A DNA stretch of 64,000 nucleotides from Blastocladiella emersonii ATCC 22665 (Eukaryota > Fungi > Blastocladiomycota). The translations under genes and the position numbers were made by a program. The stretch is taken from the NCBI GenBank assembly GCA_025594325.1, contig JANHCV010000005.1, forward strand, positions 1,922,001-1,986,000, read 5' to 3'. Under the pieces are notes generated by a model, which saw only the letters and a list, made by a program, of their open reading frames with translations, did no database searches and was not told the origin of the DNA. This document shows positions 1 to 64,000 of the stretch, in pieces. Numbering within the stretch: the stretch's first letter is position 1; every line of letters begins with the position of its first letter.

Positions 1-583
1 GCTGCACTTGGGGCGCTCGAGGCCGCTGGAACGGCCGCCGTCGATGGCCCAACTGCCGGGGCTGGAAGCGTGCGACCATGGGGACCGCAGCTGGTCCCGC
101 GGCGGCCGGAGCCGGCGCCTGGGCAGCTTTGGCCTTGATGACCGGGGCAAGCACGCTTAACTGCCCGACGATGCTCCTGAGGCCGGCCATCGAGTCGGCC
201 GCGTGGACCGAAGATGCCTCGGGACACTCGGCGTGCTGCGACAGGTCGCGGACCAGCGCCGCGAGCTGAACGAGGTCAGTGGCCTTGACCGCGACGAGGT
301 GCTCTGGTTGCACCGTCGCTTTGCGCTGAGAGCGCAGCGCGCGCGGACTGCCGTGCGCCGAGTTGTTTCCGGCAGCATGAGAAGCGCTTGCAAGCGATTC
401 GGTTGAGCCGTGAGAGACTGCCGCGAGAAGCTCGGCCGAGTTTGACGTTCCGGCCAAGCGACGAGGCGCTGGCATGGCCGAAGTCGACTTCGGACCTTGG
501 CCTGAAGGTTCTGCCGAGTTGGGCGCCGTGGGGGCATAGTCCGGGATGGCGGTAGACGGGAACGAGATGTCGAAGGAGGACAT
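1..583 (-). CDS. Hypothetical protein, 5' part only (runs off window start)
   Basis: ATG at 583; my manual translation (MSSFDISFPSTAIPDYAPTAP...LVQLAALVRDLSQHAECPEA...) stays open to base 1. No recognisable domain. Confidence 0.4.
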   Translation of the reverse strand, partial: MSSFDISFPSTAIPDYAPTAPNSAEPSGQGPKSTSAMPAPRRLAGTSNSAELLAAVSHGSTESLASASHAAGNNSAHGSPRALRSQRKATVQPEHLVAVKATDLVQLAALVRDLSQHAECPEASSVHAADSMAGLRSIVGQLSVLAPVIKAKAAQAPAPAAAGPAAVPMVARFQPRQLGHRRRPFQRPRAPQVQ

Positions 584-934
584 GTTTGCTTGACTCGTCG
601 CGGTTGAAGCAAGCTGAACTGCTCGAGTGGTCCGTGCGAGGAGAGCACGCTCTTCAAGTTTCCAGCGCGCTCTCTGCACTGCAGAGGAAGGCTTGCATTG
701 CGCATTACCAAGCTCCTGAGCGACTACGTGATGTGCACTTCGGAGGGCAAAACGATCACATGAGTGGCGCAGCGCGTCGAAGCGCGTTATCAGCCACCTC
801 GCATCGAGCCAGCTTTGGGGATTGGTAGCAAACGAGCATCTATACTGAGAAACAATACACGGAACGAAGTCAAAAGTGCGTGGGGAGCGAGGGACTGTAC
901 AGGGTGAGGGAACGAGGTTGGGACCGGATCCGGA

Positions 935-3900
935 TCAGCTGCGGATCTTGTCCGTGTAGATGGCGTAGGTCTGGGTCGACGCCGTGGACTTGTGGTACGC
1001 CTCCATGGCGCGGTCGCGCTTGAGGTCACGGATGGTGCGCTCGAGGGCGGCCTTCTCGTCGATCTCGCGCGTGAGGTGCCCGCTGTACTCCTCGCGCACC
1101 TCGGCGAGTAGCTTGCGGAACTCCTTGCGCAGCGCCACCACGGTCGGGTTGCGCTCGCCGTCGCCGATCGCGTTGACGGTCGCCTCCTCGACCTTGGCCT
1201 TGAGCTCGGCTACCTCGGCGCGCTGCGCCGCGATCACCTTCTCGAGCTTCTTGCGCTCCGAGTCGAAATCGGTGAAGTTGCCCGCGAGCCGGTCAAACTC
1301 CTTGAGCACGCCCTCGTATTCGAGGTTCAGGTCCTGGTGCCGCTTCTCGAGCCGCTCCATCTCGCCCGACAGCGCGTCCTCGCGCGCCATGGACTTGTTG
1401 AGCACCTGCCCGAGCTGCTCCTCCATGGCCGCCACCTGCTCCTGCAGCGCGCGGTGCTTGGCGAAATCGATCCCCTCGGCGTCGCCGAGCTTGGCGCGGA
1501 GCTCCTCGACGACGCGCTCGTGCGCGGCGCGGTCCGCGTCGCGCGCCTGCGCGAGCCGCTGCAGCTGCGCCTTGACGTCGTCGCGCTCCTGTTCGACGGC
1601 GCCGATCTCGCGTCTAAGCGCGTCGACCTGCTGTCCGAGCGCGTCGTTCTGGTTCTGGACGCCCGTCAGCTCGCTCTCGTACGCGGCCATGTCGTCCTGG
1701 AACCGCTGCTCGTCGTCGGCGATCTTGGCCTCGAGCTCGCGCACGCGGCGTTTCCGCTCGGCCACCTCGTCGTCGAGCTGCGCCTGCACCGCCTCGAGCT
1801 CGCCCGCGAGCTGCTGCACCTTGCGCGCGTGCTGGTCCGTCAGGTCGCGCACGTCCTCGGCGTGCTGCGCCTTGGCCTTGTCGGCGGCCTGCGCGAGCCG
1901 GTCCAGCTGCTTCTCACGGTCCTCGAGCGTGCGCGTCAGGTCCTCGATCTGCGCCGTGAGCGTGGCGCGGACCGACGCGAGCTCGCGGTCGACGGCCTCG
2001 CGCGCCTTCTCGGCAGCGGCCACACGCTGCGCGGCATCCCCGCGAGCGCGGTCGACCTCCTCGACGCGGTCGGCGATCTGGCACTTGAGGTTCGCGATCT
2101 CGGCCTCGAGCGTGTTGCGGGTGCGGTCGAGCTCGGCGCGATGGTTGCGCGCGTCGTCGTCGCGCGCCGCCGTAAGCCGGTCGACGGCCGTCTTGTTGCG
2201 GTTAGCCTGGCGCTCGGCGTCCTCGACAGCGGCGCGCGCGGCCGCGAGCTCCTCCTCGAGGTCGTGCACCGTCTCCTCGCGCTCCTGGACCGCGGCCTTG
2301 AGCTTGGCGAGCTGCGTGGACTGGTCCTTGGCCTGGTTCGCGTACTGCGTGACCTGCGACGACGACTCCTGGCGCACGTTGCCGAGCTCGCGCGCAAGGT
2401 CGCTGAGCTGCCGCTTGTGCCGGGTGATGGCGGCGTCGTGCTCCTTGGCCTCGTCGGCGACCTGGCGGCGGACCGCCGCGAGCTCGTCGCCCGTGGCGTG
2501 CAGCCGGTCGCGGGCCTCGGCGAGGTCGCGGTCGCGCGCGCGCAGCTCGGACTCGCGGTCGGCGACCTGCTTGCGGAGCTCCTCGACCTTGACGTTGAGC
2601 TGGCCGACCTCGCGGCGGGTAGACCCGCCCTCGCGCTCCATGCTCTCGCGGAGCGACTGCAGCGAGGCCTCGTATTCGCGCTTGGCGCGCGCGAGCTCGT
2701 CAGCGAGCTGGTCGTTGCGCGCGGCGAGCGAGTCGGCCTGGCGCTCGGCGTCGTCGCGGTCGCGCGCGGCATCGTCGGCGTCGCGCTGCGCCTGCTTGAG
2801 CTTGGCCTCGAGCGCGAGCATGTCCTTGCGGGCTTCGGCGCGGAGCGACGTCTCGAGGTTGCGCAGCTGGCCGGCGGCCGAAGACTCCTGCTCCTTGGAC
2901 TTGGACATTGTCTCGCGGAGGAGCACGTCGTACTCGGCCTGGAGCCCCGCGAGGTCCTTCTTCATGCGGTCGGCCGCCGTCGTCTGCTTGCGCAGGTCCG
3001 CCGTCAGCTCCTGGTTGCGGTCCGTGAGCTTGTTGACGTCGCGCAGCGCGCCCTGCAGGGCCGTCTCGTTGTCGGCGAGGTCGCGGAGTGCCTTGGCGAG
3101 CTTGACCTCGGCGTCGGCCTTGGCGGCCGCGAGCGCGGCCTCGCCGTCGGCGGACGCGTTGGCCGTCGCCGACGACGTCATGAGGAAGTCGACCTTGGAC
3201 TGCAGCGTCTCGTTGCGCGCCTGCAGGTCGAGCACCTTGTCGACGAGCTCCTCCTTTTCGCGGACCACGACCTCGACGCGGGACACGAGCTGGTCGACCG
3301 TGAACCGCGACAGCGTTGGCGTCGACGACGGCGAGATGGACCCGTACAGGCGCCGCAGCACCTTGGTGTCGTCGGCGTGCTGCCGGCGCAGCTCGTCCAT
3401 GTCGTCGATGGCGTCGCGCAGCTGGCGCTGCAGGTCGGCGACCGCGCGGTCCGAGGCTCCACCACCGCCGGACTTGGGCGACGTGGCTGCGGCATCGCGC
3501 AGATCCGCGACCTTGCGCTCGAGCTCACGGCGACGCGCGCGCTCCTCCTCGAGCTCGCCCTTGACACGCTCGCGCTCGAGGATCGCGTCGCGCATGGACG
3601 CGTTGACGGCGGAGCGGAGGGCAGGCTCGCCGCGGTCGCGGCTGCGGTCGCGGTCACCGCCGGCACCGCCGGGCTTGGTGACGAGCTCGGCCTCGAGCGC
3701 CGTGACGCGGCCCTGCGATTTCGTGAGCTGGTCGCGGAGCTCGCGGATCGTGGCGCGGAGCGCGTCGCTGCCCATGCCGGCGGCGTCCGAGTGGACGGTG
3801 CGGCCGTCGTCGAAGGGCTCGACGCCCGAGTCCGAGGCGAAGTCGCGGACGCCGCGCTCGCGGGACCGGCTGCGCGGGCCGGTTCCCGTAGAAGGGGCGG

Positions 3901-6900
3901 CGAGGCCCTGCTTGGTCTGCAGGTACTCGATCTTGACGGTGACCTCCTCGAGCTCGGTGCGCAGCGCGGCGATGGTGCGGTCGCGCTCGATCATGGCCTC
4001 CTGGTCCTCCTCGAGGCGGATCTGGAGGTCCTGGACCTGCGTCGCGAGCTTGGCGGCGGACTGCGCCTTCTGCTCGAGCGCGTCCTTGGCCGCCTGGTAG
4101 GTCCGGTCGGCGCGCTGCGCCTCGGCGGCCATGGTCGCGACCTTGGCCTCGAGGGCGATGATCTTGGCGCTGGTCACCGCGTCGCCACCACCGCCGCCGG
4201 CCTGCTGCTGCTGCTGCGCCTGCTGGAGCGCGCGGGCGAGGATCGCCGCGGCGGACTGCGCGAGGCGCTTTTCGAGGTCGCCGACGCGCTTGGTGTGCTT
4301 GAGCAGCTCGGCGATGATGCGCTCGACCTTCTCGGTGGCGCCCTGGATCTTGTCGCGCGCGCTGCGCACGATGTCCTCGTTGCCGCGGTGCATGCGCAGC
4401 AGCTGCGCTGACGACTCCTTGACCTTGATCTCGGACGACAGGTGCCGCGTCAGCGACTCCATCTTGGCCCGCAGCAGGTGCAACTCCTTCTGGTACCGCT
4501 CCACGTCAATGGGCGGCAGGATCTTGAACGCGCGCGCCTCGACGATCGCGCCCTGCGCGTCGAGGTCGCCCGGCGGCGGCGGGACGGGTGGCGGCGCACC
4601 GCCGGCCGTGCTACCGGCCGTACTACCCGGCCCGCGCCGCGAGCGCGACTTGTCAGTCACGTCGCTGACGACGCTCACGGCATCATCCCCGCCGCCCGCG
4701 CCGCGCCGCGACAGGGACATGTCGCTGGCGCCGTCGGTAGACCCGGGCCCGCGGCGGCGCTGCGGCGGGGCGGGTCCGCCGTCGCGGTCGCCGGGCCCGA
4801 GCCGGTCGCGCGCGGCGGCGCGGTCGCGTTCGCGGTCCCGCGGGGACGTGCCGCCGCCGCTGCGCGGATCGTCGCGTCGAGCGTTCGCGGGACCGGGTGT
4901 CCCGGGCCGCGGCGGGCGGCCGGCGGACGTGGCGTTGACGGACGAGGAGGTCGGCGGCGGCGGGACGGGTGGCGGGGCGGCAGCCGCCTTCTCGCGCTCC
5001 CGCTCCCGTTCGCGGTCCCGCTGCTCGCGCTGCTCGCGTTCCCGTTCACGCTCCCGCTCGCGTTCCCGTTCACGCACGCGCTCGCGCTCGGCCATCCGCT
5101 CGCGCGCGGCCGAGGTGCCGGCGCCCGTCGGGCTCCACGGCGGGCTGTTGGACCGGCGCTTCGCGGCCGCCGCCGAGGCCGACCCGTTCCGTGGCGCGGT
5201 GCCGGGCGGGGTTCCGGGCCGCGACGAGGGCGGCGACCGGCGCGCGCCCGCGCCGGCGTTACGCGGGAGGGTGGGCGCGTCGGGTGGGGCCTGTGCGGGG
5301 AACCGGTCGCGCTGGGCGGGGGTATCGGGGACGGTCACGTCCGAGAGCGGCGAGGGGAGGTTATCCGGGTCAGCGCCGCCGTTGGGCGGGCCGGCGCGCG
5401 GGCGGAGCGAGCGGTCGATGCCGCCCGGTCCCGCACGGCCTGCGCCGGGCGGGAGCGGCGGGGGCGGTGGGAGGTCGTCGTCGGTATCGGACGCGGTGGC
5501 AATACTGAGGCGGCGGCCCTGCTCGCGGGAGCGGGCGGGGCCCGGGGCGGGCGCGCCGTTACTGCCGCCGGGCGCGTTGCGGGTGGCGAGGGTGGGCGAG
5601 CGCACGCCGTTGGTGATCTTGGATCCGAGGCCGTACTTGTCAGCGGTGTTGGCGGACATGGCCGAGTCGGCCGAGACGCGTGACCCGCCGGCGGCCGCAG
5701 ACGTGTTGATGCCGAGGCTGCTCCCGCCGGATTTGCCCTTGCGCAGCGAGTTGGGGAGGAGGCCCGACAGGCGAAAGTCCTTGGCGGCGGTCGGCGACTC
5801 GGCCTTGCCACCGGCGCCCGGGGTCGGGGTGCGCTGCTGCTGCGGCGGCGGCGGCGGCTGCGAGCGCGACGACAGTCCGGGGACGGGCGGGACGGGCGGC
5901 GGCGGGGGCAGGTCGTAGTCGTCGTCGGACACGATCGAGTCGCGGATGTTGCTCCCGGCGTCGTCGGCGGCGGTCTTGCTCTTGCGGCCCTCGCTCTCGG
6001 GCGGGCCGGCGGTAGTGCGGCGGTCCTATTCCGGGGGGAGGGAGACGAGTGAGCCCGCGCATACGTTTTTGAACGCTAACAAAAACAACGTACGCCCATG
6101 TCGGACTCGAGGTCGTCGTGAAAGTACATGGACACGGCGAGGTCCTTTTTCGCCTGGATGGTTTCGGTCTTGATCGGGGCGAGGGCCTCGGCGCGCTGGC
6201 GCTCGCGCTCGGCGTTCTCGCGTTCCCGCTCGCGCTCGCGTTCGCGGCGGCGGGCGCGCTTGGCGTCAAAGTCGTCGCCCCCACCGCCGCCGCGGGAAGG
6301 TGCGCCGCGCGACCGGTCACCCGGACTGGTACCACCGCCGCCGGGCGCAGGCCGAGCGCTGGGCCGGCGCGGGCGCGGGACGGGCACGGCGTCGATGCCG
6401 GCGGACGTAGTGCTGCGTCCGTCATCCAGGTCGTCGCCGGGCGGCGGCGCGCGTCGCGGCGGCGGAGCACCGCCAGCACTTCGCGGCGCGTCGCCGGCGC
6501 TGCGCATGGTGTCGCGCATCGGGTTGCGGTAGCGGGCGAGCGAGTCGGCGGGGTTGCCGGCACTGCGCAGGCCGCCGGGCGGTTCGCGCGACCGCGAGCG
6601 CGACGCGTTTCCGCGGCTCGGCGCGTCGCCGCGGGCCGACGGGCGGGCGCGCTCACGTTCGCGCTCACGTTCGCGTTCTCGCTCGCGGTCGCGGTCGCGG
6701 TCACGCTCGCGGTCACGCTCGCGGTCACGCTCGCGGTCACGCTCGCGGTCACCCCGCGACGGGGGCGGCTCGCGAGCGTCGCGCGAGTAGTCGGGGCGTT
6801 CGGGGCGGCGGCGGTACTCGCGGTCGCCTCCATCGGGCGGCGGGCCGCGCGACCGCTGCACGAGGCGCAAGTCGCCGTCGTGGTCGTCGTGGAGGGCGGG

Positions 6901-7031
6901 GCGGCGCGGCAGCGGATACACGCAGCAGGGCGAGGGGGCAGCGGGCGAGGGCGGGCGGATGCAGGTGAGACGCAGGATCATGGCGGCGCGGGTGGAGTGG
7001 ACCCAGGGATGGGAGCGCGACGCACCTCCAT
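935..7031 (-). CDS. Large coiled-coil protein with Uds1 (up-regulated during septation)-like domain and RD/RE/Pro-rich N-terminus
   Basis: The 1665-aa ORF joins the 6076-7092 ORF in frame through intron 6026-6093 (GTACGT...AATAG). Probable start ATG at 7031 followed by a GTGCGT intron; alternative ATG at 6981. YQKELHLLRAKMESLTRHLSSEIKVKESSAQLLRMH and C-terminal LRKEFRKLLAEVREE...LERTIRDLKRD resemble fungal Uds1/involucrin-repeat proteins. Confidence 0.7.
6696..6752. repeat. 12-bp coding tandem repeat (CGCGGTCACGCT) x4.75 encoding RDRE repeats on the minus strand
   Basis: Read directly from the sequence. Confidence 0.85.
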
Positions 7032-7799
7032 CGTGGCGTAGGTCTTCCGAGAGGCCGGCGGGTGCGGGTGCGGGTGCGGGGCCGAGGATCACCCCGAGAC
7101 AGGCAGGGCACGGGTCGGGAAGGATGCCCTGGATCGGGGCCCGCGGGTGGCGGGGCGCGGCAGATGCGGGTGAGACGGCGCGGGGTCGGTGGCAGGTCTA
7201 GCACGGCCGCGCTGCGGCAAGTGATACATGGATATCCGCGCGGATATGCGTTGCGTTGCGGGTGGTGCGCGAGGCCGAGTGCAGGGCACCGACGTGAGCG
7301 TCAGCGTGGTGGCGGAGTCGGCACTCGGTGGCGGTGGCGTCGGCGAGCGTCACGCCGCGGACGCGCCACGCCCGTCATGGCGACCACGACGCGCCGATCG
7401 CTCCGCGCGGCCACCACTTCGCCGCCGTGTCTCATGTCTCGCGGCCCGTCCGCCGCCTCCGCCGCCTCCGCCGTCGCAACAGCGCGTGGATCTGTGACGT
7501 GGGTAAGTACATGTAAGTTGCCACAAGCACGCGGCGTCGGTCGGCGGCGGCCACCAGCATGTGCGCGAGCGCCCGTCTGGGCGTTAGAGCGCGGCGGCAG
7601 CGTGGGCCCCCGCTTCGACGATTGATTACGCCACACGCGCGCGAGAGTTTCTTGACGTGCGTCGCCGCCGCCGCCGCCGCCGCCACTCGAGCGCTCCGTT
7701 TCGTTCATTCATCACCAGCTCATCGCCGCCGGCGCTGCGTCGCCCTCGCTCTCGCCCTCGCTTCCCCGCATCAACACCGCCAACATCATCATCACCACC

Positions 7800-10220
7800 A
7801 TGTCCTCGACATCCCCGCCACCACTGCCGCCGTCCTACGACCGCATGGACGTCGATCACCACCCACACCACCCGCATCACCCGCACTCGCTACCGCCCCT
7901 CCCACCGCTCCCGCCGCCGCCCGCGCCCGTCGCGGCCGCGCTGCCCGACGAGGCGCTCCCGCCGGGCCTGCGCGCGCTGGCGACGGGGCTCGGGCAGCCG
8001 CCGCAGGGCTCGCGCAAGAACAAGCGCGCGACGGACGAGGAGCTCGCGCACCTGCAGCTGATCCTGGCCCAGGAGCGCGAGCGCGAGCGCCTCTCCCGCT
8101 CTTCGACGTCTTCGGGCTCGTCCGCGCCGTCGACGCCCGCCTTCCACCTGTTCCCGCCCGGATCCGCCGCCTCGGTCGACTCGGCCGTCGCCCTCAACTC
8201 GCCGCTGTCCGCGGGCATCCACGCCCTCTCGATCCACGGCCAGCCCGACGACTTCCCCGGCAACCATGCTGCGCGGTCGATGAGCAGCAGCGTCTCGCCG
8301 CGCGCCTCGGTCGCGCCTGCTCCTGCTGCACGGTCCATTGCGCCGCGACCCGCACCAGCTGCTGCAACAACAGCGGCCGCTTCCGCCGCCACCGCCACCG
8401 AGCATGCCGATCCGCCGACCGCCGCCGACCACCACCACCAGGACCCCGTCCCCCAACAAGCGCCCGCCTCGGCACCTTCTTCGTCAACGCGGCGCGTACC
8501 CCCGCCCGACCCGCACGCGGCAGCGCACTCGTCGACGAATGCGCCCAAGAAGCGGCCGCGCACGGTGCTGACGCCGCTGCAGACGTGCGTGCTGCGCCGC
8601 GTGCTGGCGACCACGGCGTTCCCGTCGACGCAGCTGCGCCAGATCCTCGCCCGCGAGCTCGACCTGCACCCGCGCACCATCCAGATCTGGTTCCAGAACC
8701 AGCGACAGAAGTTCAAGGCATCGCGCGCATCCGCCGGCGCACAGCCCATTGCCTTCCTCGAGGTCAAGTCGCCCCAGGCGTGCCGCTTCGCCGCTCTGTA
8801 TGCCGCCTACGACGATGCCGGGTCGCCTTCCTCGGTTGGTGGTACGGCACCCGCGGCCTCGGGCTCGGTCGAGCCCATGGACACGTCGTCCTCCCCGGCC
8901 GTCGTGAGCGCGCCGCCTCCCACCACGACCACCACGGCATCGATCCCGCCCGGGTTCATGGACACGTCGCGCCGCTCGCGCCCGTCCATGGCCGCGCGCC
9001 GCAAGGCCCCGCCCGCGCCCATCTCGGTGCCGTCGATTGCGTGGGTCCCCGCCAACCCGCCGCGGTCCGACCACGTCTCGACTCCGGCCTCGGCCACCGC
9101 CCCCACCTCGCTCGTCATCCCGCCGCCCCCGCACACGGCCCCGCTGCCGCCGCATCCGCTGCCATCGCGCATGTACCACCACCACCAGTACGCGGCCGCG
9201 CCGCTGTCCGCGACCTTCCATCACCACGGGAGTGACCCGGCTGCTGCGTGCCACAGCCCCGAGCCTTGGACGCCCATCGAGATGCCGCTGACGGCCGGCG
9301 GCGTGCGGTCGGGGTCCGCCGCGACCGCGCTCGACATGCTGGCGGCCGCTGCAGCTGCCATCGCGCGCACTTCCTCCTCGGCGTCCGAGCCGCACCCGTA
9401 CGCGTCCGTCTCGGCGTCCCCCGAGTCGACGCCCTTCATGTCCTCCTCGGCCACCTCGTCTGGTGCCGGGACCATGCACTACAACAACTACCACGCGCAC
9501 CCGCCCCCGTACGCGCCCGACTCGGCGCGCGGGTCGCCCGTGTTCTGGTCGCACGCGCCCGCTTCCTCCGCGCGACACCCGCACACGTACCCGTACCCGC
9601 ACCACAACCACCACCCGTACGCGCGCCCGCCGCCGGTGCACGCCGCGACCGCGCCCGTGACGCCGTCCATGACCCCGCTCGTCGACTCGGCGGGCGTCCT
9701 GGCGCCGCCGCGGTCCGCGACCCTCGCCCCTCCGCCCGCCCCACCCACCACCTCGCGCACTGCGAGCCCGCTCATTCTGCCGCGACCCATCACGCCCGCA
9801 TCGACCTCCGCCACCCCGTTCATCCCGACTGCCGTCGTCGTGTCGGGCAGCGACCTGCCGACGCCGCTCCTCGAGCCGCGGATCGGGTGGGACCACTACC
9901 ATGCGCACGCGCGGTCCGCAAGCGGTGCAGCAACCCCGACGTGGCCGCGCTTTGCAATGCCGCCGCCGCTCGCGTCGTGCGCGTTCCTCGGTGCCGTCGT
10001 CGCGCCGGGCGGCGCGGGGCACGGGACCCCGAACAACGCGGCCGCGGCGGCGATTGCGGCGGAGCGCGGGCCGGTCCTCACGCCGCTGTCGATCGGCGGG
10101 GGTGCGGACGGCGCTGCGGTCGCGCCCGCGGCCGAGGGCAGCGAGGAAGCAGCGGTGCCAGCCGGGAGCAAGAACACCGAGCTCCCGCCGCTCGCGTCGC
10201 TCGCGCTCAACGCCGCCTAG
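7800..10220 (+). CDS. Homeodomain transcription factor, 806 aa, low-complexity flanks
   Basis: PKKRPRTVLTPLQTCVLRRVLATTAFPSTQLRQILARELDLHPRTIQIWFQNQRQKFK contains the canonical helix-3 WFQN motif (about 8545-8720). Confidence 0.9.
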   Translation: MSSTSPPPLPPSYDRMDVDHHPHHPHHPHSLPPLPPLPPPPAPVAAALPDEALPPGLRALATGLGQPPQGSRKNKRATDEELAHLQLILAQERERERLSRSSTSSGSSAPSTPAFHLFPPGSAASVDSAVALNSPLSAGIHALSIHGQPDDFPGNHAARSMSSSVSPRASVAPAPAARSIAPRPAPAAATTAAASAATATEHADPPTAADHHHQDPVPQQAPASAPSSSTRRVPPPDPHAAAHSSTNAPKKRPRTVLTPLQTCVLRRVLATTAFPSTQLRQILARELDLHPRTIQIWFQNQRQKFKASRASAGAQPIAFLEVKSPQACRFAALYAAYDDAGSPSSVGGTAPAASGSVEPMDTSSSPAVVSAPPPTTTTTASIPPGFMDTSRRSRPSMAARRKAPPAPISVPSIAWVPANPPRSDHVSTPASATAPTSLVIPPPPHTAPLPPHPLPSRMYHHHQYAAAPLSATFHHHGSDPAAACHSPEPWTPIEMPLTAGGVRSGSAATALDMLAAAAAAIARTSSSASEPHPYASVSASPESTPFMSSSATSSGAGTMHYNNYHAHPPPYAPDSARGSPVFWSHAPASSARHPHTYPYPHHNHHPYARPPPVHAATAPVTPSMTPLVDSAGVLAPPRSATLAPPPAPPTTSRTASPLILPRPITPASTSATPFIPTAVVVSGSDLPTPLLEPRIGWDHYHAHARSASGAATPTWPRFAMPPPLASCAFLGAVVAPGGAGHGTPNNAAAAAIAAERGPVLTPLSIGGGADGAAVAPAAEGSEEAAVPAGSKNTELPPLASLALNAA

Positions 10221-10605
10221 ATCTGTCCGTGGTGACGGCGGGCGGGCTCGCTGGACGAGACCACCTGCGTCGCTGCGCGCCAGTGTAACGAAGAAGAAGA
10301 AGACGATCCGCCCCATGATGACCAGTTTTGACAACGAAGAAGAAGTATTGACCGACCGACCAAACCCCCGCAGTGTGTGTGACCGTGTAAAGTAATGAAG
10401 AATGTCCTTGACCTACTACTCCTCCGGGTCGCTGTTCTCGCGCTACACGTCGCTTGCAGTGCGCATCGCGAAGTGAGCAGCACGGCAAAACACGGTCCTG
10501 CCAAGGCTTACGTTCGGCATCCTTTTACGCTCTCAAAGCGATCAACAGATGGACTAGGCAGCGATCTTTGTCTTCCTGGCCCTGCCTTCCGACCCGGCCG
10601 CAAAG

Positions 10606-11938
10606 GTGGGCGTAAAGGGCTGGTTGGACGCGCTGCGCCACACTCGTGCTCCTCAAACGCGTCGCGATCTTCTCCTCATCGCCACCTACTCAAGCGAACC
10701 CGGGCGGCCTAGCGTAGCCTCGCGGAGCATAGTCACAACCGAACGATCTGTACATTCATCGAGAAACTCATGAGGGCCGCCGAACGACGACGGTACCGCG
10801 CTCGTTAGCGCGTGCCTCGCTCGCGTGCGACCGATCTCGGTGTGACGTGCACACGCCCTACACCGCGGATCAGCCGTGACAGAACGATACCCCGTACAAG
10901 ACCACGCAGAAACTGCAAGGGACGGCGAGAGAGGCGGCGTGGCAGGCCTCACTCTGGGCGGGAGGTTCTCCCCAACCACTCCCCTCTGCTCGCCATCCCT
11001 TGTCCCGTGCGCTCCGGGGACATGGTCCTGCGTTAGAGTACCGCCCCATCTGCTGGAACCGCGGCGTCGGGACGGTGTGCGCGGCCGAGGACGACGACGG
11101 TGATAATGCGCGACCCGAGCTCGCCCAAACACGAGCCCGCTCACGCGCGTCCATCCTCGGCCTCCACGACTCGGTCGACGTACATATGCGCTCGGCGTAG
11201 CGGGTCAATGGTGATGGCACAGGCGCCTAGCACGGTCCTCCACGATGACAAGGGATGGCGAGCGAGGCGGCGGGGCAGGCCTCACTCTGGGCGGGAGGTT
11301 CTCCCCAACCCCTCCCCTCGCTACACCACGTAATAATGGTGCCACTTCAGGTACGCCATCCCTTGCCCCCGCAGCGCACGAGCGGGGGACGTGGCTCGAC
11401 GCGTCTAGGTCCCAAACCATCTGACCCGCACGGCCGGGCGATGCACGACGACGGACAGCCGTGGTGTCGCTGTTGAGGTCGAGCCGACTCGAGCTTGACG
11501 GGTGCCCGCGAGCGTGTCTTGTTGTAGAACTGGTCGAGACACGCTGCGCGATGATGACGCCGACGGCAGATGCGCGTGGTAGCTAGCGGGGGTGAGTGTG
11601 AGCTGCGAACATCAGGAAGCGGTCGCGAGTGAACTCGGAGCGTACCAGTTGAGGCGCGGCCGGGTGATGAACAGCATCGACATGGCCGTGGTCATCGGCT
11701 CGAGGTCGCGCGTGTTGAGGATGCAGCGGAAGATCGACTCGAGAGTGCCAGTGGCCGTGATGGTGACCCGATGCCGAACAGCACCGGCAGGTTGTTGATG
11801 GACGTGAAGAGGGAGTCGAGTAGCGCGCGCGAGGATTAACTATCAAAACGAGCACAGCGAGGAGAGTTAGTGACCGCCGATCGATACGAGTAGACTCAGT
11901 CGCATACCTCGTGACGATGATGATGCTGAGTGACGATG
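10606..11938. repeat. Diverged duplicated block, copy 1 (paralog of 15677-16467); looks degenerate
   Basis: Shared anchors such as CATAGTCACAACC(G/A)AACGATCTGTA, CACGGCCGGGCGATG, GAGTGTGAGCTGCGA and AACTCGGAGCGTACCAG, plus a 68-nt minus-strand intron-like segment (11840-11907) at the homologous position. Confidence 0.8.
10924..11310. repeat. Direct repeat: 54 bp at 10924-10977 and 11257-11310 (52/54 identical)
   Basis: GGCGAG(A/C)GAGGCGGCG(T/G)GGCAGGCCTCACTCTGGGCGGGAGGTTCTCCCCAACC occurs twice; similarity resumes at CGCCATCCCTTG. Confidence 0.9.
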
Positions 11939-11953
11939 GCCGAGGCGGCTCGA

Positions 11954-13966
11954 CTAGAAGCGGGCGACCCGGCGCAGCCACCGGGGCTTCTTCAACTTCT
12001 TGTTGCAGAGAATGCTCGCGAGCTTGTGCTTGACGTCACGGCGGCGTTTGAGCTCCTCCCATTCTTCGTAGCGGGCGGTGGTGGGGAGGAACGCGCTGCG
12101 GACGGCAATCGAGCGGCATACGTCGACCGACTTGAGCTGGAGCTGCGTGATGCTCCATGCGCGGCGGTCCGTGAAGCACCTGTTGGGGTCGGTGGCAGGA
12201 ACGAGGGGCTTGAAGGCGACCCGCACCGGCTTGGGTGCGAAGCGCGCCGCCTTGAGCCCGAGCGCATCGCGCAGGCGGTCCGAGTGCGCCTTGAAGCCGC
12301 CCTGGCGAATGGTGCGGGCGGCCGCGACGCGCTGGTCGAGGTCGGTGGCGGGCCGGAGCATGTGCTTGCCAATGGACTGCAGCAGGACCACCTGCGAGAA
12401 GCGCACGACGACGGCACCGTGCGTGAGCGGGGCGAGGAAGGACGCGTCGCCGGCGGAGCTCATGGCGTAGCCTGGACCACCGGCCACCATGGTGATCGAG
12501 CCGTGGCGCGAGTATGTCGCGCACTTGTGCGGCTCGGGCGCGTGCTTGAAGCCCAGCGACTCGACGAGGACGAGGAAGCGCGAGCACAGAAAGTCGTCGA
12601 GACGGTGGACCACGGCGGTGACCGCGCGGATGAGCGCCGAGACGAGCGCGGCGACGAGCGCGGCGACGCCCAGAGGGTCGGTGGTGACGCGGTCGGCGAC
12701 CGAGATGAAACCGGCGACGAGAAGCGTAGCTTGGACGTGAGGGCCCGCCAGCTGACTCGAGAAGATGCTGTCGTTGTCGGGCTTGGCCTGGCCGTCCGGA
12801 ATCGGGCTCGGGCTCGGGGTCTCGGCGATGGTGAGGTCCGTGGCGGAGCCGAAAACGCCCGTGGACGCGGCGACGACGAAGCGGTAGCCGGACAGGTCGA
12901 ACACGAGATTGAGACGCTCGGCCGAGCCCGCCGCCGAGGACTGGACGGGCACGGCGGCACTGGGAGCGACCGACATGGTGGGCATGGGCATCGACGAGAG
13001 GTCATGGTGGCGGGTAAACTGCGTGAGGTCGAGCGGGATCGCAGGCACGGCCGGGGCCGAGGCGCGAGGCCGGGTGGCGACGGCGGCCGCGGGTACGACG
13101 GCGACGGGGCGGGCGAGCGAGCGAGGCGTCGAGCACCGGCAGGTGACGAAGGTGATGGCGTGCGGGCCACAGGTCGGGACAAAGGTGGGCGGGAACATGG
13201 CCACGGTGGCATTGGCAGCCCACGTCGGGACGCACTCGACCGCAAGTGGCGCGGGCCGCACGGGCGGACGCGTCGTTGCACGAGGCGGCAGCGGACGCGT
13301 AGGCGGGAGCGTCAGGATGGGGAGGAAGCCAGAGTGCGGGACCGGCCGAGGCGCATAGGCGAGCAGGTCGGCGGACGAGTGCAGCGGGGCCGTCGCGATG
13401 AAGGCGAGCGGGGCGAGTACAGCGGCCGCGGCGAGGACCGAGGTCGGGACAAACTCTGTTCGTTCGATCCATTGTTGCGGTGAGTTGCGTGAGCTTCATG
13501 GTCGTCGGGGAAAAGTGAGGGAGTGAGGCGAGGCGAAAGTGGCGCGACGCGTCCGATCGAGCGGCACGTGTGCGCACCGCGCGTCACGATTTCGTCTCCC
13601 GACGCGTGACGCCGCGACGCGACCGTGTCCGCGCACCCGATCGCGCGCGGCGCGATAAGCGAGAGGAGGAGCAGACGTACCGAACGCGTGGGCCTGGCTG
13701 AGCTCGAGGACCATGGCGAGCGCCGTGACGACGACCTGGTTGGCGAGGGGCCGGCCCGACGGGACCGCGGCGGCAGCGGTCGGGTAGTAGGTGTAGTCGG
13801 AGATGGCGGACGCCGAGTAGACCGAGGACGGGACGGGGAGGTGCGCGGCAGTCGAGGCCGAGCTGCCGGCGGGCGCGATGAAGAGGCACACGACCGAGGC
13901 GGCCATGGCGAACGCGAGCAGCGCCGCGACGGCGAGCCGGCGCTTGAGGTCGGCGACGCGAACCAT
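11954..13966 (-). CDS. Hypothetical membrane/secreted protein (about 595 aa, 2 exons)
   Basis: Exon 13966-13681 (MVRVADLKRRLAVAALLAFAMAASVVCLFI...) splices through GTACGT...AACAG intron 13456-13680 in frame into the 11954-13261 ORF. Several hydrophobic segments; no recognised domain. Confidence 0.55.
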
Positions 13967-15676
13967 GGTGACGGGGTTGCGACGAAAGGAGGGTATGGGT
14001 ATCGGTATCGGTATCGGTGCACGAGTGCAGGGACTTGCGGGGTATGGTATCTCGGTGGGTACCGTTGGGAGAGCGGCGACGGGTCGGCGAGGGCGGGAGG
14101 AGTTGAGGTGAGGCGGGCGGGCCGCGCGCCAGGGCAGGCAGCAGCACCGGGCAGGCCCGGCCACGGAGCAGCAGCAACCGTGGCGCGCGCCGCCGGGTGC
14201 GAGACGCGACGCGAAATCACGCGACACGGCCGTGATCGCGCGGGAGACGTTTTGCCGGCTCTGGCATCGCGTCCTGCTGAACCACCACCGCCTCGACCAA
14301 TGATGGGTTGAAGTAAGCGCGCCCGTCTTCAACGTCTGAGCCGGCCAGACTTCATAACGGTGATCCCCGGAGCCCGCAGGAGAGCCGACGTGGGCTGCCA
14401 GCAGTTGGACGCCGACCCGGCGGCGGTTGAGCTGTGCCACAGCTGCCGCCTCGTTCTGCTAACCGCTGACAAGATATGTCCCGGGCCAGTATCAAGGGGT
14501 TTGACCGAAAAGTTGACTGGGTAGTGCTCACGAATCAGCGGCAGCGAAGGGAGGTCGGTACCTCGACACGCGGCAGGGGCGTCGCTGTTTGATCGGCGCG
14601 ACTCGGCAGCGTCACGAAGTCTTCACGGCCGCTCAATGAAGTGTACCAAGGTTGAACGCGGACACGTGCATGCGGCATTCATGAGGGTCACTGCATCGCG
14701 TCGCTGCCGAAACGAGTCCGGCGCCCATGACGTTCGAGCGGATCCGAGTCTTGCGCCCCCTCTTGCCACAGGTGAACGCGCTCTCAGCTACCACACACTG
14801 CATCAGGCTACCTTGTACGGGTGTCAGCCTGTTCGACCAACAGGACCACGTCGCTGACGTGAGAGCTCACGCGCGGGAACTGCGCGGCGGTGGGGTCGCG
14901 ACCCGCGACTTCCATCCTAGACTCGCTTTTTACGCTGCTCATCTGCTTCCCATTGCATTTGCCTACATCCCCATACCGTCGCTAAACTTGCTGTAGCACA
15001 CGCAACGGTCCGTCGACGGATGCGCGTCCCAGGCAGCTTACGCGGGGTTGCCATCAGGAGACTTCCTCCACGACCCGTGAACTTGGCGCGACTCGTTGTC
15101 CCCCGTCTCTCGATCTTGAATCTCTCGTGCGTTTCGCGCAGAATCAAAGCGCGCTTCGGAATTTCCCGTGCGAGACACGCCGACGCGCTGCGCCTACTCA
15201 TCAGTTGACCGACCAGCTTCATGCCCGCCGCAACGCATTAACGGTGCTTCTCCTCACTTATCAGGGCCTAGGATCAAGATTAGGATCATCTCTTCATGAC
15301 GCTCGTCGTACGAATACGCTTGCCGTACTGCGGGCCTTGTGTATTTATCCCGGCGTCGGCTCGCCGAGGCGGTCGCTGCGCCACTTCCTTCGATCGTTCC
15401 CGCTGCACCAGCCCATCGGACGTGCGGGACGCTCAATGATTCCTCTACTGGAGTCACGCCGCGGATTAATGTCCTTCATTGGGCAGGAGATCTCGCAAGC
15501 CTAGACTGTTTCCGTCAAATACGACCGAGGCACTGCGGGGTCCGCGACAGCGGATGGTCATCCAGCGTGTCTTGATGCCCTCACCGCCTTGTGACGTGCC
15601 CAGCGCTAGCCAGCGATCGTGAAGCGCGCGATTATAGTCCTCTCTCGCCGCTTGAATTGCGACGCGAGTGTGCGAC

Positions 15677-16467
15677 GTGGGCGCGAAGGGCTAGCGGGAC
15701 GCGCCGCGCCACACACGTGCGCCTCAAACACGCTGCGAGCAACTCTCCCCCGCCACTTTCTCAAGCGGTCCTGATACAGCCTCGCGGGTCATAGTCACAA
15801 CCAAACGATCTGTAAAAATTTAGCTAAACTCATGAGGACCGTCGAACGATGAGTTCTATGCCCACATCCACCAGCAGGTCTCGCTCGCGTGCGACTGGCA
15901 TCAGACCTGAACGCACCCGGCACCGCACCCCTAATAGACCGTGTGCGAACATTTGTCCCACACGGCCGGGCGATGTACGTCGACGGGGAGCCGTGCGTGG
16001 TGTCGCTGTCGAGTTCGAAGTAACTCGAGACCGTTGGGCGATGGTAAGCGCGTCTTGTCGGAGGACTTGTGAAAGCACGCCGCACGATGGTGATGTCGAT
16101 GGGTGGCCGGTACGCGTCGTTGCTAGCGGGATATGAGTGTGAGCTGCGATGATCGGGGAGCGGTTTCCGGCCAACTCGGAGCGTACCAGATGAGGAGCGA
16201 CTGGGAGCAGACGCTACGACATGGTTGTGACCGCGTAGTAGTGCGCTTGAGGAGGATGTAGTGGACCGTGATGATGGACCGAGGTTGTCGCGCGCGGTCA
16301 AATTGCTTGCGTGGTACCTTTTGGCGTTGATGAGCGTGAAGTGCGAGTCGAGAAGCCAGCGCGAGGATGAGCTACGGGAGCGCGTCCAGAATGAATGGTC
16401 AGTGCCCATCGATCGATGTGAAGCGGGCCAGTCGCGTACCCCGTGGCGATGATGCTGGGTGACGATG
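15677..16467. repeat. Diverged duplicated block, copy 2 (paralog of 10606-11938)
   Basis: Same anchors as copy 1; minus-strand intron-like segment 16372-16439 (GTACGC...CTGAC...TAG, 68 nt). Confidence 0.8.
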
Positions 16468-17526
16468 CGTAAGCCCGATCAACATTGTGTTGAGGTACGT
16501 CAACACGCCGGGGCAAAGCCAGCCGGTGTCGACGCCCACAAGGTTGAGGCAGCGGCCGCAGCATGCGCGTGGTGCTCGAGTTCCTGCGCCGCAGTGTCGT
16601 TGGGCAGCGCGAACACGATCGGGACTATCGAGGCCGAGTACGCGGTCAGCTCCAAGTGTCCGATCCAGCGGAAGGGTTGATAGAGCTGGCGTACCATCAG
16701 GAAGCAGGCCGCGGCGGACCATGTTGGCGTGTGCGTTGGCGATGACGTGGAGGATGAACACGTCGGACGAGCTCACCACCCGAGATCGATGGAGGGCGGA
16801 AGCAAAGTAGATGAACACGGTGATGGCCACCGACATGAGCGGGTACGTGATGCTGCGAGTAGCTCGACGAGAGCCGGGTGGAGCGGGAGCAGCGGCCGAG
16901 CTGGATGACGGCACAGTCGAGAGGTCCGTCGCAGCCGGGAAGGCGGGCGCGGAAGTGTAATGGTCAGTGGCTGTCGTAGTCGTAACGGACGCCGAGCCTT
17001 CTGGCTCGTGGTTGACGCGGATCGTGACAGTCGGGCCCGAGCGGGTCCGAGAGTCGGATCGAGCGCCGAGAAGGCCGTGCGAGCGGCCCGATGGCGAGAC
17101 GAGGTCAAAGATGGCCGGGAGCAGCGAGTAGTCCGAGGCAAAGTGGTGGAGAGTCTCGAGCGAGAGGTCCCACGATTCGACGTTGGCGCAGTCGGCATGA
17201 ACGCGGTGGGTCTCGAGGGTGCAGATGGCGAGGAGCGTGCCATAGTAGTCGGCCTCGGTCATGCGGCTGTTCGGGTATGCCAAGGACCACCGGATCGAGT
17301 CGGCGGCGATGCCGTCCGGGTGCACGACCTGCGGCGCGGCGAGGCCAGCGGCAACCATGTCGCGCTTCCACGGCGAGTCGGGCAGGTCGCGCCACGGAAT
17401 TGTGATGAGCTTGGTGACAGGCGCGGCAGAATCGCGGTGCGCCGACTCGACGAGTCCGAGGAGCGCCGCGAAGGCGATGGCGAAGGCCATAAACGCGGCG
17501 AGAGCGACGCGGATCGAACAATGCAT
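16399..17526 (-). CDS. Hypothetical membrane/secreted protein; 3' end uncertain (may extend to about 15795 via a spliced exon)
   Basis: N-terminal hydrophobic MHCSIRVALAAFMAFAIAFAALLGLV and a second hydrophobic stretch YPLMSVAITVFIYFASAL. The N-terminus resembles that of the 13966 gene. Confidence 0.5.
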   Translation of the reverse strand: MHCSIRVALAAFMAFAIAFAALLGLVESAHRDSAAPVTKLITIPWRDLPDSPWKRDMVAAGLAAPQVVHPDGIAADSIRWSLAYPNSRMTEADYYGTLLAICTLETHRVHADCANVESWDLSLETLHHFASDYSLLPAIFDLVSPSGRSHGLLGARSDSRTRSGPTVTIRVNHEPEGSASVTTTTATDHYTSAPAFPAATDLSTVPSSSSAAAPAPPGSRRATRSITYPLMSVAITVFIYFASALHRSRVVSSSDVFILHVIANAHANMVRRGLLPDGTPALSTLPLDRTLGADRVLGLDSPDRVRAAQRHCGAGTRAPRACCGRCLNLVGVDTGWLCPGVLTYLNTMLIGLTHRHPASSPRGTRLARFTSIDGH

Positions 17527-17739
17527 GGTGTCAGTCATCCCCAAACTTCATCGACTTGGGTTTCGAGTGGCTAGAAGAGAGAGGGGGCCGACACGAAGCG
17601 GGAGCAACGCGTCGCGACGCGTCTCCCGATCCGCGGCCACGTGCGCCCTGCGAGACAAAACCGCCGATCAGCCACTTTTGGGAGCGCTTCATCCCTCAAA
17701 TCTCGCTCTCCCCAACCCTGAAAGCACTCTGATAAACGA

Positions 17740-19779
17740 ATGGAAAAGGCAGACATTGCACTGCGCAACTTGCCGCAGCAGCCGTCTGATGACGATCGGC
17801 AGCAGCGGGAGCAGAGCCTCGCGTCGTCGTCGTCGGACGGCAACCTGCGCGCCAGCGTTGCGGCGGCCCTCGGACCACGAGCGTCCATGCTGTCGACGAC
17901 GGCCGCCGAGGGCACCGCGACGCCGCCGCCGCTCTACGTTGCTCCAGCTGCCGGTCCTAGTACCGGTGCTCCCGACAACGTGTCGCCGCTCACGCCGCAC
18001 TCGGTCATGGGCGACGGTGCCCTGCCGTTTGTGCCGGCCCATACGCGCGCCCACGCAACGGCTCCCGCCCAAGGCTACTCGGCCGACTCGATGCCGCCGT
18101 CGCCCGCATCGCCCGCCGTCCGCGCCGGCACCGCCCTCCTCACCTCGGACCCACTCAGCTCGCCCTCGCTGCACGCCACCACTGCTCCGGGTACCGCGCG
18201 CCTACCCTCGCCCGCCAGCATGCCGCACCGCCGCCACCTGCAGTTCGACATGCCACCGTTCCCACAACAGCAACAACAGCAGCAACCGTTCCCGACCTTC
18301 CCCTCGCAGCTCTTCCTCTCGCCCCACTCGCCGTACCACGTCCCGCCCGACCAGCTCGCGCACTACAACCAGGCCAAGGCGTTCGTCATGAAGCTCGGCC
18401 GCGCGCTCTTCTCGTTCGGCCTGCCCTCGTTCCGCCTCGAGACGGACCTGACCAAGGCCGCCACCGCGCTCGGCCTCACGGCGCAGTTTGGCGTGCTGCC
18501 CTCGTCGCTGCAGGCCAGCTTCGAGCACCCGTGGGGGTTCAGCGAGGCCACCATGGTCAACATGGCGTTCGGCCTCGACGTCGGCCGGCTCTACTTCACG
18601 AACCAGCTGTGCCACCGGCTGTCGGCCAACCAGATCCGCCTCGAGGAGGCCACCGCCGAGCTCGAGGACATTATCCAGAACGGGTCGCTGTACGGCCGCA
18701 CCGCGACGCTGTTTGCTTTCGCGATTGGCAGTTTTGGCGGTGCGCCGCTCGCCTTCAACGGCGGGTGGCACGACACGTGGGCGTCCCTCGTTTTGGGGTT
18801 GCTCGTCGGCGCCATGAACATGGGCATGGCGGGCACGAGCCTCGGCCCGCTCTTCGAGTTTGCCGCGGCGACGGCCGTCGCGTTCCTCACGCTCGCGGCG
18901 CAGCAGTGGATCTCGCCCAGCATCTGCTTCACGGCCACCACGCTGTCCGCCCTCTTGGTCCCGCTGCCGGGCCTGTGGATCTCGACGTCGTTCATCGAGC
19001 TGTCGTCGCGGCAGATCGTGTCGGGCGCGTGCCGCATGTGGTGGTCGCTCATGATCGCGTTCCAGCTCGCGTTCGGCCTGTCGATCGGGTACAATCTGTT
19101 TGGCGCCGTGTTCGGGCTGTCCGAGGCGGCGACGCGGCCCGTCGGGCTGCAGTGCTCGCACGCGCTGCACCCGCTGTGGAACCTGCTGTTCCTGCCGCTC
19201 ATCACGCTGTCGCTCAACATTCTGCTGAATGCGCACCGGCACCAGTACATTCCCATGACCGTGTCGTCGAGCGTCAGCTACCTGCTGTTCTACGTGTGCG
19301 CGAGCGTGCTCGGGTTCGGGATCGAGACCACGTCGCTGGTCGTGTCGTTTGTGATTGGCATCGGCGCCAACCTGTACTCGCGGCTGACCGGCGGCGGCGC
19401 CGTCGAGGTGTCGCTGAGCGGGATCATCCTGCTGGTGCCCGGCAGCGTTGCGACCAAGGTGCGTTATTTGACTGAGCGGTTGATGGTAGTGGGGACTGAC
19501 TTTTGAGCGTGAGCGTAGTACTCGGTCGGTCTGCTGGACCAAAAGGTGTCGGGCGTCATGAGCTCGGGCGGCGAGTTTGCCGTCAAGTTTGTGATCGTCG
19601 CGCTCGCCATCTCGGTCGGGCAGATTGCCGCGCGGATCGTCGAGAGCGTCGACTTCCGGCTCGAGCCGCTGCGGCCATTGGCGGCGGTGGCCACGGCCAC
19701 GACAGCGGGCATGGGTGCCGGTCCAACACCCTCGGCGACCGTGGCACCGGTCCGCCGCATCTCCAGCATGCTCGACTGA
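17740..19779 (+). CDS. ThrE/DUF1212 family putative threonine/serine exporter (Prm10-like)
   Basis: FVMKLGRALFSFGLPSFRLE, GLDVGRL, PLPGL and IILLVPGS motifs, about 10 TM segments; intron 19459-19545. Confidence 0.85.
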
Positions 19780-19935
19780 CCACCCTGACAATACATTGGC
19801 ACATGGCGTGATACTTGCAAAGACGCGAGTTCGGGAGGAGCGCACGTGACGGGTGATCGACGCGTTTCGCGAGTCGCGGTCGCGTCGCTTCTCCCCTCGC
19901 GGCCTCCGGTCCTTGGCCTCAACGCAACGGCAACC

Positions 19936-21605
19936 ATGAAGCATCATCTGGGAGTAGCACTCGCCGCACTGGTGTGCCTCGTCGCACTGAGCGCGTCGAC
20001 GCGGGCCCAGCACCAGGAGCGGGATCCGCTGCTAGTCGACCAGACGGTCCCGCAGCTCGGCTACGGCCACTGGGGCTACGACGACGGCAGCACCCGTCCT
20101 CGGCCCGCCGTCGGCTCGGGTAAGAGAGCGACACCGAAGCGCGTCGCCATCGTGGGAGCGGGGCCCGGTGGAACCTCGGCGGCCTACTTTCTCTCCAAGG
20201 CGTTCCCCGGCATTGAGATCGACGTGTTCGAGTCGGCGGACCGCATCGGCGGGCGGTGCCACAGCGAGGAGCTCGTCCTGTCCGCGGCGCTCAACCTGAC
20301 GGCGCGCGTTGAGTGGGGCGCGTCCATCTTTGTCGAGGAGAACCGGTACGTTGTCACACTGTCTACAACCATCGAGCAGGTACTGACACTCACCGTGCAC
20401 AGTAACTTGGTCCAGGCGGCCCGCGCCTTCAACCTCAGCACTGACGGGGACCCCGAGGACAACAGCCCGGGACCGTACGTCGCGTCGCTGTGGGACGGGT
20501 CGCGCATCGTCTTTGAAATGGACTTGCGCGGCGGGTGGCGGTCCAAGCTGCGCGGCCTCCTGCGCTACGGCCTCGCGCCCTCGCTCGTCGCCCGCCTCGC
20601 CGACTCGCAGGCCGCCAAGCTCGCCAACGTCTACCGCGCCGATTTCCCCAGCTTCGCCGCGTGGGGCGACCTCGTCGGGCACCTGCGCCTCGAGTACCCG
20701 ATCAACGTGACGGCGACCAAGTACTTTCACGCGCGCTCGGTCAGCCCGGCGTTCAAGGCCGAGGTCATCGAGGCCATCACCCGCGTCAACTACGGCCGCA
20801 ATCTCGACGAGGTGCACGGCCTCGGCGCGCTCATCGGGTTCGTGCAGGGCCCGACGTACACGGTCGCTGGTACGCTTCCTACTGGGGTACCCGTCCGTGA
20901 CCATGAGACTGACTTTGGGACGTAGAGGGCAACCAGCGAATCTTCGAGGGCTTTCTGGCCGCGTCGGGCGCCCGCGTGCACCTCAACACGCGCATCGCCG
21001 CCGTGGACCGCGACGACGAGACGGGCGGGTACACGCTGCGCACCACCGACTCGGATAACGGCTCGAGCTACGACACGGTGATCCTGGCCATCCCGCCGAC
21101 CGCGGCCGCCTCGATCCAGCTGCCGGCTTCCGCGAAACCCATCGCCGCCTCTCCGCCCGTCACGTACCACCACATCCACGTCACGCACGTCCTCGGCCGC
21201 CTCAACGCGACCACGTTCCCGTCGGCGCCCGCGCAGATCCTGACCACCAAGCAATCGCGCAACGTCCAGTCCGTGAGCCGCGTGCGCGACCTGAGCGGCG
21301 GCCTGTTCCCGCGCGGCGTGCACCTGTACAAGGTCTTCTCGACGGTTTCTTTGGGAAACTCGCCGCTGCGCGACACGCTGTTCGACCGCGTCGACCGCGA
21401 GTGGGCGCGCGAGTGGGATGCGTACCCGGTGCTGCGCCCGCGCAAGCTCAAGGCCCCGCTGGCCGACTTTTTCCCGCCGCTCGGCCTCGACGACGCCGGG
21501 CTGTTCTACCTCAACGGGTTCGAGCGGTTCCTCAGCACCATGGAGACGGCCACGGTCGCGAGCCGCAACCTGGTGCGCTACCTCCAGGACGGGTCTGCTG
21601 CCTGA
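19936..21605 (+). CDS. Prenylcysteine oxidase/lyase-like flavoprotein with signal peptide
   Basis: Signal peptide MKHHLGVALAALVCLVAL; FAD motif VAIVGAGPGGTSAAYFL; EWGASIFV; RVNYG; YLNGFERFLSTMETATVASRN. Introns 20346-20402 and 20870-20925. Confidence 0.85.
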
Positions 21606-21663
21606 GTTTGGTGAGGGAGGATGAGGAGGAGTGTGTATATATTGGTTACAGTGTGCTGTGCAA

Positions 21664-24600
21664 TCAAAAGTACTCGAGCACCTCGCGGATCACGGGCCGG
21701 TTCGTCTCGTTGGCGTCGCGCATCCGCGCCACGAGCGCCGTCAGCGAGTCGAGAATCTCGTTCATGGCGCGGTCCTGCTCCGTGTTGGCGAGGTCGCGCG
21801 GCGGCGACGGCGTGCGCGGGCGTACAGAGGGAGACACGTAGTGCTGGGTCGCACTGGAGCCACCGTTGGCAGAGTTGGGGAGCGGCGGGACGGGCGGCAT
21901 GGTCTCGGCCGATGGCAGCGGCGGCACCGCGTCGGGCGCCTCGGGCGTGTTGGGCCGCTGGATCACGGTCGTCGCCGCCTCGTTGTACAGCGGCGACCAC
22001 GGCGGGTGGATTGACGGCGCTAGGTGGATCGTGATCGGCCGCTTCTTCTTCTTGGTCGTCGTCGCGCTGCGGGTGAGGGTGCCGTTGCCAGAACGGTCGA
22101 GTGGATTGCCCGGGAAGCTGGTGCCGGTCGGCGTCAGCGGCGGCAGAGCACCGTACACGGACGTGATCGCTGACGACGAGGGGCGGGACCCAGAGCCCGA
22201 GGACGACATGGACGCCGTCGACTGCCGCATCAGCAGGTGCTCGTGGTGCATCTCGAGCGACGGCGGCACCACCTGCTGTTCATCTGCTGGAGCGGGTGCC
22301 TCAGACGTGGTGGCGGTGACCGCGTCACTCGAGTCGGGCGGCGTCGGACCCACTGCGACAGTACTCGTGGAAGACGACACGAGCGGGCGCGTGAACCAGA
22401 ACCGCGACAGCACCGCGTGGAACAGGTCGCCGAGCGCGCGCACGTCGCTCGCCAGCGTCGAGTCGTAGTCCGACTCCTGGCCAGGCGTGAACGACGGCGG
22501 CGGGCCCAACGCCAGACTCGGCGGGAGCAGCTTGACCACGGCCTCGCTCGCGCGCAGGCCCGCCTCGGCGTCGCCCACCACCAAAACGTGCGCGGCCTCG
22601 ACGCTGCCGTGCGCCAGGTTCCACTGCTCGTGCAGGTAGGCCAGCGCCTCGGCGATGCGCTTGAAGATTTGCAGCAGCAGCCGGTTCACGTCGTAGGCGC
22701 GGTCGCGGTCAATCTTGATGCTGCTGCTGCTACTGCTGCCGGACGTGACGAGGCACTTGCGGTACGCGTAGTGGCGAAGGAGGTACGCGTCGAGTGGGAG
22801 CGTTCCGGGCGAAGCGTCAGAGTCTGCCAACACAAAGTACAGGTTGGGCGACAGCGGCATCCAGTCGCGCGGGACGGCCTCGAGCGGCAGCGGCGGCAGG
22901 CCGAGGCCCTGCATCTCCACCAGAGTGGGCGTGACGAGCGACGGGTGGTCGGCCGCGCGGTGCGGCTGCAGGATCTCGAGCACGCGCAGGTACCGCTGGT
23001 ACAGCCACACGGCGCGCGCGCCCTTGACCTCGGTCGCCCGCAGCACGCGGCCCTGGCTGCGCGCCGCCACCACCGTCTGCTTGGCGACGGCGCACTCGTA
23101 CAGCGTCACCGTTTTCGGGGTGCTCGTGGATGAGAGGGGGAGGCGGATAAGCGTGCCCGACGAGTTGACGGGGAACCGAGTCGCGTCGAGACCGCTGCCC
23201 ATCAGCGAGTGCGGCAGCGAGTGGACCGAGGCGGCCGCCGTCGCCGCGTGCTCGGGGTGCAGCACCGAAAAGTACTCGACGAGCGACTCCATGTCGTCGT
23301 CCGACACGATGCCCGGCGTCAGCGTCAGCTGCGCGCACCGGAAGCCGAGCAGCACCGTCACGAGGCGCACCGCGTCGGGGTTGCGCGGCAGACCGAGCGG
23401 GCGGATGCCCCAGTCTCCGACTGATAAACCGAGGGTGCTCGCCATGGCGGCCGCGAGCGCGTTCCAGTTGAGCGTCGCGTCGAGCAGCGAGTACGACGAC
23501 GGCGGCGGCGGGCTATCGGTACCAGCACCGAGTGCGGGTGCGGCCGACACGGATGGCATCAGGCGCGGCGATGCGGGCAGCAGGTCGGCGGGCGACAGGC
23601 CCAGGTCGCGCAGCCGCTGCTCGTAGCCGTCCATGATCCAGTTGAAGAAGTGCGCCAGCACCGCGCCCGACCGCAGCTCGTCGACGGGGTCGTCGCGCCG
23701 CGCCTTGAGCAGCTGCACGGCGCGAAAGTGCCGCGTGCACTGCGCAAACAGGTCGTCGCGCAGCCGCGCGAGCTGCTGCGTCGCCCACTGCTTTTTCGTC
23801 GCGGCAACCGTCGTCTCGAGGTGGGCGCGCATGTCAGCGACAAACTCGTCGACGCGCGGCTTCCACGCGGCGGGGTCCTCGGGCGCTAATTCGCCGGTCG
23901 CCGCGTCCATGCCCTCCATCTCCTCGAGCACGCCCGCGATGCGGTCCGTGTCGGCGGTCGCGCCCGACGAGCGGTAGTGGAACAGGAACTCGTTGATGGG
24001 CGCGGCGAGGGCGAGGTACTCTTTGCCGTCGGGCGCGGCCCACGTCGCCGTCACATCCCCCAAGAGCGCGAGACTGCGCAGCAGCGACCCGTTGACGCCG
24101 TGCTTGCCCTGCGGCGTCGAGGGCCGCGCGGGCGGGGTGTGCGAGCGCGGCGGTGGCGTCCGCGAGGGGGTCGGCGTGGACGAGGGTGCGGGTGGGGTCC
24201 GCGGGCGCGACGTCGGCGGGGTCGGCGGCAGGTTCGCGGTTGGTGGCATGGGCGGGAGCGGCGGCAGCGGCATACCACCGCTCGGCAACGAGCCCGGAAG
24301 TGGCGGCATCGCAGGAACACCGTGCGTCCCCGACGAGGCGACGAGCGTGATGCCGTAGTACGATTCAATGTACTTTTGAATGTCGAACCACTCCTTGGAC
24401 GACTCGAGCTTGCGCAGCTCGCCCTCGACCTCGCCCTCGAAATAGGCCTGGCGCTCCGAGACGAGGTTGGCGGGCAGGTTCATGACCGACTGGCGCTTGG
24501 CGGCGGACGCCGAGGCCTTGAGCATGCGCACGATGGCGGGGCTCGAGCGCATGGTCGGGAACCGCGCGAGCAGGTCGTCGGACGCGAGGTTGGGCGGCGG

Positions 24601-24774
24601 GTTGCGCATGAGGTCGACCATGGAGACGCGGCGGTTGTTCTTTGTGGGAGGAGGTCGGGGTGAGGGCGACCTCCGCGACGGGGTTGTGCTGGTCGATGGG
24701 GAGGGTATCCGCGAGGCCATCGAGGACGGCGTGGTGGGCGTGTCGGGCAGCGGCGGAAGCTCTTCGGCGTTCAT
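21664..24774 (-). CDS. Hypothetical protein with C-terminal kinase-like (probably pseudokinase) region
   Basis: ATG at 24774. QIFKRIAEALAYLHEQWNLAHGSVEAAHVLV ... ASDVRALG matches the kinase C-lobe layout, but HRD, DFG and APE are absent. Confidence 0.6.
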   Translation of the reverse strand: MNAEELPPLPDTPTTPSSMASRIPSPSTSTTPSRRSPSPRPPPTKNNRRVSMVDLMRNPPPNLASDDLLARFPTMRSSPAIVRMLKASASAAKRQSVMNLPANLVSERQAYFEGEVEGELRKLESSKEWFDIQKYIESYYGITLVASSGTHGVPAMPPLPGSLPSGGMPLPPLPPMPPTANLPPTPPTSRPRTPPAPSSTPTPSRTPPPRSHTPPARPSTPQGKHGVNGSLLRSLALLGDVTATWAAPDGKEYLALAAPINEFLFHYRSSGATADTDRIAGVLEEMEGMDAATGELAPEDPAAWKPRVDEFVADMRAHLETTVAATKKQWATQQLARLRDDLFAQCTRHFRAVQLLKARRDDPVDELRSGAVLAHFFNWIMDGYEQRLRDLGLSPADLLPASPRLMPSVSAAPALGAGTDSPPPPSSYSLLDATLNWNALAAAMASTLGLSVGDWGIRPLGLPRNPDAVRLVTVLLGFRCAQLTLTPGIVSDDDMESLVEYFSVLHPEHAATAAASVHSLPHSLMGSGLDATRFPVNSSGTLIRLPLSSTSTPKTVTLYECAVAKQTVVAARSQGRVLRATEVKGARAVWLYQRYLRVLEILQPHRAADHPSLVTPTLVEMQGLGLPPLPLEAVPRDWMPLSPNLYFVLADSDASPGTLPLDAYLLRHYAYRKCLVTSGSSSSSSIKIDRDRAYDVNRLLLQIFKRIAEALAYLHEQWNLAHGSVEAAHVLVVGDAEAGLRASEAVVKLLPPSLALGPPPSFTPGQESDYDSTLASDVRALGDLFHAVLSRFWFTRPLVSSSTSTVAVGPTPPDSSDAVTATTSEAPAPADEQQVVPPSLEMHHEHLLMRQSTASMSSSGSGSRPSSSAITSVYGALPPLTPTGTSFPGNPLDRSGNGTLTRSATTTKKKKRPITIHLAPSIHPPWSPLYNEAATTVIQRPNTPEAPDAVPPLPSAETMPPVPPLPNSANGGSSATQHYVSPSVRPRTPSPPRDLANTEQDRAMNEILDSLTALVARMRDANETNRPVIREVLEYF

Positions 24775-25124
24775 GTTGACTACGAGGCTGACCGAGTGAG
24801 GTCCTGCACGTCGTTGGTTGCCGTGGGGGCAAGAGCGTACTGTCGTTGGGCAAGGTAGCAAGAAGATGAGGGGTCCGCTAGTTGGGACGGCCGTAGGACG
24901 AAAGGCGGACTCGTTGCAGGCTCTCTTGGCCTCTCAGAGTGTGTGCTACGTTGCAAAACAGGGGGTGCTTGAAGAGGAGAGGAGAGGCGATGCGAGGCGG
25001 GATGTGCCCATTTCTGGTCGGTCGCTTCACGACGCTCTGCGCCACACTCGGCTCGAGGCAGCGACCACCGACCACCGACCACCGACCACCCATGAGTAAC
25101 GGTTTGACAAAGTGTATGAATCAA

Positions 25125-26249
25125 TCAGTGCGCGTGGTCCACCTGGATCACCAGCGGGAACAGCATCCCGACCATCATCGCCGCGACCTGGCCCCACGAC
25201 AGGTGCCCGCGCCGCGCCAGCACCTCGGGCAGGACGTGCACCGTCGCCACGTACAGGAAGCTGCCTGCCGAGAAGAGCAGCAGCAGGCCCGTCCACGTCC
25301 CGACCGTCTTCGAGTCCGTGGTCGCCCCGCGCAGCGCCAGGAACGTGGTGATGGCCGCCAGCGGCGCCGCCGCCGAGAAGGCGAGCAGGTGGTGCCGGAT
25401 CCGCCGCCGCGACGTGGTCCCGTGGTGCAGCAGGTACGACGTGAGCCCGAACGCCGAGGGCCCCTTGTGCAACACGATGGCGAGGAAGACGACCATCTCG
25501 AGCGCGGGTTGCGCGGCTGCCGACGCCGCGCCCATGGCCACGCCGTCGCTGAATGAGTGGATCACGAGCCCAATGGTCGCGGCAACGACCGACTGCCCCG
25601 CGGCGCTCGTGTAGCTGGGTCCCGCCGAGTCGGATGACGGGTCGGGCGAGTGGGTGCCGATGCCGTGGTAGTGGTGATGGTGGCCGCTGTTGCGCGCGAG
25701 TCTTGCACGGGGCGGTGATGGGGAGCGCGCGGCCGTCGCCTCTCCCGAGGGGCACTCGCGCGGCGGGTGCGGCGACGTGGCCGACTCGGGGAACTCGACC
25801 TCGTGGTGCAGCGGCGACTCTTCGAGCGGCAGGTCCGGGTCCGACTGCCGCAGCGGCACGCTTCCCGGCGGCGGCCCCACCACGGCGACCGAGGCGGATG
25901 GGTGGACGTGCGCCGAGTGCGCCTGCGCCTGCTCGATGAGGAACATGGTGGCGAACCCGAGCAGCAGCGCCGTGCCAATGAGCCGGTGCGCGCTCGTCCC
26001 CTCTTCATCGTGATCATGGTCGGCGTGCTCGGACGAAGCCGACGCCTGCGCCGCCAGCAGCGTCTCGACGCCCTCGGGCAGGATGACGACCAGCGCCGTG
26101 CCCACGATCATGCCGGCGCCGAACACGGTCGTCAGCTGCATGCTGCGCTCGGACAGCGCGACCGACAGCGGCAGGTGGCCGGCGCCGAACGCGGCGAGGA
26201 ACATGCACAGCGCGAGGCCCAGCAGGCGCGGGAGGGACGACGCCGTCAT
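25125..26249 (-). CDS. ZIP family zinc/divalent metal transporter (ZIP9/Atx2-like)
   Basis: GTALVVILPEG, His-rich loop, IGLVIHSFSDGVAMG, FLAIVLHKGPSAFGL, SAGSFLYVATVHVLPE. Confidence 0.92.
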   Translation of the reverse strand: MTASSLPRLLGLALCMFLAAFGAGHLPLSVALSERSMQLTTVFGAGMIVGTALVVILPEGVETLLAAQASASSEHADHDHDEEGTSAHRLIGTALLLGFATMFLIEQAQAHSAHVHPSASVAVVGPPPGSVPLRQSDPDLPLEESPLHHEVEFPESATSPHPPRECPSGEATAARSPSPPRARLARNSGHHHHYHGIGTHSPDPSSDSAGPSYTSAAGQSVVAATIGLVIHSFSDGVAMGAASAAAQPALEMVVFLAIVLHKGPSAFGLTSYLLHHGTTSRRRIRHHLLAFSAAAPLAAITTFLALRGATTDSKTVGTWTGLLLLFSAGSFLYVATVHVLPEVLARRGHLSWGQVAAMMVGMLFPLVIQVDHAH

Positions 26250-26498
26250 GGTTGTTCTAGTTGGCGGCGCGGGCGTCAGACTCGTGGTGTGTCTCACCCC
26301 CGATAGCATTCATCGTGGTGATTCCATTGCAGTGGGTGGGAGCGGCGGCCGTACGTTGCGTCGGGGTGCACAGGCCGGCCCGTGAGAGGGTCGACCAGCT
26401 TCACGGCGTCGCGACGACGACGTGTCTCTCGCTTGTCGGGCGCGTGCACGGCGTGGCGCAGCAGCAGTTCTCTCCCCACTAACAAGAACATGTATCAC

Positions 26499-28359
26499 TC
26501 ACACCCGAGGCGTCACCCACACCAGGTGCGGCAGCGGGCGCAGCGTCGTGCCGTCGGCGTACAGGTCGCTGACGGCGCGGTCGCCCCACTCGGCCGGCCG
26601 CTGCACGCGCCAGTCGTACCGCTGCACGAGCAGCACGGTGAGCAGCTTGATCTCCATCTCGGCAAACGGCTTGCCGATGCAGCTGCGCAGCCCGCCCGAG
26701 AAGGGGAGGTAGCTGTGCGGCACCATGCCGGGTCCGGGGGCGCCGGCCGCCGTGCCCTGCTGCTGCTCGTCGTCGTTGCCCGTGCTCGACGTGAGCCAGC
26801 GCTCGGGCACAAACTCGAGCGGGCGGTCCCACACGGCCGGGTTGCGGTGCATGTTAAAGTAGTCGACGAGGATCGGCGTCTACTCGATGTGAACGGCGGG
26901 TCAGTGTTGCTGCGTCGCACCCTCTTCCCGCCAGCGACGTGTACCTTGGCCGGCAGCACGTAGTCGCCGATGCGCGTCTTGGCCTCGAACGTCTCGCGCG
27001 CTACACACACTCCCAGAGTCAGTCGTGCCCGCCACTCTCGACCAGCGAAGCCAACGCACCAGTCGCCCATCCGATCGGGAACAGCCGCAGGGTCTCCTTC
27101 ATGACCGCCGCCGTGTACTTGAGCCGCGCCATGTCCTCGAACGTCGGGTCGCGCCCGCCCAGCTCGCGCTCCACCTCGTCGACGAGCGCGCGCTTGGCCG
27201 CCGGGTGCGCGTCCAGCAGCAGCACCATGAACGCCAGCGTCGACGCCGACGTCTCGTGGCCCGCAAACAGGAACGTCACCACCTCGTTGAGCAGCTCCTG
27301 CTCGCCGAGGTCCGACTGCTGCAGCAGCAGGCCCAGAATCGACGTCGGGTTGTCAATCGACACGCCCGCTTTCGCCTGAGCCTGCTGCTTGGCCCGCGCA
27401 TCGCGGATCACGCGCCGGCCCAGCGCCTTAAAGTCGCGCAGGTCGCGCGCGTACTGCAGCGCCGCGCCGACCCGCAGGTACTTGCGCAGCGGGTTCTGGC
27501 CGCGCAGGTTGGGCTCCTCGAGCACGTTGCGCACCATGGCCGAGATGCCCTCGTCGGCCGACGCCGAGCAGAACCCGAAGTCGTAGTCGAAGCCGGCGAG
27601 CCCAATCAGGTCGAGCGTCACTTTCGAAAAACACTCCATGAGGTTGATGGCGCGGCCCTCGGGCGACTTGGGGAACAGCACGTCGAACATGAGCTTGGAG
27701 CGGTCGACGACGGCGGGCGCGAGCACCTGCTGCAGGAAGCTGACGCGGAACGCCGGGTTGACGGCCTTGCGCTTGTGGTGCCACGCCGCGCCGTTGGCCG
27801 TGAGCAGCGAGTCGCCGAGCAGGTCGGTGACCGACTCGTAGCCGCCCTTGGGCAGGTTGAGCTTGCTGACGACGATGTGGGCGAGCTTCGGGTCTGTTTT
27901 GTGGGTTGTGTAAGCGTGGATGTGAGGCGGGAGCGGGTGAAGTGACGTACCGATGATGCTCACGCTGATACGGTGGGCCGCGCGCCAGACGAGGACTAGC
28001 ACAGCGTTAGTCTTTGTAGGAGGTCATCGTCACTAGAGTAACGTACTCGGGCCGAGCCGCGCATGCAGCGAACCGAGCGCACGCGTCACGGACGACGCGC
28101 CAAACTGCTCGCCGACACCCCAGATGGCGTGCGAGTGCTCCTTGTCGTACGGGATCGGCAGCGTGCCGGGCACTGCCGGCGTGGCCGTGAGCTTGCGCTC
28201 GAGGGCCTTGGCGCGCGCAATGTCGAGGCCGAGCTTGGCCACGGCGAGCGTCGGCACGGCGACGAGGGCAGCGGGCACCGCGTACAGCGCGATCGTGGTC
28301 GGGTCGACGCCGCCCGCGCGGTCAGCGGCTGCGCTGAGGTATTCCTTGATGAGATCCAT
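26499..28359 (-). CDS. Cytochrome P450 (4 introns)
   Basis: I-helix FLFAGHETS, K-helix KETLR, PERW and heme motif PFSGGLRSCIG, split over exons with GT..AG introns. Confidence 0.93.
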
Positions 28360-28583
28360 GGTTACTATGGAGGTTGAGGGTTCCAGCGGGGAGAGGAGGG
28401 ACCGCTGCCGTTTTGGCGGCCGCTGCACTCGATGTGTCGCGTCTCCCACTCTCGGCGCGGCGCCGATCGCTCTCCGCGCCGACTTGAGCAGCGCGAAATC
28501 GGTGCGCTCTCCTCTCCGCTCCGCCCGTCGGATCAGAGGCGCGGTCAGGCGGACGTGCTTGTGCGATGCAATCCAGTGTGTAT

Positions 28584-29619
28584 TCATCCCATCAACGCCC
28601 CAATCAGAACGACCACGAGGGTTAGCGCGTACACACTCGTGGTGGCAGCCGCCGACGAGACCGAGGGATTCGCGGTCGCCCCCGCTGCCGTCGCCTTGGG
28701 ACCAGCGGCCGCCGCCGTCGCCGTGATCGCCGTGGCAGTAGCCGTGACGTTGCCGCCCTCCTGCAGGGCCCGGATCGCACGCAGCACGTAGGCGTTGCGC
28801 TGCACGTTGGCCGGATCGGCGGCGTTGCCCGAGATGCACGCCGTGGCCTGGCCGAGCACCGCCGCGTTTTCGGGCGTCGGCGCGTCACCCCGCTGCGCGG
28901 AGCCGGGCCCGACGTCGAGGCGGTCGGCGTAGCTGTACAGCGTGGCACACGACGGCGCCATGAGCTGCGCGGCGCCGCCCTTGAACCACCACGCGGCGAT
29001 GCGGTACATGACCTTGGCGTCGAGCATCACCTCCTGCGCGGGCGCGTCGGTGCGGCCGAGGTTGCCCTGCAGGCGCGCCGTGACGGCGGGGTCGTTGAGG
29101 TCCTTGAACGCGAGCCTGTTGTCATCGAGAGCGTGTGTCAGCAGGCGGTGAGTGGACGAGGGGACACTTGCTGAACGTACGCCCAGTTCTTGGGAATCTG
29201 ATCAGCGCGAGTACGAGAGCGTCAGCGACCGAGAAGCCGTAAACACACACATCAATTAAAAGTACCATCTGGATCGCACCGCGGCCGCCCGTCAGCGGCT
29301 GTTCAAAGATGGTCAGCTCGGCCGACTCGTGGGCAACGTTGCCGAGGAACAGGCCGAGGCGCTTGGGCGAGCACATGTCGTACAGCGCGGCGGCCTGGCT
29401 GATGTAGGGAAAGTGGTCGCGGTGGACTGGCTTGAGCACGGACAGGTAGGCGGCCGTGTCGAGGGTGCACTGCGGGGTCGGTGCTGCTATTGAAGTTGTG
29501 GGCGTGGGGGATGATGCGGCGACGGTGCCGTCGGCGAGGGCGAGGGTGACCAGGAGGGCCGCGAGGGCCGCGATGGCGGCGGCAGTGGCAGACCAGCTGC
29601 TGCGAGACTTGCGATACAT
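28584..29619 (-). CDS. Secreted, probably GPI-anchored GH19 chitinase/lysozyme-fold protein (2 introns)
   Basis: Signal peptide; RLGLFLGNVAHESAELTIFEQ, GGRGAIQM, IAAWWF and QATACISG...QRNAYV mirror GH19 motifs; Ala/Thr stalk and hydrophobic C-terminal tail. Confidence 0.7.
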
Positions 29620-29792
29620 GGCTGATTGCTGGTTGGTGAGAGCGAAAGAGGGAAGGGAGGAGAGAGGAAGCGAGGCGAAGCGATGGCATGGGACGTGCGG
29701 CGGTGGCTTAGCCGCCGCTCGCTGCAGGCCTTTTGAGGCACTCGCGACCGAGGACGGGCCAGTTCCGGCTTCAGTGTGCGGTCCACTCGCTC

Positions 29793-30449
29793 TCAACGAG
29801 AAGAAGGCGAGGAGGAGAAGACGGCGGCCCGCAGCGACGCAATCGAGAGCAGCGGAACGGGGGCGGGACCGGCGGTCGTTGCTGCGGCTCCCGCTGCGGT
29901 CTGCGGGGACGGGGACGCGCTGCTACACCCACGAGATGCGTGAGAACGCACGTCGTGACGAGGCAAGGTGGGAGCTGCGACGTACCCGACAAAGGCGTCG
30001 ATCGTGGGCGGCCCGAGCGAGGACAGCCTGCCGAGGTACTCGGCGTCGGCCGACGGCGGGTGGCGCGGGCGCAACTGCTGTGGTTCGACGCTGCCACAGA
30101 CGAGCGACGGGTAGACGCGCTCGGCGGCGGGCCGGTCGAGGGCGGGCACCGTGATCCGGGCGGCGAGCGAGCGGCGGACCAGCGGGTCGGCGAGGGCGAC
30201 GTCGCGGTCGCCCTCGAGGACGCTGGCGCGGACCCGCTGCCGCTGTGCTTCCTTCAAGGAGGCAGCCCGCAGCGACGAGTTCCACGCCGGACGGTCCAGG
30301 CCTGGCGGTGCCTGAGGGCGGGACCGAGTTGAGTAGACGAGGACGGACGCCGACAGCGGCGGGCTCGCGGGCTGCGGCGGGCGGTCCCTCGGGCCCGGTG
30401 CCGGGTCGTCGACAAAGGTCGTGTGCGCGCTCACGTCGCGGCTGTGCAT
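29793..30449 (-). CDS. Hypothetical protein (its 5' part lies in the left repeat arm)
   Basis: ORF starting MHSRDVSAHTTFVDD; possible GTACGT intron near 29920-29985; transcribed divergently from the ABCG gene. Confidence 0.45.
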   Translation of the reverse strand: MHSRDVSAHTTFVDDPAPGPRDRPPQPASPPLSASVLVYSTRSRPQAPPGLDRPAWNSSLRAASLKEAQRQRVRASVLEGDRDVALADPLVRRSLAARITVPALDRPAAERVYPSLVCGSVEPQQLRPRHPPSADAEYLGRLSSLGPPTIDAFVGYVAAPTLPRHDVRSHASRGCSSASPSPQTAAGAAATTAGPAPVPLLSIASLRAAVFSSSPSSR

Positions 30450-30600
30450 CTTTCTTGGTTGCGGCAAGAGTTGGTCGAGATGGTGGGGGAGAGGCTGGGT
30501 GGACCGGGATGGTGAGAAGCGGAAACCGCGCCGCGACGCGTCCGCGCTCTCCCAACCCCGCTCGAGTAATAAACCATGAATCTCTCAACTAGATGAAACC

Positions 30601-33501
30601 ATGGCATCGAGCAACGGCACCCGGCCCGCGGGCAGCAACGCCACGACAACCGTCCCGTCCACCATCGCCGACGTGATCCTCGGCGGCGACAACAACCGCG
30701 GCACGAACCTCACGCTCGCCGACCTGCTCGAGATCCGCAACTACACGGACCGCGCCACGGGGCTCAACTGCTCGTGGATCGCGTCGCGCCACGTGTGCCC
30801 CGAGGGCCGCTTCTGCCCGACCGGGTCGGCCGACGCCTCGTACCCGTGCCCGACGGGCTTCTGGTGCCCCTACGACACGGCGCACCCCGTCTACTGCTGC
30901 CCGGGCTTCTACTGCGCGAGCCCGAACCGCATCGCCGTGTGCCCCGAGGGGTCCTACTGCCCGCGCGGCAGCAACCGCCCGTTCCCGTGCCACTTTTTCC
31001 TCGCCCAGTGCAAGCCGGGCACGGCCGTCCCGACGCGCGTCGGCGTCTTTGTCGTGTTCGGGGCTTTTGCCGTGGTCGCGCTGCTTGCTTTCATCCTGCG
31101 CGCCAAGCGCCAGAAGCGCGCGCGGCTGCAGCGGGCGCTCCAGCTCGACTTGACGGCAGCGCCGACCCCCGTCCTCAACTTTTTCCCCTTGTCCACTTCG
31201 TCGGACGCGGCCGAGGACGGCTCTGAACGGGTGTCCGCTGCGCCCAACCTGCGCCAACGGGCCGGCTTTTCGGACGAGTCCACTTCCGCGAGCACCGCCA
31301 TTGAGCTCGACACCCTCGGTGCTGGACCGCGAAAGAACACGGGCCTCCTCGACACGGGCGGCCAGGTCATTGCCGACGTGACGCGCGCCGAGGTCCCCGC
31401 CGTCCACTTCCACGTCCGCTTCGAAGGCATCACCAAGACGCTCAACAACGGCGCCACCATCCTGCGCGACGTGTCGGGCGAGCTGCGCCCCGGCAAGCTC
31501 GCGGGCATACTCGGCGGCTCGGGCTCGGGAAAGTCCAGTTTCCTAAATACGCTGGCCGGCAAGACGCGCCGCACGGGCGGCACCGTGTACCTCAACGACG
31601 TCGAAGACGAGATGGCGCGCTACGCCAAGCTGATCGGGTTTGTCCCGCAAGAGGACATTAGTACGTTTATCTTCGCGCGCCGCGTGCGCTACCAGGCTAA
31701 CGCCCCGCCAACGAATTAGTGCTCCGCGACCTCACGGTGCGCGACATTTTGCGGCACTCGGCCCACATGCGCCTGCCCGCGGCCCTGCCGACGCCCGAAA
31801 AGGACCGCCGCGTCAAGGAGCTCATGGCGTACCTCGGCCTACTCGGCGTCGCCGACTCGATTATTGGCGACGAGCGCGTGCGCGGCATCTCGGGCGGGCA
31901 GCGCAAGCGCGTCAACATTGGCATGGAGCTGGTCGCCGAGCCGTCGATCCTGCTCCTCGACGAGGTCCGTTTGCTTTGCAACTGTGCTCACGAAAGACCA
32001 CTAACCGCCGTCCTTTCCCACAAAATAGCCGACGAGCGGACTCGACTCGAGCACGTCGCTCGAGCTGTGCTCGCTGCTCAAGCGCATCGCCGTCGAAAAG
32101 GGCCTCGTCGTCGCCGCCGTCGTGCACTCGCCGAGCCAGCAGTGCTTTGAGCTGTTCGACGACGTGACGCTGCTCGGCACGGGCGGCCGCGTCGTATACA
32201 CGGGCGCGCGCCGGTACGCGCTCGAGTACCTGCGCAACCTCGGGTTCGTGAAACCGGCCAGCCAGAGCGAGCCCGAGTTTTTTCTGGATGTCGTCACCGG
32301 TAAAGTCCCGCTGGCGTGGAACCCGCAGTTTCGCGCGCACGACCTGTTCGACTACTGGGACGCGTTCCGCCGCGGCGCCGCCATTTCCGACAATCACACG
32401 CCCGGGAACGCGAGCATGCGCAGCGTCGCCGCCGAGATCTCGACCCTCGCCCGGTCACATCCCGCAAACGCGAAGCGGCGGTCGCTGTCCAACCGGCTGC
32501 TCGACAATGTCGCCGACGTGTTCCGCGATTTGGCCGACTACGCGCGCGACGTGGCCGACGAGACGGCGCACACCCTCAAAACGCTGGGCGTGCCCGACCC
32601 GGTGCGCGCCACGCCGGGCCCCGCGCACACGCTGCTGCTGTGCATGCGGCGCGCCGCCGTCCAGATCTGGCGCAGCTGGGGCTCGTTCATGTCCGAGCTC
32701 GGCGTGCACCTCGCCGCGGGCGCCTTCATCTCGCTCGCCTCGCAGGACAACGAGTACCTCGGGCGGTACCCGGACGCGCTGTGCGACGTGACGCCGTTCC
32801 CGATGCAGCCGGCGTGCCGCACACCCCTCAACCTGCTGCCGCAGACGGGCGTGTTCGTGTCGCTCGGCGTGCTGTTTGCGGGCATTTCCGTCGGAGCGAG
32901 CACGTTTGGCGGCGCCGAGCGCGTCGTGTACTGGCGCGACGTGGCGGCCGGGATGCCGACGGTGCCCTATTTCGTGGCCAAGGCCCTCGTCGACGTGCCG
33001 CGCATCGTGCTCGCCGGCGTCACCTTCTCGCTGTCCCTGGTATTCCTGTGGCCGTACCGCGGGCTGTGGGTGTCCATCTGCGCCGTCGTGGTCGCCCTGT
33101 ATTTCGCGGCGTTCAGCATGGGCTACTTCATCTCGACGGCGGTGCACGCGCCGCAGGCCGTCGGGCTCGTGGCGACGGCGTTTGCGCTGCTGTGGGCGCT
33201 GGTGCTCGGCGGGCTGGTCCCACCCCTAGGGGAGGTGGAGCGCGAGGGCAGCGGCTACTACCCGTTCCGGTTCCTGTGGTCGCTGTCGGCGCCGCGGCAC
33301 GCCGTCGAGGCGCTGTTCATCGAGGAGGTGGGGGCGCGCGCGTGGGACGAGCTGACGCAGGGGACCGCCGTGTACGACGCGCTCGGGTACCGCAAGGACG
33401 GGTACGGCGCGGCGGTGCTCAACATCGTGGTGATTGGGCTGCTGTGGCAGACGGCGGCGCTGGTCGGGCTCAAGCTGGCGAATCGCGAGCGTCAAAAGTG
33501 A
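30601..33501 (+). CDS. ABCG (white/WBC-type) half transporter with Cys-rich N-terminal ectodomain, copy 1
   Basis: Walker A GGSGSGKS, signature ISGGQRKR, Walker B LLLDEPTSGLD after splicing; introns 31661-31719 and 31965-32028; C-terminal TM domain. Confidence 0.93.
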
Positions 33502-33517
33502 ATGCATCCGAAAAAAA

Positions 33518-34590
33518 TTACAAAATGTCCTTGAGGTTGACCTGCGCCGACCCGCGCGCCAGCGGCTTGGGCTGCGTCGGCGACGGCTTCCACCCGATCA
33601 GGTAGATGACCTGGAACGTGGCGGGCACCGAGTTGCCGTCGGGGTTGCCGTGCATGGCCTGGTAGATGGCCGCCGCCGCCGCGAGCGTGTCCCGTTTCAG
33701 GGCGGGCCGCCGCTGCGCCACGGCGTTCGACTCGCCCATGGCGCGCAGGTCGTCGACCAGCTCGTACGCCGACGGGTAGTCGACGACAACCTCGTCCACG
33801 TCGACGGTCGTCAGCGTGAACCCGGCGCGCGACAGCAGGCCGCCCATGTCGGCCGAGACGGCCATGGGGCTGACGCGCGGCGACACACCGCCCTCGCGCT
33901 CGAGCTCGGCCAGCTGCAGGCTCGTGCGCAGCTCGAACACCGAGTCGCCGCCGAGCATGGCGCCGATGAAGACGCCGTCGGGCTTGAGGCACCGGTGCGC
34001 CTGGATCAGCACGCCCGGCAGGTCGTTGACCCAGTGCATGGACAAGTTCGACACGACCATGTCGAGGCTGTCGGGCGCAAACGCGCCGCCGAGCTGCGTC
34101 TCCTCGTCGAGCACGCGCCGCTCGATCTCGACGTCGCGCTCCCCGTCCAGATCGGCGTCGCGGTACAGCAGGTCGCGCGACATGTCGCACATGACGACCT
34201 TGGACGTGATGTCGGCGTCGAGGTGCTTCACGACGTGCCCCGCGCCGGACCCGACGTCGACGATGACCGGGTACCGGTTCTTGACGTCCTGTTGTATCTC
34301 GCGGGTGTTAGTCTCTGTGAGTGCAAGTCGCTTCCCGAGAAACACGGACGGACCAGGATGCGGTCGACCAGCCGGGCGGCAATCTCGTCCTTGAGGTAGT
34401 CGGCGGCGCGGGCGCTCGGGTGCCGGCTCGCGCGGTCGCGCTGCAGCCGCTTGGCGGCGCGGTCAAACACCTGCGGCGCGCCCGCCGTCGGGGCCGCAGC
34501 GACGCCCGCCCCCGTGGTCGCCAGCGCGCGCGATGCCGTGAGCCGTGACGGTGGTGCGAGTGCGGCAAGTGCGCGGCAGCCGTGATACAT
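33518..34590 (-). CDS. NDUFAF5: NADH dehydrogenase assembly factor NDUFAF5-like SAM-dependent protein, copy 1
   Basis: Mitochondrial-like presequence; VFDRAAKRLQRDRA, VDVGSGAG, SNLSMHWVNDLPG, ELRTSLQLAELEREGGVSPRVSP, VPATFQVIYLIGWKP; intron 34289-34353. Confidence 0.9.
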
Positions 34591-35146
34591 GGTTTACGAG
34601 GTATGTTGGTCTCGGAGTGACATCGTCGCAATATGCAGTGGTTGAGCACCGCGTTCGCGCAAATCACGTTGGGCTCAGCCGTGTGGCGCGGCGCGTCATC
34701 TGCTGGAACCTCATAGTCGGCATCAAGTTGCCTGATACGAGCTGATACGGACTGGAGATCTAGGACCGACTTCCATGCGCAGGGACGCTGAGGCGCGGAC
34801 CTGGGCAGAAGGCGGACTGAACCCACCCTGGCCGTGCTATCGTGTTGGCTGAGAGCGAATCAACGGCTCTTCCACCTACCGACCGTGTCGTACACTGAGC
34901 ACTCGGCCGTCTCCGCCCGAAGCATAGGGCGCCAGACAAAGACTTCGAGAGACAGTGTCCCCCGCGGCATGTGATGCGGCGTGCCGGCGCGGGAGACATC
35001 GGAGAGACGCGTTCTTAGAAGATTCCCATCGGCCGGACGCGTCGCCGCGCGGACGGCGACGATTCCGTCTCCTCACCTCGGCTCCGTCCTCGACTCCGTG
35101 TGGCCGCGACGACGGGCCCCTTGCGCCACTTGCAGCGACTCTCTAT

Positions 35147-37212
35147 ATGCATCAACACGCGCCTGACGCCTCCGCGGCGCCCGCCCCGCCGCCCGCGGCG
35201 CCCGCCCCGCCGCCCGCGGCGCCCGCCCCGCCGCCCGCGGCGCCCGCCCCGCCGCCCGCGGCGCCCGCCCCGCCGCCCGCGGCGCCCGCCCCGCCGCCCG
35301 CGGCGCCCACGCCGCCGACGGTCGACGCCGCGGCCAGCGCCGCGCTGATGGCGTTCATCCAGAACAACGCCATGGAGCCCGCCACGGTCGGCGGCTGGGT
35401 CGCCATGGGCGCGGCGTGCGAGTGGCACGCCGAGGAGACGCGCGACCAGGTCGCCCGGATCGCCCAGAGCATCGCGGCCGAGATCCCGCACGGCCGCCAC
35501 AAGCCGCTCGTCGAGGCGTCGATCCGCGTGTCGGCCATGGCGACCCAGCTCGACCACGCGCACCAGATCGTCACGAGCCGCATCGCCGCGCTCACGTCGA
35601 CGCCCGTGCCCGAAGCAACCGGTCCGCCGATGCCAGCTCCTGCTCAAGTTCCCGCAGGCCGTGGACCACCATCGGCCGCGGCGCCGGCGGCCGTATCCTC
35701 GGCGACTACCTCGGCGCCCGCACCGGCTCGGCCGGCCTCGATCTCGGCGCCCGCGTCGGCATCAAGCGCGCCGCCGTCGTCTGCCGCCTCATCTTCTACC
35801 ACACCCGGCGCACCCGTCCTCGCCGCTGCTGCCCCCGCCCCGCTCGGTTCCGCGCAGGCACGGGACCCGCGGCGCCCACGGCACCAGTTCATGCCGGCTG
35901 TTCCCGTCTTCAACGCGCTCGGGTTCGCGTCCGTGACCGCGGCCGCGCCGTCCCCATCATCTTCGAGCTCGTCGCCGGCGGCGGCAAGTATCCCGCCCAG
36001 CAGCGCCTCGGCCGCCGCTTCCGCCGCCAGCAGCAGCAGTCGCACGCCTACGAGCCGCAGGCCTACGAGCAGTCCGCGAGCGCCGCTCCCGCATCTACGA
36101 CATCGTCGGCGTACGCGACGTCGTCGTCGACTGGTTCTTCCACGTCGGTCCATCCGCGTCACGATGACCACCACCACCACCACCACCACCACCACACGGC
36201 GGCCCATCACCACGACCACCATCACCACGGGCCTACGACGGCCGCCGCCGGCCGCGGGTGCAAGCTGTGCAAGATGATTATCCGGTCCGGGTCTGGGTCA
36301 AAGCGCGTGCGCCTGGACGCGCACGGCACGTCGCAGTGTCCGCTGGTGCGGTCCGAGCAGGAGATCGTCCGGTTTGCCAAGACGTTCGAGCCCGGGCTGC
36401 GCCGCGTCAAGGGCATCCAGAACATCAAGCCGGGAACCGGGCCCGACGTCACCGAGGCGATTCTCGCGCGGCGCGCTCAGCGGCTCGCGGACCAGATCGA
36501 GAAGCTCTGCGACCGGAGCCCCGAGTACCGGCCCATCCAGCTCGCGCTCCGCATGCTCGCCCAACTGCCGACGGCCGACGGTCGCGCGCACCTGCTCGGC
36601 TTCTTCTTCGACACGCTCCGCGAGCTGCAGCAGGCGGCGATGCGCAAGGCCTCGGGCATCGCATCGCACGACAACTCCGTCGCCGTCCAGGCCAACTCTG
36701 CCGCACCGGCGGGTCCGCCGGCGGCCGCCGCGGCCACGGCCTCGTCGAGAGCCTCGTCGTCCGCATCCGTCGCAGCGCCTCATGATTTCGCGCTCGCTTC
36801 CGTACCCGCTCCTCCTGCGGCCAACCGCCCCTTCTTCTCCATGTGCGGCTACTGCCGCGCCGTCCTCCGCGGCGAGCCAGGCCGCATCATGGGCCAAGAG
36901 CACTCGCACCGTGTCGACGAGTGCAAGCTGCTGTCGTACGACCTCGCCAACCGCGTCAAGCGCTGCCTGCATCATCTCGCCGCGGCAGGCCTCCCGTTCG
37001 AGTTCGGCTTCACGTCGCACGCCTCGACTGTGGGCGAGACCGCGCTCGTCCGGTGCGCCGAGCAGCTGATCGCCCAGCTCATCCAGCTCGACAAGTCGTA
37101 CCCCAAGGCGCGGGTCGTGCGTTCCGGTCTCGGCGAGATCCTGCGGTTCGGCAAGACCAGTCGCCGCACGGACGCCCTCATCCTCCTCTTCACGCTGGTG
37201 CTCGAGGACTAA
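35147..37212 (+). CDS. Unknown protein with Pro/Ala repeat, poly-His and two C-x2-C-x17-H-x4-C + helical domain repeats; split over two overlapping frames (copy 1)
   Basis: ATG-35147 frame (stop 36277) overlaps the 35416-37212 frame; knuckles at 36259-36339 and 36844-36924. Confidence 0.6.
35174..35299 (+). repeat. 21-bp VNTR (GCGGCGCCCGCCCCGCCGCCC) x6 encoding AAPAPPP
   Basis: Six perfect units here versus seven in the right arm. Confidence 0.92.
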
Positions 37213-37862
37213 GTGCGCCGAAGCGCGTGGGCCGGCGGCCGACTGGGATGCCGCATCGGCGACATCGTTGACTCTTCCTAATACCATTAGCACATTAATC
37301 ACCACTCACTCCCTCTTCCCAAGAACCTCGCTTGCATATAATTGGTTCTTTCGCATTGTTCGCTTGGCCTCCCTGGGTTGTGGAGCGCGCGTCGCGTGGG
37401 CCGCTGGATCAAGTGACGGCGAATCTTCGCCAAAGTACTACACATTGACCAGATCCGGCCGTCGTGCTCTCACCGAGGGACAAAAGGGAGTGAAGCATGG
37501 ACAGTATTTCTCGGTGACCTTAGCTCATGGCGAAGCCTTGAAATCCGGAGCGAGGGGCACTTTGCCAAAGTCAAGCTCTCGTACTCGGCGGGCGGGAGTC
37601 GAGTGGACACGTTGCATCGGGGCTGTTGGCGTGGATATCGGGGGACCGTTTCGAACCCTAAAAAAGTTCGGCAATGATAGTCCATCATTGAGGTACCTGA
37701 CCGGCTACGTCCATAGACTGGTGCAACAAAAAAATGCCCTCCTCCCCCCACTTACTAACCACTAACCATAAACCTTTTGCTCGATGGCATTTCTGGTCTT
37801 TCCTTCTTGAATTGTTGCTATTTTCACGCGCGCGCGTGCGGTGCCTCGGGAGACAGGCGGTG

Positions 37863-37924
37863 GAGACGCGTCGCGAAAACGCGTGATCCGATCACGCGCC
37901 GTGTGCGAGACGCGTCGCGCCACA
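37863..37924 (+). promoter_or_regulatory. 62-bp conserved dyad element, copy 1 (function unknown)
   Basis: GAGACGCGTCGCGAAAACGCGTGATCCGATCACGCGCCGTGTGCGAGACGCGTCGCGCCACA: two GAGACGCGTCGCG direct repeats flanking the palindrome CGCGTGATC-N-GATCACGCG. Confidence 0.6.
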
Positions 37925-38073
37925 CTTTTGATCAACTCACCTGAATTTCAGATGCTGTTCACGTTTGAAAAGGTGTAAAAAACTTGTCGGGCATTCATAG
38001 AGGATATTTATTGACTCGCGACACAATTTTTAAATACTTGACTCGAGACCTTCCGCCTGCAAGGTCTGGATTA

Positions 38074-38529
38074 ATGAGCCGACGGCCGTGCATTCGCGTT
38101 GTTAGCCAGACGGGAGGTCAGCGAGCGCAATTACACATGCTTTCTAAGGCGGCTACGTCGGCATGCTCAAGAACTGAGTCGTCGATCACGCTCGTAGTGC
38201 GCCAGCCCGAGAACGTAGCCTGGAGTCGTGCGAAGCGACGCAGCGTCTTCGCCGCCCTTCGCCTCGAGGACTTACAGCTATGTCCGTGTCAGCTCGCCGC
38301 TTCGAATCCGCCGGTCGACTTTGACAACGAGATCATGCAGTGTACGACGGGTGCAAGCGCGGTCGTGGTCTGCAGATTCACTCGGAAGCTGTTGCGCGAG
38401 ATCGGCAAGCTCGACCAGTCGTACCCGATGCCGCAGGTGGCGTGTGCCGGTCTCGATGTAGTCTTCCGGATACACAAGGACCAGGACTGCGTGGAAGTTC
38501 GCCTGCTCAAGCTGTTCGCCAAGCTCTAG
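38074..38529 (+). pseudogene. Truncated/degenerate paralog of the helical C-terminal domain of the 35147 gene (151-aa ORF)
   Basis: CPCQLAASNPPVDF...VCRFTRKLLREIGKLDQSYPMPQVACAGLDVVFRIHK aligns with RCLHHLAAAGLPFEF...VRCAEQLIAQLIQLDKSYPKARVVRSGLGEILRFGK. Confidence 0.6.
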
Positions 38530-39208
38530 CGGCGGCGTCACCGTTACGCGCGGTAGTCGGCGCGGCGCGACTGCCGAGGCGTACGACTCGTGCCGCGGTT
38601 GCCAGTTGTGCTCGTTGTTAGCATAACTCTCTACCATCATTCAGCATGAACGTTCCCACATACACTCAATCTTAGCGCACTAGTTCTTGCCATTCGTCCC
38701 GCTGACGTGAACAATCGTCTTGACTGCCCTACGCTGATGCTGTGATGGGTAGACTGGCCGCATGTCGATAGAGCGAAGAGGGACGACGTTTCTGTTGTGT
38801 TGGGTTTTACAGAGTCGGTCACTGCTCGCCTCGGCCGGGGTTGACGATTCGCTGGTGGGAGCTGGGCGCGAAGGGTACATTGCCCTGGTTGGACTGCTAC
38901 GTTTGACGGGTAGGAGTGGAGTCGTCAGACCGCAGCTTCTCGGTTCATGGCCGTGCGTGTGTCCAGGCCCCCGTTCGAGTCCCTTGCTTTCAAGCAAGGG
39001 CTTTGACATTGCTTCCATCATCATCAATGCGTGTGTGGTCTCTCCGCGCACGGACCATCAACCTGAAGACTCAATTTGGCCTCCCTCCTCCCTGTTGAGC
39101 TAACTACACTAACCTTTTATCATCAGAAACTCGGATTTGTTATCCCCTTTTCGGTGTGATATTCTCGGTTTCGCGGGCGAACGAGGCCACCGCGGGAGAC
39201 GATTGGTG

Positions 39209-39270
39209 GAGACGCGTCGCGAAAACGCGTGATCTGATCACGCGCCGTGTGCGAGACGCGTCGCGCCACA
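39209..39270 (+). promoter_or_regulatory. 62-bp conserved dyad element, copy 2 (inside the spacer)
   Basis: 61/62 identical to copy 1; the only change is the central base of the dyad (C to T at 39235). Confidence 0.6.
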
Positions 39271-39572
39271 GTTCAATCAACTCGCCTGAATGCGGATGCC
39301 GCACGCGCTCAAAACGTTTCAGTGCCGTATGTATCAACCAGGTAGTGTATATACTGACTTGCGAGCCCATGGCTAAGCCCGGACTTGAGGTTTTCCCGGC
39401 CACAGAGTGCGTGGTTCAAGTGAACCCTCGCCAAAGCCCTCCTGTTGTCCAATTCGGCCTCGTTGACGCATTCAAGGACCGTGCTGGTGATCACCGTCGG
39501 GGGTAAGCCGGCCCGCGGTCATATAAAGAGGTGCGTGCGATGGTTCATGTATTGCCGTCAACGTGGCGACGA

Positions 39573-41962
39573 CTAAAGTCTGCGCAGGAGCGAGAGCACC
39601 TCGTCCATGTCGTGCTATACGGAGCGTCGCAAGTCAGTCCCGAACGCAATTTCATCGCACGCCCCCGCGTCCGTACCTGGAGAATGTGTAGCGAGTACAG
39701 CGACGCGACAACGAGCTCGCGCAGCCCGTCGCCCGTCATGTCCGCGTGGTACATCGCGTGGACCGGGTACGCCATCTTCTTGACGGACACGAGCTGGTAT
39801 TGGTTGCTAATTGAGTCTACAGTGATCGGTTGGACAACGTCAGGTCTCTTTGCAAAGCCAGAGGGCAGAACCGTACCAAAGTCGTACATGAGCACGCGCT
39901 GGCCGTATGTTCCGAGCAAGAGCTGGTCGCGCTTGCCGTCCGTCCACCGCAAGCGTGCCACACACGCACATAGTACCGAGTCGAACTGGTCGCTGAGCAG
40001 CAGCGTGTGCGGCTCGACGGCGTCCCACCCGGATCCGTCGGCGCAAATGCCGCGGAAGACGAGAGCAGGCTCGGACGCGGCAACGATCAGCAGGTTGAGC
40101 TGCTCCCGAGTGTCCTCCTGCTCGGTGCCGCCCGGTTTGGTGACAAGGAACTCGATGGCGGTGATGGGCGTGTAGAAGAGCGGGTACTGGAATGTCCGTT
40201 GCCGCGAGCGATCTACTTGGCGGCCAGAGTCAATAACTCGAGGGACGAGGTCCGGTGCCGAGATTCGGCCGTACCAAACGTGTGCGTAACGGAGTCGCGG
40301 TGGTCGACCACGACCTGCAGCTCGCCCGAGCCGTAGCCCAGCGCCAGGTACCGCGCGTCACGGTGCTCAAACGTCGTGAGGTGCGTCAGCCTATTTTCGT
40401 TCGACAAAGTCAGCATGCGCTGAACATGTTCGCTCAAGGGTTGAGAACGTACGCCGATTGCTGAGGCACGAGGTCGGGGAAATGCGCCGCCGTCTCGACG
40501 GCCTGGAACTTGCGCGTTGACGGCACCTCGGCGTACAGGTGCAGCTCGCCGGCCGTGTCCGTGACGCAGATTGCCATGGGCTCGCGGCCCTCGTGGTGGA
40601 TCCTAACTCGGATCGAGTGTGAGCACCGAGGACGTATGAGGCGCCACACGAGAAGTCAACCGTACTCAATGTGTCCGACTTGCAGCGGCTCGTAGTCAAG
40701 CGGGATGATCTGGCAGTCACCGGCGAGGGCAAACAGTTTGCGCTCGAGGGTCGGCGCGTTGCTCGAGGCGCCGTAGATGTGAAGCGCATGTCGCGAGTTG
40801 CTGCTCTCATCGGGACCATCGGGACTCGCGCGGTTCTACAAAAAGTCAGAACACAGGAATCGGCGGTTCAAGCTACGCCAGAGCGTACCGTGATAACCGT
40901 GACAGCGACAATCACATTGGACACGCCCGTCCGAGACGGACCGCGCGCCGGCCTGACCTTGCCGGCGACCACGTCAGCAAAGTTGAACATGGAGTGGCGC
41001 TCAAACGCGTGCATCGCAAGCGCCGCTGCAGACTCGGTCTCGGCCAGCTGGCCAAGCGGGACCTCGACCGTGTTCCAGTACCCGCTGGCCGCCACGATAC
41101 CAAGCAGGTGGTTGTTGGAGCTGACCGAGAGGACGTGCAGGCGCTCCTCGCCGCTCGGCCCAGTTCCCGAGTCAGTCGCAGTCGAGGAAGTGCGCGAGAC
41201 GGACGGTTTGCCGCGAGTCGACGCGGATCGAGCGGGTACGTCCTGGGCAGCTGCATCCACAGCGCGAGCAGACTCGCGGGAAGCACCTGGTGCGGAAGCT
41301 GGACGCCGCTGTTGATCCGCCGCCGCGCCACCCGTAGCGACATCTTCAGGTGCGAGGGTCACGGCCGCATCAGCGACGGGTGCAGCAGTCGCCTGCCACA
41401 CAACGGTCGGGACACCTGTCGATGGTGCGGTGGCGGGGATCGGCGCCATGCTCGGAGTCGCTGTAGGCAGAAGGCTGCTAGTGGTAGAAGCTGTACCGCC
41501 CGCACCGAAAGCAGCTCCCGCGCTGGGCTCTTCGACAAGCGGGAGTGTGACGGCGACTGGCCGCGCTGCGAGCGACGCGCCGCTGCTCGCCGAGGATGGC
41601 GGCCCACCCGCAGCACCAGCAGCGGCGGCGGCGGCGGCTTCACGGGCAGCGTCGAACGGCACGACGGGCGAGACGTGGCACGAAATGGGCTGAAAAGATG
41701 GCGAGACAGCGGCGAGCGCCGCCGCGTCGGGCCCGCTCCCGCTCCCCACGCCCGACGTGTAGACGAAGGCCGGGTGCATGGGGGTGGCGGGCAGCACGGC
41801 GGGCGCGGCCGTGCGCAGGCCCGACGAGCCAAAGACGGTGGTCCGCGCGAAGCCGCCAAACCGCGCGACGTGGATCTCGTGCATCGGGAACGGGACCAGC
41901 CGCGGGAGGGCCGAGGCTGGCGGCGCATGGTCGCTGCCCGGGACATGTTCATTCGCTTCCAT
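39573..41962 (-). CDS. KPTN: Kaptin-like protein (KICSTOR subunit), multi-exon
   Basis: LHLYAEVPSTRKFQAVETAAHFPDL, YLALGYGSGELQV, EPALVFRG, SDQFDSVLC, LLLGTYGQRVLMY and HADMTGDGLRELVVASLYSLHILQ match kaptin motifs recalled from the animal protein. Exon boundaries not all resolved. Confidence 0.75.
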
Positions 41963-42179
41963 TGTGACTCTATTGCATGGACTCGCGGTGCATTCGGGGT
42001 CGGCGCGATCTCGGCCTGCAGGGCGTCGGGTCGGCTGCGGTCTCACAACGACATGATCGCCACGTCGTCGGCGCGCGCGCTCGGGCGACGCCGAGGCCAA
42101 GACATGATGTAGTCAGTGTATATCTAAAGTATATGGTTGGTCGGTTTCACACGGAGAAGCCGAGCGGGACGGGAAGCGC

Positions 42180-45100
42180 CTAGCCGTGCTTGCGCGACGA
42201 CGACGACCGGCGGGCCTCGCCCGAGTGGTGCTTGAGCGGCGACCGGCCCGCGGCGCTGCCGACGTTGCTGCCGCCCACGGCCGACGTCAGCTCGGTGAGG
42301 ATCGCGTCCGTCTTGAGCTTGAGCTGCGACACGGCCTCGCTGAGGTTGTCGGCGGCAGGCTCGCCCGCGACCCCCGAGTCCGACTTTTGCTGCCTCTTGC
42401 CGTGCTGGCCAGCCGCCGGCGAGCCATATGCGGCAGCGGCCGCAGCGGCTGCCTCGCGGAGCTTGCGCTCGTGGCGGCGGTGGTGGTGCTCGCGCTCGCG
42501 GGCACGGTCGTGGGCGCGCGACCGGCCAGCGAGCCCGTCGGCGGACGACGTCGACGACGACGAGTGCTTGGCGGCGGCAGCCGTACTCGACGTCTTGGCC
42601 TGCTGCTCCTTCCACAGCTTCTTGCGCAGCTTGGCGATGGCGACCTGCTCGGACGCCCACAGCTCGAGGTGCGACGCCCGCGCCCCGCGCGCCTCGTTGG
42701 CCGCAATCGCGCGCGCCAGCTCGTCCTGCACAATGACCGGGTACCCCGCCCGCGCGGGCCCGTCGCCATCATCCCGCGAATCCGAGTCGCTGGCGGTGGC
42801 GCTCCGACTCGACAGCGAGCCATCATCCTCATCGTCGGTGCACGACCCACAGGACGCGGGGACGGGTCGGGGGCGGGACCGAGCGGCGGGGACGGGCGAC
42901 GACGGCTGAGCGTTGCGTGGGGCGCGGCGGCTGCTCTGCGGAGGCGCCTGCTGCTGCCGTTGCTGTTGCTCGTGCGACACGGCCGTACGCACCACGTTGA
43001 ACGTGTCCTGCGACCGCGGCGCCGCCACCTTGCTTGGCGATGAGGCGGGAGGACTAGTCGGGGACGTAGCGCGGGGGATGTTGCCACCCGCACGCGCCGC
43101 CTTGGCGGCCTCGCGCAGACGGTCCGCGTTCGAGCGGCGGGCGAGGCGGCGCTGGAGGTCGACGAGGCGGGCCTGCCGCTGCGGGTCTAGGACCGGGATC
43201 CCCGCCGCCGCCCCAGACCCGTCACCATTACCGCGACCGCCGCCGGCAGCTGCGCGCTCGGACTGCGGGGGCGCCGACGGGGCCACGGCAAACGGCAGCG
43301 ACGCGCACTCGGCGGCGAGCGACTCGACCTGGTCGCTCGTGTCGAGCGCGACGGGGAGCGTCCCCTCGACCAGCGTCCGCAGCTCGCTCAGCGTGCGCAG
43401 GCCCGCCGCGAGCCCGTTGAGGGATGCCGCCGCTTCCTCGGATGCGCTGAGTCCCGCCGCAGACTGCTGCGACTCGGCCGCCACGCGATTGGCAACGCGC
43501 AGGGCATCGAGCGCGGCCGATCGGACGGAGGCCCACGTCGCGGCGAGGTCCTTGGTCTCCTGCTGCACGGTCGCCACGCCGGCCACACCCATGTCAGCCG
43601 ACAGGTTGCCGATGTGGGCCAAGAACTCGGCGACGCCGGTGCGCGCGCGGTGAGTGTCCTCGATCGTGTCCGAGATGGCCTGGCTGGCCGAGCGGAGGAC
43701 GCCGCGGCCGCGCGCAATCGCGTCGCCGAGCCGCTGGATGCGGTCGCCCGACCACTCGTGGACGCACAGGCCGGCCGTGGCCTGCAGCTGCGCCTGCGCC
43801 CGGGCGAGCGCCGACGCCGACCGCTGGATCTCGGTGGTAAGCGGGGCGAGGCGCGAGCGCATGGACCCGACGGCGGCGAACGCGCTGGGCGAGCGCGCAA
43901 ACTGCGTCACGTCGATGCGGTCGAGCGTGGCGTGAATCTGCGCCGCGAGGTTGCGGCTCGACTGCACCGCGTCGGCGAGCGCCTGCACGAGCTGCCCCGC
44001 GGGCAGGATCGTCTCCTCGGCCGCAATCGACTCGAGCGTGTGCGCGAGGGCGAGGAGCGCCGTCTCGTCGGTCCACGCACCACCCCCCGCCGTCGTCGTG
44101 GGATTCGAGCCCGGGTTATTCGGGTCCGAGCCGGTGCCGCCATCGGGGCCGACTGGGCGGACGGGCGCCCGCAGGTGGGCCAGCGCGTCGTCGAGCTCGC
44201 CCATGACGCTGGCGCCCTCGGCCTGCGCGCACGACAGCTCGGTCAGCGACCGCACCGCGCGGCGCCACTGCGACCGGACGGCCTCGTCGAGCGAGAAGGC
44301 CGCGTGTGCGAGCAATAGGTTCGGGACCGTACCCGTAGTACCGTTACCCGACACGGCCTCGAGCGCAAAGGGCGTACACGACACGCACGAGTGGGTGAGG
44401 CGGCGCAGCGGTGCGAGGTGCCGCGGGTCGACGACGCCGACCTGGTACTTTTGCGTGTTCTCGACCTCGGCAATGTGCAGCGCGCCCGAGATCTGCGCCG
44501 AGTAGTAGTCGAGCAGCTGCGCGCACATGCCGCCCGCGTCCTGGCCCTCCTTGCTGGCGCGCTCGGCGAGGGTCTTGGCGATGATGAGGCGCGCGATGCG
44601 CTCGCCGAGCGCCACGTCCGGGCCCAGCGTCGCTGGCGCGTGGAAGTGTGCGAGCGCCGTGTACAGCAACGCCTTGCCCTGGAGCGCGGCCATCCAGCCG
44701 GCGGGGAAGCGGCCGTTCTGGGCGGACGACGACGATGACGACGAGGTGAGCGGCGCAAGGGCCCGGTGGATGGCCGCCGAGATGGCGCGACCGCCACCCG
44801 CCACCCCGCCGCCATGGTGGCCCGAGCCGCCGTGGTCCGAGAAGGCCGAAAATGACGCGCCGGAGGAGTACGACGACGACGACGAGGACGACGACTTGGA
44901 CGCGCGCAGGGCGAGCTCGTAGTGGTCGGCGGTCTGCGCGGCAATCTGCGAGGTGAGCGTGCTCGAGGCCGCGTCGAGGTTGGCCTTTTCGACAAAGCAC
45001 TCGTGCGCCTGGGCGAGCATGGTCTCGCTGAGGGCGTGCAGCGTCTGCTGGCTGAGGTCGGCCGCCTTGCCGAGCTTGAGGCGGAACCGCGGCGCGAGCA

Positions 45101-46202
45101 CGTCGCGGACGTAGGCAAAGACGCCGGCGGCACGCTGAAAGTGGCCCGCGGCGACCTTGATGCCGTCGGGCGTCCAGATGGGCTGGTTGGCGGCGAGCTG
45201 CGAGTAGAGCGCGCCGAGGTTGAAGAGGACCGCCGCCTTTTCGACCTGGATGCACCGCGCGGTGACGGCTACAAGTTCGCATGGTGTGAGCGGCTAGCCG
45301 GGCGGGTCGTGGGCAAGATGCTGGATGGACGGCATACCCTTCTTGTGCGGCGCAAAGGCGTCGAACCAGGTGAATGCGACGTCGACCTCGTCCGTGGCGA
45401 ACGGGAAGCGCTCCTCCATCCACAGCAGCAGCGCGTAGTACTCTTGGAGCCGGGCGAGGCCGCCGTCGGACCGCTCGGGCGCGCCGGCGTGGATGCGCAG
45501 CTGGTTCATGGCGTACCAGTGCGAGTCGAGCGGGAGCGCGCCAGGCCAGAAACCCGCCGCGGCGTGCGACAGCCCGGTCGCGTAGTTGTCCGAGGCAGTG
45601 GTAGCGCCCGGAGCCGACGACGGCGACGAGGAGGCCTCGCCGAGAATCTTGGGCAGGAGGGCATCGCGCAAGTTGAGAAAGTGCTGCTGCTGTTGCTGCT
45701 GAGGCGCGGGAGATGACGGCGGCGAACGGTTGACGGTTGCCGCGATGGCGTTCGGGTCCGAGGCGACAACACCGCCCGCCGGGCCCGCAAACACGCTCTG
45801 CGCGTCGACGGCCGAGCTCGTGCCCGCCGCACTCGCGGGTGGCCAGGCCGCTGGGTGGTGCGGTGGAGGAGGGCTCACGACAGCGGCAGCGACCGACGAC
45901 ACGGCACCCGCGACGCCCTTGCCGAGGCCGAGCAGCTTGTTGACGGGGAGCGCGGCGAGCGACCGGCGGGCGGCAGCCGAGGTGGTCGGGACGAGCGGCT
46001 CAAAGTTGCGCTTGGCGGGGACGACGAGGAACGACGAGGTCGCTGCCCCGCCCGCGGCAGAAGCTCCACCACCACCACGGCGGTGCGGGCTGCTGCGCGA
46101 TCCGTCGCTGCCGAGGAGCCCCGCGGCCGATCCGGCGTCCCGGTTGAGCGCCGTCTGCGTGAACGTCTGCCAAAAGTTGCTCACGTCCGCCGACGTCGTC
46201 AT
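42180..46202 (-). CDS. BRO1-domain protein (ALIX/Bro1/Rim20 family) with low-complexity inserts
   Basis: QEYYALL...RFPF...FTWFDAF, EKAAVLFNLGALYSQLA, HFQRAAGVFAYVRD, DLSQQTLHALSETMLAQAHEC; intron 45269-45337. Confidence 0.88.
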
Positions 46203-46481
46203 GGTCGGTCGGTCGTTTTGCGGTGTAGGCGGATCCGGCGTATGTCGCTCGACTCGATGCGTAGAGATAGATGGATGGATGCGTCTAGCGTTTCTTGGGA
46301 GGAGGAGTGCAAGATCAGAGCGTATCTTGAGAGGGGGAGAGAGAAACGCGTCGGCGCGTGCTCACGTGCGCCTGAGGCACGCGTTTCGCCTCGCCTCCCC
46401 TTGAGCCTCCCCTTCCCGCATCGCCCCCGGTGCACCACCAAGCCAGTCCAAAAATGAATGAATGTATACCCCAGCCAGCAT

Positions 46482-48149
46482 TCACGCATCATAGTCGCGC
46501 GCCTCGAACCGGTCCAGCGAGTACTCGGTCGCCGTGACGCGGTTCCCGCCAAAGAAGCGGCCGTGCATGACGCCCTGGCACGCCTCGCGCTCGGCCACGC
46601 TCGCAAACTTGACGAACACGCGCACGCCCGTCTCGTTGGGCAGCGCCGTGTTGACGTGCACGACCAGCAGCTGCACCGCCCCGTGCCGCGCGCACTCCTC
46701 CTCGACGTCCACCTTGAGGTCCTCGTCCACCTCGTGCGGCTGCACCATGTTGCACAGCAGCAGCACGGGCGACGGCGCCTCGGCCTCGAACTTGGGCAGC
46801 GCCGGGCGCGGGCCCGGGTACAGCGGCGGCGGGACCACGCGCGGCCGCGGGAACCGCGACAGGCCCTGCATGCCCTCGGGGAACGGGCCGCCGACCAGCG
46901 TCGGGGTCACGAGCAGCCGCTCGCCGCCAATCTCGACCTGGTCGAGGGTCTGCACCGCGCGGTTGGCCGCGAGGGCCGTCTCGTACTCGACATAGCCGTA
47001 CGACTTGTGGCGGAACGTGGTCGTGTCGGGCTGTTTGGGGTATGGGGTGAGCGGGGATGAACTCGGGTGGTCAGTGTCAGTCCAAGCGGGATCGCGGGAA
47101 TCGCAGAGCACACGTACGCAGAGCGAGAACTGGGTAATGGTCCCGAACGGGGCAAACAGCTCGCGCATCTCGTCCTCGGCCAGCAGGTCGTGCACGTTGG
47201 CAAAGTAGACGCGGGTCGGGAACCGCGGCGGAAAGTGGCGCCAAATGTCGTCCGTGTACGCGTTGGTGTACTTGACCTTGATGTTGCGGCCGTCGAGCTC
47301 GGCGCCGTCGAGCAGGCGCACCGCGGCGGCGGCGGCCTCGGGCGCGTCGTACTCGAGAAAGCACCAGCCCTTGTGCGTGTTGAGGTCCGGGTCGCGCGTC
47401 ATGGACAGCTCCTTGATGAAGCCGACCTTGGAGAAGAGGCCGCGGATGGTCGCCTCGGTGGCGGCGGTCGAGATGTTGCCCGTGTAGATACGGTTGATGG
47501 TGCGGTTGATGACGGGCGTCACCAGGGCGGCGGGCTTGCGCTCGATGCGGATTGGCGCGGTGGTGGCGGCGGAGGAGCGGTACCGAGACCGAGTGCGGCT
47601 GCGGCTGCGGCTCCGACTCTGGCTGGGACTGCGACTGGGGCTCCGGCGGCGGCTGCGGCCCGCGGGACTGCGCGAGCGCCGGTACGCGCTGCTGCGGGAC
47701 CGGCCGCCGCGGGAGCGGGAGCGGGAGCGGGACCGCGATCGAGAGTGCGACCGACGGCGCGCGTTCCGCGACCGGGACCGCGACCGCGAGGGGGACCGGG
47801 ACGGGGAGCGCGGCGATCGCGACCGCGCGCGCCGGCTGCGGCGGGACCGGCTCGGCGAGCGGCTGCCTGCGCTCGGGCTGCGGGCCCGGCTGCCGCCGTC
47901 TCGCCGCCGCGACTTCTCGCGCCCGCGGCTGGGTTCCCGCCGGTCGCGCGAGTCGGCGCGGCGGTCGGACGGCTCGCCGTTGGCGCCACCCTGCGAGTCG
48001 TCCGGCGGGTGGTGGTCGTCGGGCCGCGCCGCGCCCTGCGCCTCGAAGAGCGTGGTGACGAGGGCGGCGTAGTCGCGGGCGGCCTTGAGGCGGTTGGCCT
48101 GGTCGTCGGTGAGGAAGGGGGCCGCAGCAGCCGTTGCAGCGAGTTCCAT
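46482..48149 (-). CDS. PUF60: PUF60/Half-pint-like splicing factor (RS region, 2 RRM, C-terminal UHM)
   Basis: RIYTGNI...HKGWCFLEY, RVYFANVH...HKSYGYVEY, UHM VLLLCNMV...VEEEC...RVFVKF...GRFFGG; in-frame intron 47031-47117. Confidence 0.78.
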   Translation of the reverse strand: MELAATAAAAPFLTDDQANRLKAARDYAALVTTLFEAQGAARPDDHHPPDDSQGGANGEPSDRRADSRDRREPSRGREKSRRRDGGSRARSPSAGSRSPSRSRRSRRARSRSPRSPSRSPSRSRSRSRNARRRSHSRSRSRSRSRSRGGRSRSSAYRRSRSPAGRSRRRSPSRSPSQSRSRSRSRTRSRYRSSAATTAPIRIERKPAALVTPVINRTINRIYTGNISTAATEATIRGLFSKVGFIKELSMTRDPDLNTHKGWCFLEYDAPEAAAAAVRLLDGAELDGRNIKVKYTNAYTDDIWRHFPPRFPTRVYFANVHDLLAEDEMRELFAPFGTITQFSLCVRVLCDSRDPAWTDTDHPSSSPLTPYPKQPDTTTFRHKSYGYVEYETALAANRAVQTLDQVEIGGERLLVTPTLVGGPFPEGMQGLSRFPRPRVVPPPLYPGPRPALPKFEAEAPSPVLLLCNMVQPHEVDEDLKVDVEEECARHGAVQLLVVHVNTALPNETGVRVFVKFASVAEREACQGVMHGRFFGGNRVTATEYSLDRFEARDYDA

Positions 48150-48520
48150 GGGGTTATTGAGTGTTCAAGAATGATGAGGGAAAGATCAAACGAAGCGAGC
48201 AAAGACGACATCGAAATCGAATCGCAACGGACTCGACAGCTTCGTCACGCGACCACGCGGAAGGTGAAACGAGACGCGTCGGCGGTCGCGCTTTTGTTTT
48301 CGCGCGATCGCGTCGCGGCGGGAGATGTCCGGTCGTGATACGCCGGAATATCACCAGTGTCCCCCGCCCGCCCTGTCCCAAAATGACATGATGAAACAGC
48401 CCGATGGGGGGCAATGCTGCCTTGCCCGCCTGCCCCCGCTGGCTCTTGATGAAGCAAGCGACCCCTCTCCCTCACCTCACCTTACCTCACCCTTGACCCG
48501 GTCAAGTACCAGCCACCGAA

Positions 48521-50995
48521 ATGCCTCGAATGAATGAACGACCCACCTCGGCGATACCGCCGGTGCCCGCTGCCTCGGGTAGCCCGGCCACCGCAGCGGC
48601 TGCCGGCCACTACTCGGAGGTCCCCGCTGGAGCGCACCCGCTCGCGGCCGCGGCGAGCCCCACGCCGTCACACTCACGCAGCAGCAGCACCGCCGCCTCG
48701 CCGCCACTTCCACCGAGCAAGCCGGCGCTCCTCGCCAGCGAGGACAAGTGGATCGACTGCTTCATCCGGTCCGAGACGTCGCTCGACGAGTACACGTTCG
48801 TCAAGACGCTCGGCCAGGGCACCTTCGGCAAGGTCAAGCTCGCCAAGCACGTGCCCTCGGTGCAGCACGTCGCTATCAAGATCATCGACAAGGCCACCAT
48901 CAAGACCGACAAGCAGAAGCTGAGCGTGCGCCGCGAGGTGCGCCTGCTGTTCCTGCTGCGCCACCCGCACGTCGTGCGCGTGCTCGACGTGATTGAGACC
49001 GCCGACCAGATCTACATTGTCATGGAGAACCTGCCGCGCGGCGAGCTGTTCGACCACATTGTCAAGAACCACCACCTGAGCGAGCCCGAGGCCCGCCACT
49101 TTATGCGCCAGATCGTGTCCGCGCTCGAGTACTGCCACTCGGTACGGCCGTTCTCCTGTCGCTGGGTCGTGCTGGCTGCCCACCGTGCGCTGACCCACGA
49201 AACCCGATGCGGGATGTGTAGCACTCGGTCATCCACCGCGACCTCAAGCCCGAGAACCTGCTGCTCGACTCGGACAACAACGTCAAGCTCATCGACTTTG
49301 GCTTTGTCAACACGTTTGACGGCGCGTCCCTGCTCGACACGTTCTGCGGCTCGGTGCGTTTCCACTTTAGCCAAGGTCGAGATGTATTGATTGACACTGA
49401 CGACCGGTCCCCGCTCAATCGTAGCCGTTTTATGCCAGCCCGCAGATGATCCGCGGCATCAAGTACTCGGACCCGTCGTCCGACATTTGGAGCCTGGGCG
49501 TCATCCTGTTCGCCATGCTCAGCGGCAGACTGCCGTTCGACGCCGAGGACATGCGCAAGCTGTACGACCGCATCGCCTCGGGCGTGTTCCGCTGCCCGTC
49601 GCACTTTTCGATTGGTACGCTTGCTTGCTTGGCTCTCGGTGCTCGATCCCCACCGACCCGGCTGACTGACTGATCACCCACGTCCATTCTTGATCTGTAG
49701 ACGCGGTCGACCTCATCCGCAAGATGCTCGTCGTCGACCCCAAGAAGCGGTACACGATCGACCAGGTCAAGGCGCACCCGTGGCTCGACTGGGACTCGGC
49801 CAGCCCGTCGCTCACGCGCGGCGAACACTACGACTCGCTCCGCCAGCCTCTCGTGCCGGTGCGGCCCGAGCTCGTCGAGGTCATTCAGTCGTTTGGCTTT
49901 GACGCGGACGTGATCCACGACGCGCTCCTCGACGCCAGCGGCGACGATGGTGACCGCGCGACGGAGCCCAAGGACCAGCAGCAGCAGCAGTCCCACCCGG
50001 TCGTCGGCTACTACCGGCTGCTGTCGATGCGGTCGCACCCGCCCCTGTCCGCGTCGTCCTCGAAGCGGTCCGACTCGCAGTACGCGAGCAGCGGCACCCT
50101 CCTCATGGACCCATCGCCGCCGTCGCCGTCAGCAGCAGCTGCGCCCGCCGGATCCAGCTCGGCTGTAGTCGCTCCCGCCTCGAGCAGTACATCCTCGGTG
50201 GGCTCGGCGTGGGCCAGTCCCTCGCACGCTCACGGGCACGCGTCCGCCAGCGGGTGTTCCGTGCCGGTCGCGGTCCAGCACCACCGCGTCCGGAGCAGCG
50301 ACGACGCCTACTTTATCGCCGCGTACCAGCAGCAGCAGGAGGACTGCCACGGGCAGCAGCAGCCCCACCACTACTACAACAACAGCAGCAGCGGGGGTGG
50401 CGTGTCGTTCCCGGCGTCGGGCTCCGGTCCCAGCTACGGCGGCGGGCAGCAGTACCACCAGCGCGGCCACAGCGTCGATCCGGGCCACCTGCAGCTCGAC
50501 AGCCGCCCGCGCCCGAGCTCGCCCAGTTCCGCCCTGGCCGCCGCGCAGCTCCCGCTTGCCTCGTCCTCGTCGCCGGCGTCGCCCTACCACCAGCACCAGC
50601 ACCACCAGCACCAGCACGCGCCATCATCCTCCCCGTGTTCGACGCGGCCGTCGCGCGCGTCGCTCGTGTCGCTCAAGACGTGGTCGGTCGCGACGCAGCA
50701 CCACCTGGTCGACCTGATGCAGGCCGTGGAGCGCACGCTGGCGGCGCACGGGGTCCAGCGGGTGAAACGGAGCGAGTACGTGTACGCGTGCGTGCGCAAC
50801 CCGGACATGGCGTGGGAGGTGCACCTGCACGTTATTGCCGCCGACGGGTCGCTGTGCGCGCAGTTCAAGAAGATGCGCGGGTCCGGGTGCCAGACCGTCG
50901 TCAGCTTCCTGCTCGCCGAGATGAAGGCGTGCCTCGACAGCCTCGACCGCCCGCTCGGCGGTTACGGCGAGGGTCACGGCCACCGGTACAACTGA
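48521..50995 (+). CDS. AMPK-related (MARK/Kin1/SNF1-like) Ser/Thr kinase with probable C-terminal KA1 domain
   Basis: [37 protein letters not shown]; introns 49142-49221, 49354-49424, 49615-49700. Confidence 0.9.
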
Positions 50996-51199
50996 GCGGG
51001 CGCGGGTCGGTTGGTACCTCGGCGCCGCGCCGTGCCGTGGGACTTGCTTTTCTGGGAGTGAGTTTCTATGTATGTGCTGATGGAGATGTAGATTAGAATA
51101 GAACTCGGTGAACACGGTCAGCGAGTCTCTCAATCGACGTGACAAGGAACCGAGGAAGGCACGCGGGCAGTAGGAATCAAAAATGCATCTATGAGAGTG

Positions 51200-52162
51200 C
51201 TACACGAGAACCACCAAGTTCCGCGTCTCGGTGCCCGGAACCGTGCCGGTGATCGGGAACGAGGACGTCGAGTCGTCGTCGGCCAGGACGGCGGGCGCGG
51301 GTGCCATGATCTGCGACCGCTCGATCGGCGCCGAGACCGAGCGAGGAGACGCGGCTCCCGCCGCAGCCATGGGTGGAGGTGGTGACGCAACGTTGCGCAT
51401 GGCTTCCTCGCCGCCGGCTCGGAGCTGACGACCTCGATTCCGGCGGCGGCCGCCGATGAACATGGCGGCGACGACGGCCACCACGGCGAGACCGATGAGC
51501 AGACCGGCCCACCAAGGGAACCCACTCGAGGAATTGGACGACTGGTCGTCGATCCCGGAATCCGAGTTGGTCCCCGCCGAGGGTGCGAGTGCCGTGGCGG
51601 CAGCACCCGTTGGCGAGGCCGTTTTGGACGGATCTTGCCGTTCCGTCGCCCCCGGGGTCGCGCGGACAGCGGTCCCCGTGACCGAGGGCGGGCGCGTCGC
51701 TGATGGTGGCGCGCCGGACGCGGGCACCTGGGACGGCGTGATGGAGACGGTCGTCGGCGGGGTTCCGACCGGGTTACCAGCGGACCCGGACGCGACGCGG
51801 ACGGCAAACTGCGGGACGCCGAGCCGGCCAAAGTCGCTGCTCGCGGCGCCGTTCTCGGCGACGACAACGGACCAGCTGCCGCCGTCCTTGCCGACATTGG
51901 TGGGCACGGTCCAGGTCAGCGACCCCTGCTGGTTCGGGACGGCGGTCTTGATGGGGGTGCACGATGCGGGGAAGTCGGCGGCGCCGCACAGCCACAGGTC
52001 GACGAACTGGACCACGTTGAAGGAGGGCCACAGCTGGTTCCACGACAGCGTCACGGGCTGGCCGACGGTCAGGACGGGCGGGTCGGCCTGGCCGAGCGGG
52101 TTGTTGACGAAGGTCGGGGCGCCGACGGCCGAGGGCGGCGACGGGGCAGCGGGCGAGGCCAT
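51200..52162 (-). CDS. Single-pass membrane protein with Kre9/Knh1-like Ser/Thr-rich GPI-anchored-type N-terminal domain
   Basis: VGQPVTLSW...VDLWLC...NQQGSLTWTVP, Ser/Thr/Pro stalk, TM WWAGLLIGLAVVAVVAAMFI followed by RRRNR. Confidence 0.6.
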   Translation of the reverse strand: MASPAAPSPPSAVGAPTFVNNPLGQADPPVLTVGQPVTLSWNQLWPSFNVVQFVDLWLCGAADFPASCTPIKTAVPNQQGSLTWTVPTNVGKDGGSWSVVVAENGAASSDFGRLGVPQFAVRVASGSAGNPVGTPPTTVSITPSQVPASGAPPSATRPPSVTGTAVRATPGATERQDPSKTASPTGAAATALAPSAGTNSDSGIDDQSSNSSSGFPWWAGLLIGLAVVAVVAAMFIGGRRRNRGRQLRAGGEEAMRNVASPPPPMAAAGAASPRSVSAPIERSQIMAPAPAVLADDDSTSSFPITGTVPGTETRNLVVLV

Positions 52163-52892
52163 TCGGGCGGGCGGGCGGGTGTCGAGCAAAGGCAGCAAGA
52201 AGCAGTCTACGGCAGGCAGTGATACATGGCACGTCGCGCTGGTTGATGTTGACGGAAGAGGAGGGGCCCTGAGTACGAGTCTGTGGTTCGGCGAGCGCCA
52301 CCGCTGCGGCGGATCGGATTACCCCGGCTGACCGCACGTGCGCCATCGCGTCCATCGAGCCCATCCGAAAGGGCCGTATTGCGGGCGCCGCCAAAGTACG
52401 CCACTGCGCCACATCGTTACAGTTAATCTATACGCGCGCCACACCAACAATCTGCTACATCCATCTCGACACGTGCCCGCGATCATGGGATGCTGGGGAG
52501 CTCATGAAACGCAGGCGCACGCCGCCACCAGCGCGCCGGCCAATCGGCGGCCGCGACGTACGCCGCGATCCTATCATCTCGGGTCATGGGGCCCTTGGGC
52601 TATGCCATCAGCAACGGTCCGCCGCCTCGGGAGCTATCGGGCGCGCGATCTCCCCGGGTTCCCGCGCGCTTGAGCGCCTGCTTGCGCGCTGGAAGGGGAA
52701 GTCGCCGTCCGCCGCCTCGCGCGCTTCCCACCCGGCCGCCCGGCCTCGGCCGTTGCGCGGGGGTATAAAGACCGGCTGCCCCCCGCTGCCTGAAGTCCCC
52801 TCGCTCTCCACGCTCCTCAATCGCTCGCATCACACGAGCATCACCGTGATCCTCGTCTCGAAGCCCCTCTCTCCCACTTCTACCCGATCATC

Positions 52893-54435
52893 ATGGGTGC
52901 TGCCGCCGACGCCAAGCCCGCGAGCATCGCACAGCCCGGCACGCTCGGCCGGAGCCTGGGTGTCGTCCAGGGCGCTGCCCTCATCACTGGGTACGCCTCG
53001 CTCGACCGCAACAGCCCTCACGCGGCCCGACTAACCTCGACGTCTCCGATCTAGTGCCATGATCGGCAGTGGTGTCTTCACCAACCCGGGCAAGGTCGTC
53101 GGGATCATGGGCGCCGTCGGGCCCTCGCTCATCCTGTGGGTCCTCGGCGCCGCCATCGCCTACTTTGCGTCCATGAACTACGCCGAGCTCGGCTCGCGCA
53201 TCACCGCCTCGGGCGGCGACGCCCCCTTCCTCGACTACGCCTTCCAGAGCCCGCGCCGCTTCTTCGCCAGCATGTACTCGTGGACGCGTATTTTCCTCAT
53301 CAACCCGGGCTACAACGCCAGTCTCGCCGTCATTGCCGGCTCCTACCTCACCTCGGCCTTCCCGCACGTCTTCCCCGAGGACCCCGAGGTCGCTGGCGGC
53401 GAGTACTACGCCAAGCGCATCGGCGCCGTGATCCTCGTCGTCCAGACCCTCGCGTGCGTGCCCTCCAACAAGGTCGCCGGCAAGTTCATCACCTTCGTCA
53501 CCTCGATCGCCGTCCTGTGCCTGCTCGCCTTCTCCGTGACCGGCCTCTTTGTCCTGTTCGGCGTCGCCCCTAACGTCCGCAACCTCGAGAACTTCTCTGC
53601 CGCCCACCTGTTCCAGGGCACCACCACCAACCCGGGCGACTGGGCCTCGGCCCTCTTCAAGGTCCTGTGGGCCTTTGACGGCTTCGCCAACCTGGCCTCC
53701 TCGCTCAGCGAGCTTAAGGACCCCGAGCGCAACATCCGCCGGTCCACCGTCATGGGTATCAGCACGGTCGGCCTTCTCTACATCCTCGCCAACATCTCGT
53801 ACCTCGTGGTCCTCAGCTACTCGGACATGTCGACGCTCGGGTCCGGTGTCGCGTCGCAGTGGGCCACCAACGTGTTCGGCCCTACCGGTCAGGTCATCGT
53901 GATGCTGCTCATCTTCCTGTGCGTGTGCTCGTGCTGCTTTGTCACGCTCTTCTCGGCCTCGCGTATCGCCCACGCCACGGGCGAGTCTGGTCTCATGTAC
54001 CCGCCGCGCTTCTTCTCAACGGTCAACGCGCGGTTCGGCACGCCCATCAACGCCCTGCTGTTCAACTTCGCCATCTCCATGGTGCTCCTCATGGTCCCGC
54101 AGGGCGACACGTTCTGGTTCATCATCGACCTTGTCTCGTACCCGCTCTGGGTCTTCTACGGCCTGACCGCCTTTGCGCTGCTCACCATCAAGCACCGCGC
54201 CGCCGGCAGCATCTTCGCCCACGACGACAACTTCTCTGGCGTCCAGGTCAACGCCATCGGGCCCGTCCTGATCGTGCTCGTGTCGCTGTTCCTCGTCATC
54301 TTCCCCTTCTTCCAGGAGTCGATGGTGCTGTCCTCGTCGCTCGCGTGGGCGTGCATCGCCGTCGGCGTCGTGCCCTACTTCCTGCTCTCGCGCGGGAGCA
54401 ACAAGGACAAGGCCGCTGGCGCTGGTGTCGTGTAA
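52893..54435 (+). CDS. APC superfamily L-type amino acid permease (LAT/Mup1-like)
   Basis: GAMIGSGVFTNPG, YAELGS...SGGD, WAFDGFANL..ELKDPERN, 12 TM; intron 52991-53054. Confidence 0.92.
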
Positions 54436-54936
54436 ACACGACTGGAGAGGATGGTGACGCGACGAGTATCGTCGTAGACGGAGTCCATGAAGACCAAGAG
54501 GAGGGCGAACCCACTATGTACATTTTATATCCTTCCCTCCTACACTACACTACATCTGATTTAGGATCAAACTTATCGCCTTTCACGCGAAGGAAGTGGG
54601 CCATCCTTGGCCACGTCACAGCTGGACAACCCGTGGTCAGACTTCAAAGGGGCCTTGACACTTGGTCGCTGCTGCGCGGACCAAACGCACACGAGTCACG
54701 ATCGGTTTTCATCTATGAAATCAACTCTGACTTCCTCCGGCTACTACCCAGGAAGCCTGAATCAGTCAAGCAAGGATGCTTCGGCACTGGCAGAAGCGAA
54801 TTGAGCCAAGCGAGCGATAGAACGACGGCTATTGGCGAGCTTTGTCATGAACTCATAAGAACGGCAGTTAAATGAGATGATCTCGCGAGTCAAACTTTGA
54901 AATGATCATGGAATCGCGAATCGGCGAGTCGCCATC

Positions 54937-54998
54937 TGTGGCGCGACGCGTCTCGCACACGGCGCGTGATCGGATCACGCGTTTTCGCGACGCGTCCC
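54937..54998 (-). promoter_or_regulatory. 62-bp conserved dyad element, copy 3 (inside the spacer, mirrors copy 2)
   Basis: Reverse complement is 61/62 identical to copy 1. Confidence 0.6.
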
Positions 54999-55423
54999 CA
55001 GCAACTGTCTCCCGCGGTGACCTGGCATTTTGCACGCGTGTGAAATGTAAAAGATATGACGAGATAAAAGAGCAACTGCACCCGAATAAGCACAACAAAA
55101 AGGTTGCAACCTGGTGAGGGAGGAGTGGGAAGCTGGCACGCTCGATGCGCGTCCAGGAAGCCCCTTGACGGAATTCAACTTCGAAACTTGATCAGGGCTT
55201 CGAAATGGGGTCGTCCTGCGCAAGGCCATCGACTCGGATGCCACACTTGCCACTTCGACTCCCACTCACCGATTGTGGTCGCGCAACCAGAGCAGAGTCA
55301 CTACCGCACTGTGAAAGCTGGCGAGCGAGTGGCCTTTGTCAGTGTTAGCGGCGCTCCCGAATGCTTGCGTGTATCCGGTTGCGGCAGACGATGCTGCTTT
55401 GTATGTCCCACTCGCATGTCAAT

Positions 55424-55930
55424 TCAACGAGATGCGAAACACGACACCAGTTCAGGCCATGCCAGCTCAGACCAACAGTTAGGCAGTGAGCTGTGGCTAA
55501 CGAGCTTGCCCGCGCAGTCCTCGTCCTGATACAGACGAAGGATAGCCTCGAGAACGCCATACGACACCCGCGACATCGGGTACGACTGGTCGAGCTTGCC
55601 GATCTCGCGCAACAGCTTCCGAGTGAATCTGCAGACCACGACCGCGCTTGCACCCGTCGTACACTGCATGATCTCGTTGTCAAAGTCGACCGGCGGATTC
55701 GAAGCGGCGAGCTGACACGGACATAGCTGTAAGTCCTCGAGGCGAAGGGCGGCGAAGACGCTGCGTCGCTTCGCACGACTCCAGGCTACGTTCTCGGGCT
55801 GGCGCACTACGAGCGTGATCGACGACTCAGTTCTTGAGCATGCCGACGTAGCCGCCTTAGAAAGCATGTGTAATTGCGCTCGCTGACCTCCCGTCTGGCT
55901 AACAACGCGAATGCACGGCCGTCGGCTCAT
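55424..55930 (-). pseudogene. Truncated/degenerate paralog of the helical domain; identical to the 38074 ORF for 119 codons, then a different but homologous tail
   Basis: ...LDQSYPM|SRVSYGVLEAILRLYQDEDC versus ...LDQSYPM|PQVACAGLDVVFRIHKDQDC. Confidence 0.6.
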
Positions 55931-56079
55931 TAATCCAGACCTTGCAGGCGGAAGGTCTCGAGTCAAGTATTTAAAAATTGTGTCGCGAGTCAATAAATAT
56001 CCTCTATGAATGCCCGACAAGTTTTTTACACCTTTTCAAACGTGAACAGCATCTGAAATTCAGGTGAGTTGATCAAAAG

Positions 56080-56141
56080 TGTGGCGCGACGCGTCTCGCA
56101 CACGGCGCGTGATCGGATCACGCGTTTTCGCGACGCGTCTC
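56080..56141 (-). promoter_or_regulatory. 62-bp conserved dyad element, copy 4 (in the right arm)
   Basis: Exact reverse complement of copy 1. Confidence 0.6.
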
Positions 56142-56791
56142 CACCGCCTGTCTCCCGAGGCACCGCACGCGCGCGCGTGAAAATAGCAACAATTCAAGAA
56201 GGAAAGACCAGAAATGCCATCGAGCAAAAGGTTTATGGTTAGTGGTTAGTAAGTGGGGGGAGGAGGGCATTTTTTTGTTGCACCAGTCTATGGACGTAGC
56301 CGGTCAGGTACCTCAATGATGGACTATCATTGCCGAACTTTTTTAGGGTTCGAAACGGTCCCCCGATATCCACGCCAACAGCCCCGATGCAACGTGTCCA
56401 CTCGACTCCCGCCCGCCGAGTACGAGAGCTTGACTTTGGCAAAGTGCCCCTCGCTCCGGATTTCAAGGCTTCGCCATGAGCTAAGGTCACCGAGAAATAC
56501 TGTCCATGCTTCACTCCCTTTTGTCCCTCGGTGAGAGCACGACGGCCGGATCTGGTCAATGTGTAGTACTTTGGCGAAGATTCGCCGTCACTTGATCCAG
56601 CGGCCCACGCGACGCGCGCTCCACAACCCAGGGAGGCCAAGCGAACAATGCGAAAGAACCAATTATATGCAAGCGAGGTTCTTGGGAAGAGGGAGTGAGT
56701 GGTGATTAATGTGCTAATGGTATTAGGAAGAGTCAACGATGTCGCCGATGCGGCATCCCAGTCGGCCGCCGGCCCACGCGCTTCGGCGCAC

Positions 56792-58878
56792 TTAGTCCTC
56801 GAGCACCAGCGTGAAGAGGAGGATGAGGGCGTCCGTGCGGCGACTGGTCTTGCCGAACCGCAGGATCTCGCCGAGACCGGAACGCACGACCCGCGCCTTG
56901 GGGTACGACTTGTCGAGCTGGATGAGCTGGGCGATCAGCTGCTCGGCGCACCGGACGAGCGCGGTCTCGCCCACAGTCGAGGCGTGCGACGTGAAGCCGA
57001 ACTCGAACGGGAGGCCTGCCGCGGCGAGATGATGCAGGCAGCGCTTGACGCGGTTGGCGAGGTCGTACGACAGCAGCTTGCACTCGTCGACACGGTGCGA
57101 GTGCTCTTGGCCCATGATGCGGCCTGGCTCGCCGCGGAGGACGGCGCGGCAGTAGCCGCACATGGAGAAGAAGGGGCGGTTGGCCGCAGGAGGAGCGGGT
57201 ACGGAAGCGAGCGCGAAATCATGAGGCGCTGCGACGGATGCGGACGACGAGGCTCTCGACGAGGCCGTGGCCGCGGCGGCCGCCGGCGGACCCGCCGGTG
57301 CGGCAGAGTTGGCCTGGACGGCGACGGAGTTGTCGTGCGATGCGATGCCCGAGGCCTTGCGCATCGCCGCCTGCTGCAGCTCGCGGAGCGTGTCGAAGAA
57401 GAAGCCGAGCAGGTGCGCGCGACCGTCGGCCGTCGGCAGTTGGGCGAGCATGCGGAGCGCGAGCTGGATGGGCCGGTACTCGGGGCTCCGGTCGCAGAGC
57501 TTCTCGATCTGGTCCGCGAGCCGCTGAGCGCGCCGCGCGAGAATCGCCTCGGTGACGTCGGGCCCGGTTCCCGGCTTGATGTTCTGGATGCCCTTGACGC
57601 GGCGCAGCCCGGGCTCGAACGTCTTGGCAAACCGGACGATCTCCTGCTCGGACCGCACCAGCGGACACTGCGACGTGCCGTGCGCGTCCAGGCGCACGCG
57701 CTTTGACCCAGACCCGGACCGGATAATCATCTTGCACAGCTTGCACCCGCGGCCGGCGGCGGCCGTCGTAGGCCCGTGGTGATGGTGGTCGTGGTGATGG
57801 GCCGCCGTGTGGTGGTGGTGGTGGTGGTGGTGGTGGTCATCGTGACGCGGATGGACCGACGTGGAAGAACCAGTCGACGACGACGTCGCGTACGCCGACG
57901 ATGTCGTAGATGCGGGAGCGGCGCTCGCGGACTGCTCGTAGGCCTGCGGCTCGTAGGCGTGCGACTGCTGCTGCTGGCGGCGGAAGCGGCGGCCGAGGCG
58001 CTGCTGGGCGGGATACTTGCCGCCGCCGGCGACGAGCTCGAAGATGATGGGGACGGCGCGGCCGCGGTCACGGACGCGAACCCGAGCGCGTTGAAGACGG
58101 GAACAGCCGGCATGAACTGGTGCCGTGGGCGCCGCGGGTCCCGTGCCTGCGCGGAACCGAGCGGGGCGGGGGCAGCAGCGGCGAGGACGGGTGCGCCGGG
58201 TGTGGTAGAAGATGAGGCGGCAGACGACGGCGGCGCGCTTGATGCCGACGCGGGCGCCGAGATCGAGGCCGGCCGAGCCGGTGCGGGCGCCGAGGTAGTC
58301 GCCGAGGATACGGCCGCCGGCGCCGCGGCCGATGGTGGTCCACGGCCTGCGGGAACTTGAGCAGGAGCTGGCATCGGCGGACCGGTTGCTTCGGGCACGG
58401 GCGTCGACGTGAGCGCGGCGATGCGGCTCGTGACGATCTGGTGCGCGTGGTCGAGCTGGGTCGCCATGGCCGACACGCGGATCGACGCCTCGACGAGCGG
58501 CTTGTGGCGGCCGTGCGGGATCTCGGCCGCGATGCTCTGGGCGATCCGGGCGACCTGGTCGCGCGTCTCCTCGGCGTGCCACTCGCACGCCGCGCCCATG
58601 GCGACCCAGCCGCCGACCGTGGCGGGCTCCATGGCGTTGTTCTGGATGAACGCCATCAGCGCGGCGCTGGCCGCGGCGTCGACCGTCGGCGGCGTGGGCG
58701 CCGCGGGCGGCGGGGCGGGCGCCGCGGGCGGCGGGGCGGGCGCCGCGGGCGGCGGGGCGGGCGCCGCGGGCGGCGGGGCGGGCGCCGCGGGCGGCGGGGC
58801 GGGCGCCGCGGGCGGCGGGGCGGGCGCCGCGGGCGGCGGGGCGGGCGCCGCGGAGGCGTCAGGCGCGTGTTGATGCAT
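56792..58878 (-). CDS. Double C-x2-C-x17-H-x4-C domain protein, copy 2 (same two-frame split)
   Basis: Mirror of 35147-37212; identical translations apart from one extra AAPAPPP unit. Confidence 0.6.
58705..58851 (-). repeat. 21-bp VNTR x7 (AAPAPPP)
   Basis: The 447-aa versus 440-aa ORF pair and the shift of coordinate sums from 94025 to 94004. Confidence 0.92.
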
Positions 58879-59434
58879 ATAGAGAGTCGCTGCAAGTGGC
58901 GCAAGGGGCCCGTCGTCGCGGCCACACGGAGTCGAGGACGGAGCCGAGGTGAGGAGACGGAATCGTCGCCGTCCGCGCGGCGACGCGTCCGGCCGATGGG
59001 AATCTTCTAAGAACGCGTCTCTCCGATGTCTCCCGCGCCGGCACGCCGCATCACATGCCGCGGGGGACACTGTCTCTCGAAGTCTTTGTCTGGCGCCCTA
59101 TGCTTCGGGCGGAGACGGCCGAGTGCTCAGTGTACGACACGGTCGGTAGGTGGAAGAGCCGTTGATTCGCTCTCAGCCAACACGATAGCACGGCCAGGGT
59201 GGGTTCAGTCCGCCTTCTGCCCAGGTCCGCGCCTCAGCGTCCCTGCGCATGGAAGTCGGTCCTAGATCTCCAGTCCGTATCAGCTCGTATCAGGCAACTT
59301 GATGCCGACTATGAGGTTCCAGCAGATGACGCGCCGCGCCACACGGCTGAGCCCAACGTGATTTGCGCGAACGCGGTGCTCAACCACTGCATATTGCGAC
59401 GATGTCACTCCGAGACCAACATACCTCGTAAACC

Positions 59435-60507
59435 ATGTATCACGGCTGCCGCGCACTTGCCGCACTCGCACCACCGTCACGGCTCACGGCATCGCGCGCG
59501 CTGGCGACCACGGGGGCGGGCGTCGCTGCGGCCCCGACGGCGGGCGCGCCGCAGGTGTTTGACCGCGCCGCCAAGCGGCTGCAGCGCGACCGCGCGAGCC
59601 GGCACCCGAGCGCCCGCGCCGCCGACTACCTCAAGGACGAGATTGCCGCCCGGCTGGTCGACCGCATCCTGGTCCGTCCGTGTTTCTCGGGAAGCGACTT
59701 GCACTCACAGAGACTAACACCCGCGAGATACAACAGGACGTCAAGAACCGGTACCCGGTCATCGTCGACGTCGGGTCCGGCGCGGGGCACGTCGTGAAGC
59801 ACCTCGACGCCGACATCACGTCCAAGGTCGTCATGTGCGACATGTCGCGCGACCTGCTGTACCGCGACGCCGATCTGGACGGGGAGCGCGACGTCGAGAT
59901 CGAGCGGCGCGTGCTCGACGAGGAGACGCAGCTCGGCGGCGCGTTTGCGCCCGACAGCCTCGACATGGTCGTGTCGAACTTGTCCATGCACTGGGTCAAC
60001 GACCTGCCGGGCGTGCTGATCCAGGCGCACCGGTGCCTCAAGCCCGACGGCGTCTTCATCGGCGCCATGCTCGGCGGCGACTCGGTGTTCGAGCTGCGCA
60101 CGAGCCTGCAGCTGGCCGAGCTCGAGCGCGAGGGCGGTGTGTCGCCGCGCGTCAGCCCCATGGCCGTCTCGGCCGACATGGGCGGCCTGCTGTCGCGCGC
60201 CGGGTTCACGCTGACGACCGTCGACGTGGACGAGGTTGTCGTCGACTACCCGTCGGCGTACGAGCTGGTCGACGACCTGCGCGCCATGGGCGAGTCGAAC
60301 GCCGTGGCGCAGCGGCGGCCCGCCCTGAAACGGGACACGCTCGCGGCGGCGGCGGCCATCTACCAGGCCATGCACGGCAACCCCGACGGCAACTCGGTGC
60401 CCGCCACGTTCCAGGTCATCTACCTGATCGGGTGGAAGCCGTCGCCGACGCAGCCCAAGCCGCTGGCGCGCGGGTCGGCGCAGGTCAACCTCAAGGACAT
60501 TTTGTAA
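59435..60507 (+). CDS. NDUFAF5: NDUFAF5-like protein, copy 2
   Basis: Identical translation to copy 1; intron 59672-59736. Confidence 0.9.
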
Positions 60508-60523
60508 TTTTTTTCGGATGCAT

Positions 60524-63424
60524 TCACTTTTGACGCTCGCGGTTCGCCAGCTTGAGCCCGACCAGCGCCGCCGTCTGCCACAGCAGCCCAATCACCACGA
60601 TGTTGAGCACCGCCGCGCCGTACCCGTCCTTGCGGTACCCGAGCGCGTCGTACACGGCGGTCCCCTGCGTCAGCTCGTCCCACGCGCGCGCCCCCGCCTC
60701 CTCGATGAACAGCGCCTCGACGGCGTACCGCGGCGCCGACAGCGACCACAGGAACCGGAACGGGTAGTAGCCGCTGCCCTCGCGCTCCACCTCCCCTAGG
60801 GGTGGGACCAGCCCGCCGAGCACCAGCGCCCACAGCAGCGCAAACGCCGTCGCCACGAGCCCGACGGCCTGCGGCGCGTGCACCGCCGTCGAGATGAAGT
60901 AGCCCATGCTGAACGCCGCGAAATACAGGGCGACCACGACGGCGCAGATGGACACCCACAGCCCGCGGTACGGCCACAGGAATACCAGGGACAGCGAGAA
61001 GGTGACGCCGGCGAGCACGATGCGCGGCACGTCGACGAGGGCCTTGGCCACGAAATAGGGCACCGTCGGCATCCCGGCCGCCACGTCGCGCCAGTACACG
61101 ACGCGCTCGGCGCCGCCAAACGTGCTCGCTCCGACGGAAATGCCCGCAAACAGCACGCCGAGCGACACGAACACGCCCGTCTGCGGCAGCAGGTTGAGGG
61201 GTGTGCGGCACGCCGGCTGCATCGGGAACGGCGTCACGTCGCACAGCGCGTCCGGGTACCGCCCGAGGTACTCGTTGTCCTGCGAGGCGAGCGAGATGAA
61301 GGCGCCCGCGGCGAGGTGCACGCCGAGCTCGGACATGAACGAGCCCCAGCTGCGCCAGATCTGGACGGCGGCGCGCCGCATGCACAGCAGCAGCGTGTGC
61401 GCGGGGCCCGGCGTGGCGCGCACCGGGTCGGGCACGCCCAGCGTTTTGAGGGTGTGCGCCGTCTCGTCGGCCACGTCGCGCGCGTAGTCGGCCAAATCGC
61501 GGAACACGTCGGCGACATTGTCGAGCAGCCGGTTGGACAGCGACCGCCGCTTCGCGTTTGCGGGATGTGACCGGGCGAGGGTCGAGATCTCGGCGGCGAC
61601 GCTGCGCATGCTCGCGTTCCCGGGCGTGTGATTGTCGGAAATGGCGGCGCCGCGGCGGAACGCGTCCCAGTAGTCGAACAGGTCGTGCGCGCGAAACTGC
61701 GGGTTCCACGCCAGCGGGACTTTACCGGTGACGACATCCAGAAAAAACTCGGGCTCGCTCTGGCTGGCCGGTTTCACGAACCCGAGGTTGCGCAGGTACT
61801 CGAGCGCGTACCGGCGCGCGCCCGTGTATACGACGCGGCCGCCCGTGCCGAGCAGCGTCACGTCGTCGAACAGCTCAAAGCACTGCTGGCTCGGCGAGTG
61901 CACGACGGCGGCGACGACGAGGCCCTTTTCGACGGCGATGCGCTTGAGCAGCGAGCACAGCTCGAGCGACGTGCTCGAGTCGAGTCCGCTCGTCGGCTAT
62001 TTTGTGGGAAAGGACGGCGGTTAGTGGTCTTTCGTGAGCACAGTTGCAAAGCAAACGGACCTCGTCGAGGAGCAGGATCGACGGCTCGGCGACCAGCTCC
62101 ATGCCAATGTTGACGCGCTTGCGCTGCCCGCCCGAGATGCCGCGCACGCGCTCGTCGCCAATAATCGAGTCGGCGACGCCGAGTAGGCCGAGGTACGCCA
62201 TGAGCTCCTTGACGCGGCGGTCCTTTTCGGGCGTCGGCAGGGCCGCGGGCAGGCGCATGTGGGCCGAGTGCCGCAAAATGTCGCGCACCGTGAGGTCGCG
62301 GAGCACTAATTCGTTGGCGGGGCGTTAGCCTGGTAGCGCACGCGGCGCGCGAAGATAAACGTACTAATGTCCTCTTGCGGGACAAACCCGATCAGCTTGG
62401 CGTAGCGCGCCATCTCGTCTTCGACGTCGTTGAGGTACACGGTGCCGCCCGTGCGGCGCGTCTTGCCGGCCAGCGTATTTAGGAAACTGGACTTTCCCGA
62501 GCCCGAGCCGCCGAGTATGCCCGCGAGCTTGCCGGGGCGCAGCTCGCCCGACACGTCGCGCAGGATGGTGGCGCCGTTGTTGAGCGTCTTGGTGATGCCT
62601 TCGAAGCGGACGTGGAAGTGGACGGCGGGGACCTCGGCGCGCGTCACGTCGGCAATGACCTGGCCGCCCGTGTCGAGGAGGCCCGTGTTCTTTCGCGGTC
62701 CAGCACCGAGGGTGTCGAGCTCAATGGCGGTGCTCGCGGAAGTGGACTCGTCCGAAAAGCCGGCCCGTTGGCGCAGGTTGGGCGCAGCGGACACCCGTTC
62801 AGAGCCGTCCTCGGCCGCGTCCGACGAAGTGGACAAGGGGAAAAAGTTGAGGACGGGGGTCGGCGCTGCCGTCAAGTCGAGCTGGAGCGCCCGCTGCAGC
62901 CGCGCGCGCTTCTGGCGCTTGGCGCGCAGGATGAAAGCAAGCAGCGCGACCACGGCAAAAGCCCCGAACACGACAAAGACGCCGACGCGCGTCGGGACGG
63001 CCGTGCCCGGCTTGCACTGGGCGAGGAAAAAGTGGCACGGGAACGGGCGGTTGCTGCCGCGCGGGCAGTAGGACCCCTCGGGGCACACGGCGATGCGGTT
63101 CGGGCTCGCGCAGTAGAAGCCCGGGCAGCAGTAGACGGGGTGCGCCGTGTCGTAGGGGCACCAGAAGCCCGTCGGGCACGGGTACGAGGCGTCGGCCGAC
63201 CCGGTCGGGCAGAAGCGGCCCTCGGGGCACACGTGGCGCGACGCGATCCACGAGCAGTTGAGCCCCGTGGCGCGGTCCGTGTAGTTGCGGATCTCGAGCA
63301 GGTCGGCGAGCGTGAGGTTCGTGCCGCGGTTGTTGTCGCCGCCGAGGATCACGTCGGCGATGGTGGACGGGACGGTTGTCGTGGCGTTGCTGCCCGCGGG
63401 CCGGGTGCCGTTGCTCGATGCCAT
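60524..63424 (-). CDS. ABCG half transporter with Cys-rich ectodomain, copy 2
   Basis: Mirror of 30601-33501; differs by H to Y and V to A near the C-terminus. Confidence 0.93.
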
Positions 63425-63575
63425 GGTTTCATCTAGTTGAGAGATTCATGGTTTATTACTCGAGCGGGGTTGGGAGAGCGCGGACGCGTCGCGGCGCGGT
63501 TTCCGCTTCTCACCATCCCGGTCCACCCAGCCTCTCCCCCACCATCTCGACCAACTCTTGCCGCAACCAAGAAAG

Positions 63576-64000
63576 ATGCACAGCCGCGACGTGAGCGCGC
63601 ACACGACCTTTGTCGACGACCCGGCACCGGGCCCGAGGGACCGCCCGCCGCAGCCCGCGAGCCCGCCGCTGTCGGCGTCCGTCCTCGTCTACTCAACTCG
63701 GTCCCGCCCTCAGGCACCGCCAGGCCTGGACCGTCCGGCGTGGAACTCGTCGCTGCGGGCTGCCTCCTTGAAGGAAGCACAGCGGCAGCGGGTCCGCGCC
63801 AGCGTCCTCGAGGGCGACCGCGACGTCGCCCTCGCCGACCCGCTGGTCCGCCGCTCGCTCGCCGCCCGGATCACGGTGCCCGCCCTCGACCGGCCCGCCG
63901 CCGAGCGCGTCTACCCGTCGCTCGTCTGTGGCAGCGTCGAACCACAGCAGTTGCGCCCGCGCCACCCGCCGTCGGCCGACGCCGAGTACCTCGGCAGGCT
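63576..64000 (+). CDS. Hypothetical protein, copy 2 of the 29793-30449 gene (partial, runs off the window)
   Basis: ATG at 63576; reverse complement of 30025-30449. Confidence 0.45.
   Translation, partial: MHSRDVSAHTTFVDDPAPGPRDRPPQPASPPLSASVLVYSTRSRPQAPPGLDRPAWNSSLRAASLKEAQRQRVRASVLEGDRDVALADPLVRRSLAARITVPALDRPAAERVYPSLVCGSVEPQQLRPRHPPSADAEYLGR

Follow-up and report, generated by a model that had tools for sequence, protein, structure and literature searches.

Several kinds of long inverted repeat that enclose unique DNA have been described. The palindromes of mammalian sex chromosomes have gene-bearing arms tens of kilobases long and more than 99.9% identical, surrounding a unique spacer for which inversion polymorphisms are known; they are old by cross-species comparison, many hold testis-expressed gene families, and their arms undergo arm-to-arm gene conversion. 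Replicative inverted duplications and triplications form another class, exemplified by the DUP-TRP/INV-DUP rearrangements of humans and by origin-dependent inverted-repeat amplification (ODIRA) in yeast. With respect to fungi, a 24-kb flip/flop region on chromosome XIV of Saccharomyces cerevisiae inverts by homologous recombination, and its repeats are homogenised (PMC9731477). In Candida albicans, long inverted repeats give rise to inversions, copy-number changes and isochromosomes (PMC6591007, PMC7371428). In Ogataea polymorpha, MATa and MATalpha adjoin the repeats, one end is under centromeric silencing, and starvation induces inversion (PMC5720833).

Blastocladiella emersonii, an early-diverging, asexually propagated, water mould-like zoosporic fungus under development as a model, has a genome in which hardly any genes are reported as duplicated (3 of 255 BUSCO genes, 1.2%), and the palindrome analyzed here goes unmentioned in the genome paper. 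If real, it is a very large, clean, gene-bearing palindrome in which arm-to-arm conversion, spontaneous inversion and duplication by replication could be studied in a natural setting.

Anatomy of the palindrome

The window analyzed is a 64-kb stretch of B. emersonii ATCC 22665 (contig JANHCV010000005.1, bases 1,922,001-1,986,000); adjacent pieces of the contig were used to extend the arms, and positions below are window coordinates unless stated otherwise. A repeat search and global alignment within the window showed that 30025-38430 and 55574-64000 are reverse complements of each other, and chance is excluded as the source of an 8.4-kb match this good. Thus, the near-perfect inverted repeat of at least 8.4 kb claimed by the original prediction is borne out. 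Its size and left coordinate were underestimated because the window cut the view: position 30025, given as the start of the repeat, merely mirrors the window end at 64000, and the complete arms are 3.3 times the length first stated. Reading along the contig, the complete left arm occupies 10626-38430 (27,805 bp) and the complete right arm 55574-83399 (27,826 bp), the latter ending at record position 2,005,399, beyond the window. The arms are approximately 99.99% identical and lie 17 kb apart, separated by a unique spacer (38431-55573, 17,143 bp) in which the public annotation calls six genes, the number originally noted. The whole palindrome spans 72.8 kb and comprises 11 annotated genes per arm, in mirror order on the right, that is, 22 duplicated gene copies. 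An inverted duplication is therefore present in the assembly. The four arm boundaries, all of which are intergenic, and the genes of the left flank, left arm and spacer are as follows:

Record 1,932,625/6: left outer junction
Record 1,960,430/1: left inner junction
Record 1,977,573/4: right inner junction
Record 2,005,399/400: right outer junction
7845-10220, plus strand: homeodomain gene, 791 aa (left flank; intronless, single-copy, outside the repeat)
11954-13966, minus strand: 595-aa protein (left arm, annotated)
16500-17526, minus strand: 318-aa protein (left arm, annotated)
17740-19779, plus strand: ThrE-domain protein, 659 aa (left arm, annotated)
19936-21605, plus strand: prenylcysteine-lyase-like protein, 518 aa (left arm, annotated)
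21664-24621, minus strand: protein without assigned function, 985 aa (left arm, annotated)
25125-26249, minus strand: ZIP transporter, 374 aa (left arm, annotated)
26499-29619, minus strand: cytochrome P450, 827 aa (left arm, annotated)
29793-30449, minus strand: 197-aa protein (left arm, annotated)
30601-33501, plus strand: ABCG-type transporter, 925 aa (left arm, annotated)
33518-34590, minus strand: NDUFAF5-like methyltransferase, 335 aa (left arm, annotated)
35147-37212, plus strand: protein without assigned function, 676 aa (left arm, annotated; holds a 21-bp repeat)
39573-41962, minus strand: protein without assigned function, 675 aa (spacer, annotated)
42180-46202, minus strand: BRO1-domain protein, 1317 aa (spacer; one 69-nt intron at 45269-45337)
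46482-48149, minus strand: RRM protein, 496 aa (spacer, annotated)
48530-50995, plus strand: protein kinase, 742 aa (spacer, annotated)
51200-52162, minus strand: Kre9/KNH-like protein, 320 aa (spacer; intronless, single exact copy)
52893-54435, plus strand: amino-acid permease, 492 aa (spacer, annotated)

The methyltransferase corresponds to protein H9P43_005314 (100% identity). The homeodomain gene is annotated from its second ATG, and 405 bp separate its end from the left arm; in a representative library its product has only distant homeodomain matches, with at most 35% identity over the matched stretches. Elsewhere among the gene models, a large Uds1-like ORF is annotated at 1992 aa in B. 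emersonii. A bacterial origin, despite the 68% GC content, is ruled out by the introns and eukaryotic domains, and an organelle or viral inverted repeat by the nuclear, intron-bearing, housekeeping nature of the genes.

The outer and inner boundaries differ in character. At the outer junctions, the match ends abruptly, with identity immediately at background (20/72). At the inner junction, the first approximately 70 nt of the spacer (38431-38502) remain in register with the reverse complement of 55502-55573, 46 of the 72 positions being identical, against a background of 18.7 +/- 4 for comparisons of this length; 0.005% of random 72-nt pairs reach this value. The two spacer tails translate into similar peptides, and identity drops from 100% to about 65% in a single step, with no gradient. 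The spacer ends are diverged inverted sequence within which the inner junction falls; such an in-register tract is expected if the junction arose inside pre-existing diverged inverted sequence. Moreover, an ACGCGT-rich, internally palindromic element of 85-100 bp is present in four copies, each 0.5-0.9 kb from one of the two inner boundaries:

37844-37946, plus strand: ACGCGT-rich element, copy 1
39190-39291, plus strand: further copy
54937-55017, minus strand: further copy
56058-56160, minus strand: further copy

Differences between the arms and a third partial copy

Global alignment of the arms revealed exactly three base mismatches, all clustered in the final ABCG exon; two of these alter the protein (His/Tyr and Val/Ala) and one is silent. 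The only other difference is in the 21-bp tandem repeat of the 676-aa gene. The original count of three SNPs and one repeat unit thus holds over the complete arms, the extension having added none.

33298, mirrored at 60727: C/T mismatch
33329, mirrored at 60696: T/C mismatch
33483, mirrored at 60542: T/C mismatch
35172-35317: 21-bp tandem repeat, 7 units (left arm)
58687-58853: 21-bp tandem repeat, 8 units (right arm)

The outer 22.5 kb of the arms show zero differences. Gene models exist for all 11 genes in both arms, nine of them equal in length and the other two annotated at 985/1036 aa and 676/689 aa.

The repeat is more than a simple pair. The segment from 33188 to at least 44590 occurs again in direct orientation, 71,758 bp downstream on the same contig:

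104946 to at least 116348, plus strand (direct): third, partial copy (left junction near record 2,026,945/6)

This copy, which takes in approximately 5.2 kb of arm and extends at least 6.2 kb into the spacer, matches the left copy at 11,382 of 11,383 bp past the first 20 nt, and carries the left-arm SNP alleles together with 7 units of the 21-bp repeat. Its left end is a sharp breakpoint that truncates the ABCG gene, which indicates that the region has been duplicating; its right end is bracketed between the equivalents of 46202 and 52162. Consequently, 33188-38430 is present in three copies, namely the left arm (plus), the right arm (minus) and the third copy (plus), the last separated from the right arm by 21.5 kb of unique sequence (read except for 3.2 kb at 92072-95275). 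All differences between the arms fall inside the 5.2 kb that is also present in the third copy; the probability that three random SNPs would all do so is (5.24/27.8)^3 = 0.007.

Origin of the palindrome and alternative explanations

Taken together, these observations make it likely, with appreciable room for doubt, that the palindrome is a young, gene-bearing inverted segmental duplication in the nuclear genome of B. emersonii ATCC 22665. The combination of abrupt outer junctions and homeologous inner junctions fits a recent replicative inverted duplication that started at diverged inverted sequence. The anatomy of the junctions, on which any account of the mechanism depends here, suggests that the duplication probably formed in the following manner. 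At one side of the spacer, a DNA end that had broken or stalled would have invaded the homeologous inverted sequence at the opposite side. Synthesis would then have proceeded outward for 27.8 kb, by break-induced replication or template switching, until the new end was joined back into the chromosome at a site lacking homology. The third copy could stem from a separate event or from another template switch during the first. The methyltransferase is represented by one sequence on one contig in both B. britannica and Catenaria anguillulae, which indicates that the copies are specific to the B. emersonii lineage. No useful shared gene order was found with B. britannica or Catenaria around the methyltransferase or the left-flank gene, conservation being too poor in these two fungi to mark one arm or junction as ancestral. 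As a separate observation, in Catenaria a BRO1-domain gene adjoins the methyltransferase; its relationship to the spacer BRO1 gene is very remote at best.

The concern, raised in the original prediction, that the structure reflects misassembly stands, and is sharpened by the length of the arms, which is 2.6 times the 10.5-kb mean of the HiFi reads used for the assembly. Given this disparity, few or no reads span an arm, so that the order flank-arm-spacer-arm-flank and the orientation of the spacer may have little or no support from reads of sufficient length. It is conceivable, if on balance unlikely, that true repeated pieces were joined along a wrong contig path and that the palindrome in this form exists on none of the chromosomes, the arms deriving from different chromosomes, haplotypes or a nuclear subpopulation, or one arm having been over-duplicated. 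The 22.5 kb of perfect identity is too long for typical reads to span, the raw assembly of 247 contigs was reduced to 21, which implies that redundant or haplotype contigs had existed, and contig look-ups found no second, independent B. emersonii assembly. Nevertheless, the contig holds four junctions, private SNPs and a repeat-unit difference, and the private variants of each arm lie at most 5.3 kb from its own spacer junction, that is, within one HiFi read of it, which indicates that the two junctions are distinct molecules or places. The usual fold-back artefacts have an absent or tiny spacer and lie at contig ends. This structure, in contrast, has a 17-kb spacer with six unique genes and arms with private variants, and is located at record 1.93-2.04 Mb of a 2.21-Mb contig, about 170-290 kb from the contig end. 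A chimera of two haplotypes would need the block to lie left of the spacer in one haplotype and inverted on its right in the other, which we infer to be less parsimonious than the palindrome itself. Furthermore, an assembler would not generate the in-register diverged stretch seen at the inner junction, which bears the mark of a biological process.

Slightly less probable still, in our assessment, is an old palindrome in which frequent arm-to-arm gene conversion has homogenised the arms and the spacer has inverted repeatedly over evolutionary or culture time. Near-zero arm divergence would follow from such a history, for which the yeast chromosome XIV flip/flop repeat offers a precedent (PMC9731477), and the diverged inverted sequence just inside the spacer, as well as the 85-100-bp elements that mirror each other 0.5-0.9 kb inside the spacer ends, could be eroded former arm; the alleles common to the left arm and the third copy likewise suggest conversion among copies. 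However, no eroded similarity is seen at the outer boundaries, the inner boundary is one step rather than a gradient, and neither B. britannica nor Catenaria shares a gene order by which to date the structure. The recent-duplication reading does not account for everything either: the clustering of the differences is unexplained by a simple young-copy story without an added conversion event, and an older palindrome still undergoing gene conversion would be just as likely to show no divergence across 22.5 kb.

With respect to inversion, homologous recombination between arms 27.8 kb long and approximately 99.99% identical, with 17 kb between them, would turn the spacer around, and such arms are well suited to it; the mechanism is that of the S. 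cerevisiae chromosome XIV flip/flop region (PMC9731477) and of the inversions that C. albicans undergoes at its long repeats (PMC6591007). Passive inversion by this route is plausible from the sequence. Of the proposal that the segment is a flip/flop switch, the inverted repeats around a gene block and their suitability for recombination stand, whereas the programmed component lacks support, no machinery having been found and no local regulatory change being expected. Regulated inversion that alters expression by life stage, in the style of the methylotrophic yeasts, is favored by geometry alone and by the homeodomain gene 405 bp outside the left arm, and we regard it as extremely improbable. 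The homeodomain gene, lying outside the repeat, would stay put on inversion; the spacer genes (BRO1, RRM, kinase, Kre9-like and permease) are ordinary; and, since the same 27.8 kb flanks the spacer on both sides, inverted genes would retain the same neighborhood and inversion would have no local or built-in regulatory effect. No recombinase, endonuclease, transposase or integrase domain was detected by Pfam searches of the called genes and tested ORFs of the arms, spacer and flanks, and no mating-type gene was found in the arms or spacer, where the genes encode transporters, enzymes, BRO1, RRM and kinase proteins and proteins without assigned function. Neither a telomere repeat nor an AT-rich island is present in the 116 kb read, in which the lowest GC content of any 1-kb segment is 54% (centromeres are undefined in this fungus), and no counterpart was found of the silencing centromere beside one end in O. 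polymorpha (PMC5720833). A transposon with terminal inverted repeats is rejected because no transposase was detected in these genes and ORFs, and an inverted-repeat centromere because of a core full of ordinary annotated genes with no AT-rich island. A broader scenario, in which spacer flipping is frequent enough to measure in growing cultures, spacer orientation is tied to life stage or stress and the three copies exchange sequence by conversion, is a very long shot; if true, such flipping would be a recombination-based switch outside the budding yeasts.

If the palindrome is indeed a young inverted duplication, the eleven arm genes are predicted to be doubled in dosage, and the methyltransferase and the 676-aa gene tripled, with the locus as a whole serving as a predicted substrate for arm-to-arm gene conversion and passive spacer inversion. 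For users of the assembly, caution is warranted in dosage, expression and gene-editing work, because the orientation of contig 5 over 17-73 kb and the copy number of 11-13 genes are in question.

Comparison with described inverted repeats

Like the palindromes of mammalian sex chromosomes, the B. emersonii structure consists of long, near-identical, gene-bearing arms around a unique spacer; unlike those palindromes, which have been shown to be old, it has sharp outer edges that favor a recent origin. The parallels with DUP-TRP/INV-DUP rearrangements and ODIRA are the presence of the 5.2-kb inner arm segment in three copies, the middle one inverted, and of one junction in pre-existing inverted homeologous sequence together with another without homology. 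In those rearrangements, adjoining copies are joined at short inverted repeats; here, inverted homeologous sequence is seen at the inner junction only, and the copies are non-contiguous, with gaps of 17.1 kb and approximately 44 kb, the latter made up of 22.5 kb of right arm and 21.5 kb of unique sequence; at least one further step would therefore be needed.

Among fungal systems, the mating-type switching loci of O. polymorpha and Komagataella phaffii resemble this locus in that inverted repeats flank a segment of similar size, 19 kb in O. polymorpha (PMC5720833, PMC6692504), whereas MAT loci at the repeats, centromeric silencing and induction by starvation have no counterpart found here. The C. 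albicans repeats are likewise multi-gene, very highly identical, tens of kilobases apart and sites of breakpoints in an asexually propagated fungus; one multi-gene example there has copies of about 3.2 kb, and the rearrangements demonstrated experimentally there are predicted here. Compared with the S. cerevisiae chromosome XIV region, the arms are far longer (27.8 kb against 4 kb) and comprise 11 unrelated housekeeping-type genes rather than a sporulation gene family, and a single assembly is at hand here, whereas both orientations have been seen there across strains and species. Nevertheless, both loci place ordinary genes (15 there, six here) between near-identical, gene-containing inverted repeats, and the Saccharomyces region inverts without a dedicated recombinase (PMC9731477).

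Extent and gene content of the inverted repeat

A repeat search recovered the reverse complement of 55574-64000 as window 30025-38430, and global alignment placed exactly three arm mismatches in the window part (33298, 33329 and 33483), together with a 21-bp repeat in seven copies at 35172-35317 versus eight at 58687-58853. The original description of a nearly perfect inverted repeat, with three SNPs and one repeat unit separating the arms around a spacer at 38431-55573 (17,143 bp), was therefore correct. Its arm size of at least 8.4 kb is valid only as a lower bound because the start at 30025 merely mirrors the end of the window. When the contig was walked from gene to gene, the right arm was found to run on beyond the window, with the same genes in mirror order and zero additional differences from the left arm. 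The repeat ends at window-coordinate 83399 (coordinates above 64000 continue along the same contig), which pairs with window 10626; the arms thus measure 27,805 and 27,826 bp, and the palindrome totals 72.8 kb. With respect to annotated genes, all four boundaries are intergenic.

Features of the palindrome and its left flank
935-6981, minus strand: Uds1-domain gene, 1992 aa
7845-10220, plus strand: homeodomain gene, 791 aa, intronless, single-copy
10626-38430: left arm, 27,805 bp, 11 annotated genes
37844-37946, 39190-39291, 54937-55017 and 56058-56160: ACGCGT-rich element, 85-100 bp
37984-38529, plus strand: unannotated ORF across the left inner (arm/spacer) boundary
55424-56020, minus strand: unannotated ORF across the right inner boundary
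55574-83399: right arm, 27,826 bp, 11 annotated genes

Window GC is 64-76%, and third codon positions in coding frames have a GC of about 0.9. The long ORFs encode eukaryotic or fungal domains (BRO1, RRM, protein kinase, Kre9/KNH, amino-acid permease, P450, ZIP, ThrE, prenylcysteine lyase, ABC-2 transporter, homeodomain and Uds1), and introns interrupt several of these domain-bearing genes. The arm methyltransferase (NDUFAF5-like), on contig JANHCV010000005.1 (2,209,773 bp) of assembly GCA_025594325.1, is 100% identical to H9P43_005314 of B. emersonii ATCC 22665 over the aligned 93% of the query. The window occupies bases 1,922,001-1,986,000 of that contig. The left flank carries the Uds1-like gene and the homeodomain gene. 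The homeodomain gene stops 405 bp short of the left arm, and its product has a classical homeodomain (PF00046) spanning about residues 254-309; its best relatives in a 50%-identity library are only ~35% identical to it where they match. B. emersonii itself has no known sexual cycle. In the right flank are AAA_28, a 664-aa gene, IFT52, a lipase, ARPC2, an ISWI-type SNF2 ATPase, an ataxin-10-like gene and an M20 peptidase.

Several side observations concern annotation. Identical arm DNA is annotated as 985 aa (window 21664-24621) and, in the mirror copy, as 1036 aa (11476-14586 of L004, the adjoining piece with the right arm), and models of 676 aa (35147-37212) and 689 aa (56792-59051) correspond to DNA differing by one 7-codon repeat unit; both discrepancies reflect inconsistent annotation rather than biology. 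Antisense to the Uds1-domain gene run long plus-strand ORFs (1005-4100 and 4131-5918) with third-position GC >0.9, an illustration of how readily spurious ORFs appear in so GC-rich a genome. Each arm also contains a 75-bp direct repeat with 93% identity (window 10916-10990 and 11249-11322 in the left arm, mirrored at window-coordinates 82703-83109 in the right), 0.3-0.7 kb in from its outer end.

A third copy and the anatomy of the junctions

The methyltransferase is present three times on the contig. The third copy, C3, is partial: it repeats window 33188 to at least 44590 in direct orientation, lies 71,758 bp downstream, is separated from the right arm by 21.5 kb, and differs from the left copy by one base in 11,383 (first 20 nt excluded). 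Its left end interrupts the ABCG gene, so that this junction is derived; as C3 contains the BRO1 gene (same 1317-aa model) but the Kre9-like gene has no exact copy in it, its right end must lie between window-equivalents 46202 and 52162. All three SNPs and the 21-bp repeat show the left-arm allele in C3; hence, all arm-to-arm differences fall within the 5.2 kb present in three copies, a distribution with a probability of 0.007 for three random SNPs. The SNPs, two of which alter the ABCG protein, cluster within 186 bp, 110-295 bp from the start of C3 homology. This distribution suggests that the three copies have exchanged sequence or that a single patch event took place. Of the ABCG gene, C3 retains just the final ~310 bp (11090-11403 of the contig piece L001 = window 33188-33501), and the 55-aa gene annotated on the opposite strand of this remnant is probably spurious.

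At the outer boundaries, similarity drops immediately to background (20 of 72 bases identical). At the inner boundaries, identity falls in one step from 100% to about 65% with the register kept for ~70 nt: there are 46 matching bases among 72 (background 18.7 +/- 4), a score reached by only 0.005% of random pairs. The ORF that crosses each inner boundary has 149 identical first codons followed by different tails (33 and 50 codons) with similar peptides; because its third-position GC (0.64-0.67) is far below the roughly 0.9 of real genes here, it may be a decayed gene or non-coding. The contiguous 92 kb contain four copies of the ACGCGT-rich element, which has an internal palindrome and three ACGCGT motifs; C3 has two more. 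These four copies are placed as mirror images, 0.5-0.9 kb from the two inner boundaries, and they are the only clusters of at least three ACGCGT within 120 bp in the scanned 92 kb. ACGCGT is the MluI cell-cycle-box motif in other fungi; the element might serve as a promoter, origin or recombination hotspot.

On Catenaria anguillulae contig MCFL01000003.1 (10001-13981 of the piece L012), the orthologous methyltransferase adjoins an opposite-strand BRO1-domain gene (795 aa) weakly similar to the B. emersonii spacer BRO1 gene. This pair may be a remnant of an ancestral linkage between arm end and spacer.

Assembly reliability and origin

The assembly was produced with the La Jolla Assembler from PacBio HiFi reads (mean 10.5 kb, roughly 190x). 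Then purge_dups was run, overlapping contigs were removed on the basis of minimap2, and the sequence was polished with Pilon using 65-bp reads. The palindrome is not mentioned in the B. emersonii genome paper. The private variants of each arm lie at most 5.3 kb from its own spacer junction, so that the arm-spacer links fit within single reads. From the outer junction to the first SNP the arms are perfectly identical for 22.5 kb, a distance that almost no read covers; how the middle is oriented with respect to the flanks and, strictly speaking, whether both arms are on one chromosome may therefore depend on few or no spanning reads. An assembly problem is a real possibility. The usual artefacts do not match the structure: its 17-kb spacer and its position inside the contig exclude a spacer-less fold-back at a contig end, and a join of haplotypes would require an unparsimonious haplotype pair.

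Most likely, the palindrome is a recent, lineage-specific inverted segmental duplication belonging to a three-copy complex. The inner junction would have arisen within inverted sequence that already existed and had diverged, and the outer one without homology, a combination expected from break-induced replication or template switching. An older palindrome under long erosion is less favoured than a recent event because the outer edges are sharp and the inner edge is a single step. On this most likely reading, the duplication raises the dosage of 11-13 genes two- or threefold.

Possible inversion of the spacer: programmed or passive

The suggestion of a programmed flip/flop switch is unsupported. 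Among the called genes and tested ORFs of the arms, spacer and flanks, we detected no recombinase, transposase, endonuclease or mating-type domain, with the single exception of the homeodomain gene, and telomere repeats and AT-rich islands are absent from 116 kb. The homeodomain gene lies outside the left arm, and inversion would leave its place unchanged; the spacer genes, too, would still be flanked on either side by the same 27.8 kb.

The palindrome is nonetheless able in principle to flip and exchange sequence. Mating-type switching in O. polymorpha needs centromeric repression at one end (PMC5720833), a counterpart of which was not found at the B. emersonii locus. By analogy with other fungal repeats, passive inversion of the spacer through homologous recombination is plausible, since a 4-kb repeat on yeast chromosome XIV inverts 24 kb over evolutionary time while being stable on laboratory timescales (PMC9731477), and long multi-gene repeats in C. 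albicans act as breakpoints of inversion and copy-number change (PMC6591007).

Follow-up and report, generated by a model that had tools for sequence, protein, structure and literature searches.

A conserved 62-bp element on both sides of an inverted duplication in Blastocladiella emersonii as a candidate promoter module of a small gene family

Fungal MCB/SCB clusters are bound by MBF (Mbp1/Res-Cdc10) and SBF (Swi4-Swi6), as at CLN2 of S. cerevisiae (SCB) and at cdc18 and cdc22 of S. pombe (MCB). In the 62-bp element described here, four copies of which lie in one region of the B. emersonii genome, several ACGCGT cores and CGCGAA(A) likewise fall within about 60 bp, at most a few hundred bp before an ATG, and its short motifs recur in many promoter gaps of this genome. 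The element differs from such clusters in that all 62 bp are invariant, spacers included, the likeness being one of motifs. None of the described MCB/SCB clusters includes a 19-bp perfect dyad around GATC-N-GATC, and the genes served here belong to an orphan family, truncated copies included, rather than to the known G1/S genes.

The consensus sites are ACGCGT for MBF, CGCGAA for SBF and GCGSSAAA for E2F; SBF is present in all fungi, and basal fungi have E2F/DP alongside it (PMC4862756). The E2F/DP sites of animal, plant and basal-fungal cell-cycle genes (TTTSSCGC = GCGSSAAA) have a counterpart in the element's TGTGGCGCG, which resembles TTTGGCGC, although its assignment to this class is one of resemblance. 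Two further systems invite comparison. The FRT site within the inverted repeats of the yeast 2-micron plasmid, at which Flp carries out inversion, and tyrosine recombinase cores in general share with the element a dyad with direct repeats, one or two per inverted-repeat arm, in head-to-head arrangement about a spacer. With MITEs and solo transposon ends it has in common a short discrete unit with sharp boundaries that is found over several loci.

Four copies of the element in a duplicated locus

The window, meaning the whole stretch of DNA that was analysed, comprises 64,000 nt of B. emersonii ATCC 22665 (assembly GCA_025594325.1, contig JANHCV010000005.1). Its relevant features are as follows.

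29590–38494, forward strand: left arm of a large inverted duplication, 99–100% identical to the right arm; its outer limit lies beyond
35147–37212, forward strand: orphan 'knuckle' gene P0001 (H9P43_005315, 676 aa); 651 bp separate its stop codon from the arm element downstream
37863–37924, forward strand: left-arm copy of the 62-bp element, in a conserved block at 37844–37946
38074–38529, forward strand: 151-aa ORF absent from the annotation, paralogous to the C-terminal module of P0001 but truncated
39209–39270, forward strand: left inner copy of the element, in a block at 39190–39291, with T for C at the palindrome centre
54937–54998, reverse strand: right inner copy, whose first 13-mer starts GGGAC, not GAGAC
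55424–55930, reverse strand: mirror fragment ORF, whose C-terminal tail departs from the left copy past the boundary at 55510
55510–64000, reverse strand: right arm of the inverted duplication, running past the window end
56080–56141, reverse strand: right-arm copy of the element, the same sequence as the left-arm copy
56792–59051, reverse strand: knuckle gene of the right arm, encoding 689 aa owing to additional 21-bp repeats

A sequence-only reading of this DNA had described four copies, starting at 37863 and 39209 on the forward strand and at 54937 and 56080 on the reverse strand, and all four are found there. Each consists, in order, of the 13-mer GAGACGCGTCGCG, AAAA, a 19-bp palindrome, CCGTGTGC, a second 13-mer and CCACA. 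The palindrome, CGCGTGATC-N-GATCACGCG, and the pair of 13-bp direct repeats with starts 44 bp apart are both as had been proposed, the palindrome being present in every copy; even with three mismatches allowed it occurs exactly four times, against an expectation of 0.19. Each inner copy is 61/62 identical to the left-arm copy, again in line with the earlier reading, and the two inner copies are 60/62 identical to each other, so that core identity across copies is 97–98%. The three distinct copies each differ by a private substitution. That in the left inner copy is the C-to-T change at the central base of the palindrome that had already been pointed out, and that in the right inner copy affects base 2 of the first 13-mer.

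The 62-bp extent holds for the core, and the conserved block proves larger, at about 84 bp (37844–37927) and up to 103 bp between the left-arm and left inner copies, at 89% identity. Near flanks are 74–84% identical over 19 bp upstream and 64–72% over 39 bp downstream; farther flanks are 58–65% identical against 57.8 +/- 3.3% for shuffled sequence, and more than about 40 bp out the likeness is that of shuffled DNA, which bears out the view of a core conserved amid weakly similar flanks. Variable bases concentrate where a spacer separates CGGGAGAC from the first 13-mer. This graded conservation, with variable bases between motifs, is the pattern expected from binding sites. To read conservation amid decay as selection on a protein-bound site, as had been done, is reasonable but unproven.

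The arms are at least 8.9 kb long, a lower bound, and decayed homology continues beyond their boundary at 38494/55510. The arm copies lie 570 bp inside this boundary and the inner copies outside it, by 715 bp on the left and 512 bp on the right. The left inner copy is 304 bp from the 3' end of a kaptin-like gene and the right inner copy 503 bp from the 3' end of a methionine permease gene. The contig carries the left pair of elements once more 72 kb downstream, as a third copy (99.97% identity over at least 14 kb); this copy begins at 33188 and stops short of the permease gene, since there is a single coding copy of P0014. The element is absent from a second large inverted repeat of the contig (L007/L008; at least 11.6 kb, 99.98%). 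The contig thus carries several very young large duplications, inverted and direct, which bears on assembly quality and gene counts.

In the NCBI annotation the spacer and neighbouring genes encode transporters, a P450, a methyltransferase, a kaptin-like protein, BRO1, RRM, kinase and Kre9 proteins and a permease. GC content and the inverted repeat had suggested a herpesvirus-like arrangement of inverted repeats and unique region, with a replication origin; this was rejected, as the spacer genes are cellular (BRO1, RRM, kinase, permease). An exact look-up of six window ORFs returned none on record (0/6), because the genes have introns.

Motif content and distance from gene starts

Each copy contains within its 62 bp three ACGCGT cores, one ACGCGC and one CGCGAAAA, the make-up of an MCB/SCB-type cluster. 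There is no exact E2F consensus site in the element; TCGCGAAA fits at 7/8 positions. The motifs from which the element is built, namely GCGACGCGT (the MCB core), CGCGAAA (SCB/E2F-like) and ACGCGY..GCGCCAC, recur in true promoter gaps of the genome. There are 18 occurrences of GCGACGCGT in the window, where base composition predicts 1.75. Annotated matches outside the element sit in head-to-head promoter gaps (e.g., 30533 and 35037), and a double site at 17604–17628 lies about 115–135 bp before the ThrE ORF. The composite ACGCGY-N0-3-GCGCCAC occurs outside the element at 34683 (mirror 59329) and at L003, L004, L006 and L008. In annotated DNA these matches are all intergenic, with 0 genic, and every one of them faces a same-direction gene start 93–705 bp away. 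Two of the promoter features adjoin P0001.

34683–34696, reverse strand: composite ACGCGCCGCGCCAC, 93 bp upstream of the methyltransferase start; mirror at 59329–59342
34990–35050, forward strand: P0001's own promoter, with CGGGAGACA, GAGACGCGT and, about 30 bp on, GGACGCGTCGCC; mirror at about 58980–59035

The composite ACGCGCCGCGCCAC is an independent promoter instance of the 3' motif of the element. The composite is not specific to one family, as both the methyltransferase gene and a gene at L008 have it.

P0001 has four paralogues in the genome (P0002, P0003, P0005 and P0006), and a Pfam search of the five family proteins and the fragment ORF found 0 domains. The C-terminal module of P0001 repeats 1323 bp downstream (81% identity in nucleotides, 34% in amino acids), and the elements are 1346 bp apart. 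The fragment ORF at 38074–38529 has a coding-like GC content of 61/46/73 at codon positions 1/2/3. GACGCGT and GCGCCAC of the arm element stand at −165/−157 from the ATG of this ORF at 38074; the corresponding GACGCGY/GCGCCAC positions are −166/−158 in P0003 and −163/−155 in P0006, and in P0002 the composite is at about −211/−203 from the likely true ATG. In three of the four paralogues (P0002, P0003 and P0006) the composite lies 149–197 bp before the ATG, pointing at the gene; in the arm copies the distance to the ATG of the fragment ORF is about 150–211 bp. P0001 and P0005 have looser versions of it in their promoters. Accessory motifs of the family promoters are GGGAGAC/GTCTCCC, GATCCGATC and CCTGAA, and the arm element has the composition of a family promoter. 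CCTGAAT comes next, at −134 in the arm and −126 in P0006, and the exact 15-mer GACGCGTCGCGCCAC is common to the element and the P0006 promoter. The palindrome core GATCCGATC is also in the P0002 and P0003 leaders about 60 bp before the ATG; these two proteins are 41% identical, and the roughly 110 bp before their ATGs are about 90% identical. In P0001 itself the promoter motifs lie 100–156 bp before the ATG, and by these motifs its promoter is probably related to the element, though diverged.

When the whole element was aligned locally, comparison with the P0001 promoter and with about 120 kb of other loci gave scores of 29–38 against a shuffled maximum of 34. Whole-unit homology to the P0001 promoter and paralogue loci was dropped because these scores are marginal relative to shuffles, and the case for promoter homology rests instead on the motifs and their positions.

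A further possibility raised earlier was that the element is a fragment of a high-copy young MITE or SINE. K-mer depth speaks against this, giving only four exact core copies: depths of 148 : 300 : 440 : 598 in run X3 stand in the ratio 1:2:3:4, and the four exact cores are fully explained by the known duplications.

Taken together, the promoter reading is backed by motifs, orientation, distance from the ATG, homology to paralogue promoters, low copy number and the absence of a link to breakpoints. Among the candidates first put forward, the MCB/E2F-like promoter module is favoured, as motif content, orientation and ATG distance match the promoters of the genome and of the family. The four elements are probably a well-kept promoter module of a small gene family duplicated both in tandem and in inverted orientation. 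Two observations count against this reading: all copies lie between convergent 3' ends in the NCBI annotation, and there is no plausible ORF downstream of the inner copies, the longest being a 44-codon remnant.

Other explanations for the conservation

The non-motif spacers AAAA and CCGTGTGC are unchanged across the four copies, whereas true paralogue promoters retain short motifs only. Binding-site clusters usually tolerate spacer changes, and the invariance of AAAA and CCGTGTGC therefore counts against a plain binding-site cluster. Invariance of the whole 62 bp would reflect either selection on densely placed binding sites or gene conversion over short tracts. In its full form the latter would make the elements former family promoters that are now functionless relics, kept identical or recently made so again, in the absence of selection, by short-tract ectopic conversion among the copies 1.1–1.3 kb apart and between the two sides of the inverted repeat. 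This we regard as unlikely. The locus is clearly prone to homogenisation, with arms 99–100% identical over at least 8.9 kb, decayed homology beyond the boundary and a third copy at 99.97%; the invariant spacers, which real paralogue promoters lack, and the inner copies with no downstream gene also fit. A conversion tract would, however, give one sharp block, and similarity here falls stepwise (98%, about 75%, random) with variable bases between motifs. In addition, each of the three distinct copies carries a private substitution, an island of 62–84 bp is a very short substrate for repeated conversion, and diverged 57-bp units bounded at the 13-mers exist at unlinked loci.

Base-perfect conservation, which is not seen in ordinary binding-site clusters, would be explained in either of two other ways, which jointly we consider distinctly doubtful. 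The 57–62 bp unit may be a self-perpetuating promoter cassette, copied or converted whole and bounded by the 13-mers, or it may be a binding platform of the zinc-knuckle proteins for family-wide autoregulation. A cassette of this kind could drive transcription after gene decay, for example antisense into the kaptin-like and permease genes.

It is improbable that the 57-bp unit (13-mer, 31 bp, 13-mer) spreads as a small mobile or copy-and-paste cassette, whether MITE-like or as a portable promoter, and came to several loci, these four among them, in that way. The genome does hold roughly five or more diverged copies of the unit elsewhere: contigs from other loci match only from 37862/3 to 37914–37919, a stretch that begins with one 13-mer and ends with the other, and then continue into unlike sequence, and at least 10 distinct flanks of these units are missing from the window and from all other loci examined. 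Flanks of the local copies, too, are random-like beyond about 40 bp. Against mobility stand the low number of exact cores (four) and the failure to find the full unit at other B. emersonii loci, about 120 kb in total. The ends of the element are direct repeats and, apart from the 8-bp GACGCGTC palindrome, show no terminal inverted repeats; the conserved block is not flanked by target-site duplications. Unlike MITEs, then, the element has four exact copies, lacks both hallmarks and carries host-promoter motifs; its local copies also resemble one another in a graded way between about −50 and +40 and stand at a conserved distance from a homologous coding module.

There is a slim chance that the conserved sequence acts as RNA, in the form of a 5'-leader hairpin controlling translation or stability of the family transcripts. 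The predicted hairpin has a GC-rich stem of 8–9 bp, the left inner substitution falls exactly at the centre of its loop, and the hairpin is part of the centroid fold, in which the two 13-mers pair to close it. The approximately 110 bp before the P0002 and P0003 ATGs, which contain GATCCGATC, are well conserved and are probably 5' UTR. Fold energies computed as DNA or RNA are nevertheless no better than those of shuffles (z = −1.0 to −1.4), and a DNA dyad equally predicts tolerance at the central base. The element lies 150–211 bp before the ATG, its motifs occur in either orientation in promoter gaps, and the variants are too few for covariation to be counted. Rfam gave no match at the gathering threshold (best E = 0.7 in a permissive scan, chance level), and a tRNA search gave none.

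Least credible of all is that the elements are tyrosine recombinase or transposase sites whose head-to-head geometry drives inversion of the spacer or made the duplications: copies do face each other in inverted orientation across the spacer, and the dyad at their centre, with its flanking repeats, is like a core-type site with arm-type repeats, but the boundary at 38494/55510 is about 500–715 bp from every copy, the third copy does not start at an element (33188), the second inverted repeat has none, no rearrangement joints were seen in four sequencing runs (assembled contigs only), and the 8.9-kb identical arms are a far better inversion substrate for ordinary homologous recombination. The element differs from FRT-type sites on the same points, with no recombinase gene, no breakpoint at the copies and no joints, and with copies both within the identical arms and beyond them. 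The sequence-only reading had listed a recombination or transposase end site among its candidates and a linked recombinase or transposase as something to look for; none is present among the annotated neighbours, and the element turns out to be akin to family promoters, with no link to rearrangement points, an outcome which that reading had itself set against the idea. The finding opens no new mechanism of genome rearrangement.

The proposed promoter module and its significance

Under the promoter reading, each element would serve one unit of a short tandem array as its upstream regulatory and core-promoter module. The array would run from the full gene with its diverged promoter, through an element with the truncated 151-aa paralogue, to an element with a remnant. 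An old inverted duplication would have mirrored this array on both sides of a 15.7–17 kb spacer. Later homogenisation of the outer part may have made the arms identical up to 38494/55510 and thereby left the inner units in decayed sequence. The module comprises two same-orientation GCGACGCGTC sites (MCB core ACGCGT) four helical turns apart, one CGCGAAA site (SCB/E2F-like) and the 19-bp dyad, with two more ACGCG cores around GATC-N-GATC, and ends in the genome-wide promoter composite ACGCGTCGCGCCACA, facing the downstream gene. G1/S-type factors (MBF/SBF and/or E2F-DP) are the putative binders. Selection on tightly packed, overlapping sites would hold the 62 bp, and gene conversion over short tracts between neighbouring copies may assist it. 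In that case the inner copies would be active promoters with no annotated gene, directed antisense into the kaptin-like and permease genes.

If the promoter reading is correct, it would provide B. emersonii, a developing model organism, with a compact, sequence-defined regulatory module that combines an MCB-like site, an SCB/E2F-like site and the GCGCCACA composite. Early-diverging fungi are thought to keep both E2F and SBF networks, and the module might then be used, as a natural probe or reporter, to tell which factor acts on such sites.

The element and its duplicated setting

This window of nuclear DNA comes from Blastocladiella emersonii ATCC 22665 and corresponds to about 1,922,001–1,986,000 on contig JANHCV010000005.1 of a PacBio assembly (GCA_025594325.1; 34.27 Mb, 21 contigs; PMC9730499). 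Its inverted-repeat arms (left from 29590 or earlier to 38494; right from 55510 to past 64000) are 99–100% identical. The sole sizeable difference between them is the copy number of a PAAPAPP-encoding 21-bp tandem repeat (35172–35317 versus 58687–58853), which accounts for the 676 and 689 aa encoded by the left and right knuckle genes. All four copies of the 62-bp element were confirmed at the coordinates given by the sequence-only reading, the left ones within a 2.36-kb unannotated gap between two gene 3′ ends.

Genes and element copies
35147–37212 (+), orphan knuckle gene P0001; 3′ end bounds the left gap
37863 (+), element, left arm copy
39209 (+), element, inner-left copy
39573–41962 (−), kaptin-like gene; 3′ end bounds the left gap
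52893–54435 (+), methionine permease gene; bounds the right-side (mirror) gap
54937 (−), element, inner-right copy
56080 (−), element, right arm copy
56792–59051 (−), second P0001-like gene; bounds the right-side (mirror) gap

Against 0.19 expected, the window contains four occurrences of the 19-bp palindrome, a count that stays the same when up to three mismatches are allowed. Each copy contains two GAGACGCGTCGCG 13-mers whose starts are 44 bp apart. Three distinct versions (arm, inner-left, inner-right) differ pairwise at 1–2 of 62 bases; the inner-left substitution is indeed the central base of the dyad, and the inner-right substitution is at base 2 of the first 13-mer. The conserved block is larger than 62 bp, at ∼84 bp, and extends up to 103 bp for arm versus inner-left. 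Identity is 74–84% over 19 bp upstream and 64–72% over 39 bp downstream of the element, and distant flanks (58–65%) are no better than shuffled sequence (57.8 ± 3.3%). Because far-flank identity equals the shuffled level, the proposed island of conservation amid decayed flanks, borne out by the identity profile and alignment, is real, and the element is a statistically solid observation.

A third copy of the left pair, 72 kb downstream and directly oriented (window 33188–47212 = locus L001 8042–22066; JANHCV010000005.1 ∼2,026,946–2,040,970), is 99.97% identical to it and contains both left elements. It covers part of the left arm and left spacer, with methyltransferase, knuckle, kaptin-like, BRO1 and RRM genes. 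The 33188–47212 interval is a minimum extent, the right end being beyond the compared DNA, and the copy must end before the permease gene, since the permease is encoded only once. A second inverted pair on the same contig at ∼1.58–1.64 Mb (L007 1–11644 and L008 1–11645) is 99.98% identical over arms of 11.6 kb or more; each arm ends ∼75 bp past P0015, a methionine-permease paralogue 78% identical to the window permease, and the upstream 10 kb of each arm is without a called gene. Large near-identical inverted duplications seem to be recurrent on this contig. A long ORF (7800–10220, +) in the window's unannotated left portion encodes a homeodomain (Pfam E = 8e-14).

Motifs and upstream regions of the knuckle gene family

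On its minus strand the element starts TGTGGCGCG-ACGCGTCTC and finishes TTTTCGCG-ACGCGTCTC; between these end motifs is the dyad, in which ACGCGT/GCGCGT cores flank GATC-N-GATC. The MBF site is ACGCGT, the SBF consensus is CGCGAA and the E2F consensus is GCGSSAAA; all fungi have SBF, and basal fungi have E2F/DP (PMC4862756). The window contains 18 matches to GCGACGCGT versus 1.75 expected from base composition, and the ten outside the elements are, wherever annotated, located in promoter gaps.

Matches to GCGACGCGT outside the elements
17604–17628, double site, ∼115–135 bp ahead of the ThrE ORF
30533, inside a 152-bp head-to-head gap
35037, 110 bp ahead of the P0001 ATG

Outside the elements, annotated DNA carries the composite that forms their 3′ end (ACGCGY-N0-3-GCGCCAC) at 34683 (mirror 59329) and in the comparison loci L003, L004, L006 and L008; all these hits are intergenic and directed at a same-direction gene start 93–705 bp off. 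The window's unannotated left portion has two copies of the same promoter composite, as GGACGCGCYGCGCCACAC (10628–10641 and 15699–15712), beside a diverged ∼4.5-kb tandem duplication (repeats 11418–11664 versus 15950–16205).

Pfam finds no domain in P0001; the genome holds four paralogues of it (P0002, P0003, P0005 and P0006). The 19-bp palindrome is absent near all four; paralogue upstream regions contain the same pieces as the element.

Element pieces relative to the ATG
P0003: GACGCGY/GCGCCAC at −166/−158
P0006: GACGCGY/GCGCCAC at −163/−155, counted from the probable true ATG (L006 5638)
P0002: GACGCGY/GCGCCAC at about −211/−203, counted from the probable true ATG (L003 5754)
P0001: CGGGAGACA, GAGACGCGT and GGACGCGTCGCC at −156 to −110
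Arm element: GACGCGT/GCGCCAC at −165/−157 from ATG 38074 of an unannotated 151-aa ORF

The annotated P0006 and P0002 starts look too far downstream; family-typical N-termini at L006 5638 and L003 5754 begin MHQKAPDAS (compare MHQHAPDAS in P0001) and MHPIQEHG, the P0003 start. CCTGAAT lies downstream of the composite at −134 in the arm and −126 in P0006, and the palindrome centre GATCCGATC is also in the P0002 and P0003 leaders. These two genes are ∼90% identical over ∼110 bp before the ATG and their proteins 41%, a precedent within the family for a leader or putative promoter more strongly conserved than the protein. The conserved stretch (L003 5650–5760 versus L004 5900–6006) includes CGATCCGATCC and CTCCTGAAGCC.

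The 151-aa ORF (38074–38529, +) is a truncated paralogue of the P0001 C-terminal knuckle-plus-helical module (81% nucleotide identity over 48 bp; 34% amino acid identity), with coding-like codon-position GC of 61/46/73. In its mirror (55424–55930, −), the last ∼30 residues, past the inverted-repeat boundary, differ from the left copy. Motifs, family upstream pieces and ATG spacing make the MCB/E2F-like promoter the best of the candidates first proposed, and we consider it reasonably likely that the element serves a duplicated orphan gene family as a promoter module composed of genome-wide MCB/SCB/E2F-like motifs.

Base constancy, copy number and rearrangement

Paralogue promoters retain short motifs only, whereas the three local versions retain all 62 bases, and two explanations remain. 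Sites may overlap so densely that selection constrains every base, as favored by the stepwise drop in similarity from the core outward and by the location of the variable bases between motifs. Alternatively, short-tract gene conversion among nearby copies may maintain the likeness, at a locus that is evidently prone to homogenise.

Copy number was read from Logan contigs of four runs placed on window 36800–40800, all from one sample that is possibly the assembly's source.

k-mer depth in X3, the deepest run
Inner-right single-copy flanks: about 148
Left spacer: about 300
Arm: about 440
Element core (55-nt unitig): 598

The 1:2:3:4 ratio is exactly the assembly's prediction and gives only four exact cores in the genome (two arms, L001 and inner-right) and two copies of the T variant. 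Several other contigs, with single-copy depth, align only across the interval between the two 13-mers, these included (37862/3 to 37914–37919), beyond which their sequence is unrelated; one, 759 nt long, has 5 differences in 76 bp. Ten such flanks are missing from the window and every fetched locus, implying some five or more diverged copies at other loci. Together, the low exact copy number and the diverged copies argue for a low-copy dispersed unit and not the scattered high-copy MITE that the sequence-only reading had named as its refutation. Partial, diverged look-alikes (window 13539–13650 and 14195–14250; L009 ∼16440–16490) contain MCB cores, a CGCGAAA-like site and a half dyad in a different arrangement, and are probably the sort of relatives behind the extra contigs.

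A recombination site driving inversion, or a transposon end, had also been suggested and is not supported by any breakpoint, recombinase or second-repeat link. The inverted-repeat boundary is 500–715 bp away from each copy, the third copy starts at 33188 and stops before the single permease gene, and the L007/L008 pair inverted around the permease paralogue lacks such an element. The 8.9-kb identical arms, rather than a 62-bp site, would be the obvious inversion substrate. Annotated neighbours include no recombinase or transposase, and the Logan contigs of the four runs, a weak test, contain no deletion or strand-switch joints. The evidence also speaks against an RNA gene (no Rfam match, no tRNA, folds not better than shuffles).

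Proposed history of the array

For the promoter-module reading, the shared upstream pieces, ATG spacing and truncated P0001 paralogue suggest a tandem array of promoter plus full gene, element plus truncated gene, and element plus remnant. This array would have been copied in inverted orientation long ago, its outer part later being homogenised up to 38494/55510. The inner copies, which lack an ORF of their own, face the kaptin-like gene and the permease gene at their 3′ ends; if active, they would yield antisense or non-coding transcripts.
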